Of a stretch of DNA of 64,000 nt, positions 1 through 64,000 are shown one piece after another. The stretch spans positions 72,983-136,982 of the forward strand of contig CAZAOT010000003.1 in assembly GCA_964487045.1 (NCBI GenBank), in the 5' to 3' direction. Position numbers and translations under genes: made by a program. The notes below the pieces were generated by a model, which was not told where the DNA came from, searched no databases, and was given only the letters and a program-made list of their open reading frames with translations. The stretch is from an uncultured Candidatus Saccharibacteria bacterium. Lineage in GTDB: Bacteria; Patescibacteriota; UBA1384; DTJR01. Positions within the stretch are counted from its first letter, which is position 1, and each line of letters begins with the position of its first letter.

Positions 1-1011
1 ATTCAATTCCCCAAAAAATTTAAGCTCGTAAGGTATTTCAATCACAAAAGCGAGGAATAATTTTGTAAGTAAAATGAAAAAGATACCCCTGACAACCCCG
101 CGAAGCACTTTCTTGCGAATATTATCATTTCTTCTTGTTATCTCAGAGCGGACAAGAGCATTAAATCCATCTTTAGAGTTTAAGTTGTGCTCAAAATTGC
201 TAGTTCCGCGATGAATCGACTCGTAGATTATATTAAAAGCAGGCGAGGTCTTCTTGATATATTTATTAATCGGGGACTTCTTGTTGTAAATGATTTGCTT
301 TTCTACTTGCTCAAAATAACTTGGAAAATTCACTATAAACTCTTGACCTTCATTTTTCGGAACTTTCGGCCAAGACTTATAGTATCTAGAGAGGAGTTTA
401 TAGCGAAGCTGTTCCCAATCTTCTTTTACAATTACTTTTCTAATAGATATTTCGATTTGTATATCAACCAAATCCTCGGGCAATTCTTCGGAAAGATTAA
501 TATTTTGCGAATATATCTGCTTGCAGAAGGTCATATATTCATCTCTCTCGTCTGAATTGGAGAGCAGCTCTTCGATTTCGCAAGCAGCGAAGCTAACAAA
601 AAGGTCGGTAGAGGCTGTTTTAGAAAGATTGAGTTTGGCGTTTTCTCTAAAATAAGTATATTTGCGCAAGATACTGTCGATTTCTTCTGCTAAAGAGATC
701 GGTATAGTTTCGTTTTCGAAATATTTTGCCCAGACTAGCTCCTTGAGAAGAGCCAAGCCATTGCCTTGAGCGCCTAGATAGGTGCGTCTTTTGAGAATTC
801 GCTTTATCGCGTTTTTCAAAAATAAGTGCTCGTCTTGATATTCAATAGCATTTCGAAGTTTTTCGTAGTAAAAGGCCGCTTGGCCGACTGATTCATTTAC
901 TTTAATCTTTGCTTCTTGAGAGTCTTTATACTTAAGTGTCTTTTTTCCCTTGATGGCAGCTATAGTTTTTTGTAGATGGGCGTTCACCCCGTTAGAGAAA
1001 ATATTATTCAT
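1..1011 (-). CDS. hypothetical protein, N-terminal 337 codons; C-terminus lies left of the window. A hydrophobic stretch near the window edge suggests a membrane segment.
   Basis: Uninterrupted minus-strand frame from ATG at 1011..1009 down to base 1 (MNNIFSNGVNAHLQ...KFFGELN). Absent from the ORF track because it has no in-window stop. The 187..555 + ORF is its shadow. Confidence 0.6.
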   Translation of the reverse strand, partial: MNNIFSNGVNAHLQKTIAAIKGKKTLKYKDSQEAKIKVNESVGQAAFYYEKLRNAIEYQDEHLFLKNAIKRILKRRTYLGAQGNGLALLKELVWAKYFENETIPISLAEEIDSILRKYTYFRENAKLNLSKTASTDLFVSFAACEIEELLSNSDERDEYMTFCKQIYSQNINLSEELPEDLVDIQIEISIRKVIVKEDWEQLRYKLLSRYYKSWPKVPKNEGQEFIVNFPSYFEQVEKQIIYNKKSPINKYIKKTSPAFNIIYESIHRGTSNFEHNLNSKDGFNALVRSEITRRNDNIRKKVLRGVVRGIFFILLTKLFLAFVIEIPYELKFFGELN

Positions 1012-1203
1012 AAGTTTTTTTGATTTATTTATTTTGTATTATATTTGCTGACTTCTCTAACGGGGTTCATTGTTCTATTATTCGCCCCGTTAGAGATTGC
1101 GCAATCATTTTTCCTAACCTTTTGCTATCTTTATAAGATAGGCTTTATAATATGACTATTGGTTTGGTTTTTACGAAAGCTATGCTTTCTATCTCTAACG
1201 GGG
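987..1203. promoter_or_regulatory. Four copies of the 12-nt motif TCTCTAACGGGG in symmetric nested inverted orientation in a divergent promoter region
   Basis: Copies at 987-998 (-), 1054-1065 (+), 1085-1096 (-) and 1192-1203 (+). The inner pair forms a 12-bp stem with a ~20-nt loop. The last copy ends 8 nt before the ATG at 1211. Confidence 0.45.
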
Positions 1204-1210
1204 TTAAATT

Positions 1211-1747
1211 ATGCTTATTCTATTAATTATTTTAGATTTATTTTGGTCGGGGGCAGCTTGGGTATATGACATGAGCAAACTCATAACACTCTCGCCCTTA
1301 ATTTGGCCGTTTGTGGCAGTCTGCCCGGTCTTTCCGCTTCTACTAGCCCTTGTTCTCCTGCAATTGTATCGCAAAAAATCCCCAAATCAATTTTTACTAG
1401 CTTTTGCGGCAGTTGGGAGTGTCATTTATGGATTGATAGCAATCCTGTTTTATCCAGTTGCAATGATATATCAAGGATTTTCTTGGAATGGTCTTGGGCA
1501 AATATTTTGGGTACTGGTTTATGGCGTGCAAGGAGCTTGGCTGATAAAAAAATACAAAATTAAAAAATTGCCTCTGTACACCTCTACTATTTTTTTTGGA
1601 GTGCAGATAATAGTGATAGATCTCTGGCAGAAAAGCTTTGGTTATTTCGATTTTTCAAATATTCCCTTTTTGATCTTAATTCTTGTAGTAATCTTAAGTT
1701 TTCTATTTTTTTCTATACTCCTTGATGTTTTAATGAGAAAGTGCTAA
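1211..1747 (+). CDS. integral membrane protein, multiple predicted TM helices, function unknown
   Basis: 178-aa ORF, very hydrophobic, AT-rich codon usage like neighbouring genes. Confidence 0.6.
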   Translation: MLILLIILDLFWSGAAWVYDMSKLITLSPLIWPFVAVCPVFPLLLALVLLQLYRKKSPNQFLLAFAAVGSVIYGLIAILFYPVAMIYQGFSWNGLGQIFWVLVYGVQGAWLIKKYKIKKLPLYTSTIFFGVQIIVIDLWQKSFGYFDFSNIPFLILILVVILSFLFFSILLDVLMRKC

Positions 1748-1787
1748 AATTCCCACAGCGATATTATTCTGATTGCGGAGGCCTACT

Positions 1788-2111
1788 ATGTCCGACCTTT
1801 CTGCTGTCGCTAGTCGTGTTGTTGGGGGTGTTCTTCTGACTCGGACTCCAGGCAATATCTTGCGCTGGGGGGCATTCCGGGTCGTAAATGCTACGACCAA
1901 CCCGGTTGGGTCGTTGCAGTTGGAGATTGAAGCAGTAGAGCCCCCTTTCAAGCAGTTTGAAGGGCGCTCGGTGGCGAAGGGGGTTTACGGCATGGGGCGG
2001 ATGTTCCGAAACCGAGGCAATCCGCCCAAGTATGACGGGAAGATAATTCGGCTGGAGGATCCTCTGCTGATCGCTGGCTATGATCCGGCGCCGATGATCT
2101 TTCTGATCTAG
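1788..2111 (+). CDS. hypothetical protein (G+C-rich gene)
   Basis: GGAGG sits 6 nt upstream of the ATG at 1788 (the track's start at 1773 is an in-frame extension). A strong hairpin terminator follows. The opposite-strand ORF 1764..2147 is judged a shadow. Confidence 0.5.
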   Translation: MSDLSAVASRVVGGVLLTRTPGNILRWGAFRVVNATTNPVGSLQLEIEAVEPPFKQFEGRSVAKGVYGMGRMFRNRGNPPKYDGKIIRLEDPLLIAGYDPAPMIFLI

Positions 2112-2135
2112 GGCAGCACCCGCTGACCTACAAAG

Positions 2136-2175
2136 GGGCATCCGCACTCACGTGTGGATGCCCCTTTCTCTTTAT
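2136..2175. terminator. Rho-independent terminator hairpin, possibly bidirectional
   Basis: GGGGCATCCGCAC-TCAC-GTGTGGATGCCCC followed by TTTCTCTTT on the + strand. It lies between convergent genes 1788..2111 (+) and 2186..2509 (-). Confidence 0.6.
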
Positions 2176-2185
2176 CTTCTAGTAT

Positions 2186-2509
2186 TTACTTCTTTGCGGC
2201 TTTTTTGACTTTGTCGTAGCCTTCTTCTAGCTCTGCCTGAATCTCTTTAGCTTGTTTAATGGTAATTTTCTTACCTTTTTCGTATGTTCCTACTACTTTC
2301 TTGACCGCGTCCTTGTAAGTGTCCTTGGTAAAATCTCCAGCTTTTTCAAGCTCAGCAGCGATTTTATCTTTCATTTCCTCTAGATAGTTAGCGATATCAG
2401 CTCGAGTCTCTTTGCCCGACTTTGGAGCAAACAAAATACCGGCGACTGCTCCGGCCAATGCGCCAACTGCTAGTCCTACTCCTACACCCTTCATCGTTTT
2501 CTTGTCCAT
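2186..2509 (-). CDS. YtxH-domain (DUF948-like) general stress protein
   Basis: N-terminal Gly/Ala-rich membrane helix (GVGVGLAVGALAGAVAGILFAPKSGKETR) followed by a charged coiled region, typical of the YtxH family. An extended -10 (TGcTATAAT) lies upstream. Confidence 0.75.
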   Translation of the reverse strand: MDKKTMKGVGVGLAVGALAGAVAGILFAPKSGKETRADIANYLEEMKDKIAAELEKAGDFTKDTYKDAVKKVVGTYEKGKKITIKQAKEIQAELEEGYDKVKKAAKK

Positions 2510-2583
2510 CGTTTCCTTTCGTTAATTGATTTGATTATAGCACAATAGTCAAAGGCCGCCTCGTTTATGAAAACTCGGCGGCC

Positions 2584-3657
2584 CTAGGATTTGCCCCAAT
2601 CGAGATCGGGGTCTTCGAGGTCGAATGATCGTCCGCGGATGAATGGATAGATGCGGGTGATCGAGAGGTTGAGGTGCTCAATGGTTTCACGGCTGAGGAT
2701 TGGCTTGGGCTTGTTGCGAAGTGCCCCGAACAACCGATGGACTTCATAGTCATTCATCTGCAGCAGCAGAAGCGTTGGATTGGCGTCTTGGAAATGCTCA
2801 GAAGACGAGATGAACTCATAACAGCGTTCAAGCTCGCTGGCAAACGGCTTGCGATTAGCGTTGAGCGGTACGTAACAGTTAGCGTACATCCAATCGCGTA
2901 GTCGCCAGAATTCCTTGGCTTCGTCGCTCTTAGAGAAACTGATCCGACCTACCGATGCCGATTCCCTTACCAGGGCATTTGCGAAGTTGAGCAGCCTCTC
3001 TTCCTTGGTTCGTCCGAAGCACATCGCTTGATGGTCGGCCTCTTCGAAGCCTGCTCCGATCCGCAAACCATCCTCGATGTCAGAGAACATGTAGATTTTG
3101 TCTACGATGTTCACCAGGCGAAACTCCTGAGGAAGCCATATGTACTTCTGCCGAGAAGTGCCTGAGTGGTGGTAGATTCCAAGCAGAGTTTCATAGGCCA
3201 GGTCGAGACCTTTGCCCGAGTGTTCAATTCTCTGTAGGTTCAGGCAGGCGATAATGCGGTGGTCGATCGTCAAACCACACAGCTTCGAGATTGTCTCCTC
3301 TCCAAAATGACCGAAGGGTGCGTGGCCGGTGTCATGCCCTAGCCCAACCGCTTCTGTCAAGTACTCATTTAGCTTGAGGAACCAGGCTATGAGCTTAGCG
3401 AGACTTGCAACCTCCATGATGTGAAGCAGTCGATCATTACTGGTCGATTCTTCTCTTCCGATGAAGACTTGGGTCGTTCCATGCTTGCGAAACAGGGACT
3501 CGCTATTGCCGACCCAGTAAGCATCCTCAATGAAGCCTCGCTTACCGGTTGGTCTCCTTCGCCCTCCCTCTTTCTTTGGTCGTCGTCCGCGACTCATCTC
3601 TTCTTGGAACCGTAGGTGCGCCAAGCACCCACGATATCTCTTGTCGAGGTTTAACAC
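2584..3657 (-). CDS. HD-domain phosphohydrolase, dGTP triphosphohydrolase-like
   Basis: HD motif region LGHDTGHAPFGHFGE. Arg/Lys-rich N-terminus. Visibly higher G+C than host genes. Hairpin (GGCCGCC...GGCGGCC) after the stop. The true start is uncertain. Confidence 0.7.
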   Translation of the reverse strand: MLNLDKRYRGCLAHLRFQEEMSRGRRPKKEGGRRRPTGKRGFIEDAYWVGNSESLFRKHGTTQVFIGREESTSNDRLLHIMEVASLAKLIAWFLKLNEYLTEAVGLGHDTGHAPFGHFGEETISKLCGLTIDHRIIACLNLQRIEHSGKGLDLAYETLLGIYHHSGTSRQKYIWLPQEFRLVNIVDKIYMFSDIEDGLRIGAGFEEADHQAMCFGRTKEERLLNFANALVRESASVGRISFSKSDEAKEFWRLRDWMYANCYVPLNANRKPFASELERCYEFISSSEHFQDANPTLLLLQMNDYEVHRLFGALRNKPKPILSRETIEHLNLSITRIYPFIRGRSFDLEDPDLDWGKS

Positions 3658-3728
3658 TAGGACGCACCTCCTTATCGTGGGCTGCCTAGGATTGTAGAGA
3701 ACTTATATTCTTAATTCAAGACCAAGTA

Positions 3729-4154
3729 TTATGAAGCGTCTTCTTTCGTTTCAACGTATCTGCCAAGATCATCACGATCTTCAGCCTTGGCGCCCTTTGG
3801 CAATAGTTTTACTGAAATTTTAAATTTTCGAGTCGAGCCGTCTTGATCGGTGATCATGTCAGTTTTCTTTTCATTATAAAAATCCATCAACTCGACCGAG
3901 AGAATATCTCTTAGGGTCTTTATCTCATCCAGGTTTTCCCTAATGTCTTCGGCGAGCTTGGCATTTCCTTCTTGATTAAAAATTGCATCTCTGACTTCTT
4001 TGCGTTTTTTTGCAGCCGATTTTGCCTCCTCGGCAATTTGAGTGTAGGAGGCATCATTTTCAAGGGCGGAGCGAAGTAGCTCTTTAGCTTTTTTATTTTC
4101 TTCTTCTAGTTTTTCAATAATTCCGATTCTTTCTTTGATGACCGATAAATCCAT
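3729..4154 (-). CDS. hypothetical coiled-coil protein
   Basis: GGAGCGGAGG lies 5 nt upstream of the ATG at 4154 (MDLSVIKE...). The track ORF extends to 4208 through the leader hairpin and is likely over-extended. Confidence 0.55.
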   Translation of the reverse strand: MDLSVIKERIGIIEKLEEENKKAKELLRSALENDASYTQIAEEAKSAAKKRKEVRDAIFNQEGNAKLAEDIRENLDEIKTLRDILSVELMDFYNEKKTDMITDQDGSTRKFKISVKLLPKGAKAEDRDDLGRYVETKEDAS

Positions 4155-4300
4155 AATTGCCTCCGCTCCTTGTCCAGCCCTTCGCGAAGGGCTGGACCGG
4201 AAGTCCACCTGGAGCGAAATCTATTTGCAGATTTCTTAAATTAAGAATACTGCAAGAGATTATGCGAAGGTGGACACGCTTATTTTTTACCTTAAGATTG
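4145..4300 (-). promoter_or_regulatory. Structured 5' leader: nested hairpins ending in a perfect 13-bp palindrome immediately 5' of the SD GGAGCGGAGG
   Basis: Minus-strand reading: GTGTCCACCT...(GAAATCT-gcaaat-AGATTTC)...AGGTGGAC-TTCCGG-TCCAGCCCTTCG/CGAAGGGCTGGA-caaGGAGCGGAGGcaattATG. Shares the CTTCCGG / GGAGCGGAGG frame with the leaders at 12424 and 21440. Confidence 0.45.
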
Positions 4301-4326
4301 TAACACTATTTTCTTTACGCCAAAAA

Positions 4327-4932
4327 TTATTTTTCTTTTTCTGGCTTTTCGTGTTCCTGATAGTCGATTGGTCTTGAAAGGTCGATTTCTTTCTTGTCTT
4401 CTTCGATCAACTTAATTACTTTTTCAATTAATTTTTTGGGATCATCGTCATAGACAATTTTGGGGTTTGGCCGACCGCATTCCTGAACTATCTCATTGAT
4501 TTCTTCGGCAATTCCCCCGGTACCAGTGAGGATTCCAATCGGTTTATGATCTTCAAAAGCAATCGTAAATTCGTTTAGAGTTCCGATTCTTCCACAGACC
4601 GTTATAACCGCATCAGCTGATCTGATCAGAAGAAGGTTTCTTCCTGAATAGCCAAAGCCGGTGTAAATAATGATATCGAACTCTTCAGTCGGTAATTTAT
4701 ATTTTTTAACATGTTCAAGCTCACTTGAAGCAGGTGAGATCCCGATCGAAAAACCTTCCTTAAGCGACTTACATCCCTTGGCAGCCCAGAGCGGTGCTCC
4801 AATTGTAGCTCCAGTTACCAGCACTCCTTCTTGACGAACGATCTCGCGACCTAGTTCTGTAGTCATCTCTTCAGCTTCCGGCGAGCAAGTTCCGGTTACT
4901 GCTGAACCTGATACACAAATTTTATACTTCAT
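4327..4932 (-). CDS. LOG-family / TIGR00725-type Rossmann-fold nucleotide-binding protein
   Basis: CGRIGTLNEF and TGTGGIAEE motifs characteristic of the LOG / DprA-like SLOG fold. Confidence 0.7.
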   Translation of the reverse strand: MKYKICVSGSAVTGTCSPEAEEMTTELGREIVRQEGVLVTGATIGAPLWAAKGCKSLKEGFSIGISPASSELEHVKKYKLPTEEFDIIIYTGFGYSGRNLLLIRSADAVITVCGRIGTLNEFTIAFEDHKPIGILTGTGGIAEEINEIVQECGRPNPKIVYDDDPKKLIEKVIKLIEEDKKEIDLSRPIDYQEHEKPEKEK

Positions 4933-6298
4933 TGTTCTCCTTTGATTCGCCCGAAAATTCGATCGATTCAGAATTCTTGGGGATATCTATTTCAATATTC
5001 ATCGTTTCTTTAATTTTGGCCATTAAAGCCTCTTTAGCTTCAGGCTCGCCGTGAACTAGAACGATTTTCTTAACATTTTTAATCTGCGAGACCCACTCGA
5101 CAAGTTTTGGTTGGTCAGCATGCGCGGAGTATGATTGTATCGGGATGATTTTTGCTTTGGAGAAAATTTCACTGCCTCTTATTTTAACTTCCTTATCTCC
5201 GTCAAGCAATCTTCGCCCAAGAGTGCCTTTTACCTGATAACCGACGATCAAAAGCGTTGTATTTTCCTTTGGCAAAAATGCTTTTTCGTGCCATTGAATT
5301 CTACCGCCATTCGACATTCCTGAGCCAGCAATGATGATTTTGGTCGATTCGTCCTTATCTAACTTCATTGAATCTTCGCTTTCTTCAATCATCTTTAGAC
5401 CTTTAAACTCGAAGAAGTCGTCGCCTGATTTTAAAAGGGCCGTAGCTTCGGCATTATAATACTGAGGATATTTAGCGTAAACTTCAGTCGCCTTAATCGC
5501 CAGCGGACTATCAAGATAAACAGGTATAAATGGAATGCTTCCGCCTTCAACTAGGCCGTTTAGTTCATATAGGATCTCTTGAGTTCTTTCCATTGCAAAT
5601 GATGGCATTAGAATAGTTCCATTTTCGCTAATCGAGTCTTTGATAATCTTCGTGAGCTGCTCTTTACGTTTTTCCATCGGTTCATGTTCTCGATCGCCAT
5701 AGGTCGATTCCATAATTACTAAGTCTGCTGATTCAATAAATTCAGTTTTCTTAAGCAGGGGAACTGGAGGATTGCCGAGATCACCCGAAAAAATAATTGT
5801 TTTTCCTTCTGCCTGGATTTTGACAATTGCTGATCCAAGAATATGACCCGCATCATAAAATTCGACTTCCACGCCTTCAATAGGTGAGAATTTCTCGTGA
5901 TAATTTTTTTCTTCAATTAAGGCAACTGTTTTAGCGACATCATCTAGATCATATAATGGTTGTTTATTAACGTACTCGGCTTCATTTTCCATTAAGTGGC
6001 ATGAGTCTTCGAGGAAAATTTTGGCAAATTCTTGAGTTGGCCCAGTAGCATAAATTTTTCCGCCAAATCCCATTTTTACCAGGTGTGGTGTTCGACCAAT
6101 GTGGTCAATGTGAGAGTGGGTCATGATCATCGCACCGACGTCTGCTGGGTTATAGGGGAACTCCTGCCAGTTTAAGACTGTTTCATCGTCCCCACCTTGA
6201 AACAGACCGCAGTCGATAATCAGTTTGCCAGCGCTAGTTTCAAGTAGATAATTTGATCCTGTCACACCTTCGGTAGCTCCACAGAATGTAATTTTCAT
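4922..6298 (-). CDS. MBL-fold metallo-hydrolase with beta-CASP RNA-metabolising domain (RNase J / CPSF-like)
   Basis: HSHIDHIG metallo-beta-lactamase motif near the N-terminus; length and C-terminal region fit beta-CASP ribonucleases. Confidence 0.8.
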   Translation of the reverse strand: MKITFCGATEGVTGSNYLLETSAGKLIIDCGLFQGGDDETVLNWQEFPYNPADVGAMIMTHSHIDHIGRTPHLVKMGFGGKIYATGPTQEFAKIFLEDSCHLMENEAEYVNKQPLYDLDDVAKTVALIEEKNYHEKFSPIEGVEVEFYDAGHILGSAIVKIQAEGKTIIFSGDLGNPPVPLLKKTEFIESADLVIMESTYGDREHEPMEKRKEQLTKIIKDSISENGTILMPSFAMERTQEILYELNGLVEGGSIPFIPVYLDSPLAIKATEVYAKYPQYYNAEATALLKSGDDFFEFKGLKMIEESEDSMKLDKDESTKIIIAGSGMSNGGRIQWHEKAFLPKENTTLLIVGYQVKGTLGRRLLDGDKEVKIRGSEIFSKAKIIPIQSYSAHADQPKLVEWVSQIKNVKKIVLVHGEPEAKEALMAKIKETMNIEIDIPKNSESIEFSGESKENNEV

Positions 6299-6990
6299 TC
6301 GTTGCTCCCTGCTTTATCTTTTTCTTCTTCCGTCTCAATCCCTATGATCTTGAGCGCCGAGCTTGTTCCAATTCGAGTGGCGCCTGCTTCAATCATACCC
6401 TTAGCCTCTTCGAATGTATGGATTCCGCCCGATGCTTTGACCTTTACCTCGTCCCCCACAGAAGCACGCATCGTCTTAATATCATCGATGGTCGATGGTC
6501 TTGGGCCGTAGCCAGTCGATGATTTCACAAATGCTGCTCCTGCTTTCTCGGCTCTCTTGCATGCTTCGGTTAGCTCTTCTTCTGTTAGAAAGCCAACTTC
6601 CATAATAACTTTGAGGCCAATTGGCTGAATCGCTGTTGCGATTTCCCTGATTTCTTCTTCGATAAAATCAAATTTCTTCTCTTTAATTGCTCCAATGTTA
6701 ACAACCATATCAATCTCGGTTGCGCCATCTTCTACAGCGAGCTTGGCTTCGGCTACTTTAATTTCGGTTTTTGAAATACCAAATGGAAAGCCAATTACAC
6801 TAATTACTTCAATATCGGCTCCTTCGAGATATTCTTTTGCGGCTGCTACGCGGTAGGTAGTGACGCAAACACTATGAAAACCATATTCCTTAGCTTCAGA
6901 GCAAAGCTTTTTGATGTCTTCATTTGTAGCATCTGCTTTGACACAAGTGTGGTCAATATAAGAAACGATATTTTCTTTTGTAATATTCAT
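6295..6990 (-). CDS. deoC: deoxyribose-phosphate aldolase
   Basis: N-terminal SYIDHT signature of DeoC; Lys-containing active-site region VKxSTGY; ~230 aa. Confidence 0.9.
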   Translation of the reverse strand: MNITKENIVSYIDHTCVKADATNEDIKKLCSEAKEYGFHSVCVTTYRVAAAKEYLEGADIEVISVIGFPFGISKTEIKVAEAKLAVEDGATEIDMVVNIGAIKEKKFDFIEEEIREIATAIQPIGLKVIMEVGFLTEEELTEACKRAEKAGAAFVKSSTGYGPRPSTIDDIKTMRASVGDEVKVKASGGIHTFEEAKGMIEAGATRIGTSSALKIIGIETEEEKDKAGSNE

Positions 6991-7130
6991 TAAATCTCCT
7001 CAAGTTTAGGTCCTTCGATTCCTGCCCCTCTACCTGACGCACTGCAATAACAGGACGGAGTCAGTTTTGCAGTAAGGAATGGTGTGGGGTGGTCAATATA
7101 TTTTCTAATTGATTGTTGATCTAGTTCCAT
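6990..7130 (-). other. uORF (46 aa) made of a diverged duplicate of the deoC N-terminus plus a conserved ~67-nt element; its stop overlaps the deoC ATG (TAATG)
   Basis: MELDQQSIRKYIDH-PTPFLTAKLTPSCYCSASGRGAGIEGPKLEEI*. The element (about 7024..7089) is ~89% identical to the copy at 13989..14055. Preceded by AGGAGG and a -10 TATAAT. Confidence 0.6.
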
Positions 7131-7245
7131 TTTCCCTCCTTATAACGATACAAATGCATTATAACATAATAACTTAAGTGTAAATGAAAAGAGAAAGGGC
7201 CGCCGTGTCGAATGACATGGCGGCCCTGGTTGTGCAGTGAGAGCT

Positions 7246-7968
7246 CTAGCTTGGTAGCTGAAGCGGAGTTAGATACTCAGCAGCTCTGGGAGTCGCCTTG
7301 ATGTCAGCTTTGTATCCATAGGTTCTCGCTGTCTCCAGATCCCAAGCGTAACTACCAGCGGGCTGAGTGGGCCTTGCGATGATTCGCGGGTCAAACCCTA
7401 TCTCATTTCCGGTCGTTGCCCAGTCGATATATGGGTTGATGTCAACTTCATACCGGAAAGGATCGGTCCGATCGCCGGCAGCAAGTGTAGCCAGCTCATC
7501 TAGACGATCGTCTGGCCAGTAAACCTTGCTTGTTGTCTGGCGGTTTTCGATCTCGACCCATTCATCGCCAACTGAGATGACTTCCGCTTCGTCGAAATGG
7601 ACAAATGCCTCTTGCGGAATCTCAATCTCCGGAAACATCAACTCCTCGGGACAGAGCTGTTCGAAGAAGGTCGTGCCAAGTAGCGTTATGCTGTCATCCC
7701 CACGTGGGATGACAAAGTAGGGCTGGTTTTCGTATGCGCCCCACTTCTGGCCAGGCCAGAGATAGCCAAGCGCCCAATCACCGTCTTTTTGCTGATAGAC
7801 GAGCCATGCCGCGCCGCTTCGAACTTCCCACGCTACTGAGCAAAAGTTGTGAAAAGCTGGTTCGGCTGGCCGCTCCGGTGATATCCTTAGCAGGAAAGAG
7901 CAGCACATGTCGGCTTTGTACATGAACGAGTCGATGATCCTTGGCCTAAACTGAAGCCGGTTTGGCAT
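7246..7968 (-). CDS. hypothetical protein (G+C-rich gene)
   Basis: AGGAGG sits 6 nt before the ATG at 7968 (MPNRLQFRPR...). A hairpin terminator GGGCCGCC..GGCGGCCC plus T-run lies at ~7196-7240. Confidence 0.55.
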   Translation of the reverse strand: MPNRLQFRPRIIDSFMYKADMCCSFLLRISPERPAEPAFHNFCSVAWEVRSGAAWLVYQQKDGDWALGYLWPGQKWGAYENQPYFVIPRGDDSITLLGTTFFEQLCPEELMFPEIEIPQEAFVHFDEAEVISVGDEWVEIENRQTTSKVYWPDDRLDELATLAAGDRTDPFRYEVDINPYIDWATTGNEIGFDPRIIARPTQPAGSYAWDLETARTYGYKADIKATPRAAEYLTPLQLPS

Positions 7969-8059
7969 GTCTGCCTCCTTTTGTTCTTTCAAATGCTACA
8001 GGGTTGCATAAAGCTTGCCACTTTGCAGATAGTAAACGGGTCTTCTTATCTAGTCAAGA

Positions 8060-8581
8060 TTATTTATAAATATAGATCTTCGGAGAAGTATTCTTTTTTA
8101 ATGGTTTGCGCCCTGTGAAATTAAAGGTTAGGGACACAACGGAAGCATTTCGCTTTAAATTTTTAAAAATAATAGGTTCAATCTTAGCTAAGAGTTTTTC
8201 AAGTAGATAGACATAAATCAAATCAGCTTTGTTTATTAGGTTTTCGTATTTTAATATATTGCCGTAATAAATTTTAATATTTTTGGTTTGATGGTGAAGC
8301 GCAACATTTAATTTGGCGAGTATGAAATAGAAAGGGGAGATTTCGATGCCGATACCTTTTGCTCCAAACTCTTTGGCAGCAATAATCAAGCTTCGCGCAT
8401 TGCCACAGCCGAGATCGATGACCACTTGTCCAGATTTTAAGTAGGCCATCTCAAAAGCCTTTTTAATAATTTTTTCTTTAGCGTAAACCGTCGGTGCACC
8501 TGAAAAGGCGGAGATTAACAGAGAAATTTGCCAAATAAGTGCGATCAAAGCTAGAGTGATAAATAATATAGAAATAGTCAT
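8060..8581 (-). CDS. class I SAM-dependent methyltransferase with N-terminal membrane anchor
   Basis: VIDLGCGNA (motif I) and typical Rossmann MTase layout. Confidence 0.8.
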   Translation of the reverse strand: MTISILFITLALIALIWQISLLISAFSGAPTVYAKEKIIKKAFEMAYLKSGQVVIDLGCGNARSLIIAAKEFGAKGIGIEISPFYFILAKLNVALHHQTKNIKIYYGNILKYENLINKADLIYVYLLEKLLAKIEPIIFKNLKRNASVVSLTFNFTGRKPLKKNTSPKIYIYK

Positions 8582-8617
8582 ATTTATCTAAGATTAACAT
8601 TTTGTTTCATAAATAAA

Positions 8618-8660
8618 AAAGAAAGCCCGGGCGCTCCACTGGGGAGGGCTCGGGCTTGAT
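8618..8660 (-). terminator. Rho-independent terminator for the G+C-rich cassette
   Basis: Minus strand: AAGCCCGAGCCCTCCCCAGTGGAGCGCCCGGGCTT followed by TCTTTTTTATTT. Confidence 0.6.
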
Positions 8661-8678
8661 GAGGCGTGGTAGCGGGTG

Positions 8679-8939
8679 CTACCGGAGGTTTCGGCGCTGA
8701 TCCGCGGTGGGGTTCTTGCCCACGTTTGAGTTGCCGACCGTCCGCTTTCGCACGATCCAGTCGGCAAGGAGCACGAAGGCGCTGATCGTGGCAGTGATGG
8801 CAGTCATGTAGAGCGTCGGCTTGCTCTTAAACATGATGCCAAAAGCGATGAAAAGCGGGGTAGTGGGGAAGAGGAAGAATTTGAACAATCTCCTCTTTCC
8901 CTTGGTGAGAAAAGACTTCGGCTTGAGTGACTTCATCAT
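8679..8939 (-). CDS. small membrane protein (G+C-rich cassette gene 3)
   Basis: GGGAGG RBS; one or two TM helices; 15 nt downstream of the preceding gene. Confidence 0.45.
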   Translation of the reverse strand: MMKSLKPKSFLTKGKRRLFKFFLFPTTPLFIAFGIMFKSKPTLYMTAITATISAFVLLADWIVRKRTVGNSNVGKNPTADQRRNLR

Positions 8940-8953
8940 AGTCCTCCCTGTTT

Positions 8954-9523
8954 CTAGCCCTTGCAGTCAGGGCATACGATCGTGATTTGGTTTCCTACGC
9001 CGGACCCTGTGTCCGGAATGAAGGGATCTCCACAGCGGAAGCAGTATCTGGGTTCACCTGCAACCAGCTTCTTGTCTGCATCCGAGCAGACCTTGCACTT
9101 GCGGGGATTCCAGAGGTTGCGTCTGCTTGGGGTATAAGCACCGCAATGTGGGCAGTAGAAGTGTGTCATTAGGCGTTGCCCAGTGCTCTTGGCGACAGGC
9201 GGGATCCAGCGCTTGATCGTGAAGCGCTGCTCCAAACCAGGGTGCAACTCTACCGTAGCGCCGTGGCCGCTGGTAGCTCGGACAGCAAAGCCGTTTTCCA
9301 GAAAGAGGTTCGCTATCTGCGCGAGTTCGCCCAGAGGTTCCTGGTTGAGGGCAGTTGCCAACTCAACATAGCATAGTTCTTCTGGAATGCTAGCGGCAGG
9401 CTGGTTGATTTCGACAGCGATACGAGCTTGCTGCTCCTCGGGTAGATTTGCCAATAAGGCAGTAATCCGCCCCTTGAGCGCGTCTGCTTCTTGGCTTGTA
9501 CTGGTGACTCGGGCGCGGATCAT
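8954..9523 (-). CDS. hypothetical protein with C-terminal double CxxC zinc ribbon (G+C-rich cassette gene 2)
   Basis: AGGGAG RBS; C-terminus CPHCG...CKVCS...CFRCG...CPDCKG. Confidence 0.55.
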   Translation of the reverse strand: MIRARVTSTSQEADALKGRITALLANLPEEQQARIAVEINQPAASIPEELCYVELATALNQEPLGELAQIANLFLENGFAVRATSGHGATVELHPGLEQRFTIKRWIPPVAKSTGQRLMTHFYCPHCGAYTPSRRNLWNPRKCKVCSDADKKLVAGEPRYCFRCGDPFIPDTGSGVGNQITIVCPDCKG

Positions 9524-9637
9524 GGTTGCTCCCTATCCTTTTTGGTATGTAAAGGTTCGAACGAACGTTTGATTATATTTGAATTACGTCCGAATGTCAA
9601 TAATTAAGTACAAGGGACGCCGGAGGGGCGTCCCTGA

Positions 9638-9919
9638 TCAGAGCCAGCAGTCGTGGCGAGTGATGATATTTCCGTCATCGCCAATACTGCCAACTTTGCA
9701 TGTTCTTCCGAGACGGCGAAAGCCTCTCATTGCAGGAGCAAATGCGGCTGCACCTAACAATATATAGAAGCTGGTACCAGATATGCCCGAGATGGTAGCG
9801 AAAAGCCAGAACATCTTGGGGTAGCAGATCGCTACAGTCGTTGAAGTGTACGCAACCCCTTTGAGAAGGGGAGCGAGAACGATCGGTCGTGAAACTAATG
9901 ACAGAATTCGACTGATCAT
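9638..9919 (-). CDS. small hydrophobic protein (G+C-rich cassette gene 1)
   Basis: AAGGAG sits 7 nt upstream of the ATG at 9919; a promoter-like TTGAAA-17-TAATTT lies upstream. Confidence 0.45.
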   Translation of the reverse strand: MISRILSLVSRPIVLAPLLKGVAYTSTTVAICYPKMFWLFATISGISGTSFYILLGAAAFAPAMRGFRRLGRTCKVGSIGDDGNIITRHDCWL

Positions 9920-9984
9920 GCGCTTCTCCTTCCGAGGGATATGGTTAAATTATCCTAAAACAAGTTTGTTTTCAACCTGATAGA

Positions 9985-10013
9985 TTGATTTTTTGTCTCA
10001 TTTGGGCTATAAT
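9985..10013 (+). promoter_or_regulatory. sigma70-type promoter for tRNA-Lys
   Basis: TTGATT - 17 nt - TATAAT, ~60 nt upstream of the tRNA. Confidence 0.5.
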
Positions 10014-10074
10014 AATAAGTGCCTGCCTGCCGGTAGGCAGGGCTTTCCGCCTGTTCTTTTCTGTTATAAAGTTT

Positions 10075-10149
10075 GGGCCTGTAGCTCAGTGGTAGAGCAG
10101 TTGCCTTTTAAGCAACGTGTCGTGGGTTCGATACCCACCAGGCCCTCCA
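10075..10149 (+). tRNA. tRNA-Lys (anticodon UUU), CCA encoded
   Basis: Cloverleaf: acceptor GGGCCTG/CAGGCCC, D-arm AGCTCAGTGGTAGAGC, anticodon stem GTTGC/GCAAC with loop CTTTTAA, T-arm GTGGGTTCGATACCCAC. Confidence 0.9.
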
Positions 10150-10156
10150 ATGAAAA

Positions 10157-10190
10157 AAAATATCCACCCGTGCGGTGGATGTTTTTGTTA
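10157..10190 (+). terminator. Rho-independent terminator after tRNA-Lys
   Basis: ATCCACCCGTGCGGTGGAT followed by GTTTTTGTTATTT. Confidence 0.6.
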
Positions 10191-10341
10191 TTTGGAGTCA
10201 CTTAAGAGCGCGAAAGGCGTAGGCCGAGCTAAGGTCGAGAAAAAAAATCAGCAAAAATTGTCCAACATCTTGATTTTTTGAAAAATAAGTGAATAATGTA
10301 TTATTAATTTGGAATACGTACATTGAAAGAGGTAGGTAGCG

Positions 10342-10761
10342 ATGAGTAAGCGCATCCTGGTGGTTGATGATGAGCGCCACATCGTCCGTCTGGTTAAGCT
10401 CAACCTGGAACGCGCCGGCGGCTATGACGTCCTGACAGCGTACGACGGGATCGAGGCTCTGGGCAAAGTCAAGACCGAGAGCCCCGATATGGTGGTGCTC
10501 GACATCATGATGCCCCGGATGGACGGTTACGAAGTACTGCGTAACTTGCAAGCAGATCCCAGCTGCCAGAACATACCCGTGATCATGCTGACCGGCAAGG
10601 ACCAGGACGCCGACTTCTTCAAGGCCTGGGCCAGTGGGTTGAGGGCATATATGACAAAGCCCTTTGATCCCCAAGAATTGCTGACATTCATCCAACGGAT
10701 CTTCGAGGCCGATCAAATCGGGTATGGGGATGATACAGATGATTCGTGCTTTGAAGTGTAA
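10342..10761 (+). CDS. stand-alone response-regulator receiver (CheY-like) protein
   Basis: LVVDDE...DVLTAYDG...VVLDIMMPRMDG...MLTGK...KPF receiver signature. AAGAGG RBS. G+C-rich. The opposite-strand ORF 10198..10863 is a shadow. Confidence 0.85.
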   Translation: MSKRILVVDDERHIVRLVKLNLERAGGYDVLTAYDGIEALGKVKTESPDMVVLDIMMPRMDGYEVLRNLQADPSCQNIPVIMLTGKDQDADFFKAWASGLRAYMTKPFDPQELLTFIQRIFEADQIGYGDDTDDSCFEV

Positions 10762-10782
10762 TGTAGCTTGCCCCTCTCGATT

Positions 10783-10830
10783 CCCATGCCCGCATCTGCT
10801 CCGGAGGCTTTGCGGGCATTCTTTTTCTAA
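10783..10830 (+). terminator. Rho-independent terminator
   Basis: ATGCCCGCA-loop-TGCGGGCAT followed by TCTTTTTCT. Confidence 0.6.
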
Positions 10831-11003
10831 ATAGTTAACACCCATTTTATAAAGTCCAAACACAAATTTTTCAAAATTAGTTCAATCTGAGCCACAGGTG
10901 AAATTTCGCGTTCCACCCGCGAAATCCCCAGAAATAAAATTGCCCCGTTAGGGGCTATTTTAATTATTTAGAGATGTTTCCAGTCGTGTGATATATTAGT
11001 CCT

Positions 11004-11453
11004 ATGGTCAAATCTCATCCAAAAGTAGGTGTTGGCATTATCGTCATCAAGAAAGAAAATGGCAAAGATTTTGTAATGCTCCATCAGCGCAAAGGAAGAA
11101 ATGGGCTAGGCAAGGACTATTGGGGCAGTGGTGGAGGACACCTGGAATTGGGTGAATCGCTGGAGGCCGGTGCGCTTCGGGAGCTCAAAGAGGAAGCAGG
11201 AGGCAAACTGAAGGTAAAAAATGTGAGATTCTTAGGTGTGATTAACTTTACCGAAATGAATCCAAAACACTATGTCGATGTCAGTTTTGTAGCCGATTGG
11301 GTGTCCGGGGAACCAATTAACAATGCTCCCGAGGAAACAACCGACTGGAAGTGGTTTGCGCTGGATGAGCTACCAAGCCCGCTCTTTCCGCCAGTAGAGC
11401 ATTATCTGGAAGCGCTCGAGACAGGGCAAAGTTTTTTTGATTCGTCGTTTTAG
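11004..11453 (+). CDS. NUDIX hydrolase
   Basis: Nudix box GGGHLELGESLEAGALRELKEEAG. Confidence 0.85.
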   Translation: MVKSHPKVGVGIIVIKKENGKDFVMLHQRKGRNGLGKDYWGSGGGHLELGESLEAGALRELKEEAGGKLKVKNVRFLGVINFTEMNPKHYVDVSFVADWVSGEPINNAPEETTDWKWFALDELPSPLFPPVEHYLEALETGQSFFDSSF

Positions 11454-11466
11454 TTAAAGGTGCAAC

Positions 11467-12216
11467 ATGAAAATGCTTGAGTCAATTACAATCCGTCTAC
11501 CTCGAAAAGATCGAGATTTTGAGAATAAATTTCTTAACTTTTTGGGTCAATTTGGAATAAAAAAGGGCGATAAAATCACTTTTCAGCGTTCCAGTGATAA
11601 ATATCTTCCAAGAACTGCCTTTGAATTTAGCGATTGCCAGACTGCTGAAGCGATATTTTGTAGTTCGACAGAGCATAAGGTTAAGATTGCCAATACTACC
11701 GGTCAGGAGAAAAAGAGCCCTCTTGCATATACTCCAATCAAGCTAGGAGAATTTTTAGAACGCGTGAAGAATCTGAATTTTGAATTTGTGGATCATATTG
11801 GTTTTGACATTTTTTGGCCTAGGGGTGCTCATCCGGCAATTCAACAAGCCAGAGAGGTTTTATCCAAGGAGTGTTTGTATTATCTTTATCCAACAGGAGA
11901 AGACTGGGATTTTATTATTCCCGCCACTCCAGAAGAGATTGTTTCAAAAGCGTTAGATTACAAAGCCATTCGCAGGCCAAAATTCGAAATAGTCTCGCTC
12001 GACTATACTTCAACCCCGATTATCCAATTTGATATATCGGTTAAAGAAAATTTTGATCAAATTAAAGGTTTATTTCCTGAAGGTTATCCGGATAATTATT
12101 TGAAAAATGTTTGGGTTTATATAGAGAACCCCTACGAATTATTTATTTGTGTGGTAATTGGTCATCGCAACAAAGGCGACTGGTACCGATTTCTTAAAAA
12201 AGGACTAATCAAGTAG
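11467..12216 (+). CDS. hypothetical protein
   Basis: 249-aa ORF 13 nt after the NUDIX gene; AAAGGTG RBS; no recognisable motif. Confidence 0.55.
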   Translation: MKMLESITIRLPRKDRDFENKFLNFLGQFGIKKGDKITFQRSSDKYLPRTAFEFSDCQTAEAIFCSSTEHKVKIANTTGQEKKSPLAYTPIKLGEFLERVKNLNFEFVDHIGFDIFWPRGAHPAIQQAREVLSKECLYYLYPTGEDWDFIIPATPEEIVSKALDYKAIRRPKFEIVSLDYTSTPIIQFDISVKENFDQIKGLFPEGYPDNYLKNVWVYIENPYELFICVVIGHRNKGDWYRFLKKGLIK

Positions 12217-12423
12217 GACGACTCTGTTTTAAAAGTGAAGATTACGGAACTTTTTTTATAATAATTAGGATTGACTTTTTTGTAATAAACACAAGAATTG
12301 GGATATCATTAAGTTATTAGTAATAATAAAATATCCCAGTCACATTTCACCCTCTCGCAATATTCTTAATCTAAGAAATTTGCGAACCTGCCTACCGGCA
12401 GGCAAGTAGGGATCAAAGTGACG

Positions 12424-12477
12424 GGACTTCCGGAATTGCTTCCTGCCTTGGAGCGCAATTCTCGGAGCGGAGGAAAT
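12424..12477 (+). promoter_or_regulatory. Conserved 5' leader motif: GGGACTTCCGG - GAATTGC...GCAATTC hairpin - GGAGCGGAGG - ATG
   Basis: ~50 nt, near-identical to 21440..21487 (minus strand). The frame CTTCCGG / GGAGCGGAGG is also found at 4145..4200. Confidence 0.5.
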
Positions 12478-12975
12478 ATGGCAAAGCCAACTAAATACGC
12501 AACTCTAATCTGTTTTGTGCTCATGATAGTCGCTGCGATATGCGCCTATATTGGTTATCGCAATCAATCAGCGATTGTTATTGTCCTAGGTCTATTGCCA
12601 ACGGTTATTTATGAAGTCTATCGAACAGAAGGCGAATCAACCCGTGCTTCAAGTTGGCTGATGTTGTTTGTGCTGGTAGCCGAAGCAATCTTAATTTTGT
12701 TTAAGATCAATTTTGATCTCGGGCAATATCTTGGACAATCTGATGCAATAATTGGTGGATCAGTAGTGCCACTTGGCGATATAAAGATTTTGGCTCCAGC
12801 AATTATGGCTCTACTCTCAGTAATTTTATTTACCCGAACAGCCGGAATATATACAAAGTGGTTATCGGTGATAATTTTTGCAGTATCTTTCGTGCTTATT
12901 TATGTTATTTCTCCCGAAGGGTTTTCGGGACTTATAAAATCTGCCATTAATCAGGTTATTTATTGGGGATTCTAA
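12478..12975 (+). CDS. integral membrane protein
   Basis: Start moved to the ATG at 12478 (GGAGG 5 nt upstream), because the track's upstream extension runs through the conserved leader. Four or five TM helices. Confidence 0.6.
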   Translation: MAKPTKYATLICFVLMIVAAICAYIGYRNQSAIVIVLGLLPTVIYEVYRTEGESTRASSWLMLFVLVAEAILILFKINFDLGQYLGQSDAIIGGSVVPLGDIKILAPAIMALLSVILFTRTAGIYTKWLSVIIFAVSFVLIYVISPEGFSGLIKSAINQVIYWGF

Positions 12976-13773
12976 TTATCTTACAGCGAAATAGTAACCC
13001 TTGTAGGAAAAATAATTGCCTCGAGGGCTTTGGGCCGGCTTGGATAGGTCTAGTTTTCCGTAAATTTTAAATTTATTGGCAATGGCAAAATGATATTCGG
13101 TAAGTGAATCAACCGCTGAACCATTTTCAATGAAAGTTCCTCCAGTTAGGCCGAATAAAAACAATGCTTTGATTCCACTCTCAATGCAGATGTTGTCAGT
13201 GCTGATAAATTTATAGTCTTCGTCTAATAACATTTTATAAGTCTTTGAGTCAGTCTTTTGCGGGCCAAGTTTGCCGGGTCTGTCCCAGTAGGTAATTAAT
13301 TTTGTTGCATCTTCAACCTGCATTTTTATTTCTGGAGATTTTCCGAGATACTCAATTTTATCTTCAACAATTTTTATTCCATATTTGATCGCCGGATAAT
13401 AACAGAAAGTGTAAATAGGTTTTTTCTTGTCGTGGATAGTGACAACGACTGAAAACATTTTCTTTCCTTCGGCATACAACTTAGTTCCATCTATTGGGTC
13501 TAGAGTCAAAACATATTTAGACGTTTTTGCAAATAAATGGGCGCTTGGAGTTTCTTCCTCGCCAATAAGCTCACACTCCTTTAGATCGCTTTGAATTAGG
13601 CGACTGAGAATGAACTCCTGCACCGCAAGATCGGCGGAGGTAACTATATCAACTTCGCTAAAACCGGTATTATGTTTCTGATTGGAAGTAAAACTGCTAC
13701 GCATCTTTAATGCTAATTCTCCTGCCTTGATAAAGTCTTGTTCAAATTTTTGAACTTCTTCTATTATATTCAT
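12976..13773 (-). CDS. inositol monophosphatase / FBPase-family phosphatase
   Basis: LDPIDGT metal-binding motif and WDxxG-like region of the IMPase fold. Confidence 0.75.
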   Translation of the reverse strand: MNIIEEVQKFEQDFIKAGELALKMRSSFTSNQKHNTGFSEVDIVTSADLAVQEFILSRLIQSDLKECELIGEEETPSAHLFAKTSKYVLTLDPIDGTKLYAEGKKMFSVVVTIHDKKKPIYTFCYYPAIKYGIKIVEDKIEYLGKSPEIKMQVEDATKLITYWDRPGKLGPQKTDSKTYKMLLDEDYKFISTDNICIESGIKALFLFGLTGGTFIENGSAVDSLTEYHFAIANKFKIYGKLDLSKPAQSPRGNYFSYKGYYFAVR

Positions 13774-13816
13774 AAGCCAATCATATCTAATCTAGATTGA
13801 GAGTAAAGATTGAAGA

Positions 13817-13845
13817 TTGACTAATCGGCGAAAATAGTGTATATT
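13817..13845 (+). promoter_or_regulatory. sigma70-type promoter upstream of the typA uORF
   Basis: TTGACT - 17 nt - TATATT. Confidence 0.5.
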
Positions 13846-13953
13846 CTATTGGTTGTAAACAGCCAAAGAAGGCTTTTTGATCTATTTCGCATAGCGAAGA
13901 GATCAACCCTTCCATAGCTCTTTGAGCGAAGGAGGGTATTCTTTTTAAAAATT

Positions 13954-14070
13954 ATGATTCGAAACGTTGCGATTATTGCTCATGTAGACCCCACACCGCT
14001 CCTTACTGCAAAACGGATTCCATCCTGTTATTGCAGTGCGTCAGGTCGAGGGGCGAGAGATGACAAATAA
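13954..14070 (+). other. uORF (38 aa) made of a synonymous-recoded duplicate of the typA N-terminus plus a conserved ~67-nt element (13989..14055)
   Basis: MIRNVAIIAHVD-PTPLLTAKRIPSCYCSASGRGARDDK*. The first 12 codons give the same amino acids as typA codons 6-16, with 6 synonymous nucleotide differences. The element is the reverse complement of 7024..7089. Confidence 0.6.
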
Positions 14071-14081
14071 AATTTTGCCAA

Positions 14082-15902
14082 ATGGATATGAATAAAATTA
14101 GAAATGTAGCTATCATAGCTCATGTAGACCACGGAAAGACCACGCTTGTCGATGGTCTATTAAAGCAGTCCCATACTTTTCGTGACAACCAAGCCGAGAT
14201 GAATCAGACGCTCATTATGGACTCAAACGATCAGGAGAGAGAGCGCGGAATTACAATTTTGGCTAAAAATACCGCAGTAAATTACAAAGATACTAAAATT
14301 AATATTATTGATACTCCTGGCCACGCCGATTTCGGTGGGGAGGTGGAGCGAACGCTCAATATGGCAGATGGCGCGATCCTTGTAGTTGATGCTCAAGAAG
14401 GACCAATGCCTCAAACAAAGTTTGTTTTGAAAAAAGCGCTTGATTTAGGGCTAAAGATTATTGTAGTAATAAACAAAATTGATAAGAAAAATGCGCAAGT
14501 TGAAAGTGTTATAGAAAGAACTTCAGATCTATTTCTTGATTTAGCTTCTGATGAGTCACAGCTCGAATTTCCAATTTTGTTTTCAATTGCCAAGCAAGGT
14601 AAGGCTTGGAGCGAAATGCCACAGAATTTTGAAGAAGACGGTGATCTTTCGAAAATTTTTGAAGCAATTTTGCAGTATATTCCTGCGCCAAAAGTCGAAG
14701 AGGGTCCATTTCAGATGCTTGTATCGGCCTTGGATTGGGATAGCTATCAGGGAAAATACGCAATCGGAAAAATTTCAAGAGGAAAAGCGATGGCTGGTCT
14801 TCAGGTGAGTTTGGTAAATGAAGATGGCGTAAAAGAAAATACTCGAATTGATAAGATTTTTGTTAGCAGCGGTTTGGTCAAACAAGAAGTTAAGGAAGCC
14901 GTGTGTGGCGACATTGTTTCAATTACCGGAATTAAGAACGCTGGAATTGGCGAAACAATCGCTGATCAGACGAGTCCCGAGGCTCTGCCGGGCATAAGTA
15001 TAGAAGAGCCGACCCTTTCGATGGCAATTTCAGCCAATACTTCGCCATTTGCTGGCAAGGAAGGTAAGTTTGTTACTGGCCGACAAATTTTAGACAGAAT
15101 TAAAAAAGAACTAGAGACAAACGTTTCGCTAAAATTTAAACAGGGCGAGGAAGGCGAATATATTCTCTCTGGCCGAGGCGAACTTCACTTGTCCGTCTTT
15201 ATTGAAACTCTTCGTAGAGAAGGTTTTGAGCTTCAAGTTGGTAAGCCACAGGTTATTATCAAAGAGATTGATGGCATTAAGAGCGAACCACTTGAAGAAT
15301 TAACGGTTGATGTCGAAGATCAGTATGTAAATAACGTGATCGCCGAGGTTATAAGACGAAAAGGTGTTTTGCATCATCAGAACCCACTTCTTGATGGCAC
15401 GACCAGGCTTATTTTTGAAATTACAACGCGTGGAATGCTCGGTCTTAGAAGCCAACTAATGACTCTTTCGCGCGGAACAGCTGTCGCTAACTCGATATTT
15501 TTAAGATTTGAAAAAGTTATGAGCGAAATTCCAAGACTTCGAAACGGAGTTTTGATCGCTTCTGAAGATGGCAAGGCTGTAACTTATGGGCTTGATATAG
15601 CTCAGGGCCGAGGAATCACATTTATCGAGCCACAACAGCAAGTCTATAAAGGTATGATTATCGGGCTTAATTCAAAAGAGTCTGATATCGAAATCAATGT
15701 AGCCAAAGAGAAGCATTTGACCAATATTCGAGCTGCTTCTTCTGATATGACCACGGTTTTGACCCCAGCAACAATTTTGTCACTTGAACAATGTATTGAC
15801 TTTTTGGAAGATGACGAGCTTCTTGAGGTTACTCCAACGTCACTTCGACTTCGAAAGAAGATACTCGATCCAACGCAGCGAAATAGAGCTAGAATTCGCT
15901 AA
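14082..15902 (+). CDS. typA: translational GTPase TypA/BipA
   Basis: AHVDHGKTT, DTPGHADF and NKID G-motifs; EF-G-like domain order; ~600 aa. Confidence 0.95.
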   Translation: MDMNKIRNVAIIAHVDHGKTTLVDGLLKQSHTFRDNQAEMNQTLIMDSNDQERERGITILAKNTAVNYKDTKINIIDTPGHADFGGEVERTLNMADGAILVVDAQEGPMPQTKFVLKKALDLGLKIIVVINKIDKKNAQVESVIERTSDLFLDLASDESQLEFPILFSIAKQGKAWSEMPQNFEEDGDLSKIFEAILQYIPAPKVEEGPFQMLVSALDWDSYQGKYAIGKISRGKAMAGLQVSLVNEDGVKENTRIDKIFVSSGLVKQEVKEAVCGDIVSITGIKNAGIGETIADQTSPEALPGISIEEPTLSMAISANTSPFAGKEGKFVTGRQILDRIKKELETNVSLKFKQGEEGEYILSGRGELHLSVFIETLRREGFELQVGKPQVIIKEIDGIKSEPLEELTVDVEDQYVNNVIAEVIRRKGVLHHQNPLLDGTTRLIFEITTRGMLGLRSQLMTLSRGTAVANSIFLRFEKVMSEIPRLRNGVLIASEDGKAVTYGLDIAQGRGITFIEPQQQVYKGMIIGLNSKESDIEINVAKEKHLTNIRAASSDMTTVLTPATILSLEQCIDFLEDDELLEVTPTSLRLRKKILDPTQRNRARIR

Positions 15903-15917
15903 AACGCACTATCTCGA

Positions 15918-15946
15918 TTGACCTTTTTTGAAAAAATAGGTATAAT
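15918..15946 (+). promoter_or_regulatory. sigma70-type promoter driving the G+C-rich three-gene block
   Basis: TTGACC - 17 nt - TATAAT. Confidence 0.55.
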
Positions 15947-15988
15947 TTTCTATTGCTCTTTAACAAACAGGGAAAACGAAAGGAAGAC

Positions 15989-16219
15989 ATGCCGACGTCA
16001 ATCGAGACTAAGGCGAGGAATATCGATAGACACTTGCCGGAGATGATGTGCTTGGCGCACTCGTCCGGCTTGCCTTCGATCATCCTTCCGTTTGGCACTT
16101 TTGACCAGCCAACTCAGGAGAAGCTGCGTGACCTAGTGGCCGAGTACGCCAAAGGCAAGGGCCACAAGACGCGCAAGTTCTTGCATCAGACGCGCCTCTA
16201 TCTCGAGGTGAGTATCTAA
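15989..16219 (+). CDS. hypothetical small protein (G+C-rich)
   Basis: AAGGAAG RBS before the ATG at 15989. Confidence 0.4.
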   Translation: MPTSIETKARNIDRHLPEMMCLAHSSGLPSIILPFGTFDQPTQEKLRDLVAEYAKGKGHKTRKFLHQTRLYLEVSI

Positions 16220-16226
16220 GGAGGGC

Positions 16227-16448
16227 ATGATGCCCAGGATAACCAGAACTGATTCGGCCGGCAATGCTTTGGAGATCGACGGCGCCAAGGTCGTCGCCGG
16301 GCCTTACGGCTCTCGGGCTGAGGTTGTTGTTGCGCACGCAGAGGTTGGGATGGAGTTGGCTTGTCGTTCGGGACGAATTTCAAGCGGGGTCTTTATTGAG
16401 CTCAATGGAAAGCACTATGCTGTCGAGGTCGCGACACAATTGATGTAA
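16227..16448 (+). CDS. hypothetical small protein (G+C-rich)
   Basis: AGGAGG RBS; 73 aa. Confidence 0.4.
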   Translation: MMPRITRTDSAGNALEIDGAKVVAGPYGSRAEVVVAHAEVGMELACRSGRISSGVFIELNGKHYAVEVATQLM

Positions 16449-16473
16449 GTTGGCCAAAATAGGGAGGCAGATT

Positions 16474-17739
16474 GTGGACAAAGAAGCGATCCAAGGCGCC
16501 CGCAGGGCGCTTCTGCTCAAGAAGCTTGAAGTAGCATCAACGACCAAGGAATGCACCCTTGCGTTCCAGGGTCTCAAGCTCTACAGAGATGACCTTTCGA
16601 TTGTCGCCACTCGTAAGAGAGCGATTGAGCTCGCAGCTTCGGCAGGCGACATGGATGAGGTTCGTCGCTTTCCGTATGATGTGGGTATCTTCTCTCTGGG
16701 AGATCAGGCTTCCGAGTTCTTTCGTAAGGCCATGCTGCTTTGCAGGCCTGAAGAAGTATACGACTTCACAGGCAACTTCGGCTATTACGCCGATGAAGTT
16801 GTTAGCTTCCTTGTCGAGGGGCTTACCGATCCGCTCAAGCTGACTCGACTAGCGATGCGACTCGGAGCGGAGGGTCTGCTTGAGCGCGGACAGGAAGTGA
16901 TCGCTCGGGCTGCTGAACTGGCTGCAAGCTGGGAAGTGTGCGGTTATGTCGGGACGATACACTATGCGCCGCTTCCGACAGGGTTTCTGACCATGGCCGT
17001 CCTTCTCGCTGAGGGGCAGAAGGGTTACGATGCTCCTCTCGAAGTTTGTGGGTGGATGAAGGCTTCGCTCAACGACCCGCTCGAATTCAGACAAGCAGCG
17101 GCTGTTGCCGAGCTGCTTGATGCGCCAAACAAGCGTATCAGGCGGGTAGCCGGAGAGCGGATCAGGCAGGCTTACCAGGAGAAACTGAGCGGCCAAGATG
17201 GCGACTTCTATATCCAAAGCGCCTGGAACGTCGTTTGCGATGCCCGCGATGCGCTTCCGGAACTGGCTGCAGAGCTGACCGCTGATCTCGTGGTGCGTCT
17301 GACAGATGCGGTACCAGCCTGTCAGGACTTTTCGGAGGCAAAGTCGCATCTTGAAGTCGCTTCCGCAATGGAGGACTTCGGGATCGATGGAGTCTACTGG
17401 CCGGCAGCCATGCGTGCGATGGAGCTGGCAGAGGGCTGTGATGATATCCTGGCGTTGGTGCGCCTTGGCATTCATGTCCAGGAGCTCACCGAGGCTGTCC
17501 TGGTAATGGCTGCAACCGAAGATGATATCATTGCAGTCATACAGCGCAACCCGAACTTCTCTGGTGAGTGGACGTTGCCTCTTTGCGAGCGGATCTTCGA
17601 CTATCGGCGCCAGAGGGCGCAGACGATCGAGGACTTCATGATTCTGCATCACCTGACCAAGGACCCGGTCAAACTGGCCGAGGTCGAGGATCGCATCCAG
17701 GAGCTCATCGCTCCATACCATACCGAGCCTGAGGAGTAA
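16474..17739 (+). CDS. hypothetical all-alpha protein (G+C-rich)
   Basis: GTG start at 16474, 6 nt after AGGGAGG (the track used TTG at 16450). Terminator follows. The opposite-strand ORF 16849..17754 is a shadow. Confidence 0.55.
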   Translation: MDKEAIQGARRALLLKKLEVASTTKECTLAFQGLKLYRDDLSIVATRKRAIELAASAGDMDEVRRFPYDVGIFSLGDQASEFFRKAMLLCRPEEVYDFTGNFGYYADEVVSFLVEGLTDPLKLTRLAMRLGAEGLLERGQEVIARAAELAASWEVCGYVGTIHYAPLPTGFLTMAVLLAEGQKGYDAPLEVCGWMKASLNDPLEFRQAAAVAELLDAPNKRIRRVAGERIRQAYQEKLSGQDGDFYIQSAWNVVCDARDALPELAAELTADLVVRLTDAVPACQDFSEAKSHLEVASAMEDFGIDGVYWPAAMRAMELAEGCDDILALVRLGIHVQELTEAVLVMAATEDDIIAVIQRNPNFSGEWTLPLCERIFDYRRQRAQTIEDFMILHHLTKDPVKLAEVEDRIQELIAPYHTEPEE

Positions 17740-17765
17740 CTTCCCCTGGTTCATGGCTCTACAAC

Positions 17766-17800
17766 GGCTCCCGGCCTAGTGCTTGGGAGCCGTTTTCTTT
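17766..17800 (+). terminator. Rho-independent terminator
   Basis: GGCTCCC-ggcctagtgctt-GGGAGCC followed by GTTTTCTTT. Confidence 0.65.
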
Positions 17801-17852
17801 ACCCTATTACCTTGACAAATGATTCTGATCAGCTAGAATCATACTCGTCTAT

Positions 17853-18962
17853 ATGGATAATATTCTCGAGCCTCCCAGTACGCATAGGCGAGGCCTAAAA
17901 ATAAATAGAATACGACAAAGCGCTCCAAGCGCTTTTGCCGGTTTTGGATTAAAAATCCTCAATAATTTGGAAAACTTGCGTCTATCGATCAGGAAACTGA
18001 TCTTTTTTATTAGGGGTCATATTATTTCGTTTAAAGAATTTGCTAAATTGCACGGTGTTAACCGCTCGCTTGCTTATAAATTTGCGATTGTAGCGGCCAT
18101 TGCACTTCTTCCAGTTCTCTCTAAAGTCACAGCTGAAGATCAGGCTTATGAAGATGTAATTCACTATAGTCAGACAATTGACCCGGTTGAGTCTGCTCGA
18201 TTCGCAGTTTATTTTTCCGGCTATACTCCTGGGCTTTATATTGATGCCGACCAAGTTGCCCTAAATGCAGTTACTAATAACGAGTCATATACTCTGGAGC
18301 AGCAGTTAGCGGTGAATCAAGGTAAGGATTACGCGGTTGAGGGTCGTCAGGAACCGACATATGTTCTAAAATCAGGCGAAACGATTGCTGACGTTGCTTC
18401 TAAGTTTGACTTACATGTCGGAACTCTAGTTGATGCCAACGGACTTGATCCGGTGAATTTGAAGAATGTGAGACCAGGTACAACCTTGATGATTCCTTCA
18501 TCGGATACCAATACTTCAAATGACTGGCTGATTGCAATCAACAAAGATGAAGCTGAGAAGAAGCAAAAAGCGGCTGAGGAAGCAGCCAAAAAGAAAGCGG
18601 AACAGGCCAAGAAGGTAGCTTCAGCGAGCAACAATGTAACAGCTACTGGAACGGTTGCCGGAGCAACGACAAGAAGGCAGGTCAGTTCTGAAGTGACCGT
18701 TATCGGAACTTCTTATTCACAGTGTGTTCCTTGGGCGAGAGAAAATTCCGGAATTGCAATTCAAGGATATGCGGGCAATATTTCTGCTACTCAATCAGAG
18801 CCGAGGGTTGGGGGAGTAGCTCTTGATCGATTTTATGGCCATGCCTCGGTGGTAGTAGAGGTTGGCTCTGATTATATAGTTGTACATGAAGCCAACTGGA
18901 TCCATGGCAAGATTACCAAAAGAAAAGTTTCTAAAGATGCTATCCGCGGATACGTGTATTAG
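17853..18962 (+). CDS. LysM + CHAP-domain peptidoglycan hydrolase, membrane-anchored
   Basis: LysM segment (YVLKSGETIADVASKFDLHVGTLVDANGL). C-terminal CHAP Cys/His region (QCVPWAREN...GHASVVVEV...HEANW). Promoter TTGACA-16-TAGAAT upstream. Confidence 0.8.
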   Translation: MDNILEPPSTHRRGLKINRIRQSAPSAFAGFGLKILNNLENLRLSIRKLIFFIRGHIISFKEFAKLHGVNRSLAYKFAIVAAIALLPVLSKVTAEDQAYEDVIHYSQTIDPVESARFAVYFSGYTPGLYIDADQVALNAVTNNESYTLEQQLAVNQGKDYAVEGRQEPTYVLKSGETIADVASKFDLHVGTLVDANGLDPVNLKNVRPGTTLMIPSSDTNTSNDWLIAINKDEAEKKQKAAEEAAKKKAEQAKKVASASNNVTATGTVAGATTRRQVSSEVTVIGTSYSQCVPWARENSGIAIQGYAGNISATQSEPRVGGVALDRFYGHASVVVEVGSDYIVVHEANWIHGKITKRKVSKDAIRGYVY

Positions 18963-19009
18963 TAAGTTTTCAGTAAAAATTAAGAAATTACCTGGTATAA
19001 TCAAGCTCG

Positions 19010-20209
19010 ATGAAAAAAATTGCTTTAAGTTTACTTGCGATATTTGTATTATTTTCTTTTGTTGCAATTAAGCCAGTTCTAGCCGAGGATAGCCAAAATA
19101 CGATAAAGATCTATGAATTTTGGAGTAAATATTGTCCTCACTGCAAGGCCGAAAATGAATTTTTAACTAAGATTTCTAAGGAGAGAGGGGACTTTGAAGT
19201 AATTTCTTATGAAGTTACCTCAGATCAAGGTAGCGCAGCTTTATTTAAAAAATTCTCCGATGCGTGTGGTAACAAGGGCTATGGTGTCCCAGCGCTCTAT
19301 ATTGGAGATCGATCGGTAATAGGATTTGAGAGTGCCGAAACAACGGGTAAGGAGATCGTTACGGTGCTTGATTCATTTAAAGGCAAAGATTATCCAGATC
19401 CACTGAAAATTGTCGAGAGTGGGGGAGGCTTCAAGTCGGGGAGTGAGCTCTGCAGCAAAGAATCTATTGAGACAAAAAGAAAAATTCCGCTACTTGGCGA
19501 GGTGGATTTAGCTAAATTTTCTGCACCGGCTTTAGCGGTGGTTCTTGGAACGGTCGATGGATTTAACCCATGCGCAATGTGGGCGCTAGTGGCTCTGCTT
19601 ACTCTGCTCGTCTCGCTTGGTAGCCGAAAAAGGTTATTACTGGTCGGAGGTACTTTCCTAATCACCTCTTGGCTGATCACCTTCTTCTTCTTGTCGGCCT
19701 TTATGAATGCATTTACATTTGTAAAATTTGATTTAGCGATGAGGATTGTGATTGGGGTTGTAGCGATCTATACCTCATATCAATTATTTAAAAGTTATCA
19801 GAAAGAAACCGAAGAGTGTAAAGTTAATTCAGGCAAGGGAAGAATTTATAAACAGATAGAAAAGCTCTCTAGCTCCAAGGTGATCCCCTTCTTGATCTTT
19901 GGTGCGATCGCTCTTGCGCTGATGGTCAATGTCGTAGAATTTATGTGCTCGATCAATCTTCCGGTTGTTTTCACTAAAGTTCTCTCAATGGTGAATGTTA
20001 GTCCTCTGGGACGATATCTGTATATCGCTCTGTACGACGTTTTTTATATGCTCGACGATATCATCGTATTCTTGATCGCTCTTTTCTCGATGAAGGCTTT
20101 TACTGGATTTAATCAAAAATACACCCGTTTTACGAAATTAGTGGGTGCTATCGTGATGTTTATTTTGGCTGTGATGTTACTGTTCTTTCCGAGGCTATTG
20201 GCGTTTTAG
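19010..20209 (+). CDS. thioredoxin-fold domain fused to a DsbD/CcdA-like membrane thiol:disulfide transporter
   Basis: Signal peptide; CPHC thioredoxin motif; TM domain with a conserved Cys in NPCAMW. Confidence 0.8.
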   Translation: MKKIALSLLAIFVLFSFVAIKPVLAEDSQNTIKIYEFWSKYCPHCKAENEFLTKISKERGDFEVISYEVTSDQGSAALFKKFSDACGNKGYGVPALYIGDRSVIGFESAETTGKEIVTVLDSFKGKDYPDPLKIVESGGGFKSGSELCSKESIETKRKIPLLGEVDLAKFSAPALAVVLGTVDGFNPCAMWALVALLTLLVSLGSRKRLLLVGGTFLITSWLITFFFLSAFMNAFTFVKFDLAMRIVIGVVAIYTSYQLFKSYQKETEECKVNSGKGRIYKQIEKLSSSKVIPFLIFGAIALALMVNVVEFMCSINLPVVFTKVLSMVNVSPLGRYLYIALYDVFYMLDDIIVFLIALFSMKAFTGFNQKYTRFTKLVGAIVMFILAVMLLFFPRLLAF

Positions 20210-20476
20210 TACTATCTTAAAAATTTTTATTTATTATTTTCAATTTTTAATTGATTGGCCCATTTAGCTATTGAAATATTTAAAATAAGTCAATAACTCA
20301 ATCAATAACAAATATAAAATATTAAATCTTAAATAAAGAGAAGCGCATGATGTGCTTCTCTTCTTCCCGAAGTTGTTATCGTTCTAACATTGACTTGTCT
20401 GCTGATTTTGTCTAATATCTGCTTATCGGAGGCTTTGATCCTTCGGTATTTCTTCAAATCGGCAGGAGGGAGCGTC

Positions 20477-20851
20477 ATGCCGAGGGATTCGATTCTCTAC
20501 GAAAAAGCCAGGGCGAGGTGGGAGTATGCTTCACATCTTCCATCTCGCAGTACAGTCAGGCAGTATTCGCTCAAGTGTTTCGCATTAGTATACCCGGTCG
20601 AAGTTTTGCGGGAATACTGGCGTGTAGACGCGTTGTCGCGCCAGAGTCTAATGGTATCGTCTCACAGCTTTGCCCCTTCTCCCGCTGAACTTGCAGCCAT
20701 GGCAGAAGGGCGTGACCGTAATGAACGGCGCGCAAATCAAGCCAGGGCGAGACTCGAAAGGATGGCGACGGAGCACGGGGTGGACCTAGATGCGATGGCT
20801 GATGATATCGCATTCGTTTGGCACAACTGGAGTCTGCTTGAGCTCGAGTAG
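20477..20851 (+). CDS. hypothetical protein (G+C-rich)
   Basis: AGGAGGGAG RBS before the ATG at 20477; promoter TTGACT-17-TAATAT at ~20387-20415; terminator follows. Confidence 0.45.
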   Translation: MPRDSILYEKARARWEYASHLPSRSTVRQYSLKCFALVYPVEVLREYWRVDALSRQSLMVSSHSFAPSPAELAAMAEGRDRNERRANQARARLERMATEHGVDLDAMADDIAFVWHNWSLLELE

Positions 20852-20861
20852 CTCAAACCAG

Positions 20862-20900
20862 TTGCGTCTCAAGGCGAGCGCTATGCGTTCGCCTTCATTT
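20862..20900 (+). terminator. Rho-independent terminator
   Basis: AAGGCGA-gcgctatgcg-TTCGCCTT followed by CATTTTT. Confidence 0.6.
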
Positions 20901-20918
20901 TTAGTAGATGATAAAAAG

Positions 20919-21434
20919 TTATATTCTTCTTCTGGAGCTTAGAATAACAATTACGATAATCGGTGCGAGGAGCCAAAGGGTATAATAATCTTTTAGGAAA
21001 TGAACGAAGTGAGTTTGGGAGATAATTTGTGCTTGTGAGGCATCTGGCATGTATTTAAAGATTGTGGCAGAGATTAAAATGCCAGTAATGACTGAATAGA
21101 AGAAGGTCTCGAGCGGTGCCATTAAGGAGTGATCTCTTCCTACTGAGATATCAGCTTTAGAGGCTACCAAGGATACTACGAGCAGAAATAATACTATTTT
21201 GATTGTTGCTGGCGATGCGTCAGAAGTGATCCAGGTATTAGCAACGGTGAGCTTGCCTTCAAAAAACTGCTTGATCGGGTCCGCCCATACCGAAACGATC
21301 ACCATTCCCATATAACAGGCTAGAAGAGCGGACATAATCTTGTCCCGCTGCATCATAAAACCATATAAAACGGTGATAGCAACAAATATACCTAAAAACA
21401 AATCCCAAGTTGGTACGGTTGACGCTACTTGAAT
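20919..21434 (-). CDS. integral membrane protein; start codon uncertain, possibly ATT at 21434
   Basis: The track ORF (to 21476) reads through the conserved leader motif. By analogy with 12478, the start should be 5 nt after GGAGCGGAGG, where the codon is ATT. The next in-frame TTG is at 21401. Confidence 0.45.
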   Translation of the reverse strand: MQVASTVPTWDLFLGIFVAITVLYGFMMQRDKIMSALLACYMGMVIVSVWADPIKQFFEGKLTVANTWITSDASPATIKIVLFLLVVSLVASKADISVGRDHSLMAPLETFFYSVITGILISATIFKYMPDASQAQIISQTHFVHFLKDYYTLWLLAPIIVIVILSSRRRI

Positions 21435-21439
21435 ATTCC

Positions 21440-21487
21440 CCTCCGCTCCGTGAATTGCGCTCTTCGTCGGAAGCAATTCCGGAAGCC
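21440..21487 (-). promoter_or_regulatory. Second copy of the conserved leader motif (GGGGCTTCCGG-GAATTGC..GCAATTC-GGAGCGGAGG)
   Basis: Near-identical to 12424..12473. Confidence 0.5.
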
Positions 21488-21620
21488 CCGCATCAATTCA
21501 CGAAGCGAAACACGAATGAATAATTCGAGTGGAGCATTCGAGAATTCGGTGCTGGGGCATTTCATTATTTTCCCTAACAAAAACATTATACCAAATTCTT
21601 ATATAACTTTTACAATAGTG

Positions 21621-23942
21621 CTATTTAGATTCAATAAATATTGGTGATTGAGTGATGTTTATTGATTTTGAATTGGCTTCTTTTATGTTGCCTAGCTTGT
21701 CGGTTATTGTAACTAGTCCGCTTAAAACGCTGGATAGATCGATATCTGTAGAACAAGTTCGATCTTCATATCTCCATGCTTTGTTGATCTCGTTGTGAGC
21801 ATCGCTGTCTGTTGGGTTTTTAACATTCCAATACGGTTCACACCAAGCAGAGTATTTTTTCTTACCATCGTTGTCGGTAATTTTTATGATAAATAACGGG
21901 TTAACTTCCTCGTGGTTATTTGCAGGTTTCTGGATAAATTCAATTTTTGAAGCATATTTTATATTATTAGCTAAGATCCTATATGCATCAAATGATAACT
22001 TTTTCTGATAACCGTTATTTTGAATCGAATATATACCTTTTAGGAGGTGGTGGCATAATGAATTCTGATTGTTGATTTCGTAATATCCTTCGGAATTTGT
22101 TTGAGATGGGCACGTTCTTTCTTGTATTGTGTCAGCAGAACTATTGCGATATCCATTCCATGATAATCCGCTTATCCCAAGCGATGAAATTGTTAAAAAT
22201 CTTTTAATTAGATCATCTGATTGAAAATTTTGCGAAAATGTCATCGAAAAACCAGTTGCTACACCATTATTATCATCGATATATTTACTATCGCTTGGAG
22301 ACCCGATTTCTGTAGCGAATATTGGCTTATTGCAATTATTTCTTCCTGAGCAAAGGGTGTCGTAAATTTCCATATTTTTCTGCGTTCTATCCCAATATTG
22401 TGTATAGCCCATGAATCTATTTGGATGAAGGTTGATATGAAATTCATGAGCATCGACAAAGTTATTGTATGAATTTTGTTTTAATACTTCGAAATATGAA
22501 AGGTTATTCATACTAGTCTTGTCCGGGTTCATAAATCCGGCGCTTACCACCCGACAGTCACTGCACATTTTTTTGACAACTGAGCGCAGGCCCTGGCTGA
22601 GATCATAAGCTACTCCTTCATAAATGACTTGCTCTCCCTCCAGGCTAGCTAGTATATTTCCTTGAGTATCTTTGTATGAGCCTGTAGTGATAAGCGAAAG
22701 TGCTTCTGCCGGTATGCCAAAGGCGCTGTCGGAATTAAAGTTGCCATCGGGTTCGTTCCATATTTGCCAATACTTGATGCTATCTTTATATAAATTAAGT
22801 CTAGGTAAAACCATTCCCTTAAAATAATGCTCTCTTACTAATGCCTCTAACTTATTCCAGTCGGCGTTTGCTGGTCGAGTGTTGATATTCCCGTTTGGAG
22901 AATACCCACTATATAGCCTAATATCTTGCCTAACCTTGTCGTAATGTGTATATTTTTGTCCTGAACTGTCCAGAATATCGCTACCCCTATCGGTTTGAAT
23001 TGTAATTCGAGGGAGGAAGTTTCCCATCAAAATCCGTCCATCTCGTTTAAAATTTTGGGCGGCAGCTAGGTCATTATTTCTTTCTGATCTTTTTTCGTCA
23101 AAGTTGATATATCTTAAAAAATTTACTTGTAGCTCTGAAATGTCGCTAGTGAAATTTGTTCCTTGGGTGTCAGTATTGAGTACGGGGGAAGGGTTGAACC
23201 CAATTAAATATTTACGATTTAAGTATGATTCAGATGCATCTGATATTTCTGTTATTTTTACATTTGGCGTAAAGAAATAAACCCAAACATTAGATGCGCT
23301 AGTCAGTCTCTGAGCGTTATATTCGTTTGCAATTGTAATCTTTTTAAAAACAATTGACTTATTTTCGCTAACTGCGCTGTAAATATTTGAAGAAATTGCT
23401 TTTTGATCAATAAGGGCATCTGCTGAGAAGATATTTCCACTGGATAATTTAAAGCTGGTTTTTTTAAGGAAATCCTGTTTTGTTTCTGGCTTAGAGGGAG
23501 AAACTATATGCCAACCAGGTCGATAGTTACTCTGAATATTAGATAGAGTTGTTTTATTTATCTTTGGAAAAGTCCGACCAGAATTTTTATTATATGTTAG
23601 ATATGAGAGTTTAGGATTTAGGCCAATATCTGAGATACAGGGCATCTCCTGAACTACGGCATAACCCTGGCAGTTATTTGATAGATAAGTCCACCCGGTG
23701 TTGTTAGTATTTGGATCGTTGTAAGTGTATATTAAAACGCCTGAATCAAGAACCTCTCTTTGCGTAATAGAATTTAGATCCTGCCCGTTTATCACGCTCC
23801 ACCCAGGTGGAATAGATACAGAGTTGGAGTCTGAATCAGCAAAGATATTGTTTTTTAACAAGAAATGAATCCCGATTAAAAGAATTAGGACGACAGAAGC
23901 CAATAAAACCGATTTCCTAAAAATTTTCTTTTTAACTATCAC
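21621..23942 (-). CDS. secreted glycoside hydrolase, clan GH-A (GH5/GH39-like), N-terminal membrane anchor
   Basis: WQIWNEPD (acid/base Glu in NEP) and IFATEIGSP (nucleophile Glu), with spacing appropriate for a (beta/alpha)8 GH-A fold. Confidence 0.65.
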   Translation of the reverse strand: MIVKKKIFRKSVLLASVVLILLIGIHFLLKNNIFADSDSNSVSIPPGWSVINGQDLNSITQREVLDSGVLIYTYNDPNTNNTGWTYLSNNCQGYAVVQEMPCISDIGLNPKLSYLTYNKNSGRTFPKINKTTLSNIQSNYRPGWHIVSPSKPETKQDFLKKTSFKLSSGNIFSADALIDQKAISSNIYSAVSENKSIVFKKITIANEYNAQRLTSASNVWVYFFTPNVKITEISDASESYLNRKYLIGFNPSPVLNTDTQGTNFTSDISELQVNFLRYINFDEKRSERNNDLAAAQNFKRDGRILMGNFLPRITIQTDRGSDILDSSGQKYTHYDKVRQDIRLYSGYSPNGNINTRPANADWNKLEALVREHYFKGMVLPRLNLYKDSIKYWQIWNEPDGNFNSDSAFGIPAEALSLITTGSYKDTQGNILASLEGEQVIYEGVAYDLSQGLRSVVKKMCSDCRVVSAGFMNPDKTSMNNLSYFEVLKQNSYNNFVDAHEFHINLHPNRFMGYTQYWDRTQKNMEIYDTLCSGRNNCNKPIFATEIGSPSDSKYIDDNNGVATGFSMTFSQNFQSDDLIKRFLTISSLGISGLSWNGYRNSSADTIQERTCPSQTNSEGYYEINNQNSLCHHLLKGIYSIQNNGYQKKLSFDAYRILANNIKYASKIEFIQKPANNHEEVNPLFIIKITDNDGKKKYSAWCEPYWNVKNPTDSDAHNEINKAWRYEDRTCSTDIDLSSVLSGLVTITDKLGNIKEANSKSINITQSPIFIESK

Positions 23943-23966
23943 TTATCTAATAGTAACAGACTAGAT

Positions 23967-24599
23967 TTATCTCTGCCACCAAGATGATTTCTTTTGTTTA
24001 TCGAGATCTTTGAGCTTTTGCCATAAATCTTTTTGTTCTTTAGTAAGACGCTCTGGGAAACGGATTCTAATAATTATAATTAAATCACCTTTCTGACCAT
24101 TTCTGGTTGCTCGTCCTTTTTCTTTGATTCGGTATTGTGTTCCGTCTTGAGTCCCAGGATGTATCTGGAGGGTGATTTTCTCGTCCCCTACTTGAAGGTC
24201 GAATTCATCTCCAAGTACAGCTTGGGCAGGAGAGATTTCAACTTCTGCTTGTACGGTAGCGAAAGCATTTGAAAAAAAGTCTCCGAAAATGTCGCCTAAG
24301 CCACCCATATTGCCAAAATTGAATTCAAAACCTTCACCGCCAAAGTCATAACCACCAGATTGATAACCACTAAATCCGCCTTGGCCGCCGCTACCAGAGA
24401 AGCCACTTTGGCCAAAACGATCATATTGGGCTCTTTTTTGGGGATCGGAAAGAACCTGGTATGCTTCGTTAATTTTTTTAAATTCGGCCTCATCGCCTCC
24501 TTTATCCGGATGATGCTTCAAAGCAAGCTTTCGATAAGCTTTTTTTATCTCGTCTGCGGAGGCGTTTTTGTCTATGCCGAGTAGTTTGTAGTAATCCAT
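23967..24599 (-). CDS. J-domain co-chaperone, short DnaJ/CbpA-like form lacking the zinc-finger domain
   Basis: J domain with HPD (YYKLLGI...[12 protein letters not shown]), a Gly/Phe-rich linker, then only a short C-terminal domain; 210 aa. Confidence 0.85.
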
Positions 24600-24708
24600 T
24601 TTTATATTATTTTTGGGTGTTAAAATTAATTAATCCGCATCTGCGGATAACCTACTGCCAAAGCTAATTTTACCTATTTAGGAGCGGGATGTAAAGAGGG
24701 CTTTACTT

Positions 24709-25512
24709 TTAGAACATATCTTCTTGACGGGTAGGGGTCTCGCTTAGCAACGCCTGAGCAGTTGAAGTTGCAGTGGCCTGAGCATTGGCCGCTACTGATC
24801 CAGAAACTGATGGCTGAGTGTTTAGAATCTCATTAGCAGCGGTATTTCCGGCATTATCGATAACATTTATGCTCCAGCCAGTATCCATAGGATAAAGCTT
24901 AGTCTGAGCAATTATTCCAGGATCGATGAGTTTAAATTTCTCAGTCTGAGTAAATTGCTCATAAGCTGCTGAGAATAGATTTAAGCTACCCGTTTGGTTT
25001 GTCTGACACTTAAGATCGGATGCAATGTCACGTCTAGCGATAAAACTTCTAGTTTTTTTAACCGAACCATAGGAATTAAGTTCAACTAACCAATAATAAT
25101 CCTTAGAAAAATCGTCGTTATAGAATAGGAAACCCTGAATATTCTGGCTTGTTAATTGTGCGCCGTAGAATGTAATAATCGTTCCACAATATTTTGCTCC
25201 ACCCTTTAAAGCTCTCTGCGCGTCTTCTAGGGCTAATTGATAATTTGTCTTGTAAGTATCGTCAATTTGAGTCTTCTCTTCGACAAAACTATCAATTTGC
25301 TGATAGCTTTTAGGCTGACTAGAATTCTGATTGCTTGCATTAGAAACGGAGGAGCTTGTCGCCGTTGCCGCCAGGCTGCCGGCTGCAGCAGGCAGAGCTT
25401 CAGAAGCAATATTAGAACTATTAACCTTGGACGTCGTATCTGATTTTTTAGTGCAGGCGCTCAAAGAAAGCGATATCACTACTACAGCAAAAACAAACAC
25501 AAATTTTTTCAT
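24709..25512 (-). CDS. lipoprotein, function unknown
   Basis: Signal peptide with lipobox LSLSAC; Ser/Thr/Ala-rich linker. Confidence 0.7.
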   Translation of the reverse strand: MKKFVFVFAVVVISLSLSACTKKSDTTSKVNSSNIASEALPAAAGSLAATATSSSVSNASNQNSSQPKSYQQIDSFVEEKTQIDDTYKTNYQLALEDAQRALKGGAKYCGTIITFYGAQLTSQNIQGFLFYNDDFSKDYYWLVELNSYGSVKKTRSFIARRDIASDLKCQTNQTGSLNLFSAAYEQFTQTEKFKLIDPGIIAQTKLYPMDTGWSINVIDNAGNTAANEILNTQPSVSGSVAANAQATATSTAQALLSETPTRQEDMF

Positions 25513-25613
25513 TATTTATATTCTACCAAAAGACCCCGGAACCTGCACACGGCCTGGAAGCGGCTACAACCAGCTCGATAATGCAGGATTCCGGGGTCTT
25601 TCTTTTAAAGAAC

Positions 25614-27512
25614 TTACTTTTCTTCTTTGGTTTCCTCAGTCTTTTCTTCTGCTTTGTCAGATTTTTCCTCTGACTCTTCAGCCTTCTCCTCTGCTTTTTC
25701 TTCAGGAGCAGCGGCTGAGTAAAGCTCTTGCCCAACCTTCTGGATAGTTTCAGAAAGTGCATCTGTTGCCGACTTGATCTTGTCGGACTCTTCGCCCTTC
25801 AAAGCTTCTTTAACTGCTTCAACTTTCTCTTCAACTTCCTTCTTGGTTTCGGCTTTGACTTTATCGCCAGCGTCTTTTAGGGCTTTTTCACTAGAATAGA
25901 CAAGTGTCTCGGCAGTATTTCTAGTTTCTATCTCTTCCCTTTTCTTTTTATCTTCCTCGGCGTGGGTTTCAGCATCTTTGCGCATTTTTTCTACTTCTTC
26001 TTCTGAGAGACCACTTGAAGCGGTAATGGTAATTTTTTGTTCTTTTCCGGTTGCCTTATCCTTGGCCTTAACGTTTAGGATTCCATTTGCGTCTATATCG
26101 AAGCTGACCTCAATTTGTGGTACACCACGAGGTGCTGGGGGAATGCCATCGAGAGTGAATCTTCCTAGAGTCCTATTGTCAGCAGCCATCTCTCTTTCAC
26201 CTTGAAGGACATGGATTTCTACTTGTGGTTGATTGTCAGCTGCAGTAGAAAAGACCTGGCTTTTCGATGTTGGGATGGTTGTATTTCTCTCAATAAGCTT
26301 AGTCATAACTGATCCTAGAGTCTCAATTCCAAGCGATAGAGGAGTGACATCTAGTAGGAGGATATCTTTAACTTCTCCTGCTAAGACTCCACCCTGAATG
26401 GCAGCACCGAGGGCAACTGCTTCGTCTGGGTCAACGCCCTTAGATGGTTCTTTGCCGAATATTTCCTTAACCTTGTCTTGAACTGCTGGCATTCTAGTCA
26501 TACCTCCGACCAAGATTACCTCATCGATATCCTTGGCTTCGACACCGGCATCTTTCATTGCTTTCTGGCAAGGTTTGGTGGTTTTTTCAATGAGGTCGCC
26601 AACTAGAGAAAGAAGCTTGGCTCTATTGATAGTCATGACCAAATGTTTTGGTCCAGAAGCGTCAGCGGTGATAAATGGAAGGTTTATTTCGGCTTCTTGC
26701 TTGCTTGAAAGCTCAATCTTGGCTTTTTCGGCTGCTTCTCTGATTCTTTGAAGTGATGCGGCATCAGCTGTTAGGTCGACACCTTGATCTTTTTTGAACT
26801 CATCAACAATGAAGTCCATAATCTTTTGGTCAAAGTCATCTCCTCCTAAGTGAGTGTCTCCGTTAGTTGCTTTGACTTCTAGGACATCGCCGCCAACTTC
26901 TAGAATAGTGATATCGAAAGTTCCGCCTCCAAGGTCGAAGACAGCTACTTTACCTTCTTGTTTCTTATCAAGTCCATATGCAAGAGCTGCAGCAGTTGGT
27001 TCGTTTATAATTCTCTTTACATCAAAACCAGCAATTTTACCTGCATCTTTGGTAGCTTGACGCTGAGAGTCATTGAAATAGGCCGGTACGGTGATAACTG
27101 CTTCTGTTACCGCCTCACCCAAGTAGTCCTCTGCGTCCTTTTTAATTTTTTGCAAAATAAAGGCTGAGACCTCCTGAGGTGAATAGTCCTTACCAGCAAT
27201 TTTTACTTCAACCGAATTGTTCTTGCCTTCTACGATTTCATAAGGCATTAATTTTTTGTCTCTTGTCACCTCTTCGTCGTCAAAACGTCGTCCGATCAAA
27301 CGCTTGACCGAAGACACGGTGTTTTTTGGGTTGGTAACTGCTTGGCGCTTAGCTAGTTGGCCAACCAGTCTTTCTCCCGACTTAGTTTCCGCGACCATAG
27401 AAGGAACCAGCTTCCCGCCTTCTGCTGATGGCATGAGCTTGGGCTTTCCGCCTTCGATAACAGCGGCAGCCGAGTTGGTCGTTCCGAGGTCGATTCCGAT
27501 TATTTTACCCAT
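25614..27512 (-). CDS. dnaK: molecular chaperone DnaK (Hsp70)
   Basis: [10 protein letters not shown] and DLGGGTFD signatures; start set at [10 protein letters not shown] with AAAGGAAG RBS; promoter TTGACA-18-TACAAT at 27620..27591; EEK-rich C-tail. Confidence 0.95.
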
Positions 27513-27639
27513 ATTGCTTCCTTTCTTCGCTTTAGGATTAGGTTTGCGCTGCTTATGCAACCCACCTATAAATTTTTATTAACTAAAATAATTGTAAAGT
27601 AGACTTTACATTTTGTCAAGAGTCAGTTACTTAATAGGT

Positions 27640-28551
27640 TTAAATTCTTTCGAGTTCAATTGAACTAGCACCAGCTTTGATGGTAAGTTCAATTTTTTTA
27701 CTAGATGAGTCAAAATTGTCAGAAGTATAATCGTCACCCGACTTCTTTAGTCCAACTTCAGTGAAATTATTAGAGCTGGCACCAGATTTTGAGTTTACTT
27801 TAAGCCCAGAGGACTTTGGCACTTTGATTTTAAGAGAGCTTGCTCCAATATCAAACTGACCAGAAAGCTTATCTAGCTTATCGCCAAGCCTAATATTGTA
27901 TGAAGATACTCCGCTTTTTACGATCAGATTTTCCAGATTTACTTCTTGAAGTTCAAGATTTCCGTCGACCGCTCCAGTGTTTAGCTCGAGGGAGGTTCGC
28001 AATGACTTATTAAGGCTTAGTTGCCAATCATTTTTAATTCGATTAAAGAAGCTAATTCTATTTGATGAAGTGCTAAGCTCAATATTTTCTTCGCCATCAC
28101 TAATACTTCGATTAACGTCAACAGGAAAATTTCCATCGATAGTTCCACTGATCAGTTGATCGGAATCTCCATCAATGTTTAATTTTGCCGCTCCTGTTTT
28201 GATGGTTACCTTGGCGCTTTTGGACTGATCGGAGGCACTTTCATCAATATATTGGGTAGCTGAAGCTTGGTTGTAAGTAGATGAATTCTTATCAAAGGAG
28301 TAATTGCCGGAAGTAATGACCCAAGCAAGTCCAGCGATAATCATAATTACTACAACAATATTTAAGATGATTTGACCAATAGTTGAGAGGGATTTAGAGA
28401 TTATTGAGAGTCCGGCAACAATTAAGATAAGTGGCCAAAGCTTCCAGATACTAGCCCAAATTGTTGGACTCAAAACGCCATAATTTATAAGCAGGAAGAT
28501 CAGTCCTATGAAGATGACTATTAGGCCCCAAATTAATTTGCCTATGTTCAT
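27640..28551 (-). CDS. LiaF-like / DUF4097-type membrane protein (cell-envelope stress module)
   Basis: N-terminal TM helices and a C-terminal beta-rich repeat domain; overlaps the PspC gene (ATGA). Confidence 0.55.
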   Translation of the reverse strand: MNIGKLIWGLIVIFIGLIFLLINYGVLSPTIWASIWKLWPLILIVAGLSIISKSLSTIGQIILNIVVVIMIIAGLAWVITSGNYSFDKNSSTYNQASATQYIDESASDQSKSAKVTIKTGAAKLNIDGDSDQLISGTIDGNFPVDVNRSISDGEENIELSTSSNRISFFNRIKNDWQLSLNKSLRTSLELNTGAVDGNLELQEVNLENLIVKSGVSSYNIRLGDKLDKLSGQFDIGASSLKIKVPKSSGLKVNSKSGASSNNFTEVGLKKSGDDYTSDNFDSSSKKIELTIKAGASSIELERI

Positions 28552-29015
28552 TTCTTCTCCTTTTTTGATTTTTCTTCTATTTTTTTATTAGGTGACTTTG
28601 ACAAGATTGCGATTCCTACGGCGATGATAATTAGAGGCCAGAGTTTATCAAACCCCACGTGCCAGAAAGGAAAGAATTCTTGAAGAAGAAACGAAACACC
28701 AAGCAAGATGATAATTAATCCGCCCACTAGCCTAAAATTGTTTGTTCCCGAAGCTTCTTTGAGCTCGGAAGCCATTTTGTCGGCACCTGATTTAATATTT
28801 TCACCGACTTCTTTGGATCTTTTTTCTCCTTTTTCAGGAATTAGGATCCACATAACTAGGTAGACGACGACTCCGCTAGCACCAAATACGGCAAGCAAAA
28901 TAAAAATTAATCTAAATACTATCGGGTCGATCTCAAAATATTCACCAAGTCCGCCACAAACACCTCCAATTACTCGGTCAGTGCTTGATCGATAAAGTTT
29001 TTTATCTTCCTGCAT
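28548..29015 (-). CDS. PspC-domain protein (phage-shock protein C family)
   Basis: LYRSSTDRVIGGVCGGLGEYFEIDPIVFRLIFILL matches the PspC domain signature. Confidence 0.8.
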   Translation of the reverse strand: MQEDKKLYRSSTDRVIGGVCGGLGEYFEIDPIVFRLIFILLAVFGASGVVVYLVMWILIPEKGEKRSKEVGENIKSGADKMASELKEASGTNNFRLVGGLIIILLGVSFLLQEFFPFWHVGFDKLWPLIIIAVGIAILSKSPNKKIEEKSKKEKK

Positions 29016-29023
29016 ATTGTTCC

Positions 29024-29485
29024 TTATTTTTTGCCCGAGGATGTTATCACCTGGGCTGCTCTTATAATTTTATCGCCAATTTTATAGCCTGGCTTTTGAA
29101 TTCTTACAATTGATTCTTCTGGTAAATCAGATGGTTCGACAGCAATTGCCTCGTGGTTATTTGGGTCAAAGGCAGAGCCAATCTCGGGTGCTATCTTTAC
29201 AATATTCTGGTCCGATAGAGTCGTTTCAATTTGACCCACTATGATATCGACACCTTTAACCCACCCGTTTTCTTTGAGCTCTTCAGGGGTATGGTGGGTC
29301 ATCAAGGTCAGATTGTCGAGAAGTGGAATAATCTGCGAAAGCAAATCGATCTTGGCTTGGTCGGTCCAGTTTTTTTTATCAGACTCGGTTCTTTTTTTGT
29401 AATTTTCAAAATCAGCAGAGACTCTTAAGTAAAGCTTCTGAAAATCATCTTGTTTAATATCTTGAGATTTTTTTGTTTTTTCCAT
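29024..29485 (-). CDS. grpE: nucleotide exchange factor GrpE
   Basis: RVSADFENYKKR coiled-coil signature and C-terminal beta domain. Confidence 0.9.
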   Translation of the reverse strand: MEKTKKSQDIKQDDFQKLYLRVSADFENYKKRTESDKKNWTDQAKIDLLSQIIPLLDNLTLMTHHTPEELKENGWVKGVDIIVGQIETTLSDQNIVKIAPEIGSAFDPNNHEAIAVEPSDLPEESIVRIQKPGYKIGDKIIRAAQVITSSGKK

Positions 29486-29540
29486 GCTTATTACCTCGAC
29501 AGAAATACTAGCATATTAACAAAAAAAAGAAAGTTTCGAA

Positions 29541-30113
29541 CTAGAGAATTTGAAGATCGCCAGGAGTTACAATTGTGCCAGTTTGAGTAGTATCAGCCGC
29601 AGGTGTTTGTGTGGTAGTAGGCGATTCATATACAATAGATTCTTCTGCAACAGGTGTAGTGTAGCTGTCAGCACTGTTACCTGGTTCTGTAGAAGGTTCG
29701 CCCAAGTTGAGTTCGAATTCGGCGGTTTCATTTACTTGATCGTTTATAAAATTAACTTCGACAGGAGAGCCAGAAAGTTCATTGTTGGCCGAATAAAGAG
29801 TTACCCTATACTGCCCTTGAGGAATTTTTCTGATATACCACTCTACTGTGTTTAGTCCAGCTGTTTCGAAGGTAAAACTACGATTTTTAAAATAATAATT
29901 AGCTCCTCCATTTACAGGAGTAAATCTAATCGCGAAGGGGATGCTTCTGGCGTCTGGAACGGTGACGTTTAGTCCGACATGAGCGGTAGCGTAGCCGGGT
30001 AAGATAGTATCTGCTTGAATTTTTGACTGATAGGCAAAATAGCCCAAGGCTAGCACTCCGATCGCAAGTAAGCCGGCAATTGAAAGATTAGATATTTTCT
30101 TAATATTTTTCAT
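29541..30113 (-). CDS. secreted or membrane-anchored protein with Thr/Pro-rich C-tail, function unknown
   Basis: Signal anchor, then a beta-rich domain. Confidence 0.5.
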   Translation of the reverse strand: MKNIKKISNLSIAGLLAIGVLALGYFAYQSKIQADTILPGYATAHVGLNVTVPDARSIPFAIRFTPVNGGANYYFKNRSFTFETAGLNTVEWYIRKIPQGQYRVTLYSANNELSGSPVEVNFINDQVNETAEFELNLGEPSTEPGNSADSYTTPVAEESIVYESPTTTQTPAADTTQTGTIVTPGDLQIL

Positions 30114-30137
30114 AAATACTGCTTATAATTATAGTAA

Positions 30138-31556
30138 ATGAAAAAAGGTTTAGCGTCAAAGCTTAATCTATTGGCGCACCCTACTTATTTGTTGATCTTT
30201 TTGACTCTAGGGTTGATTGTCAGTGTAAATTTACCCTTATGGCTAATTTATTTATCTTTTTACCTCACTTTTATTGGCATTTTGTTGGTTCTATTTAAAA
30301 TTAAAAGTGGTGCTTGTTTAGTTTTTCTTGGTTTTGGAATTTTGATCGGAAGCTATCATTTATATAGTGTCGATCATCCCCTTCCAAGCGGTTGTGATGA
30401 TGCGAAAGTTCTTTCAAGGGCAAAGAAATTTAAGACAGGGTTTGTATATAAAATCAAGGGTTCTAAAGAAGTTCTTCTCTACAGCCAAAGCGATGATTTC
30501 AAGATCGCTGATAAAGTGCGAGTATGTTTTGGTAAGCCACTTTTACTCGAGGCAAGGGATCGCAGATATCTTCTATCTCAACTACATAGCCAAAACCTGA
30601 TGGATGCAAGTGAAATAAAGTTACTTGAGCCGGGCAAGGGGGTGAAGAATTATTTAGAACTTCTTAGCGATAAATTTGCAGGCGATGCTGCAAAACTTTT
30701 CTCGGGAGATCAGGGCACTTTAGCTTATGGTGTGATTTTTGGCGGCGGTGATTTTTCAAAAGAGCTCAAGAATGACTTTAAGCGAAGTGGCACAACTCAC
30801 ATCGTTGCAGTCTCGGGTTACAACGTATCGATTATCACTGCTTGGATGTTTGATTTTCTGCGCCAAATAAGTAAGAATTTTTCGGGAATATTTTCTGTCT
30901 TGGCGCTAGTGGGGTTTTATTTTATTACTGGCGGATCGGCTTCGGTTCTTCGCGCTTCGGTCATGGGAGTGATTATTCTTCTTACTAAATTTATAGGTCG
31001 CAAGGTTTCGCCTCTTCATTTATTAATGCTAGCGGCGAGTTTGATTTTAGCTTTTAATCCTTTTGCTCTTTATGATTGGGGATTTCAACTTTCCTTCTTG
31101 GCAACAGCCGGATTATTTTTTCTTGCACCTGCGATTGAAAGCTTGCTCTCTAGAGTAAAATTCAATAAAAGTTTAATTAAGACTTTTAGCGAAACGATCG
31201 GTGCACAAATTTTTGTCCTGCCGATACTTGTGGCAAATTTTGGTTCATTTTCTATCATCTCGCCACTTACTAATCTTTTGATCCTGCCCCTTATTCCCCT
31301 TTTAATGAGCTTAGTCTTTATTTCACTTATAGGTTTTACCCTCTATCATCCGCTGGGAATATTTTTATCTGGAATAACAAAAATATTATTAGCTTATGTA
31401 ATTTGGATCGTAAAATTAAGTTCACTGCTGCCGTTTGCGAGTCTTAATTATAAACTTGATCCCTTGATCGCTATTCCTTTTGGATATGGCATAATCATAC
31501 TATTAACTTATTACTTAAGAAGAAGATATCTTGTTAAATCAAAACAAAATATTTGA
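30138..31556 (+). CDS. comEC: ComEC/Rec2 competence channel (membrane part)
   Basis: GTTHIVAVSGYNVSII competence-domain signature; many TM helices. Confidence 0.85.
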   Translation: MKKGLASKLNLLAHPTYLLIFLTLGLIVSVNLPLWLIYLSFYLTFIGILLVLFKIKSGACLVFLGFGILIGSYHLYSVDHPLPSGCDDAKVLSRAKKFKTGFVYKIKGSKEVLLYSQSDDFKIADKVRVCFGKPLLLEARDRRYLLSQLHSQNLMDASEIKLLEPGKGVKNYLELLSDKFAGDAAKLFSGDQGTLAYGVIFGGGDFSKELKNDFKRSGTTHIVAVSGYNVSIITAWMFDFLRQISKNFSGIFSVLALVGFYFITGGSASVLRASVMGVIILLTKFIGRKVSPLHLLMLAASLILAFNPFALYDWGFQLSFLATAGLFFLAPAIESLLSRVKFNKSLIKTFSETIGAQIFVLPILVANFGSFSIISPLTNLLILPLIPLLMSLVFISLIGFTLYHPLGIFLSGITKILLAYVIWIVKLSSLLPFASLNYKLDPLIAIPFGYGIIILLTYYLRRRYLVKSKQNI

Positions 31557-32394
31557 CTACCTGCTGCTAGCAGTTGTTTTAGTTGGTCTTTTTCTGTATT
31601 CGACAATATATCAAAATGCTCAAGCCAACATTGACCCTGCCTCAGCCAAAATTAGTTTTTTGGATGTCGGCCAAGCGGATTGCGCATTAGTTAATTTGCC
31701 AAATAATAAGCAAATTCTGATCGATGCAGGCAAATCGTCAGACGTTGTCTCGAAAATAAGATCGAGGATGCCGGCCTTTGATTCGGAGATAGAAGCGGTT
31801 TTCTTGAGTCATCCAGATAGTGACCATGTTGGAGGGTTTGTCTCGGTTCTTAATTCTTACAAAGTCGACAAAGTTTATCTGAACACCGATCAATCTGACT
31901 CTAAGACTTTTGACGCGATTTTAGCTGAAATGGATAAGCAAAAAATTTCTCACGAAGTGATCGGCTCTGGACGAGACGTGTATATAGAAGATCTGCGAAT
32001 CAAAACGCTTTGGCCTTCGGAAAATAGTGGTTCCTTAAGTGAAAATAATCGCTCCTTGGTGCTAAAGCTAATGATCAAATCGGGAGTCGCTCTTTTTACG
32101 GGAGATCTCGAGATAGAAGGGCAGAATAAATTAATGAGTGAATATAAGGAAGAAGATCTTTTGGCAGATTTGTATAAAGTTCCACATCACGGAGCCTCTG
32201 GAGCGTGGAATGAAAGCTTTGCCCAGAAGGTTAAACCCAAAAATGCTGTGATTTCGGTAGGTAATAATTCATATGGTCATCCTGGGCAAAGTACAATTAC
32301 GGGACTTGAGAAGATAGGAAGTAAGGTTTATCGCACAGATCAGCTAGGTACGATTGATTTTGTCCTAAGTGAAGCGGGATTTGTGTCAAAATAA
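31531..32394 (+). CDS. MBL-fold metallo-hydrolase corresponding to the ComEC C-terminal domain (split gene)
   Basis: FLDVGQADC...HPDSDHVGG...HHGAS motifs; overlaps the comEC end by 26 nt in another frame. Confidence 0.8.
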   Translation: MLNQNKIFDYLLLAVVLVGLFLYSTIYQNAQANIDPASAKISFLDVGQADCALVNLPNNKQILIDAGKSSDVVSKIRSRMPAFDSEIEAVFLSHPDSDHVGGFVSVLNSYKVDKVYLNTDQSDSKTFDAILAEMDKQKISHEVIGSGRDVYIEDLRIKTLWPSENSGSLSENNRSLVLKLMIKSGVALFTGDLEIEGQNKLMSEYKEEDLLADLYKVPHHGASGAWNESFAQKVKPKNAVISVGNNSYGHPGQSTITGLEKIGSKVYRTDQLGTIDFVLSEAGFVSK

Positions 32395-32404
32395 TACTTA
32401 AAAA

Positions 32405-32440
32405 AGAGGAAAGCCCCCCGCCATGCGGCAGGGGGCCTTG
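32405..32440 (-). terminator. Rho-independent terminator
   Basis: Minus strand: GGCCCCCTGCCGC-ATG-GCGGGGGGC followed by TTTCCTCTTTTTT. Confidence 0.6.
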
Positions 32441-32461
32441 TTTCCCGGTGCGATGAAAGTC

Positions 32462-32911
32462 TCACCAGCGTCCCCCCGGGTAGGGGTTGTTGGCGCGCTC
32501 GAAGTTCCGCTGAGCGCGCTCCAGGTCTCGGTAGCCGCTCGACAGGTAGCCGAGCCGCCGCCGCTCCGCTTCGATGGCGGAGATTTGGTTGTTGTACCCA
32601 CCCTGAGGCAGGTACCCGCCTTGGTAGCTGTAGCCACCCTGGGCGACGTAGCCGTTGCCGCAGCCATAGTTGCGCTGCTGGCAACCGCAGATAGTGCCGA
32701 TCGGCCTGATTTGGAAGCAGGCCGAACAGCGGACGAGCTGCGCCTGCGGGGCGAAGTAACCGCCACCGCAGGTGGGCATCGGCATCGGGCGATAGCCCGG
32801 GCCGCACCCACCACCGCTGCCACCGACCGAGAGGATCACGGTGATCCTGGGGCCGGCGCTCGCCGTCGAAACGGCGGCGATTACGACGAGAACGATTGGC
32901 ATCGTCCTCAT
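32462..32911 (-). CDS. small secreted Gly/Cys/Tyr-rich protein (G+C-rich)
   Basis: GAAAGAGGTG RBS; signal peptide MRTMPIVLVVIAAVSTASA; GGY/GGC repeats with about 12 Cys; promoter TTGACT-17-TATAGT. Three other overlapping ORFs here are shadows. Confidence 0.5.
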   Translation of the reverse strand: MRTMPIVLVVIAAVSTASAGPRITVILSVGGSGGGCGPGYRPMPMPTCGGGYFAPQAQLVRCSACFQIRPIGTICGCQQRNYGCGNGYVAQGGYSYQGGYLPQGGYNNQISAIEAERRRLGYLSSGYRDLERAQRNFERANNPYPGGRW

Positions 32912-32988
32912 TTTGGACACCTCTTTCAAAGGTGCTGGAATTGACTGATTCGGGTAACTATACCACAATTACCCGAGAAAGTCAAGGT

Positions 32989-33348
32989 TCAGACCCTCAG
33001 CATCGCTCCCACGCTCAGCTCCATCTGAGTCTCGAGCCTATCAAGTGAGCAATATGCCCTCTGGATCGAAACCTCCCGAAGATCTCTCGGCTTTGCCAGG
33101 GAGATGACGTGTATCTCGCCGAGTTCATGCTCCTCAAGTGTATCAACAGCAGTTGTGTGACCTTCATTGCAGATAATCAGGTAAGGTCCTTCGCACTTGA
33201 GAGCGAAGATCTCCCGAATATCTCTTCCGTGGAATTCGTGAAGCAGGTATGTCAGCTCGAGGCGTTCAAGTACCGCCTTTACTTTTGAGCCGATCATCCG
33301 CTGATCCTCGACTGCCACGGCCGATACAACACAGATTTGCCTTTTCAA
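32989..33348 (-). CDS. hypothetical protein (TTG start, G+C-rich)
   Basis: AGGAGG sits 8 nt before the TTG at 33348. Confidence 0.4.
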   Translation of the reverse strand: MKRQICVVSAVAVEDQRMIGSKVKAVLERLELTYLLHEFHGRDIREIFALKCEGPYLIICNEGHTTAVDTLEEHELGEIHVISLAKPRDLREVSIQRAYCSLDRLETQMELSVGAMLRV

Positions 33349-33362
33349 ACCCTTCGCCTCCT

Positions 33363-33391
33363 TTGCGAAAGATGTGGTTCTAAGATATAAT
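33363..33391 (+). promoter_or_regulatory. sigma70-type promoter for yebC-ruvC
   Basis: TTGCGA - 17 nt - TATAAT. Confidence 0.55.
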
Positions 33392-33425
33392 CTAGTCCGA
33401 AATTAAGGAAAAGCAAGAGGTTTAT

Positions 33426-34139
33426 ATGTCGGGACATTCTAAATGGGCTTCAATCAAACACCAAAAGGCAGCCACTGATAAAAAACGAAGCAATGTTTTT
33501 ACAAAACTTGCCAATAACATTTCGGTTGCCGCCAGGGGTGGTGGCGATCCAGCAATGAACTATTCATTAAGGTTAGCTATCGAGAAGGCCAAAGGGGCTA
33601 ATATGCCCAAGGACAATATCGAGAGGGCAATCAAGAGAGGTACCGGTGAACTCGGTGGGGCTTCTATCAGTGAAGACTTATTTGAAATTTATGGCCCAGC
33701 GCAAACAGCAATCTTGGTTGAAACAATTACTGATAATAAAAATAGAACTTCGGCCGAAATAAAAGCAGTCATCAATAAAATGGGTGGTAAGCTAGCTAGT
33801 GCAAATGCAGTCTCATATATGTTTGATCGAAAGGGTGAAATAAAAGTAAGCATTGATGGTCAAGGTGAGGAAGATTTAGAGCTAAAAATTATTGAATCAG
33901 GCGCTGAAGATTATCAGCTCATCGATGACGGGTATTTGATCTATTGCAAACCAAACGAACTCAAGCAGGTTGCGGATATTCTGCTTGATCAAGGACTAAA
34001 AGTTGAATCATCAGAGTTGGTTTGGTTACCCAAAGAAACTATTTCTGTTCCAGAAGAAGATTCGGCTAAAGTAATTAGGTTGCTTGAGGCACTGGATGAT
34101 CTCGACGATGTTGCAAATGTAAGCTCGAATTTAGGTTAA
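33426..34139 (+). CDS. yebC: YebC/PmpR-family transcriptional regulator
   Basis: MSGHSKWASIKHQKAATDKKR N-terminus diagnostic of the family. Confidence 0.9.
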   Translation: MSGHSKWASIKHQKAATDKKRSNVFTKLANNISVAARGGGDPAMNYSLRLAIEKAKGANMPKDNIERAIKRGTGELGGASISEDLFEIYGPAQTAILVETITDNKNRTSAEIKAVINKMGGKLASANAVSYMFDRKGEIKVSIDGQGEEDLELKIIESGAEDYQLIDDGYLIYCKPNELKQVADILLDQGLKVESSELVWLPKETISVPEEDSAKVIRLLEALDDLDDVANVSSNLG

Positions 34140-34141
34140 TA

Positions 34142-34618
34142 ATGAAAATTATTGGTATTGATCCGGGTACGGGTCGGCTTGGCTGGGCGGTTGTAGAAAA
34201 AAATAATTCTAAAATTGAACTTTTAGATTGCAGTCTTGTCGAAACTAAAGCAAACACTCCGCTTGCAGATCGGCTGGAAAAAATTTATTTAGTTTTAAAC
34301 GAAGTTATCAAGAAATTCAAACCAGAAGAAATGGCTATCGAAGAACTATTCTTTGTTAAAAATGTAAAAACCGGTATATCTGTGGCACATGCCCGAGGGG
34401 TGGCGATGCTTGTGGCGCGTCTAGCCAAGATGGAAATTTTTGAATACAAACCAAATGAAATAAAACTCGGTATTTGTGGATACGGGCATGCCGACAAGAA
34501 ACAGATGTCAAAGATGGTTGAACTTCATATTAGAGGATGTAAGATAGAACAAGACGACACTGCCGATGCTGTTGCAATTGCTCTTTACCATTTGCAGTGC
34601 CAAAGATATAAAAAATAA
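34142..34618 (+). CDS. ruvC: crossover junction endodeoxyribonuclease RuvC
   Basis: IIGIDPGTGRLGWAV...EELF...DDTADAVAIAL catalytic residues. Confidence 0.9.
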   Translation: MKIIGIDPGTGRLGWAVVEKNNSKIELLDCSLVETKANTPLADRLEKIYLVLNEVIKKFKPEEMAIEELFFVKNVKTGISVAHARGVAMLVARLAKMEIFEYKPNEIKLGICGYGHADKKQMSKMVELHIRGCKIEQDDTADAVAIALYHLQCQRYKK

Positions 34619-34626
34619 GGAGGGGT

Positions 34627-35628
34627 ATGCCTCAGCTTAGACAAAATATCATTACTGGTGAATGGGTCGTTTTTGCTCCAGAGCGAGCTAAAAGACCGAC
34701 TGACTATGTTTCTATAAACAAGGAGAGGAAGCAGAAGAAAGAAGATTGCCCGTTTTGTATTGATTCAAAAAATAGTGAATACTCAAAGCAAAAAAAAGAG
34801 TTTGAGACAGATAATACCTATGTAATCACTAATAAATATCCTGTGTTTATTGAACAGCCTGAAGAGAAATCGGCTAAACTTTTCAGACTCGAGGATGAAT
34901 TCTACAAAATGAAAATTGCTCTTGGCGGTCATGATGTTGTGGTAGTTAAGAACCATGACGTTGATCTATGTGATTTTTCCAAGGATACTTTCGCCGATTT
35001 GCTTAGCACCTTTAAACACAGGGCTGAATATTTTAAGAAAAATGAGAACATTGAGTATGTAATGCCGATCTACAACCATGGCCCGGCTGCTGCTGCTTCA
35101 ATAGAGCATCCACACGCTCAAATTGTCGCTTCAGCAGTTGTACCGAACCAAGTTTTAAGGGAAATCCAGTATACTCAAAAGCATTTTGACGAACATAGCA
35201 AATGCGCATTTTGCGAGCTAGTCGCACACGAAATTGAGCAAAATACCCGGGTAGTGGTAGAAAATGAAGATTTCATCGCTTTTAACTTCTATGCTGCACG
35301 ATTCCCATTTGAGACTTGGATTTTACCGAAAAATCATCAGTGTAAATATGAAGACATAACTAAAGAGCAAATATCTTCTCTCGCCTCCTTATGCAAGGAT
35401 TTATTTGGCAAGATGGGTGTGGTACTAAATGATCCAGATCTTAACTTCTTTATTCACTCCGGTCCTCTTAAAGAAGAGAGTTTGAAATCATATCATTGGC
35501 ATATTGAGATTACTCCTCGACTTTCGACTTATGGTGGGTATGAGCTTGGCTCGGGAATGGTTATCGACATCATAACTCCAGAGCAATCAGCCGAGTTTTT
35601 ACGTCAGGGTAAGATAGAGAAAAACTGA
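34627..35628 (+). CDS. GalT-like HIT-family nucleotidyltransferase (galactose-1-phosphate uridylyltransferase family)
   Basis: CPFC zinc motif and HPHAQ (HxHxQ) active-site motif. Confidence 0.75.
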   Translation: MPQLRQNIITGEWVVFAPERAKRPTDYVSINKERKQKKEDCPFCIDSKNSEYSKQKKEFETDNTYVITNKYPVFIEQPEEKSAKLFRLEDEFYKMKIALGGHDVVVVKNHDVDLCDFSKDTFADLLSTFKHRAEYFKKNENIEYVMPIYNHGPAAAASIEHPHAQIVASAVVPNQVLREIQYTQKHFDEHSKCAFCELVAHEIEQNTRVVVENEDFIAFNFYAARFPFETWILPKNHQCKYEDITKEQISSLASLCKDLFGKMGVVLNDPDLNFFIHSGPLKEESLKSYHWHIEITPRLSTYGGYELGSGMVIDIITPEQSAEFLRQGKIEKN

Positions 35629-35730
35629 ACTATTAAAACCTTGAATTTTTATTCTAGTTAGGGTATATTAACAATCAATCAGGTTAAAGTATCAATTAAG
35701 AGACCTTCAGGTTGATTGTTGGGGTGTAAA

Positions 35731-36993
35731 ATGAAAGTGATGATTCTTCTTAAATTTCCTCTATATGGAGGCGGAAGCGGAACGTACACTAGGAAGCTCG
35801 CTGAGCTTCTGGCTAAAGAGAAGGGGTATCAAGTTGCGGTTGTTTCTCCTGATACTAGAACTATAAAAGGTTGCAAGCACTATCAGATTAAACCTGCTTT
35901 CAAAGCGGTATTCGAGGCTCACCCCGAGATGAAGCGAGCCAAAAAATATTCTCGGCTTTCTGGCAGTGAATTTTCGAGACAATATTCGGCCTACTTACGT
36001 GACATTACTAATGCGGTTGCTGATTTTAAACCAGATGTTATTCATGTTAATCACGCTTCATTTTTAACATGGATAGCTTCATTTATTCGCTCAATGTTTG
36101 GAATAGCGTTTGTAACCACTATACATGGGACTGGTGTGTATAATGCAACTATCGATCAAAGATATAGGCTCTTAACAAAACAAGCTCTTGAGAGATCTGA
36201 AAGCTTGATTGCTGTTTCTCCTCATACCAAAAAATGGTTCTTAAAAGTTTTTGGTAAGAGCTTGATCAAAAAAACAAGAATAGTTCCAAATAGTATTGTT
36301 TTGGATGAGTATATTAAGAAACCATCAGTCGTTAAAATTGAGAAAGAATATAATCTAAAGGGTAAAAAAGTGGTTCTCTTTGCGGGAAGGTTGACCTGGG
36401 AAAAAGGTGTCGAATACTTAATTCGAGCAGCAAAGACAATTAAAGGAAATGTTTATATAGTTGGTGGTGGACCCCATGAGAAAGCCCTGAAGAATCTAGT
36501 AAAGCTAACTGGTGTTAAGAACGTTCATTTTCTTGGGTATATCGGCAAAGACAAGTCAGATGTTTTAAAAGCTCTCTTCTATCGTGCCAATGTTTTAGTA
36601 TTACCTTCAGTGGTAGATGAATCTACTGGTTTGGTTTTGCTTGAGGCAATGGCTTGTAAAACACCCGTAGTTGCATCGGACAAAGGTGGAATTCCTATAG
36701 TTATCAAAAATGGACATAATGGTTTTTTGGTCAGAGCTAGAAGCTCAAAGGCAATATCTCAAGCCGTGAATAATATCCTAACCGATGACATACTGGAGCA
36801 GCGGTTAGGTGAAAATGCTCGCATCACTATCGAAAACAAATTTAGATGGAAGGTTATCTTGCCTCAATTTACTGCGATATACGAAAAAGCTGCTGATGTT
36901 ACACACAAACTACAGAATCAGAAATATAGAGCACTATTCGATAAAGAAGATATTATAAGAGAAAAGGAAGAATTGCAGAAGAAAATTGTTTAG
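35731..36993 (+). CDS. GT4-family glycosyltransferase
   Basis: C-terminal EAMACKTPVVASDKGGIPIVIKNGHNGFLV region with the E-x7-E-like motif; start at 35716 or 35731. Confidence 0.8.
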   Translation: MKVMILLKFPLYGGGSGTYTRKLAELLAKEKGYQVAVVSPDTRTIKGCKHYQIKPAFKAVFEAHPEMKRAKKYSRLSGSEFSRQYSAYLRDITNAVADFKPDVIHVNHASFLTWIASFIRSMFGIAFVTTIHGTGVYNATIDQRYRLLTKQALERSESLIAVSPHTKKWFLKVFGKSLIKKTRIVPNSIVLDEYIKKPSVVKIEKEYNLKGKKVVLFAGRLTWEKGVEYLIRAAKTIKGNVYIVGGGPHEKALKNLVKLTGVKNVHFLGYIGKDKSDVLKALFYRANVLVLPSVVDESTGLVLLEAMACKTPVVASDKGGIPIVIKNGHNGFLVRARSSKAISQAVNNILTDDILEQRLGENARITIENKFRWKVILPQFTAIYEKAADVTHKLQNQKYRALFDKEDIIREKEELQKKIV

Positions 36994-37009
36994 GATATAG
37001 TTTTGATTG

Positions 37010-37681
37010 ATGAATAAATCACTCAAGCTTAATGGTATCGAAGATATTAATCTACTGGCGGTTTTGGGGCATTCGAATAAGTCGGCAAAAATTGACGATC
37101 CGATGACTTTTGATGCGAGAGTAAGGTGCCGCGCGGCTGGAGTTTTGTATAAAGAAAAGAAGGTTAAGCAAATTGCACTCCTTGGCGGGGGTAACGATAA
37201 GGTTATGAAAGTGGCCGAAGGAGAAAGAATGCGCAATTATCTTAAGGATTCTTTCGACATTCCCGATGATTTGATGACAACCGAAAGTGAAGGCGTTAAC
37301 ACCATTACGGATATTGTTTCAATCCTTTTGAATATAAAAAAAGAGAAGATCGATCCAGAAAAAGTTGTATTTGTAACCTCTGACTACAATTCAGTTAGGG
37401 TCAAAATGGTGCTCGAAATATTAGGCGCTGCTAAGATGGCCGTATTTTCCTCTGAGAGAATATTGCTCGAGTCAGGAGATTATTATTCTCATCAAGCCGG
37501 GGAATATATGGAAAGTAAAGAATATCAAAAACGTCTTTTATATGAATCATACTGGATTGCCAAGACTGTCTTTGATGCAAAATACACCGAACAGGCCAGG
37601 GAAATTCTTGAAATTAAAAAAAATCCGTTAGAACTATACAAAGATTTGCCACGACGAGAGATGGATAACATTGATACTTAG
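37010..37681 (+). CDS. DUF218 (YdcF/ElyC/SanA-like) domain protein
   Basis: NLLAVLGHSN...IALLGGGN pattern of DUF218. Confidence 0.6.
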   Translation: MNKSLKLNGIEDINLLAVLGHSNKSAKIDDPMTFDARVRCRAAGVLYKEKKVKQIALLGGGNDKVMKVAEGERMRNYLKDSFDIPDDLMTTESEGVNTITDIVSILLNIKKEKIDPEKVVFVTSDYNSVRVKMVLEILGAAKMAVFSSERILLESGDYYSHQAGEYMESKEYQKRLLYESYWIAKTVFDAKYTEQAREILEIKKNPLELYKDLPRREMDNIDT

Positions 37682-37689
37682 GAGGAATC

Positions 37690-39642
37690 TTGAACAAAGA
37701 ATATGAGGGTATTTCTCCTGAAATTGAAGAAGATGAAAGACGGGAGAGCCAAGCAGATGCACTCATTGTGTTTGGATTTGGAATTAAAGATCCAAACTGG
37801 ATGCAGAAACGCAAAGAAGCTGAAGAAGCCGGTGTTGATCCTGAAACAATTTCAGATCAGTCGGAGGGTTGGATGCTTTCTCTGGGCGCAAAAATGCGAG
37901 TGCAAGCAGCGGCAGAATTATATTTAAAGGGTGCGACTCGAGAAGTTATTTTTACAGGTGGAGCTACTAGAACTAAAGATGGTTTGCAGCAAACGGAAGC
38001 CCAGGTTATGGAAGATTATTTTCTGCATATCCTTCGAAAGCGAAAATTTGAACAATTAAAGGGCGATAGAGTGCAGCTTTCCGAAACGGAAAGACGTGAT
38101 ATTGATGTTGTCTCTACTGCTTATATTCAGGAAGCTAAAACCCATATTATTAAAGAGGATAAAGCCAGCAATACAATCGAAAATTTTTCCAGAACACTTG
38201 CGATGTTTGATAATAATCCTAATAAATATAAAAAAATCGCACTTCTTTCCAGTAAATTTCATATTGACCGGATTGGACAGCTTTCAGAACAATTTTTATT
38301 ACCTGCTGATGAAGAGTATGGTGCCGAAGAGGTAATGGCAGAATCGAGAAAAGGAAAGAGGCATGAAGCTTTATATACTGATGTGTTAAATGATTATCTC
38401 GAATCCGAGGAATATTATAATTTTACTCTGCGAGAGAACCAATGGAGGGGAGGTTTGAGGAAGGTACCTGAATATTTTCTTCCTCAAACTATTTTTGTAG
38501 ATATAGATCGATTTCGAGAAATACTTAGAAGCATGGCATTGCAGGATGAAGTATATGCAAATAAACTTTCTGAGCTTGGTATAAATCCGGATTCTCTAGA
38601 TGATCTTAGCGAAGAGCAGTTAAATGATATCAAGAATAAGATAGAGTCTATTGAAAGAATCCTACCTCCGCAGAGTTGGGCCGAAGTTAATCCCGAGCAA
38701 ATATTTGCTACACCGCCAGCTAGGTTTGAAAAGAGATCCGAGTATACTGATCCTCTTGAAAGAGCAAGGCATTTAGAAACATTGATTTTTAGTGATGTAG
38801 ATGGCACTTTGCGCGGCGAGGGAGCAAATGATCGCCTGGTAGGTGAATACATTAGGCTCGCCGAACGTTGTTCGGGTGAAATAATTTTAACTTCTAGTCG
38901 CTCGAGAGGAGATCTGGAGACGCTTAAGGATCTATACAGGATGAATGAACTTGCCCCGGTTATTTTTGAAAATGGCGCCGGTGTAGCTTTCGATAATAGG
39001 CTAGTTGATATTGGCATGCTAAAACAAATTGCATCTGAAGAGGGTTTTTCTCATGTTAATTTTGTATCAAGCGCAAATACGACAATAGTGGAATTTTCAC
39101 CGAGTCGGCAGAGTTTGAGGCCTGTTTTTGACGAAGTCGCTAAGGAGACGGGGTTGAAATATCATTATGTATTGGATTTACCTGCTCAGGATATAGCTGA
39201 GCTATATAATATCAGTCTCGAGCAAGCTGAGGATATTAAACAGCAAGTTCCTCGCGAGGAAAAATTATTCATGGAAAATATCGTTTTCGAGGAGTCTGCT
39301 TCGGAAGATGAGATCCAGGAATTTGCGCTAAAAGCAAAAGATAGAGGTCTTCACCTAACCAGGGCAAGGATAACTTGGCATTTGATGAGTTCTAATGTCA
39401 ATAAAGGCGAGGCAGTTAGATTTGTACAAAAGGTTTATAAGCATTTGAGTCAAAATTATCGCTTATCGGTAGCGGTTGGAGATGCTCCTAATGATTTTGA
39501 AATGTTTAAACAATGTGATGAGGCGTATTATGTCGGTGATGATAAGTACGTGGTAGAGGGGAGCCATGAGACAGAAAAGAAGAGGTCTGAAGGTGTAATA
39601 GAGTTAATTAGAAATAAATTTCTTAATATGAGGGAACAATGA
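37690..39642 (+). CDS. fusion protein: N-terminal DUF218 domain + C-terminal HAD-IIB-like phosphatase
   Basis: ALIVFGFG...IFTGGATR (DUF218). FSDVDGTL (HAD motif I) ... VGDAPNDFEMF (motif IV). TTG start after TAGGAGG. Confidence 0.7.
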   Translation: MNKEYEGISPEIEEDERRESQADALIVFGFGIKDPNWMQKRKEAEEAGVDPETISDQSEGWMLSLGAKMRVQAAAELYLKGATREVIFTGGATRTKDGLQQTEAQVMEDYFLHILRKRKFEQLKGDRVQLSETERRDIDVVSTAYIQEAKTHIIKEDKASNTIENFSRTLAMFDNNPNKYKKIALLSSKFHIDRIGQLSEQFLLPADEEYGAEEVMAESRKGKRHEALYTDVLNDYLESEEYYNFTLRENQWRGGLRKVPEYFLPQTIFVDIDRFREILRSMALQDEVYANKLSELGINPDSLDDLSEEQLNDIKNKIESIERILPPQSWAEVNPEQIFATPPARFEKRSEYTDPLERARHLETLIFSDVDGTLRGEGANDRLVGEYIRLAERCSGEIILTSSRSRGDLETLKDLYRMNELAPVIFENGAGVAFDNRLVDIGMLKQIASEEGFSHVNFVSSANTTIVEFSPSRQSLRPVFDEVAKETGLKYHYVLDLPAQDIAELYNISLEQAEDIKQQVPREEKLFMENIVFEESASEDEIQEFALKAKDRGLHLTRARITWHLMSSNVNKGEAVRFVQKVYKHLSQNYRLSVAVGDAPNDFEMFKQCDEAYYVGDDKYVVEGSHETEKKRSEGVIELIRNKFLNMREQ

Positions 39643-40727
39643 AGATATTGATGGTAGCACCACTTCGTCGACCAATTGACCCAGATATAACTGCCTCGAG
39701 GCCGAGAGTTATATTGGATTTAATTGAGGGTCTGATAAAAGAGGGTCATGAGGTTTCAGTTCTTGGAACAGGCGACTCCGAAATTCCAAATGCTAAGTTG
39801 ATTCCATTAATTGATAAAGCGATTAATTTTATGCCCGCTTTTGAAAATCCTTTTTATGCAGAAACAGGCTTTTTGGTCAGATGTGCAAAAAAACTTGAGG
39901 AATTATCTGGTGAGTTCGATATTATCCACAATCATCAATTTCCGGAATTTATTAATTTATTAATTGAAGACAAATTAAAATGTCCAATGATAACAACGGT
40001 ACATGCTCAGATGACTCCGGAGATGGATGAAGCACTTGCCTGTTTTCCGGATTCTAATCTTGTAGCAATATCCGAATCTGCAAGTAGCTTGGCTAAAAAA
40101 GCGAAAATGTTAAAAGTCGTTTATAACGGAGTTGACACCAATCTTTATTCTTTTACTGAAGATAAAGAGGACTATCTACTTTGGATTGGAAGGCTTGCAA
40201 AATCAAAGGATGACAATGGTGAGTTTATTGATCCAAAAGGTGTTAAGTGGGCAATAAAATTGGCTGAGGCGACAGGTAGTCGACTAAAATTAGGCGGAAA
40301 TGTAGAAGATCAAGATTTCTATGATCAGGAAGTTAAGCCTCATCTGAACGATAAAATTGAATGGATCGGACCGATTTCCGCAGAGCAACCGCTATCAAAA
40401 GCTGAAGTAGCAGGCCTGATGCAAAAAGCTAAAGCATTTCTAATGACGATAAATTGGGAAGAGCCATTTGGATTAGTTATGGCAGAGTCGATGAGTTGTG
40501 GAACTCCTATTATTGCATTTAGGCGCGGGTCAGTACCTGAGATTATTGAAGATAGGAAAACGGGATTTATTGTGGAGCCTGAAAAAGGAGTTGATGGTCT
40601 AGTCGAAGCTTATGAAAAGATCAAGCAAATAAATCCAACTGATTGCAGAGATCTAGTGCTTAATAAATTCTCAATTCAAAAAATGGTTGAAAATTACGAG
40701 AAGGCATATATTGAACTTGTAAAATAA
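39639..40727 (+). CDS. GT4-family glycosyltransferase
   Basis: EPFGLVMAESMSCGTPIIAFRRGSVPEIIEDRKTGFIV. Confidence 0.8.
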   Translation: MKILMVAPLRRPIDPDITASRPRVILDLIEGLIKEGHEVSVLGTGDSEIPNAKLIPLIDKAINFMPAFENPFYAETGFLVRCAKKLEELSGEFDIIHNHQFPEFINLLIEDKLKCPMITTVHAQMTPEMDEALACFPDSNLVAISESASSLAKKAKMLKVVYNGVDTNLYSFTEDKEDYLLWIGRLAKSKDDNGEFIDPKGVKWAIKLAEATGSRLKLGGNVEDQDFYDQEVKPHLNDKIEWIGPISAEQPLSKAEVAGLMQKAKAFLMTINWEEPFGLVMAESMSCGTPIIAFRRGSVPEIIEDRKTGFIVEPEKGVDGLVEAYEKIKQINPTDCRDLVLNKFSIQKMVENYEKAYIELVK

Positions 40728-40736
40728 AGAAAAAAT

Positions 40737-41807
40737 ATGAAAAAACCAAAAATAGTTTATTATACGACACCGTATGGATACGGGCATGTTGTAAGAGCGA
40801 ACGCAATTATACAGGCGATTGGAGGTCGTGCTGACGTACATTTGATAGCGGCGATTGATATTATTTTTGATCTAGCTAAAAATATTCATTTTCATAAAAT
40901 TGATGAAATTCCTGGCTCGGTAAGGTTTGATTGTCCAATATATTATGAAGATAAAGAGGGGAAAACTCCAAGTACAAGTTCGGGAAAGCATATTGAAGAA
41001 TTTCGAACTCATACGCGAAAATTCGTTGATCTTCTTTGTGATATTAATCCCGATCTAGTCATTATTGATGTAACTCCGGAATTTGCGATTTTTGCGAAGA
41101 TATTGGGTTTTGAAAGCGCCCAGGTTTTAATCACCGGCAAAAGAGATGATTTACGAAATAAAGTGTCTTTGTGCAGCGTTGATCATGTGATAGTTCCATA
41201 CCCGGAAAATTTTGTTGATTTGTCTTACTTACCTGCTGAAGCTCGAAAAAATATATTTTATAGTGGCGCTTTCTCTAGGTTTGATGGCAAGCGAATTATT
41301 TCAAAAGATGATGCAAAAAAGAAACTTGGAATTCCAAGTGATAAGAAATTAGTTGTTTGTGCTTTTGGCCGAGGCGATTTAGGGGGCAAGGTAGTCAAAA
41401 AGGTTGAAGAAATCGCAAAATCTAAAGAATTTGCCGACTGCCAGTTTAAAATATTCGGCAATATTCCGAACGTTGATGAATATCTTAATGCAGCTGATTT
41501 TGCGATTTCAGGTGCTGGAGATAATACAGTGATGGAAAATTGTTATTATCGGGTTCCGATGATAATGATTCCGCTTAAAAGGCGTTATGATGAGCAGGTT
41601 CTCAAAGCTGAAGCGCTAGAGAAAATAGGAGCGGGAAAAATTATTTTAGAGGATGAAATAGATAGCAAGTTACAAGATGAATTACGTCGACTGATATCAG
41701 ACGAGGGGTATCGTGAAGAAGCTGCCAAAGCTGAAGGAAAGTTTGTTGACGGCCATGGAGCTGAGAGACTTGCTGATGAAATAATACGGTGGACTAAGCT
41801 TAGCTAA
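40737..41807 (+). CDS. GT28/GT1 (MurG/UDP-glycosyltransferase-like) family protein
   Basis: C-terminal GAGDNTVMEN...VPMIMIPL region resembling the Glyco_tran_28 C-terminal domain. Confidence 0.65.
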   Translation: MKKPKIVYYTTPYGYGHVVRANAIIQAIGGRADVHLIAAIDIIFDLAKNIHFHKIDEIPGSVRFDCPIYYEDKEGKTPSTSSGKHIEEFRTHTRKFVDLLCDINPDLVIIDVTPEFAIFAKILGFESAQVLITGKRDDLRNKVSLCSVDHVIVPYPENFVDLSYLPAEARKNIFYSGAFSRFDGKRIISKDDAKKKLGIPSDKKLVVCAFGRGDLGGKVVKKVEEIAKSKEFADCQFKIFGNIPNVDEYLNAADFAISGAGDNTVMENCYYRVPMIMIPLKRRYDEQVLKAEALEKIGAGKIILEDEIDSKLQDELRRLISDEGYREEAAKAEGKFVDGHGAERLADEIIRWTKLS

Positions 41808-41901
41808 TAGTTGACTCTTGATTCAATTTGATGTATAGTAATTGCCTCGGTTAAAGTATATGATATTATCATAAATAGTTATTTTAACCTTCGGAGGAAG
41901 T

Positions 41902-42996
41902 ATGAATTATGCCGTTATAATGGCTGGTGGATCTGGTACAAGACTTTGGCCCATGAGCCGAAAACAGAAGCCTAAACAGCTTCATAATTTAGTTTCTGAT
42001 AAAACCCTTATTCAAGAAACATATAATAGATTGCTTAAGGCGTTACCCGAGGAAAATATCTATGTTTCTACGACTAGTTCATATGTAGATGAGATTAGAA
42101 AGCAGCTTCCTAAAATTCCGCGAGAAAATTTTATTATTGAGCCTTCTTCTCGCAATACTGGACCAGCGCTCGCCTATTTGGCAAAAGTTATTGCGATGAA
42201 GGACCCGGAGGCTATTATTGCCACTATTGCTTCTGATCATATAGTTAAAAATATTGATGTTTTCGCCAATACTGTCAAAACGGCTTTTGAAGCAGCTAAA
42301 AAATTTCCTGATCATTTGATTGCGGTTGGGATTAATCCTACTAAACCAGATACCGGACTGGGTTATATCAAAATGGGCTCGATGAAGGTAGAGATTAACG
42401 ATGAGAAGGTTTTTGAAGTCGATACGTTTGTAGAAAAACCAGATCACAAAACAGCGGAAAAGTATTTACAGAGCTGGGAATATTTATGGAATGGTGCTTA
42501 TTATTTCTTCTCGGCCAAATCGATGCTCGGATGGATAAAGAAGTATCGTCCAGAGATGCTCAAGACAATCGAAGAGATCGGCGAGCTTATAGCGCAGGGT
42601 GCTAATGGTACTACGCAAACTAAGATTAAGTCCCTTTATGAGTCACTCGAAAATGAACAATTCGAGAACGCAATTATCGAGCAGGAAGATTTCACTAAAG
42701 TCTTAGTTATTCCTGCAGATCTTGGCTGGTCCGATATTGGCAACTGGGGAACTCTTCACGATGTATTAACTGAAACATATGGAAGTGAGATGATTTCGAG
42801 GGGTTATCATATAGATGTTGATTCGAAAGGTTGCTTGATTTATGGTGGTGAAAAAATGGTTGCTACCCTTGGACTAGAGAATATTATTGTTATTGATACT
42901 CCTGATGTAATGCTGATTGCAGACAAGAGAAGGGCTCAGGACGTTAAAAAGTTACTAGAAAAACTTAAAGACGAAGGTAAGCACTTATATTTGTAA
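41902..42996 (+). CDS. manC: mannose-1-phosphate guanylyltransferase (GDP-mannose pyrophosphorylase family)
   Basis: MAGGSGTRLWP NTP-transferase motif; ~360 aa. Confidence 0.85.
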   Translation: MNYAVIMAGGSGTRLWPMSRKQKPKQLHNLVSDKTLIQETYNRLLKALPEENIYVSTTSSYVDEIRKQLPKIPRENFIIEPSSRNTGPALAYLAKVIAMKDPEAIIATIASDHIVKNIDVFANTVKTAFEAAKKFPDHLIAVGINPTKPDTGLGYIKMGSMKVEINDEKVFEVDTFVEKPDHKTAEKYLQSWEYLWNGAYYFFSAKSMLGWIKKYRPEMLKTIEEIGELIAQGANGTTQTKIKSLYESLENEQFENAIIEQEDFTKVLVIPADLGWSDIGNWGTLHDVLTETYGSEMISRGYHIDVDSKGCLIYGGEKMVATLGLENIIVIDTPDVMLIADKRRAQDVKKLLEKLKDEGKHLYL

Positions 42997-42997
42997 G

Positions 42998-43864
42998 ATG
43001 AAGATTCTTGTTCACCGAGTCCCGCTATGCGTAAAAAATGACAAGTTAGTTGAAAGCGGTGAATTGAACTCTCCAGAGTTTGATTTTAAGGGTCATTTTG
43101 CGAAAGAGACGATTGTCACTCTTGGTAGGTTTATGGTTTGCTACAAAGCCAAACCTTGGATGATTAATGATCTCATGATTATCGATGGTGACAAGGAGTA
43201 TGTAAAAAGTCCATCCGAGCTTGATGAGGAAGACTCAAATATTTTGAATTCTATTATTAATATTGCTATTGCGGAATTATCTAGTAATTCACAGATTAGC
43301 AAGATCGTCGTCGGAGCCAATATTAATCCCCTTCCTGAGAAAGAAGATCATGAATCGATCTGGCGTCTTCATGTGCATGTTTGTGGTTTGACAAAGGGTG
43401 AAGTCGAAAAAATGGAGATTTTAGACGAAGAAACAAATATTTATGAAGATGAAATAATCGAGCAATTTAAAAAAGAAATCGCCCAGCTCGATGGTTTTGA
43501 AGAATATGCCTATGGGGCAAGAAAAGATTTGGAAAATATAAAAGATGGTAATTTTATGGATGAAATTAAGTACATAGATATCAAGGTTAAAGAAATACTT
43601 TCTAAATTTGTAAGTAAATTTTCAGTAATTTCTTATTCTTTTTCTATAATAATAGAAGACGACCGGGCAAGTATGTACGTTTCCCCTAAGTCCAGAGATG
43701 GACGAGGGGTGCTTGAAGCAGTTGGAATTATACTTGATCGAGAAGAAAATCTTGAAATTGATAAAGATTTTATTGATGGAAGGAATAAATTTTTGAAAAG
43801 AGTGCAGGACAAACTAATTCAAATAGATGGCGCCAAAATTGGAAAGCTAAAATTGGAGGAATAA
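42998..43864 (+). CDS. hypothetical protein with an HIT-like H-x-H-x motif (WRLHVHVCG)
   Basis: Sits between ManC and the phosphohexomutase; motif resemblance only. Confidence 0.45.
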   Translation: MKILVHRVPLCVKNDKLVESGELNSPEFDFKGHFAKETIVTLGRFMVCYKAKPWMINDLMIIDGDKEYVKSPSELDEEDSNILNSIINIAIAELSSNSQISKIVVGANINPLPEKEDHESIWRLHVHVCGLTKGEVEKMEILDEETNIYEDEIIEQFKKEIAQLDGFEEYAYGARKDLENIKDGNFMDEIKYIDIKVKEILSKFVSKFSVISYSFSIIIEDDRASMYVSPKSRDGRGVLEAVGIILDREENLEIDKDFIDGRNKFLKRVQDKLIQIDGAKIGKLKLEE

Positions 43865-45756
43865 TGAAAAGCAGTGAAAATCTTATAAATATTGTTAAGA
43901 AACTTGGCCGAAGAGGAGAAGAAGTAATTCCAGTTGGCGAGGATCTTACTGACGTTTTTGGTAGGAGACTGAAATTCGAAGGGCAGGCAATTGATCTTGA
44001 GAAGAACCAGTTGAACAAGGCGGCGCAAGATTTGCTCAAAGAGCTTCAAACTGAGGGCTCGGAGATAGAGAAAGTTCTTAGAGGACAAGTAATGTGGTAT
44101 GACGTTCGGTCTTCGGTTTGGAAAGAGCATCCTGAACTTTCTGCTCTTATGGCACTTGCCTACGCTAAAGTCTTGATTGAAAGAACTGGAAAAACTACTG
44201 GTCATACGCTTAATATCGCGGTTGATTGTTACAAGAAGCATTATGAGTCAATGTCGGTGTTTGCGGATACAATTATTAGAACTGGAATCGTACGAGATGG
44301 TGGTGGCGTGATTTATTGGGGCGTTCAAAATGGAGGGTCTATTAGAAATGTTGCTCAGGCAGAGCGAGCATTTACTGGTGAAAATGGAAACTGGATTTTT
44401 GGAACAATGAGTCATAGAGCCGAGGATTATGTCGGTGCTAAATTTGGAATGCAGGGCAAGGTTTTTTGCGGTCCTGATCTAATGAATGATTTATATGGAA
44501 AAATAATTTCTGGAGACTTTCCTGAATTAATTGAGATAGCATCTCCTGAAGAATATGCTGTTACGGTTGGTGATTTAACTGCAAATAATATTGATATTGT
44601 TGAGGACTTGGTCAGAGCTAGAACTGGTACGAAAAAGCCGAAAGAAGAAATTCTTGCTGGTATGAAGGTTGGTATGAATATGTGCGGTAGCCCAGTTGGC
44701 AAAAACCTACTTGATATTCTCAAGGCGTTTGGAGCGGATGTAGTAGCTATGAATGATGTTTTGAATGAGAATTATTCAACTGCTAATATTGTTGACCCAA
44801 ATGAACATGAATCTGAAGCGATGGAGGATATGAAAGAAAAAGCTAAAGAAAATGGAAGAATCTATCTAGCGCTTGACCCAGACGGAGATAGGGGGACTGT
44901 GATTGCGCTTGATTCAAATGGTAAGCCAGAGTCGTTGACAGGTACTGAGCTACTTCTTCTGGCGACTGAGAATCTTGCTACTTATAATCCAAATAAACTA
45001 CAGGCGGACGTTATCTACGACATGAGAACTGGTATTTCAATCTCTATGCTCCAAGAAGCACTCACTAAAGCTGGATTTCCGATAAAGACTCTCGCGGCCG
45101 AACCTGGATATCCATTCTTTATGGAAATGATGGGAAATAACGAAGGGGCAGTTATAGCTGTTGAGAATACTAGCCATCAATTTCTTACGCCGATGACCAA
45201 TCCAATCTGGGGTGCACCAAAATATTATCCTGGGGTTCAAGGTGGAGACGATGGTGCAATCTTCTTGGTTTATATTCTCTCGCTTTGTCATGAAAAGTGG
45301 GAAGGAAGAAATCCGATTGAACAACTTGAGTTCTTGAGAGAGAAGTATAAAATGCCGAAAACTTTGATCCGGGAGTTCAAACCGACAGTGGATAAAAAAG
45401 ATGCTATGAGAAAATATGATCTTGCTGAGGCGATGTGCAACATTGTAAATGATGAGATCGATGGTAGTAAATATCAGATCGATACTATGAATAGTGGAGT
45501 AAGGTTAACCGATCATAGCAAGCAAGCGATGGTTCTTATCAGATACTCTAACACCGGTCCATCGTTTACCGCTTCAGGAGAAGCGGTGAGCAAGGAGGAT
45601 AGTGATTTCATGTTCTCTTTAGGTGGGGCGATTATGGCCAAAGCTGTCGCAAAAGTAAAAAAAGAAAAAGGTGACTTTGAATTTGACTTTGCTAACTATA
45701 GCGAATTCGGTAATATCGATGAAGCTAAGTACAATAAAATAATTAGCGAGGTATAA
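43864..45756 (+). CDS. alpha-D-phosphohexomutase family (phosphomannomutase / phosphoglucomutase-like), divergent
   Basis: Metal-binding loop DPDGDR and an active-site-like GTMSHRAED in place of TASHNP. Confidence 0.6.
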   Translation: MKSSENLINIVKKLGRRGEEVIPVGEDLTDVFGRRLKFEGQAIDLEKNQLNKAAQDLLKELQTEGSEIEKVLRGQVMWYDVRSSVWKEHPELSALMALAYAKVLIERTGKTTGHTLNIAVDCYKKHYESMSVFADTIIRTGIVRDGGGVIYWGVQNGGSIRNVAQAERAFTGENGNWIFGTMSHRAEDYVGAKFGMQGKVFCGPDLMNDLYGKIISGDFPELIEIASPEEYAVTVGDLTANNIDIVEDLVRARTGTKKPKEEILAGMKVGMNMCGSPVGKNLLDILKAFGADVVAMNDVLNENYSTANIVDPNEHESEAMEDMKEKAKENGRIYLALDPDGDRGTVIALDSNGKPESLTGTELLLLATENLATYNPNKLQADVIYDMRTGISISMLQEALTKAGFPIKTLAAEPGYPFFMEMMGNNEGAVIAVENTSHQFLTPMTNPIWGAPKYYPGVQGGDDGAIFLVYILSLCHEKWEGRNPIEQLEFLREKYKMPKTLIREFKPTVDKKDAMRKYDLAEAMCNIVNDEIDGSKYQIDTMNSGVRLTDHSKQAMVLIRYSNTGPSFTASGEAVSKEDSDFMFSLGGAIMAKAVAKVKKEKGDFEFDFANYSEFGNIDEAKYNKIISEV

Positions 45757-45758
45757 CT

Positions 45759-46394
45759 GTGGGTAAGACGAAAGTATTTATAGATCTTGACGATACGTTG
45801 ATTGACACCGCTCAGATCAAGCATGATATTTTTGGCAAAATCGCTCTTATGGGTGTGCCTATGGCAGAAATAGCGTCAAGCTACAGCGAAGCGCGCAAAC
45901 AATTCGGCGCTGACTATCTTAAGCCTTTTGCTGAGTCATTTCAGGAATTTGGGATTGATGGCGAGATTTTGTACAATGGTCTGCAGCAAATGATTCTGCA
46001 ACATATGGATAAATATTTACTAGAAGATCGTCTTGTGTGGCTAGATCGGTTTCAGAGTGATCAATATGAAATGTACTTGCTCACTCACGGTAACCCTGAT
46101 ATTCAGGAGAGAAAGGTTCAGGGCCTTCATTTAGAAAATCTCTTTGAAGATAGAGTGATTTATGTGCAAGACAATAAGGCCGACTACATAAAGAAACTTC
46201 TAGGGCCTGGTGAGAAATTTATTTTGGTTGATGATAAAAAGGAAGTACTGGATGAAATTATCAATGAATACCCAGAACAAGCCGAAGTTTGGGAAGCAAC
46301 CAAAAGCGTAGACGATCAAGGCGAAATTACATACAATGATCCAGAAGGGTATTATAGTCCGCTTGATATTGCCCGAGAAGGAAAAAATTATTAA
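45759..46394 (+). CDS. HAD-family hydrolase
   Basis: FIDLDDTL motif I; GTG start. Confidence 0.75.
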   Translation: MGKTKVFIDLDDTLIDTAQIKHDIFGKIALMGVPMAEIASSYSEARKQFGADYLKPFAESFQEFGIDGEILYNGLQQMILQHMDKYLLEDRLVWLDRFQSDQYEMYLLTHGNPDIQERKVQGLHLENLFEDRVIYVQDNKADYIKKLLGPGEKFILVDDKKEVLDEIINEYPEQAEVWEATKSVDDQGEITYNDPEGYYSPLDIAREGKNY

Positions 46395-46406
46395 TAAGGA
46401 GTCTTT

Positions 46407-47330
46407 ATGGCAAAAATTTTAGTTACCGGTGGAGCTGGCTTTATTGGTTCGAACTTTTCCAATCTAATGAGTCAAAAAGGGCATGAAGTTGTTGCTTTTG
46501 ATAACCTTTCTCTTGGAAAAAAGGACAATCTTTCCGAAAAAGTAAAATTTGTTGAAGGTGACGTTAATAAAGAAGAAGATCTGCTTAGTGCTGGAGAAGA
46601 TTTTGATTATATTATTCATTTAGCTGCTTCCTCCTCTGCTCCAATGTTCGCCGAAAATATGTACTGGGCTTATCAGAATAATGTTTCGGGTCATGTCAGG
46701 GTCATGCAATATGCGAAAAAAATTGGTGTTAAGAAAATGTTGTTTGCCTCTACTTCTTCAATTTACGGCAACAATCCGACACCACTTACCGAAGACCAAG
46801 AAGTGATTCCTCCGAACCATTATTCGGTGACAAAGTTTGCTCAAGAAGGTGCTTCCCGTGTTTTTTCTAAAGCGGAGGGCTTAGAGATAATTGCTTTCAG
46901 ATTTATGTCGATTTACGGGTTAAACGAAGGTCACAAAACATATTTCGCTAATCTAGTTTCGCAATTTATTTGGTCAATGGCTAAAGACGAAGAGCCGGTT
47001 CTGTATGGTGATGGTACGCAGGAGAGGGATTTTACTAACGTAAAAGACGTTTGCCAGGGTATTGAAAAGGCGATGGAAACAGAAAAAAAATACGGATTTA
47101 CAATCTTCAATATCGGTACGCACAAGGCGATTAATCTATTGGAATTAGTTGAAATGATCAATAAGGCGCTTGGCAAAAATATTAAGCCGAAACTTATCCC
47201 GAATCCAGTTAAGGAAGGTTATGTGAAAAGCCAACTTGCCAGTATTGATAAGATATCAAGTGAACTTGGGTATGAACCGACGGTAGAACTCGAGGACGGA
47301 ATTAAAGAAATTGTTGATAACCTAAAGTAA
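46407..47330 (+). CDS. NAD-dependent sugar epimerase/dehydratase (extended SDR)
   Basis: VTGGAGFIGSN Rossmann motif and YxxxK region. Confidence 0.85.
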   Translation: MAKILVTGGAGFIGSNFSNLMSQKGHEVVAFDNLSLGKKDNLSEKVKFVEGDVNKEEDLLSAGEDFDYIIHLAASSSAPMFAENMYWAYQNNVSGHVRVMQYAKKIGVKKMLFASTSSIYGNNPTPLTEDQEVIPPNHYSVTKFAQEGASRVFSKAEGLEIIAFRFMSIYGLNEGHKTYFANLVSQFIWSMAKDEEPVLYGDGTQERDFTNVKDVCQGIEKAMETEKKYGFTIFNIGTHKAINLLELVEMINKALGKNIKPKLIPNPVKEGYVKSQLASIDKISSELGYEPTVELEDGIKEIVDNLK

Positions 47331-47387
47331 ACTTGTTTCGCACTAATAATTAGGTTAGAATTTAACTGAACAATAACAGGAGGGTTT

Positions 47388-48710
47388 TTGCGTAAAGGCA
47401 AAACAAGAGTTCTCTTTCTAGCTTTGGTTGGGGTTGTTGTTTTAGTAAGTCTTTTTGCAATTTTTAGGAAGCAGATCTTTGCTGACACCATCACGATGCC
47501 AAGCTGGATTGATAGCGCCACGGTAACTAAATATAATACCTGGACTGCAGGCCAGAAACTTTCTTTTGACAGATGTGCGTCGAATGGTGTTAATACTAAA
47601 TCCACCCTTACTCCTCAGGAGATCAATCAGTTCGGTTCGAGTTCGGTAGCTTTTAATATTAGACCAATCGTAAATGTATCTTCGAGTAGTCCTTACTGGC
47701 CATGGTATCAGAGTAGCTATAGGTTAATTGTCACACCTCTAAAATACGATCTTCAAGCCGATGGATCACGAACTCTGAAAATGAGGCTAACGCTTGGTAA
47801 TCCTGGCACTAGTCCTGTGATTGTTGCTAATCCAGAAGCTCGCTATTATTTCTGGTCTTTTAGCAACTCAGTTCCAAAAGTTGGCAATGTAATATTTACA
47901 AGGGGAGTTGATTATACCTATACATTGTTGCCTGGCGAATATGTGAGTCAAGATACGCTTGAACTCAGCGGAGTAAAGGATCCGGCTTACTGGGGAATCG
48001 AGTTCTCGAATATGAAATATACCTTATCTGGAACGACGCCAAATTTTGAGCAGCCAATTTGGGATCCAGTGGCGCAAAAAACTGATGCTACGCTTAGTTG
48101 TATAATCAATCCTCTTCCCTTAGCAGGGTTGGTTCCAGGCTCAATTCCGTCAGTAACTCCTTCGACAGAAGTTCCTGGTAGTAGAGCGGTTACCTTTAGA
48201 AGAGGATTTTCGACTTTTGGTAATAGTGGAATGACGAACGGCACAATGTTTAAAGACGCTGGATTATTTCTCTATGCTTTTGATGGACCAACTAATTCTT
48301 GGAAAATTTATCCTGGGGGACCGGAGATAAATACTGATTTAAAAAAAGGCTATTACGTTTATAATCCTAGTGCTGAGAAAACTATTAGGTTCGGTTTCGG
48401 TAATCCTACAGTGACTACTTTTGAGCTCACCAAGGGTTGGAATATGCTTTGGACTGCGATGGACAAAAGATTAAGCGATTTAAATTTATTTTATAACGGT
48501 CAGACTTTGTCCGCTCAAGATATGATTAATCTAAGGACGATTAGCAATAACATATTTATCATTCAGGATGATACTGCCACTACGGCTTGTACCTACTTTA
48601 AACTTCTGTCTAATACCGATACTCAAGCGACATGCTCTGGTGGATCTGCAGGACTCGGAAGTTCTAGCAAGATTCCAGGTGGTAAAGCATTCTGGATTTA
48701 TGTCAATTAA
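47388..48710 (+). CDS. secreted protein, paralog A of a tandem pair
   Basis: Signal anchor; conserved ADTITMPSWIDSATVTKYNTW N-terminal motif and KGWNMLW...FKLLSNT...AFWIYVN C-terminal module shared with 48787..50217. Confidence 0.65.
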   Translation: MRKGKTRVLFLALVGVVVLVSLFAIFRKQIFADTITMPSWIDSATVTKYNTWTAGQKLSFDRCASNGVNTKSTLTPQEINQFGSSSVAFNIRPIVNVSSSSPYWPWYQSSYRLIVTPLKYDLQADGSRTLKMRLTLGNPGTSPVIVANPEARYYFWSFSNSVPKVGNVIFTRGVDYTYTLLPGEYVSQDTLELSGVKDPAYWGIEFSNMKYTLSGTTPNFEQPIWDPVAQKTDATLSCIINPLPLAGLVPGSIPSVTPSTEVPGSRAVTFRRGFSTFGNSGMTNGTMFKDAGLFLYAFDGPTNSWKIYPGGPEINTDLKKGYYVYNPSAEKTIRFGFGNPTVTTFELTKGWNMLWTAMDKRLSDLNLFYNGQTLSAQDMINLRTISNNIFIIQDDTATTACTYFKLLSNTDTQATCSGGSAGLGSSSKIPGGKAFWIYVN

Positions 48711-48786
48711 TTTTTTTAAATTGTTTTTGATTGTTAAAAAAGTAAAATTGTAATAGTAGTTTGATTACTTATCATTAGGAGGATGT

Positions 48787-50217
48787 GTGAAGACAAAAAA
48801 TAACCAAAAGCTTAAATTAATAGTATTTTTGGTGCTAGTTATTGGTCTTGCAGCACTTGCAGGTTTCTATATATATAAAAGGACGGTATCTGCTGATACT
48901 ACTCTTCCTTCTTGGATAGATTCGGCTACAGCTACTAAATATAATAGCGTTTGGTCGACTGCTCAGAAACAGCAGTTTCTTGGTTGTATGTCGAATGGTT
49001 ATACTACCAAAAGCACTTTGACTGCCGCCGAACAGTCGCAGTTTGGTGCAAATTCGGTAGTATTTGAGGGTCAGGCAGCTCCTCCAAATGACCCTGCTTA
49101 TCAGATACCATTCTATCAAAGTAAATATCGAATAGTTGTAACTCCCCAAATGTATACAACTAATAATGGATCTACGAGTGCTAAATTTAAATTTAATGTT
49201 TCTAATCCTACTTCAAGCACCTACCCAATGAGAAAGACTTCGATCAGGTTAAGCTTTTGGCATGTCGAGCAATTCGACTATTATGTCGATGGAGTCACTC
49301 CGCATTATTGGGCTGCCGATCAGGTATTATATTTCCCGAATCAGGACAATCAATCATCGCTTGCGCCTGGCCAACAGATGACAATTGAATCAAACGTCTT
49401 AAATATGACTAATGAAAGTTTTTATACCGTTAGCTTTGCTACAGAGATGTATGGTGTTAATACCTCAACCGGGGCAATTACATGGACCGGAGGGGGAACG
49501 GCAAGCTCGGTAAATTGTATAGTAAACCCAATTCCTATTGCATCGCTTAGGACTATGGCTTTTGCCTCTGTCACGCCGACTCAAACTACAACAAGCACCG
49601 CCACTTCCACGGTGACAGCAAGTGCAACTAGGACGGTTGCGCCTCCAACTGTAACGCCAACTCCTTCGGTCACATCAACTACCGCGGGACCGGGAGACTC
49701 TACTTATAATTTTCCTCGTGGTTTTAGTGTATTTGGAGCTACAGCTAATTTCCCATCAAGTCGGTTTGCTGATAATGGGTTATATGTCTACAAGTTTGAT
49801 GGTGTCTCGAACAGCTGGGTATATTGGCCGGGTATGACTCAATTTAATTTAGAAACAGGCAAGGGTTATTATGCCTATGCTGCTTCAGCGAAGTCCGCAA
49901 GCCTTCCTCTAGCCGCTGTTCCTACGGGTACGTATTCGCTGACAAAGGGTTGGAATATGCTTTATAACATTGGGGATAAATCGCTTAGTTCATTGCAGCT
50001 TAGCTATAACGGGGTAACCAAGTCAGCCCAGGAGATGATAAATAGTGGCACGATCCATTCAAGAGTTTTTATTATTGATAACGATCAAGCTACTCAGGCT
50101 TGCAGCTACTTTAAGCTACTTGGGTCAACTAACTCTGTTGCTAATTGTAGCTCAAACACTTTAGCGGTAACGGCTACTTTAAATTCCGCCAAGGCCTTCT
50201 GGGTTTACGTATTCTGA
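48787..50217 (+). CDS. secreted protein, paralog B, with Thr/Ser/Pro-rich linker
   Basis: GTG start after GGAGG; linker SVTPTQTTTSTATSTVTASATRTVAPPTVTPTPSVTSTTAGPG. Confidence 0.65.
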   Translation: MKTKNNQKLKLIVFLVLVIGLAALAGFYIYKRTVSADTTLPSWIDSATATKYNSVWSTAQKQQFLGCMSNGYTTKSTLTAAEQSQFGANSVVFEGQAAPPNDPAYQIPFYQSKYRIVVTPQMYTTNNGSTSAKFKFNVSNPTSSTYPMRKTSIRLSFWHVEQFDYYVDGVTPHYWAADQVLYFPNQDNQSSLAPGQQMTIESNVLNMTNESFYTVSFATEMYGVNTSTGAITWTGGGTASSVNCIVNPIPIASLRTMAFASVTPTQTTTSTATSTVTASATRTVAPPTVTPTPSVTSTTAGPGDSTYNFPRGFSVFGATANFPSSRFADNGLYVYKFDGVSNSWVYWPGMTQFNLETGKGYYAYAASAKSASLPLAAVPTGTYSLTKGWNMLYNIGDKSLSSLQLSYNGVTKSAQEMINSGTIHSRVFIIDNDQATQACSYFKLLGSTNSVANCSSNTLAVTATLNSAKAFWVYVF

Positions 50218-50259
50218 TCTATAGGTTGATAATTGTCAGTTTTGAGCTAAAATCTTTTC

Positions 50260-52026
50260 GTGGCTAAGAAAAAGAAGAAAACTACAAGGCAGCGCTCACC
50301 CTTATTGACACCAAGGGTTCGGCTATTGGTTATCTATGCGGTAATTGGTGTAATTTTTTTATCTTTAGCTGTCTGGCTAACCTGGCCTCTTAGTAAGTTC
50401 ATTAATTCTGCTATCATCTCCCAACCCGACTTTACTGACGGACCGTTTTTTATTTGGAATCTGTGGTGGGTGAAAAAAGCGATTTTGAATCTATCAAATC
50501 CATTCTTTAGTGATTTTGTATATTTTCCCTCGCGATCTAATCTTGCTCTTCATACCCTTACATTTACTTCAGGGATAATCTATTTGCCACTTAGTCTTTT
50601 TTTCAGGCCTCTTACTTCGTTGAATATAATTCAGCTCTTGTCTTTTATAGCGAGTGGGCTAGGGATTGTTTTATTTTCGAGTTATCTAACTAAACCAAAA
50701 TCAATATTGGAATATTTAAGCCTAGTGCCAGGGGCCATTATTTTCGCTTTCTCCCCTTTCGTTTTTTCTCACCTTCTGGCGGGACACTATAACTTAAGTA
50801 TGATTTGGCCGATTCCATTTGTCGCATATTTCTTGATAAGGACACTAGATGAGAAAAAATATACGCCGGCAATAGGCTTAGGGATATTTGCTTCAGCTCT
50901 CGCCTATCTTGACTTGCAACTGATATTCTTTGCTGGCATTGTATGTCTGCCGATTTTTTTCTCACACATGATTTTTAAGTGGAGAGAATTTTTTACCAAG
51001 CAATCGGTGCTCAGTTTGGCTCTAGCTGTTTTAGTTTTTGCAATTATTTTTGCTCTTCCATATGGATATCTGATGAGCGAATTCTGGGGGACGAAAGATG
51101 CATTTTCTACATATAATAATGGCGATATAAAGATTTTATTTGGTTTTAATCCACTAAATCCACTATTTAAATATCAAAATTACAAACTTCTTCTTTCATT
51201 GATTGGATCATATCGCGAAAACACAATTTCAATCGGTTTTACTGGTCTATTTGTAACTTTAGGAGGGTTTGCGTTGTTTGCGCGGCAACATTGGAAACAG
51301 AAATTTATTTATTTTTTCGTTCTTATCGTTGGAATAGCTTTATCGCTTGGCCCCAACCTTCAATATAACAATCATGTTTATGAGCATATTAGATTGCCCT
51401 ATTATTATCTTCAAAATCTACCATTCTTTAATCTAGGTTTAGTGCCGAGCCGATTTATTTTAATCGCTTATTTTGCTCTAGCTGTGCTTGTGAGTTTGAG
51501 CATGTTCTCTGTCGTAAGATTTTTTCAAAACAAAAAATTGTTTATTCCGGCCATCTGCTTACTTGTGATTGTTCCAATGTTTATTTTAGTCGAAAATTAT
51601 TCTGGCAAAATGATGATTGATCCACTTTATGATATCAAGCAGGTTCAAGAAATTGCACGAGAGGAAGGCGATTTTACTATCTTGCCTTATGAAGCCGGTC
51701 AAAGAGACGCGTATATTCAGGTTCTGCATCAAAAGAAAGTAGTGACGGGATTCTTGGGTAGGAGGATACATGATTATTATATGTCCAAGTATGGTAGCGT
51801 TTATCCAATAAACAAATTTTCTAGAGGACTCGCAGATGAGCTTAATCAATCTGACACTAAGCAATCAGTTGTTTCGGTATTCAGCGAATACAAGATAAGG
51901 TATATAGTTATTGAGAAAAATTTTAAGGATGATCAAGAGCTTGCGAAATTGAGGAGCTATTTAAAAAATATTCAGGCAGATTTGACTTATGAATCTAGCC
52001 AAGTGATGATTTACAAGGTTAATTAA
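50260..52026 (+). CDS. polytopic membrane protein with C-terminal soluble domain, putative GT-C-fold glycosyltransferase (PMT/ArnT/YfhO-like)
   Basis: About 12 TM helices over ~430 aa, then a ~150-aa hydrophilic domain; the assignment is architectural only. Confidence 0.5.
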   Translation: MAKKKKKTTRQRSPLLTPRVRLLVIYAVIGVIFLSLAVWLTWPLSKFINSAIISQPDFTDGPFFIWNLWWVKKAILNLSNPFFSDFVYFPSRSNLALHTLTFTSGIIYLPLSLFFRPLTSLNIIQLLSFIASGLGIVLFSSYLTKPKSILEYLSLVPGAIIFAFSPFVFSHLLAGHYNLSMIWPIPFVAYFLIRTLDEKKYTPAIGLGIFASALAYLDLQLIFFAGIVCLPIFFSHMIFKWREFFTKQSVLSLALAVLVFAIIFALPYGYLMSEFWGTKDAFSTYNNGDIKILFGFNPLNPLFKYQNYKLLLSLIGSYRENTISIGFTGLFVTLGGFALFARQHWKQKFIYFFVLIVGIALSLGPNLQYNNHVYEHIRLPYYYLQNLPFFNLGLVPSRFILIAYFALAVLVSLSMFSVVRFFQNKKLFIPAICLLVIVPMFILVENYSGKMMIDPLYDIKQVQEIAREEGDFTILPYEAGQRDAYIQVLHQKKVVTGFLGRRIHDYYMSKYGSVYPINKFSRGLADELNQSDTKQSVVSVFSEYKIRYIVIEKNFKDDQELAKLRSYLKNIQADLTYESSQVMIYKVN

Positions 52027-52064
52027 AATTTGTAAATTGTAAATTAAGAGAATATATTGAATCA

Positions 52065-52928
52065 ATGAGCCATAAGTATTTGATTGGAGCTAGTTTAGGA
52101 TACTCTGGAATTGAAGCGATCACTTCCGATCAAAATTTTAATATACTGGAAAAGAAGTCCAATCCTTTCCCGGGCAAGTTAGGCAAGGATACAATAGTCG
52201 CAAAATTATCTAAAACCATTACTTCGCTTGCTGAATATCACAACTCTTTTGCGGTAGGGATAAGTTTGCCTGCGGTTTTCGATCAAAGTAATAAAAAAAT
52301 CATTTCTTCTCAAATCGAAGGACTTGAAGGTGTGGATATTTATAGTCTGCTCTCGCGAAAAATTGATAAGCCAATTTTTTTCTTCCGAAGAAACTTCTCG
52401 ATTATGCTTTCTGAGCAAGCTTTTGGCGCGGCTAAAGATCTTAAAAACGCAGTATTGGTTGAAATTGGTAGAGATATCTCATGCGCGCTTCTCATCGGCG
52501 GGAAGATCTACAAAGGATCAAATAACGCCGCTGGACTAATTGACGAAACAATAGTCGATATTACTAGGGAAAAGAGGAATGAAGGAGGGACATTCTCAAG
52601 TTTAATTTCCGGTGAGGGTATTGAATCATTAACCGGAAAATCTGTGTATGAAATTCTAAAAGATTCCAAGGACTCAAACTTAGTTAGCAAACAGATAATC
52701 AGAGACCTCAAAGAAACATTACTTACTGGTTTTATTAATGCTAAGCTTTTGCTGGACCCCGAAGCTTTTATAGTAAGTGGGGAAATATTACAAAATTACG
52801 CTTTATTTGAAGCCGCTTTTAAAGACCTTGGAGTAGAGGTAAAAAAAGGAGAAATTGGCTCATCGGCCCCGGCACTTGGTGGGGCAATTGCCCTGTATAA
52901 TAAAGTAAATAAGAAGGACGTTAAATGA
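52065..52928 (+). CDS. ROK/BadF-type (ASKHA-fold) sugar-kinase-like protein
   Basis: N-terminal IGASLGYSGIEAI phosphate-1-like loop; weak similarity only. Confidence 0.45.
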   Translation: MSHKYLIGASLGYSGIEAITSDQNFNILEKKSNPFPGKLGKDTIVAKLSKTITSLAEYHNSFAVGISLPAVFDQSNKKIISSQIEGLEGVDIYSLLSRKIDKPIFFFRRNFSIMLSEQAFGAAKDLKNAVLVEIGRDISCALLIGGKIYKGSNNAAGLIDETIVDITREKRNEGGTFSSLISGEGIESLTGKSVYEILKDSKDSNLVSKQIIRDLKETLLTGFINAKLLLDPEAFIVSGEILQNYALFEAAFKDLGVEVKKGEIGSSAPALGGAIALYNKVNKKDVK

Positions 52929-53485
52929 TTGGATACGTTAAAGGAAAGATCATAGCTAAAAGCAGCAACTCATTAATACTAGAGAACCAGGGATTGGGTT
53001 ATAAAATAAACACTGGCAATTTTCCCAAGGGCGAGATCGGTCAAGAGGCGGAATTTTATTGTTATCACTATGTCAGAGAAGACATAAATGATTTATTCGG
53101 TTTTCAAAATTATGAATCGCTCGAATTCTTTGAGCTTTTACTAAGTGTTTCAGGAGTTGGGCCAAAGGTTGCACAAACGATACTTAATAATTTATCTAAA
53201 CAGAAAATAATTCAGGCAATCGATACTAATGATCTGAATTTATTTAAAAGTATTCCCGGAATTGGCACTAAAGTAGCCGCTAAAATCATAGTCGAACTCA
53301 AAAGTAAGCTTAGTAAGAATGATATAGATCTCAATTCGATTGAAAATGACGAGACGGTTGATGCTCTTTTGGCTCTTGGACTTAAAAAAGCAGAAATTCT
53401 TCCCGCTCTTAAAAATATACCACCAGATATGGATAGCGTTCAGGAAAAAGTTAAATTCGTTCTCAAGAATGTCTCCAAATCCTGA
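52925..53485 (+). CDS. ruvA: Holliday junction branch-migration protein RuvA
   Basis: MIGYVKGKI...LGYKI OB domain and two HhH motifs (VSGVGPKVAQ, IPGIGTKVAAKI). Confidence 0.9.
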   Translation: MIGYVKGKIIAKSSNSLILENQGLGYKINTGNFPKGEIGQEAEFYCYHYVREDINDLFGFQNYESLEFFELLLSVSGVGPKVAQTILNNLSKQKIIQAIDTNDLNLFKSIPGIGTKVAAKIIVELKSKLSKNDIDLNSIENDETVDALLALGLKKAEILPALKNIPPDMDSVQEKVKFVLKNVSKS

Positions 53486-55463
53486 AATAGAGTTAAAAAA
53501 TATTTCTGGAATTGGACCTAAGTATCAACTAGCCTTAAATAAACTCGGTATTTTTAGCGTGCATGATTTGATCTATTTTTTGCCAAAAAGAATAATTGAT
53601 CTTACGAATATAACCCCAATTGATAAAGTTAAATCTTTAGTTGACAAAGAAGTGGTGATCGAGGCTAGGGTTAGAAGTGTTAACGTCGTTAGAACTAAAA
53701 TTAAAAAGATGTGGGTTGTCGAAGCGATTCTGGAAGATGAATCCTCGGCGATCCAGGCGATTTGGTTTAATCAGCCATATCTTTTTAAATTCCTCAAGCA
53801 AAATAAAGACTTAAAGATCTATAAAGCAACTGTTAATCTCTCTAGCAAGAAAATATTTTTAAATAATCCGGAAATTTATCCTAAAAAAGGTCTCTATCCA
53901 ATATATAGACAGACTAAGAATTTATCTTCCAGGATTATTAGCAGAATAATCAATAAAATTTTAATCGAAAGTCTTTTGAAAAAAGATCTCTTGCCAGCAC
54001 CTGTTCGCAAAAAAAATAATTTGCCAATATTGTTTGATGCTGCGAAACTCGTACACTTTCCTGGCAGTATTGCTGATTATAAATTAGGAAAATATCGTTT
54101 TTTGTTTGAAGAATTATTTCTGTTTATGTTAGTTAATCTAAAAATTAAGACAGAATTTGATAGCCAAAAGTCCCCAGTAATTAAAAGCTCTGGAGAGCTA
54201 AAAAAACTTTCTGAAAAACTTCCATTTAAACTTACTCAAGATCAAAATGAAACACTAGCAGATATTCTGGAAGATTTTAAGAAGAAACGTCCAATGAATA
54301 GAATAATTCAGGGAGATGTGGGCTCTGGGAAAACGGTGGTTGCGTTTTTGGCGGCGCTAGAGGCTGTATTGTCTGGTTTTCAAGTTGCGGTTCTGGCTCC
54401 TACTGAAATATTGGCGATGCAACACTTTGAAACGTTTCAATCTTTGGCTACAGGTCTTAATTTCAAAATTAATCTAAGTCTAGTTACATCCAAAACAAAA
54501 AAGATAGCCAGTAATGAAAATATAATTATAGGTACTCACTCGCTTTTTAATTATAAATTCAAAAATCTTGGTCTAATCATTATTGACGAACAGCAGCGAT
54601 TTGGGGTCGAGCAGCGTTCCCTATTGCTCGAGTCACATGGTTATATGCCACATTATTTAAGTTTGTCCGCTACGCCAATTCCAAGAACACTTGCCCACGT
54701 AGTTTTTGCTAATTGTGATTTGTCGGTAATTAAGGAAAAACCTAAGGGCCGCCAGAAAGTAGATAGTTTCTTGATTCCGGAAAACAAGAGGCAATCAGCG
54801 TACGAATTTGTAGATAAATTGTTAGCAAGGGGCCAACAAGCTTTTGTTATCTGTCCTTTAATTGTCGCTGACGGTCTATACGACGATAAGAAATCTGTGG
54901 AGTCAGAGATGCGTAATATTAAGAAGTCTATTCTCGGAAAAAGAAGGATCGCTTCGCTGCACGGCAAGATGAAAATAAAAGACAAGGAAAAAGTTATCCT
55001 AGACTTTAGACGAGGAGAAATAGATATATTGGTTTCCACGAGTGTAGTTGAGGTTGGAGTAGATATTCCAAAGGCTACTGCAATGATAATCGAAGATGCT
55101 CAAATGTTTGGACTTTCTCAACTCCATCAATTTAGAGGGAGGGTGGGTAGGTCGGATTTGAAGTCATATTGTTTTTTATTTGCAAAAATTGAAAATGAAA
55201 TTACCAAAAAACGCTTAAAAGCTTTTATCCAAAATGATGATGGATTCGAGCTATCAAGCTATGATTTAAAGCTAAGGGGTCCTGGATCAATGTTTGATAT
55301 AAGTCAATCAGGATTTTCAAATATTAATCCTTTATGGTTTGAGAATTCTAAATTACTTGATGAGTGCTCTAGGTCAGCCAAGGAAGTTTTAGATGAACTT
55401 GATAAATATCCTAATCTTAAAGAAGAAATTAATTCTAAAATATCAGTTACGCATCTTGACTAA
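53469..55463 (+). CDS. recG: ATP-dependent DNA helicase RecG
   Basis: QGDVGSGKT (motif I), IIDEQQRFGV (motif II), QLHQFRGRVGR (motif VI); start ATG at 53469 overlaps the ruvA end. Confidence 0.9.
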   Translation: MSPNPEIELKNISGIGPKYQLALNKLGIFSVHDLIYFLPKRIIDLTNITPIDKVKSLVDKEVVIEARVRSVNVVRTKIKKMWVVEAILEDESSAIQAIWFNQPYLFKFLKQNKDLKIYKATVNLSSKKIFLNNPEIYPKKGLYPIYRQTKNLSSRIISRIINKILIESLLKKDLLPAPVRKKNNLPILFDAAKLVHFPGSIADYKLGKYRFLFEELFLFMLVNLKIKTEFDSQKSPVIKSSGELKKLSEKLPFKLTQDQNETLADILEDFKKKRPMNRIIQGDVGSGKTVVAFLAALEAVLSGFQVAVLAPTEILAMQHFETFQSLATGLNFKINLSLVTSKTKKIASNENIIIGTHSLFNYKFKNLGLIIIDEQQRFGVEQRSLLLESHGYMPHYLSLSATPIPRTLAHVVFANCDLSVIKEKPKGRQKVDSFLIPENKRQSAYEFVDKLLARGQQAFVICPLIVADGLYDDKKSVESEMRNIKKSILGKRRIASLHGKMKIKDKEKVILDFRRGEIDILVSTSVVEVGVDIPKATAMIIEDAQMFGLSQLHQFRGRVGRSDLKSYCFLFAKIENEITKKRLKAFIQNDDGFELSSYDLKLRGPGSMFDISQSGFSNINPLWFENSKLLDECSRSAKEVLDELDKYPNLKEEINSKISVTHLD

Positions 55464-55501
55464 CTTGAAACTAAGTAAGATTAGGCACATAATTTTAATA
55501 A

Positions 55502-55996
55502 ATGAGGTCTTCAAAAAAAGTAGGATCTGAGTTATCGAGAGTAAAACTTTATCTTTTAATTTTTCTTGGTCTAGCCATTATGTTTGGTAGTGGAATATTA
55601 TTTTGGCAGATTCAGAAACAGAACTCAGCTTCTTCGAATACCGAGAATTTAGCGTTAAAAAATCAAATAGATGATCTAAATAAAAGGATCGACGAGTTAA
55701 ATAAAACCATTTTAGAAGCAAAAAATGCTTCACCGATAGTGGAGACTCGCTCTTACACAAAATCTTCTGGTCAGGTAGCTGGCGAACAATCGAGTAGGGT
55801 TAATGGAAAAATAAATATAAATTCTGCCAGTAGCTCTGAGCTTGACTCCCTGCCTGGAATAGGCGCTTCTTATGCTGCGCGAATTATCGAATATCGTGAA
55901 TCAAATGGCGGATTTAAGTCAATTGATGAGATAAAAAATATTAAAGGTATCGGGGATAAGACTTTTGATAAATTAAAAGATCTAATTAGCGTTTGA
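55502..55996 (+). CDS. comEA: ComEA-like helix-hairpin-helix DNA-binding competence protein
   Basis: TM anchor, then NINSASSSELDSLPGIGASYAARIIEYR...IKGIGDKTFDKLK. Confidence 0.85.
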   Translation: MRSSKKVGSELSRVKLYLLIFLGLAIMFGSGILFWQIQKQNSASSNTENLALKNQIDDLNKRIDELNKTILEAKNASPIVETRSYTKSSGQVAGEQSSRVNGKININSASSSELDSLPGIGASYAARIIEYRESNGGFKSIDEIKNIKGIGDKTFDKLKDLISV

Positions 55997-56067
55997 TAGT
56001 GCCTTGGGGCTATAGCTAGAATGCCTTCTTTGATTTATAATGTGATAGTGATAAGTAAGGAGGGAAA

Positions 56068-59000
56068 ATTAGAAATAATTTTCTAGTTATTGTATTAGGT
56101 CTATCTTTTGTGGCATTTACTTCTTGTATTTCTGTTTCTCAAGCCGCAGCCGATGAAGATATAACAATTTCTTCAAATACTACCTGGGTTGCTGGGACAT
56201 ATACTTATAGAGATATCACTGTCACCAACAATGCAACATTAACTCTAGGTGGAACTTATACAACCGATACCAACGGTACGGGTGTAATTATTAATGCTAG
56301 GAGCGTTACTGTAAATTCAGGCTCTACAATCTCCGCTACCGGTCAGGGTTATGCTGCTAATGCTGGAATTGGTAAGGGAACGAATGTTAGTGCTTATGGC
56401 GGCGGCGGCAGCCACGCTAACAATGGTGGAAATCATGCTATTGGCTCTGGTGGTGGTACTACTTTATACGGCTCAACAACTGCTCCGACAACACTCGGCT
56501 CTGGCGGCGGAAATGGAGGAGCAGGTGGAGGGGCGATTCAGCTTAATTTATCTGGAAATTTATCTCTTGCTGGGAATATATACGCAAAAGGAAATAATGG
56601 TGGCACTAATACTGGTTCAGGTGCTGGCGGTTCAATTTATATAAGCGCTGTCGATTTATCTGGCGCTGGAAATATTAGTGTTAATGGGGGTAGCTCAGGA
56701 TCAGGTGGCGGCGGCGGTAGCGGCGGAAGAATTATGATTTATCACACAGGAACAAATTCTTTAACTGATGGTAACATTACAGCCGCTGGCGGAACTGGTT
56801 ACGCATCTGGCGGAGTTGGTTCTAAGCTGATCTATAACAAGACAACTAAAGACGTAACAATTGCTTCTGATATTACAATCGATTCGACAATGGGAATTGA
56901 TGAAAATGGAGACCCATCAACAGACGGAATATTTCACTTTAATGATTTAACTATTAATAATAATGCAAACCTATATTCAAAAGCTTATTACACTACTGAC
57001 ACAAACGGAACAGGTATTGAGCTAAGTTTGACTGGCGACTTGAATGTTGCCTCTGGGGCAAAAATTAATGGTATCGGTAAGGGTTATGCCTATCAGGCAG
57101 GGGACGGAAAGCCTACTGGAGTAAGCAATACTTATGGCGGAGGTGGAGCTCACGGGGGTAATGGTGGACGTGGCGATCCTGCTGGAAGCGGCGGAACAAA
57201 ATACGATTCAACCCTTTTTCCTGTAAAACCTGGGAGTGGAGGTTACACTACTCGTGGAGGTGCAGGAGGAAGTGCAGTTAAGATCACGGCAAGTGCGATA
57301 ACGGTAGATGGCTCGATCGACCAATCTGGCGCGGTTGTTGTGGCGAATGCTTCAAATAACGGTGGTGGTGGTGCTGGTGGATCGGTATATGTTGTTGCTG
57401 ACTCGCTTTCTGGTGCTGGTACGATCAAAGCTGATGGGACAAATGGTTATGGATATAGTGGCGGTGGCGGTGGAGGAAGGATTGCGATTTATGCTGACAC
57501 TTCCGGATTTAATACTAACAATATAACTGCAGCCAAGGGTATCAAGGGTGGATCTGGTCTTTCTGCTGATGGAGATGTCGGGACTATCTTTTTATACGAT
57601 ACTGCATCCGGAAATGTTTCAGCTTCAAGCGATGTAACTTTTAATGCGGATCAAGGTGTGAGTCGTGATGGTTCAGCTAGAACTGACGGAGTTTTTTATT
57701 TTAATAATTTGACTGTTACGAATAATGCTACTGTGACAATTGGTGGTTACTATACCGATGACACTAATGGTCGCGGAGTAACTATAAATCTCGATGGAAG
57801 CTTAACGATAGATTCTGGATCAACTGTAACAGCAAGCGGACAGGGATACACGGCTGGAGCTGGTCCGGGCAAGGGTTCGGGAGGTTCTTCTACTTCTGGA
57901 TCAGGTGGTAGCTATGGAGGTGTCGGCGGCCAGTCGTACAACAACAACTTAGCCCCAGCGGTTTACGGTACCACCGAAGCTAATTTTCCTTATAAACTTG
58001 GTTCAAGTGGCGGCGCTGGTGATCAGGTCACGGGCCCTGCAGGCGGAGGGGCGGTGACATTCCGTGTTCTGGGAAATATTGTAAATAACGGAACTATTTC
58101 TGCTGACGGCTCAGTTGCTAAGGCCAGTCCAATTCCGGGTTGGTACACTGGGGGTGGATCTGGAGGAAGCGTCTTTCTTGTTTGTAACACCCTATCTGGC
58201 AGTGGAACGATAACCGCTAAAGGTGGCAATGGTGCAGGAACTGATTATGGATCTGGTGGCGGTGGAGGAGGAAGAATATCAGTTGTTTATTCAACTAGTC
58301 AAAATATCGCACTAGGAAACTTCTCAGCATCAGGCGGCACTGGCGGTGGCGGAGTATCTAACCGAAATGGAGCAGAAGGATCTGTTAACATTACGCAGAA
58401 AGTGTTGCCTGCCGCTGAATTTACTTTAAAAAATCCTAATAATGATTCAACCCAATTCACTAACACAGAGAACGTAGAAATTGTGCCGACTGATGAGACT
58501 GTCGAAAAATATAAGGAAGCCGCGTCAGTAAATGAATTAGTCCCTGCGTTTTACGCCGACGGTTGGGCAAATATCACGGATGGTAAGGATGTTGGAGCTT
58601 CAGAGGGGGCAAAAACTGTTAGAGCATGGTTTAAAGATTCAAATGAATTAATCTCGAGCTCTGTGGGAAGCGCTACAATTACGCTTGATAAAACTCAACC
58701 AGATATTACGATCTCAAATAATAATCAGTCAGTTTCAAATGCTTCAACTACAGTTCAGCTTGATTTATCCGATAATACTTCCGGAATAGATTACCTATTG
58801 ATCAATGGTCAAAGAGTTGAGGTTAGTGCTCTATCCATTGTTTCCAGGGTTCAACCCTCAAGTATAAAAGCCTATGCTGATAATATTACTTACGAGGCAA
58901 CCGTCTCTCTTGCTGAAGGAGAAAATTCAATTCCAATTGTTGTATATGATAAAGCTGGCAATTCTACTCAAACTACATTTATCGCGACAAGGACGACCCC

Positions 59001-59367
59001 AGTTGTCCCTTCGCCTACGCCAACTCCAGTTAACTCCAGCTTGCCTTCTAGCTCGGCTACCTCGACAGCATCTTCATCCGGTGAATCTTCATCAAGCGTA
59101 ACTGCCAGTGGCTCATCTACAGATTCGTCTGAAACCACAGAAGCTGAAGCTGGTGAAGGACTTATGTCATCTTTAGCCGAAAACATACAATCAGCGACAG
59201 AAAAAATTGCTGATGCCCTCAACCCATTTTCAAATAAATCTAGCATTGATGAGTCTGAAAATTCTGGATTGGAAAAATCTCCTTATTCTTCTCTAAAAAT
59301 CATTATTCTCATCATTCTTATGTTAACTGTTATCTTTAGCTACTTTGTCTTGAAGAATAAAAAGTAG
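56068..59367 (+). CDS. very large secreted Gly-rich beta-helix-repeat surface protein with C-terminal TM anchor; start probably non-canonical
   Basis: Three ~250-aa modules (TLGG.YTTDTNG.GV.IN...GQGY..AGAGPGKG...GGGG). A TS/P-rich linker and terminal hydrophobic helix. The in-frame upstream stretch KIRNNFLVIVLGLSFVAFTSCISVSQAAA looks like a signal peptide. It follows TAAGGAGGG, with ATT at 56068 or GTG at 56110. Confidence 0.65.
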   Translation: MRNNFLVIVLGLSFVAFTSCISVSQAAADEDITISSNTTWVAGTYTYRDITVTNNATLTLGGTYTTDTNGTGVIINARSVTVNSGSTISATGQGYAANAGIGKGTNVSAYGGGGSHANNGGNHAIGSGGGTTLYGSTTAPTTLGSGGGNGGAGGGAIQLNLSGNLSLAGNIYAKGNNGGTNTGSGAGGSIYISAVDLSGAGNISVNGGSSGSGGGGGSGGRIMIYHTGTNSLTDGNITAAGGTGYASGGVGSKLIYNKTTKDVTIASDITIDSTMGIDENGDPSTDGIFHFNDLTINNNANLYSKAYYTTDTNGTGIELSLTGDLNVASGAKINGIGKGYAYQAGDGKPTGVSNTYGGGGAHGGNGGRGDPAGSGGTKYDSTLFPVKPGSGGYTTRGGAGGSAVKITASAITVDGSIDQSGAVVVANASNNGGGGAGGSVYVVADSLSGAGTIKADGTNGYGYSGGGGGGRIAIYADTSGFNTNNITAAKGIKGGSGLSADGDVGTIFLYDTASGNVSASSDVTFNADQGVSRDGSARTDGVFYFNNLTVTNNATVTIGGYYTDDTNGRGVTINLDGSLTIDSGSTVTASGQGYTAGAGPGKGSGGSSTSGSGGSYGGVGGQSYNNNLAPAVYGTTEANFPYKLGSSGGAGDQVTGPAGGGAVTFRVLGNIVNNGTISADGSVAKASPIPGWYTGGGSGGSVFLVCNTLSGSGTITAKGGNGAGTDYGSGGGGGGRISVVYSTSQNIALGNFSASGGTGGGGVSNRNGAEGSVNITQKVLPAAEFTLKNPNNDSTQFTNTENVEIVPTDETVEKYKEAASVNELVPAFYADGWANITDGKDVGASEGAKTVRAWFKDSNELISSSVGSATITLDKTQPDITISNNNQSVSNASTTVQLDLSDNTSGIDYLLINGQRVEVSALSIVSRVQPSSIKAYADNITYEATVSLAEGENSIPIVVYDKAGNSTQTTFIATRTTPVVPSPTPTPVNSSLPSSSATSTASSSGESSSSVTASGSSTDSSETTEAEAGEGLMSSLAENIQSATEKIADALNPFSNKSSIDESENSGLEKSPYSSLKIIILIILMLTVIFSYFVLKNKK

Positions 59368-59431
59368 TTTTTCTTATTTATTTTACGCAATAATCTGCTA
59401 AAATTATATTTCTAATTGTTTAGGAGAATAT

Positions 59432-60631
59432 ATGGAAATATTAAGAAACATGTGGCGAAGAAAATTCAGAACACTTTTGACGATTTTCGGGATTGTTATA
59501 GGAATTTTTGCTTTTACGGTGATGGGATCGATGGCGCTCAAGCTAAACAAAATGATAGATGGTGGAAAAAAATACGTAACCGGGCAGATTACCATTTCTC
59601 CTAAGGGTTCCGCTGGATATGGCGCTGCAACAGGAACACTGCCAATAGATACTATTAACAAAATTTCTCAAATAGATGGTGTGGATAAAATTGCTCCAAT
59701 GGCTTCCCTGTTGGTAGAAGAGCCAGACTTAGACAATCCGTCGATGAATTTTGGTGAGCCACCAACTATTTATGGTGAGGATCTTGAGTCTGGGTTTAAA
59801 AATCGCAACTGGGCGAATATGTCAATGAAATCTGGAAAGATGCTTGATAATAGTTCATCTGACAATGAGATTGCGATTGGGATAACTATCGCAACTGACA
59901 AAAAGCTTAATGTGGGTGATTCATATACAATCAGAGGCCGTGAATTTAAAGTAATCGGAATTGTGGATAAGACCATGACGGGTCCAGATAGTTATGTATT
60001 TATGAATATAACTCCTGCCAGGGAAATGCTGATTGAGTCAAGCCCATTTATGAAATCTCTTTACCAGGGCGGAAGGCTAAAGATGGAAGATGTTAACTCG
60101 ATGGCGGGTGTTTCTTGGAAGGACGGTTATGACTCCGAAAAGGTAGCCAATGACATAAAGGATCAGTTTGGTAAGGACGTAAGTGTTATGTCGCCGGTTA
60201 AAATGGGTGAAATGATAGATAAAGCATCTAGCACAATGAATGCAATTATACTTGGGTCAGCAATGCTGGCACTTATAGTTGGGCTTTTCTCGATCGTCAA
60301 CACGATGGTAATGAGTATTTCAGAAAGAACTAAGGAAATTGGTATCAAGAAAGCGATGGGTGCTTCACCTGCTTCGATTGCCTGGGAATATACGATGGAG
60401 GCCGGAGTTATAGGTTTAGTTGGAGGAGCGATCGGCATGGGCTTCGGAGTACTGGCTGCGACACTAGTTAATAATAAAATGGCTGAAAAAGGCGCAGAGA
60501 TATTTCTACTCGAGTCAAACTTTCTAATCGCTGTTGTAGCATTTTCGTTCGTGATAGGAATAATCGCAGGTGTGATTCCAGCAATAAGAGCTTCTCGGTT
60601 AAAGGTTGTAGAAGCAATTAGAGAACTCTAA
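59432..60631 (+). CDS. FtsX/MacB-type ABC transporter permease
   Basis: N-terminal TM, large periplasmic domain, C-terminal 3-TM FtsX domain. Confidence 0.8.
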   Translation: MEILRNMWRRKFRTLLTIFGIVIGIFAFTVMGSMALKLNKMIDGGKKYVTGQITISPKGSAGYGAATGTLPIDTINKISQIDGVDKIAPMASLLVEEPDLDNPSMNFGEPPTIYGEDLESGFKNRNWANMSMKSGKMLDNSSSDNEIAIGITIATDKKLNVGDSYTIRGREFKVIGIVDKTMTGPDSYVFMNITPAREMLIESSPFMKSLYQGGRLKMEDVNSMAGVSWKDGYDSEKVANDIKDQFGKDVSVMSPVKMGEMIDKASSTMNAIILGSAMLALIVGLFSIVNTMVMSISERTKEIGIKKAMGASPASIAWEYTMEAGVIGLVGGAIGMGFGVLAATLVNNKMAEKGAEIFLLESNFLIAVVAFSFVIGIIAGVIPAIRASRLKVVEAIREL

Positions 60632-60643
60632 ATAAGGAATATT

Positions 60644-61327
60644 ATGAATAAAATAATTGTTCAAGCAAAAAAGATTGAAAAGACCTACAAGATGTCTAAA
60701 AAGAATATCGTTAAGGCCCTTGATGGGGTTGACCTGGAAGTTTTAGAAGGAGATTTTTCGGCAATAATTGGTCCTTCTGGCTGTGGCAAGTCAACATTGA
60801 TGCATATCCTAGGACTCCTCGATCGACCCGACTCTGGTTCTCTGATTATCGACGGAGTTGATATGACTAAGCTACCAGAGAAAAAAGCTTATAAAATGAG
60901 AGCTAAAAAAATAGGATTTATTTTTCAAGGATTTAATCTTATCCCTACTCTGACAGCTCTTGAAAATGTTGTCTTGGCCGGAAGATATGGTGGTCTGAGA
61001 AAACGAGAAAGAACTAGCCGAGCCAAGGAGCTTTTAAAGATGCTGGGCTTAGAAGGTAGAATGAACCATAAGCCCAATGAGCTTTCAGGTGGGCAGCAAC
61101 AGAGAGTAGCTATTGCTAGGGCGCTTATGAATGACCCTGCTATTATTCTGGCTGATGAGCCTACAGGCGAACTTGATACCAAGACGTCGTTAGAGATTAT
61201 GGATATTCTAAAAAAATTAAATAAAGAAAAAAATAAGACATTCGTGATTGTTACTCACAATATGGAAGTAGCTGAATCTTGCAAAAAAATCATACGCTTG
61301 AGGGACGGCAAGAACGTCAGCAAATAA
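60644..61327 (+). CDS. ABC transporter ATP-binding protein (MacB/LolD-like)
   Basis: Walker A GPSGCGKST, signature LSGGQQQRVAIARAL, Walker B ILADEPTGELD. Confidence 0.9.
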   Translation: MNKIIVQAKKIEKTYKMSKKNIVKALDGVDLEVLEGDFSAIIGPSGCGKSTLMHILGLLDRPDSGSLIIDGVDMTKLPEKKAYKMRAKKIGFIFQGFNLIPTLTALENVVLAGRYGGLRKRERTSRAKELLKMLGLEGRMNHKPNELSGGQQQRVAIARALMNDPAIILADEPTGELDTKTSLEIMDILKKLNKEKNKTFVIVTHNMEVAESCKKIIRLRDGKNVSK

Positions 61328-61338
61328 GGAAGAATAAT

Positions 61339-61686
61339 ATGATCGACCTACATAGTGCGATCCTCTACTCAAAAGATATAAAAAAGATAGTAGATTTCTA
61401 TCAAAATAAACTAGGTCTAGAGTTAGAATATAACGAAAATGATTATTTCGTGTCATTTATTTTTCCATCAGGCGGAAGGTTGGGCATTAGGCAGGAAAAG
61501 GGCGAGCGAGAAAAGGCTGGACACCAAACGGTCTTTTTGAGAGTTGAAAATATCGATGATTACTATAAAAAGATATCCCAAAGTGGGGAATACAATATCT
61601 ATCGTAAATTAGAAAAACATTCTTGGGGCAAAGCTTTCGCAATCCTTGATCCAGATCATAACAAAGTCGAATTTATCGAAAAATGA
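61339..61686 (+). CDS. VOC (glyoxalase/bleomycin-resistance) family protein
   Basis: Start at ATG 61339 after AAGGAAG (the track extended to 61279); beta-alpha-beta-beta-beta VOC pattern. Confidence 0.65.
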   Translation: MIDLHSAILYSKDIKKIVDFYQNKLGLELEYNENDYFVSFIFPSGGRLGIRQEKGEREKAGHQTVFLRVENIDDYYKKISQSGEYNIYRKLEKHSWGKAFAILDPDHNKVEFIEK

Positions 61687-62501
61687 GAAAAATTTATAAT
61701 AAGCTCATTAGAGATAATATTCCTGAGATTATTGCATCAAATGGCTCTACCCCAAAAATCCACAAGCTCAAGAAGTCGGAGTTTATCAGTGCACTCAAAC
61801 TAAAGCTTAGAGAAGAAGTGGATGAGCTTTTAGAGGCTAAGGGTGCTAATGAGATTATGAATGAGCTTACTGATATTTCAGAGGTTCTTGATACTATCCT
61901 AAAACTTAACAACATTTCTAAAAATAAATTGTACGGCGAGCAAAAACGAAAGAATGCGAAGCGGGGTGCTTTTGGCAAGCGTTTATTTTTAGAGTATGTA
62001 GATGAAGAAGAGGATATAGAAATTATCGATGTTATTGATAAAAACGACGAAGTTATTAAGAGTGTGCCTACAAATGAAATATATAAAAATAAATTATCTC
62101 ATCGGATCGTGCATGTGTTGATTTTTGATGAAAAGGATAGGCTAGCCTGCCAGGTCAGGTCTAAAGATAAGAGTTTCTGCCCAGGATGTATTTCTACATC
62201 AGTTGGTGGACACGTCCAGTCAGGAGAGTTACCCGAAGACGCCGCAAAAAGAGAAATGAAAGAAGAAATTGGTAAGTCGGGGAAACTTGAATTTATGTTT
62301 TCCGAGTGGTTCGAAGGAAGGGGCATAAAAAAGCTTCTTTATGTTTTTAGATCGAAAGTGAAGCCGCCCTTCAAATTAAATCCTAGAGAGGTTGAGTCGA
62401 TGAAACATCTATCTTATGATGAGATAGGCAAATTTAAAAATACAAAGATTCACCCGGAATTAAAATTTATTATTAATTTTTTAAAAGATGCCAAAAGTTA
62501 G
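61683..62501 (+). CDS. fusion: MazG/HisE-like NTP pyrophosphohydrolase domain + NUDIX hydrolase domain
   Basis: N-terminus KLIRDNIPEI...EEVDELLEA...ELTDISEVLDTI (MazG-like EExxE). C-terminal Nudix box GGHVQSGELPEDAAKREMKEEIG. Confidence 0.7.
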   Translation: MRKIYNKLIRDNIPEIIASNGSTPKIHKLKKSEFISALKLKLREEVDELLEAKGANEIMNELTDISEVLDTILKLNNISKNKLYGEQKRKNAKRGAFGKRLFLEYVDEEEDIEIIDVIDKNDEVIKSVPTNEIYKNKLSHRIVHVLIFDEKDRLACQVRSKDKSFCPGCISTSVGGHVQSGELPEDAAKREMKEEIGKSGKLEFMFSEWFEGRGIKKLLYVFRSKVKPPFKLNPREVESMKHLSYDEIGKFKNTKIHPELKFIINFLKDAKS

Positions 62502-62910
62502 AATATGCTCAGCTTGTCTGCTTGGCGTGAATTGCCGATATAATGGTAAGTGCAAGCCTTGCGAAAAAGTGATTGGTCTGGCAAAAAAAGAAATCTTGAT
62601 TCCTGTCTGTCCGGAAATACTAGGAGGTCAACCAACTCCCAGGCCTAATGCTGAGATTAAGGACGGGAAAGATAAAGTGTTTGAGCCAGATGGAACTGAT
62701 GTAACTGAGTTTTTTGAAAAAGGAGCTGAGGAAGTTTTGAAGATAGCAAAGCTGTATAATCGCTGTGAAGCAATCTTAAAACAACGCAGCCCTTCGTGCG
62801 GATCGGGCCAATTGAAGCAGATGGATGGTTCGATAATTAAAGGAGATGGAATTACTACGAGACTGCTTAAAAAGAATGGGATAAAAGTAATTTCCGAGGA
62901 AGATTTATGA
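62488..62910 (+). CDS. DUF523 (TudS-like) family protein
   Basis: ICSACLLGVNCRYNGK N-terminal Cys motif typical of DUF523. Confidence 0.7.
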   Translation: MPKVRICSACLLGVNCRYNGKCKPCEKVIGLAKKEILIPVCPEILGGQPTPRPNAEIKDGKDKVFEPDGTDVTEFFEKGAEEVLKIAKLYNRCEAILKQRSPSCGSGQLKQMDGSIIKGDGITTRLLKKNGIKVISEEDL

Positions 62911-63425
62911 AATTAATTTGCGAAATAACCAATAAGGAGGTTGGTGAGGTGAGTGAAGTTTCAAATAAACCTTGTCTTGATCGTCACGCGGCTAGGGCGA
63001 TACTTATAGATGAAGATAAGAAAGTTGCGATAATCGAAGCTAAAAATATTAAAATTCATAAAATTTTAGGCGGTGGAATAGAAGAGGGTGAGGACATTGA
63101 GCTAGCTTTAGAGCGTGAAATTATGGAAGAGTCAGGTTGTAAGGGCGAAGTTTTCGAAGAGGTGGGAACGATAATTGAGCATCGCACAAACAGAAACTTC
63201 AAACAAACCAATTATTGTTATCTTGCAAAATTAGTTGGTGAAAAAGGAACCCCGACATTCACCGATAAAGAAATTGAAGAAGGTTTTAAATTAGTTTGGA
63301 TTGATTTAGATGATGCCATTAAGCGTTTTGAGATGGATGATCCCGACCAGTATTCGGCTAAATTTCAGGGTTACCGCGACCGTATTTTTTTGCAGACAGC
63401 TAAGGAAATATTGGAAAAGCAATAA
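62907..63425 (+). CDS. NUDIX hydrolase
   Basis: Nudix box GGGIEEGEDIELALEREIMEESG. Confidence 0.8.
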   Translation: MKLICEITNKEVGEVSEVSNKPCLDRHAARAILIDEDKKVAIIEAKNIKIHKILGGGIEEGEDIELALEREIMEESGCKGEVFEEVGTIIEHRTNRNFKQTNYCYLAKLVGEKGTPTFTDKEIEEGFKLVWIDLDDAIKRFEMDDPDQYSAKFQGYRDRIFLQTAKEILEKQ

Positions 63426-64000
63426 TGAAGCTGATTATCGTTCGTCATGGTGAGACGCCGGATAATATAAATGATATTTCTCAAGGTCAAAGAGATACTA
63501 TTTTGACCGAAGAGGGGAGAAGACAGGCTGTAAAGCTTGGCGAAAGACTAAAAAATGAAAAAATTGATTTCATCTATTCGAGTGATCTTACTAGGACAAA
63601 ACAGACTCTTCAGGAAATTTTAAAATATCACGACTCCCCTGTTGTTTATGATCAGCTTCTTAGGGAGAGAGCAAATGGTCATTACGAAGGAGGGTCGCGA
63701 AAAATTTTTATTAAAGAAAGAGAAAATAGCGGAATGTCTAAACTCGAGTTTAAATCCCCTTCTGGTGAAAGTGTAAATGACATGCTTGAGAGGATAAAAA
63801 TATTTTGGCAGAGATTAGAAAAAGATCATAAGCAAGGAGAGTCGATACTTATCTGCTCGCATGCGCTTTGGATTAATACTTTTCTAGCTTTTATATTTGA
63901 TAAGGTTAGCGAAGAAGAGATTTTCAAACCCATTTCAAATTGTTCAGTTTCTATTGTAGAAGTATCGGGAAGTCCAAAATCGATTCTTTCTAATTGCGTA
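63425..64000 (+). CDS. histidine phosphatase (phosphoglycerate-mutase-like) family protein, 3' end outside window
   Basis: IIVRHGET catalytic His motif; TAATG overlap with the upstream gene; not in the ORF track because it has no in-window stop. Confidence 0.75.
   Translation, partial: MKLIIVRHGETPDNINDISQGQRDTILTEEGRRQAVKLGERLKNEKIDFIYSSDLTRTKQTLQEILKYHDSPVVYDQLLRERANGHYEGGSRKIFIKERENSGMSKLEFKSPSGESVNDMLERIKIFWQRLEKDHKQGESILICSHALWINTFLAFIFDKVSEEEIFKPISNCSVSIVEVSGSPKSILSNCV

Follow-up and report, generated by a model that had tools for sequence, protein, structure and literature searches.

G+C-rich gene islands at conserved positions in the AT-rich chromosome of a Berkelbacteria-related bacterium

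The question raised by this locus is where a series of short G+C-rich blocks in an AT-rich, reduced bacterial genome came from, and why they still look foreign there. The window, that is the whole stretch of 64,000 nucleotides that was analysed, belongs to an ultra-small, Berkelbacteria-related CPR (Patescibacteria) bacterium, its TypA being nearest, at 81% identity, to that of a Ca. Berkelbacteria MAG. A preliminary description made from the sequence alone had listed blocks visibly richer in G+C than core genes, and every listed block is confirmed by the sliding-window profile and by per-ORF composition. The islands comprise 13 ORFs in seven blocks, with GC of 0.50-0.66 (z = 3.6-9.6) and GC3 of 0.50-0.83 (z = 4.1-12.8), against a GC of 0.394 (sd 0.028, range 0.34-0.47) and a GC3 of 0.348 (sd 0.037, maximum 0.47) in 50 background genes; the two sets separate completely, without overlap (Mann-Whitney U = 650 = 13x50, p = 3.6e-8). 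Codon and amino-acid usage set the island genes apart from the background as well, with ATC at 0.71 versus 0.25, AAG at 0.79 versus 0.35, Arg at 7.9% versus 3.4% and Lys at 4.0% versus 8.4%. Island coding DNA amounts to 6,558 bases, or 19% of the window's first 34 kb, and neither the profile nor per-ORF composition finds an island between 34 and 64 kb.

The proposed limits of the blocks need some revision. The first, described as running from 1750 to 3660, is indeed G+C-rich but consists of two genes, 1788-2111 (+) and 2584-3657 (-), with a YtxH gene of normal composition between them. Those at 7246-7968 and 8679-9919 are likewise G+C-rich but are not separate, being one ancestral block split by an AT-rich methyltransferase gene that is absent from one related species. 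The genes and signals concerned are as follows.

1722-1750, +: promoter-like site, TTGATG-17-TAAAAT with a TG extension, upstream of island gene A1
1788-2111, +: island A1, 107-aa orphan (GC 0.56, GC3 0.63), its ATG at 1788 preceded by a GAGGAGG SD site
2132-2167, strand unassigned: hairpin terminator with a 16-bp stem, common to the convergent A1 and YtxH genes
2186-2509: YtxH gene of normal composition, between A1 and A2
2584-3657, -: island A2, 357-aa HD-domain dGTPase-like protein (GC 0.52, GC3 0.61)
7246-7968, -: island B1, 240-aa orphan (GC 0.53)
8060-8581, -: AT-rich SAM-methyltransferase gene (GC 0.34), interrupting island B, itself no island gene and missing at the site in the relative L088
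8679-8936, -: island B2, 85-aa membrane protein (GC3 0.79)
8954-9523, -: island B2, 189-aa protein with four CxxC pairs, zinc-ribbon-like (GC 0.56)
9572-9600, -: promoter-like site of perfect consensus, TTGACA-17-TATAAT, within island B upstream of the 189-aa gene
9638-9919, -: island B2, 93-aa membrane protein (GC 0.50)
10075-10149, +: tRNA-Lys(UUU), between island B and the CheY gene, the sole RNA gene found
10342-10761, +: stand-alone CheY-like receiver, 139 aa (GC 0.55, GC3 0.71; Pfam Response_reg, 2e-29)
15918-15946, +: promoter-like site of the island C operon, TTGACC-17-TATAAT, in AT-rich DNA directly past the typA stop
15989-16219, +: island C gene 1, 76-aa orphan (GC3 0.75)
16230-16448, +: island C gene 2, 72-aa orphan
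16474-17739, +: island C gene 3, 421-aa all-alpha helical-repeat protein (GC 0.57)
17763-17794, +: hairpin terminator with a 12-bp stem, at the end of island C
20477-20851, +: island D, 124-aa orphan (GC 0.54) in a variable slot
32462-32911, -: island E1, 149-aa protein rich in Gly, Cys and Tyr (GC 0.66, GC3 0.83), with a signal-peptide-like N-terminus
32989-33348, -: island E2, 119-aa orphan (GC 0.51)

Most island proteins are orphans without a recognisable domain, as had been claimed, the HD match of A2 (PF01966, 5e-7) and that of the receiver being the only ones. Many of the AT-rich neighbouring genes are likewise domain-less. The A2 protein resembles dGTPases and other HD dNTP triphosphohydrolases, anti-phage dGTPases included, in its HD domain, its GHDxGHxPFGH motif and a match to the PADLOC dGTPase profile (2.6e-21); it differs from them in that this match is restricted to the N-terminal 40% of the profile, in showing no detectable C-terminal domain of the HD-associated type (PF13286), and in forming part of a family of its own, whose members have about 360 aa and come for the most part from low-GC contigs. 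The model of the 421-aa protein is helical (AlphaFold2 pLDDT 78.6), and its fold matches are generic TPR/HEAT-like ones only. An identical 107-aa product of A1 is on record. A 173-aa ORF at 32423-32944 (+), antisense to E1, is probably a miscall.

The view that these foreign-looking blocks are self-contained expression units holds up. SD sites are stronger in the islands, with a mean anti-SD duplex energy of -10.0 kcal/mol against -5.5 in the background (p = 3e-5), start codons having been picked by the same rule in both sets, and the hairpin terminators and AT-rich promoters that had been described are borne out, for example at 9600-9572 and 15918-15946. Island borders line up with the limits of genes and with promoters and terminators, and the consistent strength of these signals suggests high expression. 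That the G+C-rich stretches are instead structured RNAs or other non-coding elements, their ORFs chance products, could draw on the long ORFs on both strands of such DNA (e.g. 1764-2147, 32340-32968), yet it is very improbable in view of purifying selection in orthologue pairs (dN/dS 0.12 for the A2 HD protein and 0.07 for the 189-aa protein against its L088 orthologue), the recognised HD and receiver domains, the confident helical model of the 421-aa family, the SD sites at the proposed starts and a search of Rfam families that matched nothing besides the tRNA. This non-coding reading is contradicted for most genes; the genes for which it is still conceivable are those with no informative relative, namely A1, D, E1 and E2.

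The blocks are genuine chromosomal genes and not assembly artefacts. Bin contamination or chimerism, raised in the preliminary description, would make the G+C-rich pieces the DNA of another organism, and the sharp compositional contrast is the sole point in its favour. It is refuted by Logan assemblies of four to five sequencing runs, among them one run numbered distantly from the rest, which are 99.97-100% identical to the window over either border of island C and of island D and over the CheY-NUDIX junction to the right of the CheY gene, and by Logan contigs of four runs in which island E has the same flanking genes. The arrangement of A2 and B is covered by synteny in relatives assembled by others, and the borders fall, as noted, on functional boundaries. 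Chimerism is thus rejected for the islands with such cover, which extends to all junctions but the left-hand one of CheY and the outer one of A1, and overall its probability is close to nil.

The relatives, compared as short contigs, also speak to the age of the islands. L088 is collinear with window positions 2186-9919, and its HD, 240-, 189- and 93-aa orthologues (75%, 56%, 76% and 57% identical) have a GC of 0.55-0.64, that of the 240-aa orthologue being 0.56, against a backbone of 0.43-0.50; the positional orthologue of the 85-aa protein has 81 aa and a GC3 of 0.82. A 264-kb ENA contig from a further species shows the backbone of the window, in which both the HD gene and the operon of island C occupy the same places, and in L174 typA (GC3 0.30) is followed by genes for 97, 429 (GC3 0.79), 117 and 395 aa. 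The slots of the HD protein, the 240/189/93-aa block and the 76/72/421-aa operon are shared in three to four related species and hold G+C-rich homologues there too, those of A2 being syntenic and 72-80% identical; the C-terminus of the 76-aa protein is 42% identical to its L172 counterpart. A1 has a positional counterpart of 108 aa with a G+C-rich tail, the comparison resting on gene lengths on the ENA contig for A1 and CheY and on a short C-terminal fragment for A1, and the relatives cover the other islands except E. Slot content turns over: the methyltransferase gene is inserted in the window, relatives hold extra genes, and island D comes and goes, no homologue being found at the L174 slot, where G+C is low in the gap past the 399-aa homologue, and another species having a 197-aa gene in the slot.

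Repeated acquisition of small cassettes from one G+C-richer donor, for instance the host cell of an episymbiont, had been the first interpretation. The islands do resemble one another (GC3 mostly 0.57-0.79, similar codon preferences), ComEC, a DNA-uptake protein, is encoded adjoining island E, and island D is missing from its slot in one relative. As a recent or genome-particular event, however, such capture is contradicted for three of the seven blocks, A2, B and C being syntenic and G+C-rich in relatives whose synonymous sites are at or near saturation. A common donor finds no support either. Among 1.84 billion representative proteins the 421-aa family numbers three, none of them from outside the clade, and the two homologues (42% and 39% identical) are syntenic in related species; the closest HD homologues come from low-GC contigs, in which they have background composition; and phage and plasmid collections and viral and JGI contigs gave no match for 11 further island proteins in whole or partial tests. 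Recent capture is accordingly improbable.

The compositional contrast has persisted. Core synonymous sites are at or near saturation between the window and related species, the same-codon frequency against L088 core genes being 0.430 versus a null of 0.404 (z = 2) and dS against L174 about 2.1 for typA and 2.9 for the 399-aa gene. Codon-position composition, judged for amelioration by regressions that reportedly go back to Lawrence and Ochman (1997), nevertheless shows no sign of decay toward the host value. Pooled island GC1/GC2/GC3 is 59/43/64 in the window, 59/44/67 in L088, 60/41/57 in the ENA species and 62/40/74 in L174, and GC3 does not lag GC1. Synonymous changes in the HD gene polarised in the window lineage number five AT-to-GC versus four GC-to-AT, against a neutral expectation near 1 to 2.8 from our two-state calculation, counts to be read with 9-40 sites and with parsimony being unreliable near saturation.

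Foreign origin is inferred from composition alone, since neither a donor nor an integrase, flanking repeat or attachment site came to light, and the position of the nearest HD homologues in low-GC contigs is as compatible with a native gene as with a transferred one. It is possible, if rather doubtful, that the islands consist of native genes of the clade, with no horizontal acquisition at any time, a gene-specific force having driven them to about 55% G+C and holding them there. Selection on the composition of mRNA or DNA in units of strong expression could be that force, or else gene conversion biased toward GC at hot spots of recombination. The restriction of the families to the clade agrees with this, as do the HD clade, whose sister consists of homologues of low-GC contigs and not of GC-rich genomes, a further HD homologue (L114) with GC 0.60 in a 0.46 context, the strong expression signals, the balanced polarised changes and a GC excess kept without GC3 lag in three to four lineages. 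Against native origin, dnaK and typA, presumed highly expressed, are not G+C-rich, isolated G+C-rich radical-SAM genes in more distant relatives look like ordinary transfers, and the turnover of slot content is what would be expected of transferred DNA. To our knowledge there is no precedent in bacteria for a within-genome offset of such size maintained in situ. Recombination-associated GC effects in bacteria are reportedly much smaller than the GC3 excess here (+0.2 to +0.45), those of gene conversion described by Lassalle and colleagues in 2015 being said to lie far below it. We put at about an even chance the reading that we prefer, in which the islands are old, clade-restricted, moron-like cassettes of foreign derivation in fixed backbone gaps, their G+C near 55% having been maintained since.

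Phage morons, the model for that comparison, were described by Hendrix and colleagues as genes, single or in mini-operons, that bring along a promoter and a terminator, lie inserted between other genes and deviate from these in base composition. The islands are similarly units with their own promoter and terminator between neighbours of other composition, but they stand outside any prophage, with no phage genes nearby, and a PHROGs search yielded a single match, to one family of unknown function, for the HD protein. In Lawsonia intracellularis, too, putative alien genes are G+C-richer than a very AT-rich, reduced genome, the reverse of the usual AT-rich bias (PMC2671203); that inference concerns one genome, whereas the orthologous cassettes here, found in several species, make the GC excess long-lived. 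GC-biased gene conversion, which has been proposed in bacteria, likewise raises GC3 in certain genes without foreign origin and predicts amino-acid shifts and faster protein change (Lassalle et al. 2015, PMC4450053). Closest are compositional islets and transfer hot spots, transferred genes being concentrated in a small fraction of chromosomal intervals that diversify via rapid gene turnover (Oliveira et al. 2017, PMC5635113); these share with the islands an atypical composition, accessory or orphan content, fixed core-gene intervals, turnover and the lack of recognisable mobile-element genes (PMC5635113; PMC12455944). In contrast to them, the islands are very small (0.3-2.7 kb), G+C-richer and not AT-richer than their host, conserved across species, free of any sign of amelioration and of no identifiable donor. 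Islands and transfers, the latter mostly within the phylum, are documented in Patescibacteria (PMC12455944), so that to meet with them in a reduced genome is in itself nothing unusual, contrary to what had been supposed.

On the preferred reading of old, maintained cassettes, foreign DNA of about 55% G+C would have entered the lineage ahead of the radiation of the clade, probably through DNA uptake, for which ComEC next to island E is a candidate, and recombination at backbone flanks. The cassettes are small autonomous transcription units, each with a strong SD site, a GC-hairpin terminator and, in AT-rich DNA, a sigma-70-type promoter of its own or of its operon, encoding clade-restricted and mostly fast-evolving proteins in fixed slots between conserved AT-rich backbone genes. 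A continuing force would have kept them near 55% G+C since entry, the candidates being recurrent replacement out of a GC-rich pool as yet unsampled, gene conversion biased toward GC at hot spots of recombination, and selection in favour of GC-rich, strongly expressed mRNAs. As compositional islets the islands are of a known kind; what is unusual about them is their lack of decay.

The G+C content of the window, 40.9% overall, climbs abruptly to 0.50-0.66 in a 400-base sliding profile at the places of 13 genes, termed islands here, which are listed together with two promoter-like sites.

1788-2111 (+), 107-aa orphan (A1)
2584-3657 (-), HD protein of 357 aa (A2)
7246-7968 (-), 240-aa gene (island B)
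8679-9919 (-), 85-aa, 189-aa and 93-aa genes (island B)
10342-10761 (+), receiver protein (CheY)
15989-17739 (+), operon of 76-aa, 72-aa and 421-aa genes (island C)
20477-20851 (+), 124-aa orphan (island D)
32462-32911 (-), 149-aa gene (E1 of island E)
32989-33348 (-), 119-aa gene (E2 of island E)
9600-9572, perfect promoter-like motif TTGACA-17-TATAAT
15918-15946, promoter-like motif TTGACC-17-TATAAT

With a GC of 0.50-0.66 and a GC3 of 0.50-0.83, these ORFs do not overlap with the 50 background ORFs (GC 0.394 ± 0.028; GC3 0.348 ± 0.037, maximum 0.47; U = 650, p = 3.6e-8), which bears out the GC-rich blocks seen in the preliminary description. Codon choice sets the islands apart as well (ATC 0.71 vs 0.25, AAG 0.79 vs 0.35, AAC 0.68 vs 0.25, TTC 0.67 vs 0.24), and their proteins are richer in arginine (7.9% vs 3.4%) and poorer in lysine (4.0% vs 8.4%). 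Under the same rule of start choice for both sets, the mean Shine-Dalgarno energy is -10.0 kcal/mol in islands compared with -5.5 kcal/mol in the background (p = 3e-5). GC-rich hairpins with trailing T runs stand at the ends of the island genes, and the promoter-like sites lie in AT-rich DNA immediately outside the GC-rich coding sequence, the strong ribosome-binding sites, terminators and AT-rich promoters claimed earlier thus all being present. Some block limits need amendment: 1750-3660 is GC-rich but comprises two GC-rich genes with a normal YtxH gene between them, and 7246-7968 and 8679-9919, though GC-rich, are a single ancestral block with an AT-rich methyltransferase gene in the middle. 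Most island genes do lack a recognisable domain, only HD and receiver domains having been found, but this is not specific to islands because many AT-rich neighbours are domain-less too. The sole RNA gene in the window is a tRNA-Lys (10075-10149), and Rfam contains no family for the GC-rich blocks.

Contamination or chimerism had also been considered as a source of the islands. The window is part of a 232,796-bp NCBI contig, and Logan assemblies of individual runs (SRR11845623-26 and SRR29243437) match it at 99.97-100% over islands C and D and the CheY-NUDIX region.

14399-19805 and 14396-18866, both borders of island C, 100% each
17764-23119, island D, 100%
18069-21418, island D, 99.97% (one mismatch)
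19799-22670, island D, 100%
10086-12374, CheY gene and NUDIX gene, 100%

By gene order, island E is placed between yebC and comEC in contigs of four runs, as in the window, and the arrangement of islands A2 and B is confirmed by synteny in other species. Together, these independent matches, the gene order and the synteny rule out chimerism and bin contamination for those islands that they cover.

Few of the island products can be assigned a function. The A2 protein contains an HD domain (PF01966 at 5e-7) with the catalytic motif GHDxGHxPFGH invariant in the alignment, and its residues 31-179 match positions 34-175 only of the 395-position PADLOC dGTPase profile. It is not classified as a dGTPase because the PF13286 domain is undetected, this domain being on record only for distant matches (P0012-P0014), and the likeness to a full-length dGTPase is confined to the N-terminal catalytic part. 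The CheY gene encodes a stand-alone receiver (PF00072 at 2e-29, profile positions 1-110 of 111) with no histidine kinase or chemotaxis partner nearby, its neighbours being the tRNA-Lys and a NUDIX hydrolase, and no kinase domain was found in the scanned ORFs. In island B, the 189-aa protein has four CxxC pairs and the 85-aa and 93-aa proteins are hydrophobic; the single-sequence AlphaFold2 model of the 240-aa protein (pLDDT 42) is unusable. The model of the 421-aa protein, in contrast, is an all-alpha repeat of 24 helices (pLDDT 78.6), with generic TPR/HEAT-like matches only (TM 0.3 or below). PADLOC recognised no defence system beyond the HD match. For E1 (66% G+C), most public gene calls choose a 173-aa Ala/Arg/Val-rich ORF on the + strand (32423-32944); the 149-aa ORF on the - strand has a Shine-Dalgarno sequence, a signal-peptide-like N-terminus with a Gly/Cys/Tyr-rich body, a terminator and a GC3 of 0.83, features that make it more likely to be the real gene. 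Next to island E lie ComEC-type DNA-uptake genes (30138-32394, +) with Competence and metallo-beta-lactamase domains in two overlapping ORFs, a plausible route of DNA entry.

Several smaller features are present around these genes. Two copies of a 67-nt element, 91% identical and the only ones in the window (arms 7024-7090 and 13988-14054), are found at the starts of deoC and typA.

6990-7130 (-), region of the 67-nt element at the deoC 5' end, in the gene's orientation
13954-14070 (+), region of the 67-nt element at the typA 5' end, in the gene's orientation

In both genes, a strong Shine-Dalgarno sequence and a decapitated copy of the gene's N-terminus (MELDQQSIRKYIDH for deoC, MIRNVAIIAHVD for typA) lead in frame into the element, whose translation is PTP[LF]LTAK..PSCYCSASGRGA, and the resulting mini-ORF ends at or just before the second, complete start of the gene, with a stop/start overlap TAATG in deoC. 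The two N-terminal copies of typA differ at six synonymous sites and nowhere else, and the upstream copy of deoC is closer to a relative's DeoC N-terminus than the current deoC N-terminus is. Both insertions are 3' of GACC(AC) in a conserved (V/I)DH motif. It has the look of a small insertion element that rebuilds the gene it targets; Rfam has no match to it, and neither viral contigs nor the other loci retrieved contain a copy. Other short repeats are likewise placed at the 5' leaders of unrelated genes: an element of about 50 nt with internal dyad symmetry and the end GGAGCGGAGG (12422-12473 and 21440-21490) in front of two genes for membrane proteins, a palindromic TTCTTAAT-TAAGAA motif (4224-4258 and 12352-12386) in front of two others, which looks like an operator, and an 18-nt perfect palindrome, TGCCTGCCGGTAGGCAGG (10024-10041 and 12387-12404). 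At about 6800-7200, a minimum of cumulative GC skew coincides with a switch of gene orientation, as at a replication origin; an origin near 7,000 found no support as the cause, with no DnaA-box cluster and no dnaA in the ORFs examined. A 1085-aa ORF (56110-59367, +) with local GC peaks of up to 0.53 is not an island of this kind, its GC2 of 0.55 and GC3 of only 0.29 reflecting amino-acid composition.

The closest TypA homologue belongs to a Candidatus Berkelbacteria MAG (81% identity), followed by those of other Patescibacteria. The typA loci of 80 GTDB species gave the lineage identity and contained isolated GC-rich genes in relatives too; no conservation of the typA neighbourhood was found among them, and these loci are therefore unusable for the presence or absence of islands. 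Closer relatives were found by using island proteins as queries. The Logan contig L088 (ERR14964768) is collinear with window positions 2186-9919, in the order YtxH, HD, 138-aa, SLOG, beta-CASP, DeoC, 241-aa, 81-aa, 190-aa and 93-aa, with protein identities of 77-93% for the backbone and 40-76% for the islands; its island orthologues have a GC of 0.55-0.64 and a GC3 of 0.60-0.82, and its backbone a GC of 0.43-0.50. A 264-kb ENA contig, known from partial DNA (L085-87 and L172-173), has the same backbone with the HD gene in place (74% identity), as well as a 74/173/440-aa operon between the inositol-phosphatase region and the LysM gene, its large protein 42% identical to the 421-aa protein and its GC of 0.52-0.54 dropping to 0.29-0.43 in LysM. 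The JGI loci L174/L175 are ordered typA (88-92% identical, GC3 0.30), 97-aa, 429-aa (39% identical to the 421-aa protein, GC 0.60, GC3 0.79), 117-aa (GC 0.55) and a homologue of the 399-aa gene (77% identical, GC 0.40), with no LysM gene or island D homologue found at the locus. Another HD orthologue, in the JGI locus L097, is 80% identical and has a GC of 0.52 beside a flank of 0.38. Thus A2, B and C are in place and syntenic in relatives, D is variable, and for CheY there are gene lengths on one contig only. Between filled and empty slots, DNA divergence is too great for alignments to define insertion boundaries. The AT-rich methyltransferase gene within island B (8060-8581, -, GC 0.34) is missing from L088 at that place, and on the ENA contig it adjoins DeoC; it represents an independent insertion or rearrangement whose composition deviates in the opposite direction.

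It is established, then, that the islands are genuine autonomous cassettes which code for proteins and occupy fixed slots in a conserved backbone, that they are common to a small clade with some slot contents turning over, and that their GC excess is long-lived. Isolated GC-rich genes (GC 0.53-0.60 in a context of 0.39-0.46) were seen as well in relatives further removed and in an unrelated contig that carries HD; two encode B12/radical-SAM enzymes and the remainder are orphans. Such genes seem to be a general phenomenon in this group of genomes.

L114, 1780-2628
L001, 8940-9761 and 21053-21484
L002, 7849-9828
L007, 5294-6586
L174, 2103-2456

The age of the cassettes can be gauged from the backbone. 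In the comparison of the window with L088, synonymous sites of core genes have reached saturation (pS 0.75-0.85), and where residues are identical the same codon is used at a frequency of 0.430, the permutation null being 0.404 (z = 2). For the window and L174, dS is about 2.1 in typA and about 2.9 in the 399-aa gene. Since lineages sharing the cassettes are at or near saturation at these sites, the cassettes are older than splits that lie deep on the synonymous scale. Recent capture from a host cell fits poorly with A2, B and C being syntenic and GC-rich in such relatives, and we regard it as unlikely. Under backbone-like mutation bias, our own neutral two-state calculation predicts that one substitution per synonymous site per lineage leaves about 6-16% of an initial GC3 excess, at most 0.1, compared with the +0.2 to +0.45 observed. 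Nor does island GC3 lag behind GC1, which would be the expected mark of ongoing amelioration, as judged by codon-position regressions reportedly going back to Lawrence and Ochman in 1997.

Pooled GC1/GC2/GC3 of islands and backbone
Window: islands 59/43/64, backbone 52/36/37
L088: islands 59/44/67, backbone 53/36/47
ENA species: islands 60/41/57, backbone 54/30/45
L174: islands 62/40/74, backbone 45/35/39

Polarised synonymous changes in the HD gene number 15 AT-to-GC vs 25 GC-to-AT over four taxa, and 5 vs 4 in the window lineage, compared with a neutral expectation (our own calculation) of about 1 to 2.8, these counts being small and parsimony biased near saturation. The HD and 189-aa proteins evolve like slow backbone genes (dN about 0.18-0.19, dN/dS 0.07-0.12), and synonymous similarity of the HD gene exceeds that of the backbone (z = 5.6). 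The 421-aa protein has a dN of about 0.6 vs 0.09-0.16 in its neighbours and no synonymous signal left; the three known family members are about equidistant (39-43%), which could reflect very fast evolution or replacement by old alleles.

As expected of acquired islands, composition and codon usage are unlike those of the host (GC3 0.50-0.83 vs 0.35 ± 0.04). Signs of mobility were not seen: there are no flanking repeats and no integrase or transposase domain in the scanned ORFs, and the tRNA-Lys, whose end is not repeated, has only the CheY gene and island B beside it. Nor did homology searches place the closest homologues in another lineage or identify a donor, common or otherwise, for the island genes. 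Viral contigs scanned with the 421-aa, 240-aa and HD proteins, phages and plasmids searched with ten island proteins (tblastn), and JGI metagenomes scanned with a 189-aa alignment all gave no matches, and in PHROGs and PADLOC only the HD protein was matched. When 1.84 billion representative proteins were scanned in full with HMMER, the 421-aa family proved confined to the clade, its two homologues being those of the ENA contig and L174, whereas a word-indexed search returned none. HD homologues of 34-39% identity come from low-GC contigs, and their composition equals the background or is slightly higher. By neighbour joining, the HD clade of the window forms a long branch beside them, with homologues from GC-rich genomes as the outgroup. 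The common donor suggested in the preliminary description, for example the host, therefore finds no support. The main rival, that the genes are native and were made GC-rich in situ, is possible if rather doubtful. We favour, at roughly even confidence, an old foreign origin at about 55% G+C followed by upkeep of that composition, for which recurrent replacement, biased conversion or selection for GC-rich mRNAs would be candidates.

Known mobile systems resemble the cassettes in part. Like phage morons, the cassettes have their own promoter and terminator, as predicted from sequence motifs, and a deviant composition; unlike morons, they are outside any prophage, among the housekeeping genes deoC, typA, dnaJ/dnaK, yebC and comEC, and neither PHROGs nor the phage collection gave a phage context. 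Integron gene cassettes are promoterless ORFs with attC and an adjoining intI, whereas the island cassettes have predicted promoters of their own, no shared repeat or attC-like site 3' of the ORFs and no integrase in the ORFs scanned. To our knowledge, a cassette set conserved across species with undecayed composition has not been described. Genomic islands and gene transfers, mainly within the phylum, are known in Patescibacteria (PMC12455944), and transferred genes cluster in hotspots, which make up a small share of the intervals along a chromosome and become diverse as their genes turn over rapidly (PMC5635113). As a rule, acquired genes have a lower G+C content than their host; ones with a higher content have been noted in very AT-rich genomes (PMC2671203), and a link of GC enrichment to recombination has been proposed for bacteria (PMC4450053).

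Tentatively, and with less than even confidence, the cassettes could represent a class of lineage-specific genes at a separate equilibrium (about 55% G+C and GC3 0.6-0.8 in a 40% genome), held there, over times at or near synonymous-site saturation, by a gene-specific force and not through foreign origin. That force may be GC-biased conversion of unusual strength at hot spots of recombination, or selection favouring mRNAs that are GC-rich and highly expressed. If true, the genome of a minimal bacterium would be divided into two compartments of different composition. Composition-based detection of transfer presumes that atypical genes are recent and decaying, whereas the genes here are old, syntenic across species and undecayed. 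One possibility is that amelioration may fail in these genomes, in which case island and contamination screens of CPR MAGs would be affected and could wrongly discard such genes; the other is that a local force sustains the G+C content, which would provide a tractable system for studying GC-biased conversion, or selection on G+C, in bacteria. The cassettes are candidates for clade-specific functions in organisms with almost no characterised biology, and they may plausibly act in host interaction or defence, given their strong expression signals, their fast evolution and the secreted or membrane nature of some of their products.

Follow-up and report, generated by a model that had tools for sequence, protein, structure and literature searches.

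A hairpin-headed insertion leaves deoC running from an imported start in a CPR genome

Results

The deoC locus

The window, by which we mean the whole 64-kb stretch of DNA analysed here, contains a deoC gene on its minus strand whose start is present twice, with a conserved hairpin between the two versions (Table 1). In the direction of transcription, the locus comprises an extended -10 promoter, a Shine-Dalgarno sequence, a severed deoC start of 14 codons (copy A: ATG GAA CTA GAT CAA CAA TCA ATT AGA AAA TAT ATT GAC CAC), the GC-rich hairpin, a linker and a second start that opens the expressed gene (copy B). A preliminary description of the locus had listed a -10 box, AGGAGG, 14 DeoC-like codons, the element, a 46-aa upstream ORF (uORF), TAATG and GAGGAG, and all of these are present in the sequence. 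It had also stated that the two duplicated segments, from ATG to GACCAC, are 42 nt each and share an identical 12 nt at the junction. Both statements hold: the shared 12-mer, TATATTGACCAC, ends copy A (7100-7089) as well as copy B (6960-6949), and because of this repeat the boundaries of the insertion can slide by up to 12 nt. The uORF stop codon TAA (6992-6990) and the deoC ATG (6990-6988) have base 6990 in common. The hairpin reaches a covariance-model score of 81.9 bits and folds at -22.9 kcal/mol.

Table 1. Features of the two hairpin-bearing loci in the window.
Feature	Position	Strand	Basis
Extended -10 promoter TGTTATAAT, native deoC transcription unit	7158..7166	-	sequence
Native Shine-Dalgarno AAGGAGGG, now serving the uORF	7134..7141	-	sequence
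Copy A, native deoC start, 14 codons (MELDQQSIRKYIDH), severed from the gene	7089..7130	-
deoC uORF, 46 codons: copy A, read-through of hairpin and linker, TAA overlapping the deoC ATG	6990..7130	-	ORF list
Conserved hairpin element, 69 nt, stems P1-P2-P3, 3' end GGGGCAGG	7021..7089	-
Linker and imported 5' UTR, with Shine-Dalgarno GAGGAG (6996-7001)	6991..7020	-
Copy B, imported start and first 14 codons (MNITKENIVSYIDH) of the expressed deoC	6949..6990	-	ORF list
140-nt insertion relative to element-free deoC loci	6949..7088	-	blastn breakpoints against L055 and L056; length measured
deoC coding sequence, 231 aa, Pfam DeoC	6295..6990	-
typA uORF, 38 codons: native start MIRNVAIIAHVD (13954-13990), hairpin read-through	13954..14070	+
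Second hairpin copy	13989..14057	+	covariance-model score 84.3 bits; fold
140-nt typA insertion relative to empty sites	13991..14130	+
typA coding sequence, atypical imported N-terminus MDMNKIRNV...	14082..15902	+

The promoter motif TG(Y)TATAAT also lies 5' of deoC in four element-free relatives; in the window it was not called by the consensus scanner because it has no -35 match. A homologous AAGGAGG precedes the intact deoC of two of these loci, L055 and L056. As the preliminary description had proposed, the upstream segment is deoC-like: its 14 codons resemble the native N-termini of close homologues, e.g. MELDKQSIRKYIDH and MDIDQSSIRKFIDH, and similar N-termini are found in the homologues P0004, P0006, P0009 and P0016. 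Copy B resembles the N-termini of other lineages (P0002, P0003, P0005, P0007). To judge from DeoC and TypA homologues of named source, the organism belongs to Candidatus Berkelbacteria / Patescibacteria.

The linker at 6991-7020 is homologous to that of a second filled deoC locus, L057. An 80% match between this linker and a ROK-family gene of the window (52313-52342) is probably due to chance, and the homologous L057 linker lacks it. An NCBI contig of 232,796 bp shows the deoC arrangement as well, as do the Logan contigs of three sequencing runs; with four independent assemblies in agreement, it is not an assembly artefact. The uORF is called as a gene in other assemblies.

A second copy at typA

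The covariance model of the hairpin finds exactly two copies in the window, one at deoC and the other at typA, and a 38-mer of the element has no further near match there (0 of 100 shuffles). The resemblance between the two elements claimed in the preliminary description survives alignment, with 91% identity over 67 nt (7024-7090 versus 13988-14054). At typA the insertion is flanked by an identical 13-mer, GCTCATGTAGACC, at 13978-13990 and 14118-14130, and the uORF ends 11 nt before the typA ATG. The working start reads MDMNKIRNVAIIAHVDH..., and no Shine-Dalgarno sequence is recognisable upstream of it. Copies A and B of typA differ in 6 of their 11 shared codons, copy B adding an atypical MDMNK extension, and they show no similarity upstream of the coding part; their leaders are unrelated.

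Element-free loci identify the native start

The hairpin is absent from four related deoC loci, L053 to L056, in covariance-model searches, and the gene bodies of all four are about equally distant from that of the window, which favours neither the copy A nor the copy B lineage as its source. In L055 and L056, a start resembling copy A is contiguous with the gene and lies behind the same promoter and ribosome-binding site; copy A and the promoter align to this intact 5' end, and the gene body starts to align with the window at TATATTGACCAC. Compared with L055 and L056, the window has about 131 additional bases in the alignment, plus an overlap of 9-15 nt. The upstream neighbour gene in L055 is also that of the window (54% amino acid identity). 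L053 and L054 have N-termini like copy B, and their alignment with the window begins 21 nt and 8 nt, respectively, upstream of the downstream ATG.

The same picture was obtained for typA. Two element-free loci, L062 and L063, start with MIRNVAIIAHVDH and match copy A of the window at 34 of 37 nt; L062 belongs to the same assembly as L055. Among the 50 closest TypA homologues nearly all N-termini begin with MIRNV, and the copy B form MDMNK... is atypical. Since the empty loci of both genes match the upstream copy, the upstream relic is native and the working start imported in both cases. At deoC, this establishes an insertion that left the native promoter, ribosome-binding site and first 14 codons upstream as a relic; the relic opens the 46-codon uORF, and the gene runs from the imported start.

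These comparisons bear on several earlier claims. The preliminary description had called for orthologs with an intact 5' end, and L055, L056, L062 and L063 are uninterrupted. Its proposal that the original promoter and ribosome-binding site now drive the uORF gains support, as the element-free deoC and typA loci show that the upstream start is native and sits behind the same promoter. What it named the true deoC start is indeed the working start downstream of the element, although it is imported and not ancestral.

Divergence of the two start copies

Across seven coding loci, the codons that differ between copies A and B comprise 40 synonymous and 5 non-synonymous differences by our own count. 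The synonymous changes include serine TCG/AGT and arginine CGC/AGG switches. In a displaced tRNA-Thr fragment (L009), the T-stem has been kept through a compensatory G-C/C-G swap. Together with the unrelated typA leaders, the mostly synonymous or compensatory character of the differences rules out a recent local duplication followed by decay. To judge from these comparisons, the cargo is a diverged, ortholog-like replacement and not a local copy; the second of the duplicated segments in the preliminary description was brought with the hairpin.

Next to the hairpin the two copies become identical, in blocks of 12, 12, 13 and 16 nt (12 at deoC, 13 at typA and 16 at the lepA locus L060). In the codons just upstream of these blocks, 6 of 7 positions differ and synonymous divergence is saturated. 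The second filled deoC locus, L057, comes from a more distant lineage and has the same layout. Both of its tails read TATATCGATCAC, those of the window TATATTGACCAC; thus a head sorts with the heads of the same copy, whereas a tail sorts with the other tail of its genome. Two explanations would suit this pattern, integration via short shared identity and a later homogenisation of the tails.

The deoC units of the window and of L057 are as diverged as their host genes (66-74%). It may therefore be that the insertions happened long ago and have since been passed on vertically, the hairpin being kept by a selection that could favour either its mobility or a role in the host. An old insertion would require gene conversion to account for the identical tails.

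Census and structure of the hairpin family

An exact-pattern scan of species-representative genomes gave 4 hits, 1 of them by chance; the remaining 3 comprise two loci in one genome bin and one in a Candidatus Berkelbacteria bin. A scan of metagenome contigs gave 44 loci. After removal of duplicates, the two scans together amount to about 40 distinct copies in CPR bacteria, and the covariance model detects additional, more divergent copies in those same loci.

The constant part of the hairpin is ~69 nt long, with three stems, conserved internal loops, a 5' CCCC and a 3' GGGGCRRG. Every copy folds as one long hairpin, at -19 to -32 kcal/mol. In stems P2 and P3, 98.8% of cells are paired across 46 copies and nine pairs show compensatory changes, values that none of 500 column shuffles reached. 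The outer stem P1, which pairs both ends, varies in register and co-varies by eye (CCCCGCA/TGCGGGG, CCCTGTA/TACAGGG, CCACGA/TCGTGG). Single-sequence folding z-scores are unexceptional (-0.1 and -1.1), so the structural support for the hairpin rests on covariation and not on folding energy. Loci with linkers and genes of 59-74% identity have hairpins that are 88-94% conserved. Both the covariation and this conservation mark the hairpin as a structure under selection.

No Rfam 15 family matches the element: the window and 22 loci give only tRNA and rRNA at the gathering score, and around the element only chance-level matches appear at E values up to 10. Searches of viral contigs and of phage and plasmid records found no copy of the hairpin. 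In the literature on Patescibacteria and Berkelbacteria we found no such element, only group I introns in Patescibacteria tRNA genes.

Targets and insertion points

Elsewhere in CPR contigs, the hairpin is likewise followed by a replacement of the interrupted sequence, and the layout recurs in at least eight other kinds of target. This breadth upholds the earlier suggestion of a recurrent, targeted process. In lepA (L010, L060) the insertion point lies after the ...HID of the P-loop, in tsaD (L044, L048, L052) after ETSCD, and in NAD-dependent epimerase genes (L015, L019, L038) within VTGGxGF. The 3' half of tRNA genes is hit with the hairpin antisense to the tRNA (tRNA-Thr in L009/L034; also L028, L033, L039). 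Further targets are the -35 box, split as CTTGA|CA at about ten loci, ribosome-binding sites (L006, L007, L014, L016, L017, L032) and a DnaA box upstream of dnaA (L008).

In bacterial genomes, the sequences hit by the insertions rank among the most conserved short ones. In most copies the last base of the left flank is A, frequently as part of TGA, and the first target base past the insert is C; L012, L014 and L050 are exceptions. Locus L048 does not fit a simple unit with the hairpin at the junction, since 11 nt of the old gene run on past the hairpin and a second, inverted hairpin lies just upstream.

We measured insert length from the first C of the hairpin to the end of the replaced segment. 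It is 140 nt at deoC and typA of the window, at both lepA loci and at two of the three tsaD loci; the third tsaD locus has 143 nt, the L057 deoC 141, the L015 epimerase 142, the L033 tRNA locus 138 and the DnaA box 136. Heads vary between 37 and 50 nt in length, which is offset by the linkers. The length of ~140 nt is not universal across target classes, as inserts measure 83-108 nt at -35 boxes and 94-163 nt at ribosome-binding sites, and lengths of 104-116 nt also occur. A constant insert combined with an identity block of variable length would be expected of the integration of a fixed-size unit and not of a staggered cut.

Geometry of the upstream ORFs

In all coding cases (11 of 11), the frame of the relic start is open through the hairpin, and the uORF stops close to the new start, from 11 nt ahead of it to 8 nt within the gene. 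The stop/start junctions include TAATG, TAA|ATG, TGATG and ATGA. From this geometry we infer a termination-reinitiation coupling of uORF and gene, in which the hairpin would be opened by the translating ribosome. A profile search with the whole uORF against 5.8 billion proteins returned only four clusters, which are the 45-49 aa uORFs of deoC, lepA and the epimerase; the hairpin peptide was not found within long proteins in the same search. Homologous uORFs are P0122-P0124.

Searches for an enzyme and for excised alleles

The 69 ORFs neighbouring hairpins matched 142 Pfam families. Among the 25 most frequent of these there is no transposase or integrase, no HUH transposase near the hairpins and no family that recurs beside them; no reverse-transcriptase family is among the matches listed. 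Five GC-rich ORFs of the window have no Pfam match, and the Pfam search of GC-rich window ORFs showed no recombinase. The DeoC and TypA proteins predicted for excised alleles are absent from 15 billion proteins by exact look-up, so there is no evidence of presence/absence polymorphism within the species and no sign that the element moves at present.

Discussion

Proposed origin of the arrangement

We think that the two loci probably carry a non-autonomous hairpin element of Berkelbacteria-like (CPR) genomes that comes with a replacement for the sequence it displaces, the gene then becoming coupled to the relic of its own start. The cargo 3' of the hairpin duplicates the displaced sequence and, at deoC, consists of the linker, ribosome-binding site, start codon and first 14 codons. 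Transcription of deoC would still proceed from the native promoter; ribosomes that initiate on the relic start would translate across the hairpin, unfolding it, terminate at TAATG and then restart on deoC.

How the unit moves is the weakest part of the proposal. A unit of fixed length (about 140 nt at coding targets), measured from the 5' end of the hairpin, might be excised and integrate beside a short identical stretch within highly conserved motifs, in most cases between NGA and C, by means of an enzyme whose gene would lie elsewhere; copies failing to restore the target would disappear. The empty deoC allele would join ...TATATTGACCA to ACTTGTGTC directly behind copy A, and a circle junction would join the tail of copy B to CCCCACACC.

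Alternative explanations

The arrangement could instead be an ancient host leader that is no longer mobile, with a leader peptide and a protein- or ligand-binding RNA hairpin controlling housekeeping genes. Such a leader would account for a hairpin with conserved internal loops that is far better conserved than the surrounding linkers and synonymous sites, for a uORF geometry retained in every coding case and for units of the window and L057 that diverged as much as the host gene. We nevertheless regard it as unlikely. The hairpin also lies antisense to and downstream of tRNA genes, in -35 boxes and in the DnaA box of the origin, where it can have no role as an mRNA leader; closer relatives lack it at both loci, and Rfam holds no such family.

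A scar of a large integrated element, i.e. a prophage or integrative element at gene 5' ends or tRNA genes that was deleted down to its attachment-site ends, is less probable still. The anatomy does recall attL and attR, with an identity core at both ends and a displaced native gene end next to a replacement, as at icd and tRNA genes. Independent deletions, however, would leave scattered sizes, whereas the interval is only 83-163 nt in all ~40 copies and repeatedly exactly 140 nt. A single hairpin family sits in unrelated targets with no common attachment sequence, integrase remnants were not seen nearby among the 25 most frequent of the 142 Pfam families, and the phage and plasmid collections gave no match.

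Local tandem duplication is largely refuted and has, in our estimate, only a slight chance of being correct. It supposes that the hairpin was inserted with a target-site duplication of ~70 nt, or that a later duplication rescued the gene, the copies then diverging in place. The collinear deoC copies, with start codon and ribosome-binding site at equal offsets, and an insert of roughly twice the hairpin length would suit it. A decaying duplicate, however, is not what the excess of synonymous over non-synonymous differences and the compensatory change in the tRNA stem describe, and the typA leaders of the two copies are unrelated. Moreover, the copies are saturated with differences up to 12-16 nt from the junction and identical from there on, and the head of copy A is much closer to element-free relatives than that of copy B.

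Recoding, by a ribosome hop from GAC CAC to GAC CAC or by RNA splicing, so that the protein would start with the upstream copy (MELDQQSIRKYIDHTCVK... in place of the MNITKENIV... of a direct start), draws on the matched codons, the 12-nt identity at take-off and landing and the hairpin directly after the take-off site, and is very improbable given that no stop codon follows the take-off codon, that the uORF runs for 32 more codons up to a complete start equipped with a Shine-Dalgarno sequence of its own, that the gap is 140 nt, that the matched codons are missing at some loci (e.g. L038) and that tRNA ends, promoters and the DnaA box, where translation is irrelevant, are duplicated as well.

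Comparison with known systems

A close parallel to the proposed hairpin element lies in DNA that replaces the gene end it displaces. Phage 21 and e14 at icd bring a replacement 3' end of the gene in the integrating DNA, and the DNA inserted with tRNA-gene genomic islands provides a diverged replacement of the displaced gene end. Phage 21, e14 and NC-SV integrate within icd of E. coli (PMC12803456). As in these systems, a diverged copy of the gene end keeps the gene intact, the displaced native end is left as a fragment and a short identity core lies at both junctions. Unlike the element, the icd phages and tRNA islands span kilobases, bring an integrase gene with them, enter at a single fixed attachment site and substitute 3' ends. 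The element is ~140 nt long and gene-less, has its conserved hairpin at one end and is found in many targets that are unrelated to each other, among them 5' ends, promoters and a DnaA box. Measured against site-specific integrative elements in general, deoC, typA and lepA show an identical junction core of 12-16 nt and all target classes have the replacement gene end, and there is neither an integrase nor a single attachment site in a unit of 83-163 nt that has no ORF of its own and whose targets are unrelated.

Rickettsia palindromic elements (RPEs), REP/REPIN, Correia and ERIC sequences are, like the element, short, dispersed, non-autonomous palindromic repeats. RPEs lie inside protein-coding genes, where they are translated and stay in frame within the mature protein. 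They carry no target replacement, whereas the frame of the element ends after the hairpin and the gene restarts; in keeping with this difference, the profile search recovered only four uORF-sized proteins and no host protein that retains the element in frame. The element resembles MITEs in being short, non-coding and multi-copy with inverted-repeat ends (a ~69-nt core whose ends are paired by P1). It lacks their fixed target-site duplication, as flanking identity varies from about 1 to 16 nt and the longer 'duplicate' is ortholog-like.

With IS200/IS605 and its miniatures, IS91/ISCR and Helitron capture, the element shares a hairpin-defined end, the lack of a fixed target duplication and the co-mobilisation of adjacent host sequence from one end; most of its copies may also have inserted at a short motif (here NGA|C). 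IS91 and Helitrons are known for one-ended capture of flanking DNA. The element differs from all three in the single hairpin end that abuts the junction, in the apparent ~140-nt ruler and in a captured part that systematically repairs the target. In place of the two subterminal hairpins of IS200/IS605, it has a single hairpin with its foot at the left junction, and coding-type units have no right-end hairpin. Translationally coupled upstream ORFs (TAATG, ATGA) likewise have a stop that overlaps or abuts the start, as in the 11 coding cases; the uORF of the element is a relic of the gene's own start joined to a mobile hairpin, as opposed to a separate gene or dedicated leader.

Three further candidates were rejected. 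Integron attC sites do not apply, as the ends read CCCCAC... and ...GGGGCRRG and no RYYYAAC ... GTTRRRY core sites lie at the boundaries. Programmed translational bypass of the T4 gene 60 type would find matched codons in deoC, but there is no adjacent stop, and a Shine-Dalgarno and an ATG lie downstream. The activity of a diversity-generating retroelement is incompatible with the typA differences (A>C, T>C, A>T, T>G, C>T, A>T), which are not confined to adenine.

On this comparison, the principle of inserted DNA with a diverged gene-end replacement is already known from icd phages and tRNA islands. None of the compared systems is known to unite a gene-less unit of ~140 nt that has a single conserved hairpin end with many conserved targets of unrelated sequence and a relic uORF coupled to the gene.

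Implications

A bolder version of the hairpin-element reading, which we put forward tentatively and consider possible rather than probable, is that of a new kind of mobile DNA. Hairpin cassettes of ~140 nt would be excised by a ruler measured from the hairpin and integrated by short identity without a protein-recognised site, and in this way CPR lineages would exchange the starts of essential genes, the 3' ends of tRNAs, promoters and the DnaA boxes of origins. If true, this would amount to scarless knock-in by natural means, and it would drive the turnover of N-termini and promoters in minimal genomes. The recurrent length of 140 nt and the short identity blocks point to an uncharacterised recombination activity, and there is a substantial chance that the underlying mechanism is new; such an activity, if identified, could be of practical interest for small targeted insertions.

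For the annotation of CPR bins, upstream mini-ORFs and apparently 'wrong' gene starts may stem from the element. In evolutionary terms, the element would offer a route for the horizontal replacement of gene starts and promoters. The genomes of CPR bacteria are tiny and densely packed and leave selfish DNA hardly any safe site. If an element can live in tsaD, tRNA genes, promoters, a DnaA box and the P-loop codons of translational GTPases thanks to its own repair patch, this would represent a new strategy of persistence.

Insert length and forms of the element

Insertions of the coding type, each comprising the hairpin, a linker and the replacement of the displaced target sequence, were 140-143 nt long in five unrelated genes: deoC and typA in the window, deoC in L057, lepA in L010 and L060, tsaD in L044, L048 and L052, and an epimerase gene in L015 (L handles denote loci in other genome or metagenome contigs). 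Differences in the length of the head, i.e. the native copy left upstream, were offset by the length of the linker. A second size class of inserts, ~104-116 nt, was found at other targets.

In three loci (Table), the element takes a long form that has an additional internal stem-loop. This stem-loop reads TTTGGCGG TTCCATC CCGCCAAA versus TTTAGCGG TTCCACC CCGCTAAA, a compensatory change, and the 3' stem of the long forms (CTTCCTGA...TCAGGAGCGGAGG) takes in the new ribosome-binding site. The long forms may be a structured variant masking the Shine-Dalgarno sequence. In L013/L049, L043, and L047, another 100-150 nt on the 3' side of the hairpin (GGGGTTAATCTCT...AGATTAAAAAAATCGCCAG...CTGGCGAT) are conserved and strongly paired; Rfam returned no match for this stretch, which may be a larger composite RNA or element.

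Hairpins were found in pairs in three loci. A tandem pair (L039 1-151) is separated solely by a tRNA-stem fragment with a TGA end, an inverted pair (L048 383-578) flanks the 44-nt relic start of tsaD, and the third pair (L037 580-753) adjoins the 3' end of tRNA-Glu. This suggests repeated insertion at or near pre-existing copies.

Features of the element and of the window
Feature	Sequence	Position	Strand	Remarks
Hairpin copy among DnaA boxes	L008, Candidatus Berkelbacteria PEZV01000007.1	2212-2350		
Long form, extra internal stem-loop	L006	2470-2640		
Long form, extra internal stem-loop	L007	6655-6800		
Long form, extra internal stem-loop	L045			
GC-rich ORF	Window	7246-7992	-	50-55% G+C; no Pfam match
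GC-rich ORF	Window	8954-9523	-	50-55% G+C; no Pfam match
GC-rich ORF	Window	10198-10863	-	50-55% G+C; no Pfam match
GC-rich ORF	Window	16450-17739	+	50-55% G+C; no Pfam match
GC-rich ORF	Window	32423-32944	+	50-55% G+C; no Pfam match

Surroundings of deoC

The linker and imported 5' UTR of the deoC insertion (6991-7020, minus strand) share 24 of 30 nt (80%) with 52313-52342, which is part of a ROK-family gene. The resemblance extends to the reading frame (IEGPKLEEI versus IEGLEGVDI). Since the homologous linker of L057 lacks this similarity, the match is probably due to chance.

Upstream of the deoC promoter and just downstream of ORF 7246-7992, a GC-rich stem (GGGCCGCC...GGCGGCCC) leads into a T-rich run (7195-7228, minus strand). 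It is likely a terminator; the consensus scan did not call it, and a similar stem occupies the equivalent position in L055, a deoC locus of a relative without the hairpin. ORF 7246-7992 has a counterpart kept beside deoC in L055 (54% amino acid identity) and none at the deoC loci L054 and L056. The genome has a G+C content of about 38-40%, compared with that of the five GC-rich ORFs (Table; 0/5 matched in Pfam), which may represent islands of foreign or fast-evolving genes.

In one relative only (L054), deoC and the beta-CASP RNase gene are separated by an inserted gene (2223-2591) whose product belongs to the 23S rRNA intervening-sequence protein family (PF05635).

The element and replication origins

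The hairpin of L008 lies between rnpA and dnaA. A truncated DnaA box (GTTATCCA|C) precedes it, and 136 nt further on the boxes are complete again (GTTATCCACA). The element thus appears capable of occupying a replication origin.

In the window, cumulative GC skew reaches its minimum at ~6-8 kb, and around the tRNA at 10075-10146, between 9523 and 10342, minus-strand genes give way to plus-strand genes. Despite having no dnaA gene, the region ~6000-10500 looks like a replication origin or other skew switch. If it is an origin, the lagging-strand template holds the sense strand of both hairpin copies of the window.

What the first reader, a model, noticed from the sequence alone, without database searches (positions are those of the whole stretch)
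12424..12480. Conserved 5' leader family (CTTCCGG - hairpin - GGAGCGGAGG - start) upstream of three unrelated genes
Two ~50-nt leaders are near-identical:
- GGGACTTCCGGAATTGCTTCCTGCCTTGGAGCGCAATTCTCGGAGCGGAGGaaatATG (12424..12480, + strand)
- GGGGCTTCCGGAATTGCTTCCGACGAAGAGCGCAATTCACGGAGCGGAGGggaatATT (21487..21432, - strand)

Each has an inverted repeat GAATTGC...GCAATTC ending right at the Shine-Dalgarno. A third leader (4200..4145, - strand) keeps the flanks GGACTTCCGG ... GGAGCGGAGG-5nt-ATG but swaps the hairpin for a perfect palindrome TCCAGCCCTTCG/CGAAGGGCTGGA.

The frame is conserved while the stem differs. That is what an RNA structural element or a protein operator looks like, for example a translational attenuator occluding the SD, or the site of an RNA-binding regulator. 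The downstream genes are two membrane proteins and a coiled-coil protein.
Basis: seen in the sequence. Interest (0 to 1): 0.6.

Follow-up and report, generated by a model that had tools for sequence, protein, structure and literature searches.

The report
New structured mRNA leader in CPR bacteria
The three look-alike stretches are real and form the last part of a larger folded RNA element, not in Rfam or the papers I could search, that some ultra-small (CPR) bacteria place directly on the ribosome-binding site of assorted stress, envelope and metabolic genes; what it senses or does is still unknown.

Summary
In detail: three intergenic copies of CTTCCGG-hairpin-GGAGCGGAGG-start, against 0 expected. 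The 50-nt motif is only the 3' module of a 90-150-nt 5'-UTR element. A long-range helix P1 (YCCNCC / GGNGGA) encloses a very variable inner domain. Hairpin P3 follows directly; its base is CUUCCG paired with the first CGGAG. The gene's own Shine-Dalgarno GGAGG follows 0-1 nt later. I found 17 distinct copies in 278 kb of CPR DNA (labels: Berkelbacteria, WS2, Saccharibacteria), all sense-oriented at a start codon. Downstream genes include dnaK (3), a membrane protein with an AUU/AUC start (4), DUF308 (2), YkuD, TIM, a nucleotidyl transferase, DeoC and YARHG. Covariation is strong for P3 (96% paired, score 0.50 vs 0.19 shuffled) and significant for P1 (p about 1e-4). G·U pairs and strand-asymmetric scores point to RNA. 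No Rfam family matches. Orthologues at 92% protein identity lack the element, and homology resumes exactly at the distal GGAGG, so it is a portable module docked on an existing SD. The covariation-supported register leaves the SD outside the helix, and predicted SD accessibility equals that of element-free orthologous leaders. A structural RNA is shown. SD occlusion is not. Most likely it is a cis-acting translational operator with an unknown trigger.

The parts
12334..12343 (+). Copy 1, P1 5' strand (UCCCAGUCAC)
   Evidence: Complementary to 12418-12426 (GUGACGGGA) with one bulged A. Own-partner duplex -12.1 kcal/mol, best of 15 possible partners. Present in the MFE fold.
12344..12417 (+). 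Copy 1, inner domain P2 (type A: CCCU..CGCAA-UA-UUCUUAA/UUAAGAA-AU-UUGCG..AGGG), with an inserted GC palindrome at 12387-12402
   Evidence: Aligns with the type-A domains of copy 3, L189, L240, L373 and L371. CCCU/AGGG replaces AAUCU/AGAUU, which is compensatory. Partial R2 hit at 12354-12387. Palindrome found.
12418..12426 (+). Copy 1, P1 3' strand (GUGACGGGA), directly abutting P3
12427..12467 (+).
   Evidence: R1 75.5 bits, R3 72.9 bits. Pair statistics.
12468..12480 (+). Copy 1, Shine-Dalgarno unit CGGAGG (12468-12473), 4-nt spacer, ATG (12478-12480) of a 165-aa membrane protein gene (12478-12975)
   Evidence: Orthologues start at the same MAKPT.
21432..21557 (-). Copy 2, whole element. 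P1 5' CCCCAGCAC 21557-21549; type-B inner domain 21548-21493, including hairpin CGAAU-UAUUC-AUUCG; P1 3' UGCGGGG 21492-21486; P3 21485-21446; SD unit CGGAGG 21445-21440; AUU start 21434-21432 of gene 20919-21434
   Evidence: (68.8 bits). Orthologous leaders in L374, L371 and L372 carry a compensatory frame, CUUUCG/CGAAG.
21585..21593 (-). Copy 2, extended -10 promoter TGGTATAAT (probable transcript start about 7 nt downstream, about 20 nt before P1)
   Evidence: Read. Conserved as TG(G/C)TATAAT in all orthologues. Not found by the simple scanner, which requires a -35 box.
4152..4274 (-). Copy 3, whole element. P1 5' UCCACC 4274-4269; type-A inner domain 4268-4210; P1 3' GGUGGA 4209-4204; P3 4203-4166 (CUUCCGG + perfect 12/12 palindrome + AGGAG); SD unit CGGAGG 4165-4160; ATG 4154-4152 of gene 3729-4154 (operon with the HD gene 2584-3657 and YtxH 2186-2509)
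   Evidence: R2 90 bits at 4204-4274. R1 64.2 bits at 4152-4210. MFE fold. Pfam.
4297..4305 (-). Copy 3, extended -10 promoter TGTTACAAT
   Evidence: Read. Aligns with TGCTATAAT of the 92% orthologue and TG(C/T)TATAAT of the other orthologues.

Best explanation
The reported motif is the 3' module of a lineage-restricted, cis-acting, structured 5'-UTR RNA element of CPR/Patescibacteria. Anatomy, 5' to 3': a 15-25-nt A/U-rich tail after an extended -10 promoter; helix P1 (YCCNCC... with ...GGNGGA) closing a variable inner domain P2 (from a 6-bp hairpin to about 60 nt); with no spacer, hairpin P3, whose base is CUUCCG paired to the first CGGAG unit through a nearly invariant U·G closing pair; then 0-1 nt later the gene's own Shine-Dalgarno GGAGG and the start codon 4-6 nt on. 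SHOWN: the structure (covariation in P1, P2 and P3), strand specificity, fixed position on the RBS, occurrence on unrelated genes in several genomes, and rapid gain/loss with the 3' boundary exactly at a pre-existing SD. INFERRED: it is a translational operator. The sequence-conserved P1/P3 junction (GGA-CUUYCG ... CGRAG-CG-GGAGG) is held against the SD. It is either recognised by a trans-acting regulator (protein or RNA) that controls 30S access, or it is released so that one of the element's anti-SD-like strands (CUUCCG, or an upstream YUYCGC block) captures the SD, with the first CGGAG unit acting as a decoy. The signal is unknown. The gene set (dnaK three times, DnaJ-neighbouring membrane protein, DUF308, YkuD, YtxH operon) hints at stress or envelope control.
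For: Recurrence: 3 copies in the window against 0 expected. 17 distinct copies in 278 kb of CPR DNA, and no others with a more sensitive model.
P3 structure: 95.8% of cells paired, 9/16 pairs with changes on both sides, covariation 0.50 vs 0.19 in shuffles (0/500) and at most 0.13 for slid registers.
Register A inside the 'invariant' frame: 97.6% paired, C-G/U-A alternation 11:5, score 0.31 vs 0.15. L244/L371 carry the compensatory insertion CUUCCCG/CGGGAG.
P1: own vs cross duplex energy -9.0 vs -6.7 kcal/mol, permutation p about 1e-4. Type-A P1-P2: 87.8% paired, 0.28 vs 0.13.
RNA level: about 34 G·U cells in P3, counted from the pair table. Sense 76-90 bits vs antisense 20-34 bits.
Position: all 17 copies lie in gene orientation, ending 4-6 nt before a start codon.
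Specificity: of 200 loci selected only for the exact frame, CPR members score 52-81 bits and all others at most 31.5.
Unexplained conservation that suggests recognition or alternative pairing: invariant U9·G64, A63, C65, G66. Registers A and B are within 1 kcal/mol in 7/17 copies. SD-occluded folds are the MFE in L032, L371-DUF308, L373 and window copy 2.
Module docked on the SD; also L376/L378 vs L374.
Against: No regulator, ligand or signal was identified, and there are no expression data.
Predicted SD accessibility with the element (mean 0.42) equals that of orthologous leaders without it (0.43; Mann-Whitney p=0.53).
No single SD-occluding alternative is conserved. Register B shows no covariation and is at least 3 kcal/mol worse than register A in about half the copies. 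The 5'-block:SD complement beats composition-matched shuffles only in a subclass (mean z -0.76).
The downstream genes are heterogeneous.
The sample is small, partly found through the frame itself, and phylogenetically related, so shuffle statistics overstate independence.
The pair alignment was fitted to the model.
Confidence: 0.5

Rival explanations
1. A constitutive 5'-UTR module with no switching. A stable 5' structured domain protects the mRNA from 5'-end-dependent decay, and the P3 hairpin insulates a strong, exposed SD from upstream sequence. It would be a portable 'high-expression leader' whose gain or loss simply tunes expression level.
For: The covariation-supported fold leaves the SD free. 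SD accessibility is no different from plain leaders. The inner domain is dispensable and variable, 33-103 nt from P1 start to P3. The element is rapidly gained and lost at orthologous genes, replacing AT-rich leader exactly up to the SD. The genomes encode a beta-CASP/RMMBL RNase.
Against: This does not explain the sequence conservation of paired positions at the P1/P3 junction, the invariant unpaired C65-G66, the U·G pair, or the recurring anti-SD-like YUYCGC blocks. Any stable hairpin would protect or insulate equally well.
Confidence: 0.2
2. A direct sensor: a small-molecule or ion riboswitch whose pocket is the P1 internal loop and P1/P3 junction, or an RNA thermometer for a heat-shock/envelope regulon.
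For: Three independent dnaK genes and several stress or envelope genes carry it. Two near-isoenergetic folds exist in many copies. The leader size and the promoter-to-start position are typical of riboswitches.
Against: The inner domain is not conserved; in the copy-2 orthologues it is only a 6-bp GC hairpin, so there is no conserved aptamer core. Gene functions are incoherent for a metabolite. Predicted SD opening shows no consistent temperature trend at 15/37/50 C. dnaK of the window, L371, L374 and L376 lack an intact leader; L371 has only an orphan P1-P2 domain upstream of its dnaK promoter. No Rfam riboswitch or thermometer model matches; ROSE_2 gives 16 bits on the wrong strand.
Confidence: 0.12
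3. A selfish or mobile small repeat (MITE/REP-like), or a leader cassette spread by recombination, with no host function. The conserved ends are what mobility requires.
For: Presence/absence polymorphism at 92% protein identity. An orphan P1-P2 copy without P3/SD sits upstream of the L371 dnaK promoter, flanked by CTTGAC...CTTGAC. The 5' consensus CCUCCUUCGCUC is partly the reverse complement of the 3' GGAGCGGAGG. A separate tiny GC palindrome is inserted at different places in three copies.
Against: Copy number is low, and no extra copies are found by two models in 265-278 kb. 17/17 copies are in sense orientation at fixed spacing to a start codon. Compensatory changes and G·U pairs in internal stems indicate selection on the RNA fold. 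The copy-2 gene keeps the leader across four genomes while its sequence diverges. The copy-3 comparison is a replacement, not a clean insertion with target duplication. No transposase is associated.
Confidence: 0.08
4. A DNA-level operator: the palindrome is bound by a dimeric repressor between the promoter and the start codon, CIRCE-like.
For: Inverted repeats lie between a promoter and a start codon, some at dnaK.
Against: The stems differ completely between copies in one genome: GAATTGC... vs GTCCAGCCCTTCG. There are many G·U (G·T) pairs that would be mismatches in DNA and C·A on the other strand. Model scores are strongly strand-asymmetric. No CIRCE is present. The dnaK promoters already carry a different conserved inverted repeat in the spacer.
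Confidence: 0.03
5. Trivial origins: a recent local duplication of one upstream region, the genome's ordinary RBS context, or an N-terminal coding extension (the ORF finder extends all three genes through P3: GTG 12418, GTG 4208, TTG 21476).
For: Copies 1 and 2 are 83% identical over 58 nt. Open frames run through P3 in all three copies.
Against: Copies 1 and 2 have different upstream domains (type A vs type B). The same P3 stem occurs in L376 from a distant genome. Only 3 of about 60 genes carry the frame, while GGAGG occurs 101 times. The reading frame relative to the motif differs between copy 1 and copies 2 and 3 (read). Stems covary as RNA. Orthologous proteins start at the annotated Met.
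Confidence: 0.01

Closest known systems
Translational operators / SD-adjacent regulatory leaders (e.g. E. coli thrS operator, rpsO pseudoknot, CsrA-bound leaders); comparison from general knowledge
   Same: A structured 5'-UTR element placed directly against the Shine-Dalgarno sequence. It has sequence-conserved helices and junction beyond what folding alone needs, and contains SD-like and anti-SD-like repeats.
   Different: No regulator is known. The element is found on many unrelated genes rather than on one autoregulated gene. P3 loops carry no conserved GGA as CsrA sites do. No csrA family appears in the precomputed Pfam lists of the fetched loci.
RNA thermometers (ROSE, fourU)
   Same: A multi-hairpin leader ending at the SD. 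Some copies lie upstream of heat-shock genes (dnaK). An anti-SD-like pyrimidine strand (CUUCC) is present.
   Different: The covariation-supported register leaves the SD outside the hairpin. There is no U(U/C)GCU/bulged-G or UUUU signature. The Rfam ROSE_2 match is 16 bits, on the wrong strand. There is no consistent in-silico temperature response. Most target genes are not heat-shock genes.
Riboswitch expression platforms with SD / anti-SD / anti-anti-SD logic
   Same: Alternative pairings are possible. An anti-SD block is held in P1 or P3 by an SD-like decoy (GGNGGA, CGGAG), and several copies are predicted to be bistable.
   Different: There is no conserved aptamer, since the inner domain is freely replaceable. 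The regulon is not coherent. No alternative helix shows covariation.
ATPC RNA motif (Rfam RF01067, cyanobacteria)
   Same: This is the only Rfam model with a notable sub-threshold match: copy 3, 25.2 bits, E=0.004, correct strand.
   Different: The score is about half the gathering score (45). The model treats the covarying P2 3' strand as a single-stranded linker and omits P1. Copies 1 and 2 and L189, L193 and L144 give no match. Judged a chance resemblance.
Small intergenic mobile repeats that remodel 5' UTRs (Correia/NEMIS elements of Neisseria, REP/BIME, RUP/BOX); comparison from general knowledge
   Same: Presence/absence polymorphism between close relatives. The element sits between promoter and gene, forms hairpins, and is modular.
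   Different: Copy number is low. Orientation is strictly sense and spacing to the start codon is fixed. There are no clear terminal inverted repeats or target duplications. Compensatory evolution occurs in stems.

Membership tests
Any curated Rfam family (release 15) | Match at or above the family's gathering score | tested here: not met
   Whole window at gathering thresholds: only a tRNA. Permissive scans of all three leaders and of L189/L193/L144: nothing near threshold.
ATPC RNA motif (RF01067) | Score of at least 45 bits and the model's three-stem architecture | tested here: not met
   25.2 bits for copy 3 only. The alignment contradicts the covariation-supported P1/P2. Absent for copies 1 and 2 and for L189, L193 and L144.
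RNA thermometer (ROSE / fourU type) | SD (and often the AUG) base-paired inside the conserved 3' hairpin | tested here: not met
   The conserved, covarying register pairs CUUCCG with the first CGGAG and leaves GGAGG 3' of the helix. The SD-pairing register has no covariation.
RNA thermometer (ROSE / fourU type) | Temperature-dependent opening of the SD | tested here: inconclusive
   In-silico SD accessibility at 15/37/50 C rises in some copies and falls in others.
RNA thermometer (ROSE / fourU type) | Association with heat-shock genes | tested here: inconclusive
   3 of 17 copies are at dnaK and 4 are at a membrane gene next to dnaJ. The rest are at unrelated genes, and four dnaK genes lack an intact leader.
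Metabolite/ion riboswitch | Conserved aptamer core with invariant unpaired nucleotides | tested here: not met
   The domain enclosed by P1 ranges from a 6-bp GC hairpin to about 60 nt of different architectures (types A and B, plain hairpins).
Metabolite/ion riboswitch | Functionally coherent set of controlled genes | tested here: not met
   DnaK, TIM, NTP transferase, DeoC, YkuD, DUF308, YARHG and unknown membrane and coiled-coil proteins.
Metabolite/ion riboswitch | Specific ligand binding that changes the fold | not testable with these tools
   Needs in-line probing or ITC with candidate ligands.
MITE / REP-like mobile repeat | Many dispersed copies, in either orientation, in varied intergenic contexts | tested here: not met
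   3 copies per 64 kb. 17/17 are in sense orientation at a start codon. There are no further hits for the P1-P2 or P3 models in 265-278 kb, apart from one orphan in L371.
MITE / REP-like mobile repeat | Terminal inverted repeats and target-site duplication | tested here: inconclusive
   The 5' CCUCCUUCGCUC is partly complementary to the 3' GGAGCGGAGG, but only in a subclass. CTTGAC flanks the single orphan. The copy-3 comparison shows replacement without duplication.
CIRCE/HrcA operator | TTAGCACTC-N9-GAGTGCTAA inverted repeat | tested here: not met
   0 matches in the window with up to 3 mismatches. The P3 stems differ between copies.
CsrA/Rsm-controlled leader | GGA motifs presented in hairpin loops plus one overlapping the SD; csrA present in the genome | tested here: inconclusive
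   GGA overlaps the SD and the first unit, but P3 loops are variable and lack a conserved GGA. No CsrA Pfam family appears among the precomputed annotations of the fetched loci. Complete genomes were not examined.

The most novel reading that the evidence does not exclude
A portable translational-control cassette. On this reading, a self-contained RNA switch (P1-P2 domain plus a 'decoy-SD' hairpin) moves between genes within CPR genomes by docking onto pre-existing GGAGG Shine-Dalgarno sequences. That would rapidly rewire which genes belong to a post-transcriptional stress/envelope regulon, governed by a still-unknown CPR-specific regulator or signal, in organisms that have very few recognisable transcription factors.
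Probability: 0.2. Interest if true: 0.8.

Novelty: new member of a known kind. Interest (0 to 1): 0.55.

Why it matters
Almost nothing is known about gene regulation in CPR/Patescibacteria. These are ultra-small, mostly uncultivated bacteria with reduced genomes and few recognisable regulators. A covariation-supported leader RNA that sits on the ribosome-binding site of dnaK, cell-envelope genes and central-metabolism genes, and that is swapped in and out of orthologous genes between close relatives, would be a rare handle on post-transcriptional control in this radiation. It gives a concrete orphan motif to test now that a few Patescibacteria are genetically tractable. It also gives annotators a way to correct start codons, and a natural 5'-UTR part for engineering expression in these organisms. 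If the portable-cassette reading holds, it would show regulon membership evolving through the movement of an RNA module rather than through changes in transcription-factor sites.

Tried and rejected
(1) Scans of genome contigs, metagenome contigs and viral contigs for the exact frame returned mostly chance matches in GC-rich DNA and two unrelated gut repeats. Only L032, L189, L240, L144 and L193 were real, and the viral collection gave none. L236 and L207 were left out as doubtful (23.7 and 14.5 bits). L004 (a Clostridia MAG, 29.9 bits) was not accepted.
(2) A naive search for the P1 partner allowing G·U was fooled by U-rich promoter sequence. I replaced it with a permutation test on homologous blocks.
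(3) A contiguous complement of at least 6 bp to the SD block is not discriminating when G·U is allowed.
(4) My first register-B structure string was mis-indexed.
(5) The thermometer idea found no consistent temperature trend.
(6) The general SD-occlusion idea found no accessibility difference from element-free orthologous leaders.
(7) ATPC motif membership was rejected.
(8) Loop-helix pairing of the UAUUC box with the GAAU of P3 was considered. Only about half of the copies have the partner and there is no covariation, so I dropped it (read).
(9) A leader peptide or N-terminal extension was rejected, because the reading frames differ between copies.
(10) Literature searches for CPR, Saccharibacteria, Patescibacteria or Berkelbacteria riboswitches or RNA motifs found nothing relevant.
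(11) Pfam and NCBIfam could not name the three window genes.
(12) The source organism could not be named.
Full report
OBSERVATION. The three sites exist as quoted. CTTCCGG-N15-45-GGAGCGGAGG matches exactly three times in the 64-kb window (4160-4203 minus, 12427-12473 plus, 21440-21485 minus), against 0.00 expected from shuffles. A fourth GGAGCGGAGG at 16864 is inside an ORF and has no partner. Copies 1 and 2 are 48/58 identical. Copy 3 keeps the flanks and has a perfect 12/12 palindrome instead. Each copy ends 4-5 nt before a start codon. GGAGG occurs 101 times in the window (41% G+C) but the frame only three times, so it is not the ordinary RBS context.

THE UNIT IS LARGER. Reading upstream shows that in every copy the 6-9 nt immediately 5' of CUUCCGG (GGUGGA, GUGACGGGA, UGCGGGG) are complementary to a block 70-95 nt further upstream (UCCACC, UCCCAGUCAC, CCCCAGCAC). 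This long-range helix, P1, encloses an inner domain, P2. Extended -10 promoters (TGnTAnAAT) lie about 22-30 nt upstream of P1. They are conserved at orthologous genes, so the element is in the 5' UTR. The simple promoter scanner missed them because it requires a -35 box.

OTHER GENOMES. Exact-frame scans of three public collections gave mostly noise. They did yield five clear members on low-GC contigs: L032 (labelled Saccharibacteria), L189, L240, L144 and L193. A covariance model of the 3' module (R1) was then run on DNA fetched around orthologues of the three window genes, that is, DNA not selected for the motif. It found further, more diverged copies. In total there are 17 distinct copies in 278 kb. 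A broader model built from all 17 finds no more. The window has exactly three.

Downstream genes are as follows:
- the copy-2 membrane protein, in four genomes;
- HSP70/DnaK, in three genomes, one labelled WS2;
- DUF308, in two;
- a YkuD L,D-transpeptidase;
- triose-phosphate isomerase;
- a sugar-nucleotidyl transferase;
- DeoC;
- a YARHG protein, in a genome labelled Berkelbacteria;
- a small membrane protein;
- window genes 1 and 3.
All copies are in gene orientation. As a specificity control, I scored 200 loci chosen only because they contain the exact frame. The CPR members score 52-81 bits and everything else at most 31.5.

STRUCTURE EVIDENCE.
- P3: 95.8% of cells paired. 9 of 16 pairs change on both sides. 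Covariation is 0.50 against 0.19 for shuffles (0/500) and at most 0.13 for slid registers.
- The 'invariant' frame also covaries: CUUCCG/CGGAG, CUUUCG/CGAAG, CUUUUG/CGAAG and CUUCCCG/CGGGAG. For this sub-helix, 97.6% of cells are paired, with a score of 0.31 against 0.15. So CUUCCG pairs with the FIRST CGGAG unit. The distal CGGAGG is the Shine-Dalgarno and lies just 3' of the helix.
- P1: each 5' block pairs better with its own 3' block than with those of other copies (-9.0 vs -6.7 kcal/mol; permutation p about 1e-4).
- Type-A P1-P2 domains: 87.8% paired, 0.28 vs 0.13.
- G·U pairs are frequent, including a nearly invariant U·G at the base of P3, and sense scores far exceed antisense scores (76-90 vs 20-34 bits). 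The fold is therefore an RNA-level, strand-specific one.
- Caveats: the sequences are related, some were found through the frame, and the P3 alignment was fitted to the model.

INNER DOMAIN. P2 is not conserved as an aptamer would be. Type A is AAUCU..UGCAG-UA-UUCUUAA.., type B is a hairpin with a UAUUC loop, the dnaK copies have plain hairpins, and the copy-2 orthologues have only a 6-bp GC hairpin. The distance from P1 start to P3 is 33-103 nt.

TURNOVER. Orthologues of the copy-3 gene at 92, 74, 70, 70 and 53% identity, mostly in conserved synteny, have plain leaders. So do four orthologues of the copy-1 gene. The copy-2 gene keeps the element in four genomes at about 80-83% identity but not at 71% or 68%. 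Aligning the copy-3 region with its 92% orthologue shows homology in the flanking coding sequence, in the promoter, and again exactly from the distal GGAGG. The element thus replaces about 45 nt of AT-rich leader and docks onto a pre-existing SD. GGAGCGGAGG is therefore the element's 3' end (GGAGC) followed by the host SD (GGAGG). One orphan P1-P2 domain without P3 lies upstream of the L371 dnaK promoter.

MECHANISM TESTS. Several SD-occluding alternatives exist. CUUCCG can slide onto CGGAGG (register B): this is pairable in 97% of cells but shows no covariation. It is within 1 kcal/mol of register A in 7 of 17 copies and at least 3 kcal/mol worse in about half. An upstream YUYCGC block can also pair with GCGGAGG. 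Such folds are the MFE in L032, L371-DUF308, L373 and window copy 2. The complementarity exceeds composition-matched shuffles only in a subclass (mean z -0.76). There is no consistent temperature trend. Predicted SD accessibility with the element (mean 0.42) equals that of orthologous leaders without it (0.43; p=0.53). SD occlusion is therefore possible but not demonstrated. What still needs explaining is the sequence conservation at the P1/P3 junction: the U·G pair, A63 and the unpaired C65-G66. I infer a translational operator read by an unknown trans-acting factor, or a decoy-based refolding switch (confidence about 0.5). The main rival is a constitutive stabiliser or insulator leader.

KNOWN FAMILIES. 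No Rfam family reaches threshold. The ATPC match for copy 3 (25 bits against 45) contradicts the supported structure and is not shared by other members. CIRCE is absent. Full-text searches found no description of such a motif in CPR bacteria. That library is incomplete, so prior description cannot be excluded.

VERDICT. This is a real structured 5'-leader RNA family of CPR bacteria that I could not find described. It is a new member of the known kind 'cis-regulatory leader RNA'. Its mechanism and signal are unknown.

Noticed in passing
window 20919-21434 (-); L374 ~9114, L371 ~15479, L372 ~14161, L376 ~9960, L378 ~7915: The copy-2 membrane-protein family appears to start at a non-AUG codon (AUU, AUC or AUA) 4-5 nt after GGAGG in all six genomes examined. 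The in-frame N-terminus (I)QVA.TVPTWD is conserved. Gene callers instead start at a downstream TTG or ATG, which shortens the protein by 12-27 residues.
   Followed up: partly
window 27593-27610; also L371, L372, L374, L375, L376, L378 dnaK promoters: All dnaK promoters carry a conserved inverted repeat, TGT(A/C)AAGTAnnCTTTACA, between the TTGACA -35 box and the -10 box. There is a single site in the window (matched on both strands because it is palindromic) against 0.07 matches expected. It is probably the operator of a heat-shock repressor and is different from CIRCE, which is absent.
   Followed up: partly
window 10022-10041, 12387-12402, (32417-32432); L240 and L371 leaders: A tiny GC-rich palindrome, CCTGCC(TGCC)-loop-(GGCA)GGCAGG, recurs (4 hits against 0.09 expected). 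It is found about 35 nt upstream of the tRNA gene and inserted at different positions inside the P2 domain of three leader copies in three genomes. It looks like an insertable mini-hairpin.
   Followed up: partly
L371 ~19851-19943 (-): An orphan type-A P1-P2 domain (68 bits) without P3 or SD lies between the upstream gene and the dnaK promoter. It is followed by the hairpin GGTCGC...GCGACC and flanked by CTTGAC on both sides. It could be a decayed leader, an independent small RNA or an insertion.
   Followed up: no
window 27511-27590 (-): The window's own dnaK leader has no intact element, but it resembles a decayed one (GGGUUGC..AGCGCAAACC..GCGAAGAAAGGAAG-caau-AUG). The ORF finder's TTG start at 27560 is probably wrong. 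The HSP70 domain begins at residue 20, and an ATG with a spacer sits near 27511.
   Followed up: no
window 12418, 4208, 21476: The mechanical ORF list extends all three downstream genes through the P3 hairpin (GTG/GTG/TTG starts). These extensions are artefacts. The frame relative to the motif differs between copies, and orthologues start at the downstream codon.
   Followed up: yes
L244 9870-10000: The copy-3 orthologue in L244 lacks the element but has a different leader of about 130 nt with a repeated GGAUGAC motif (cgGGATGACgagtacgtcggttcaGGATGACac). It may be another regulatory leader.
   Followed up: no
window 20919-28551 (-): A stress-gene cluster on one strand: LiaF-like (27640-28551), DnaK, an unknown 267-aa protein, DnaJ, an unknown 773-aa protein with no Pfam family, then the copy-2 gene. 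In L378 (WS2), PspC and LiaF-like genes sit beside grpE and dnaK.
   Followed up: partly
L004 2790-2836 (-): A Clostridia MAG locus scores 29.9 bits with R1 and has GGGGACTTCCGG, an imperfect hairpin and GGAGCGGAGG, but no obvious start codon after it. It is probably chance among frame-selected loci, but it is the best non-CPR hit.
   Followed up: no
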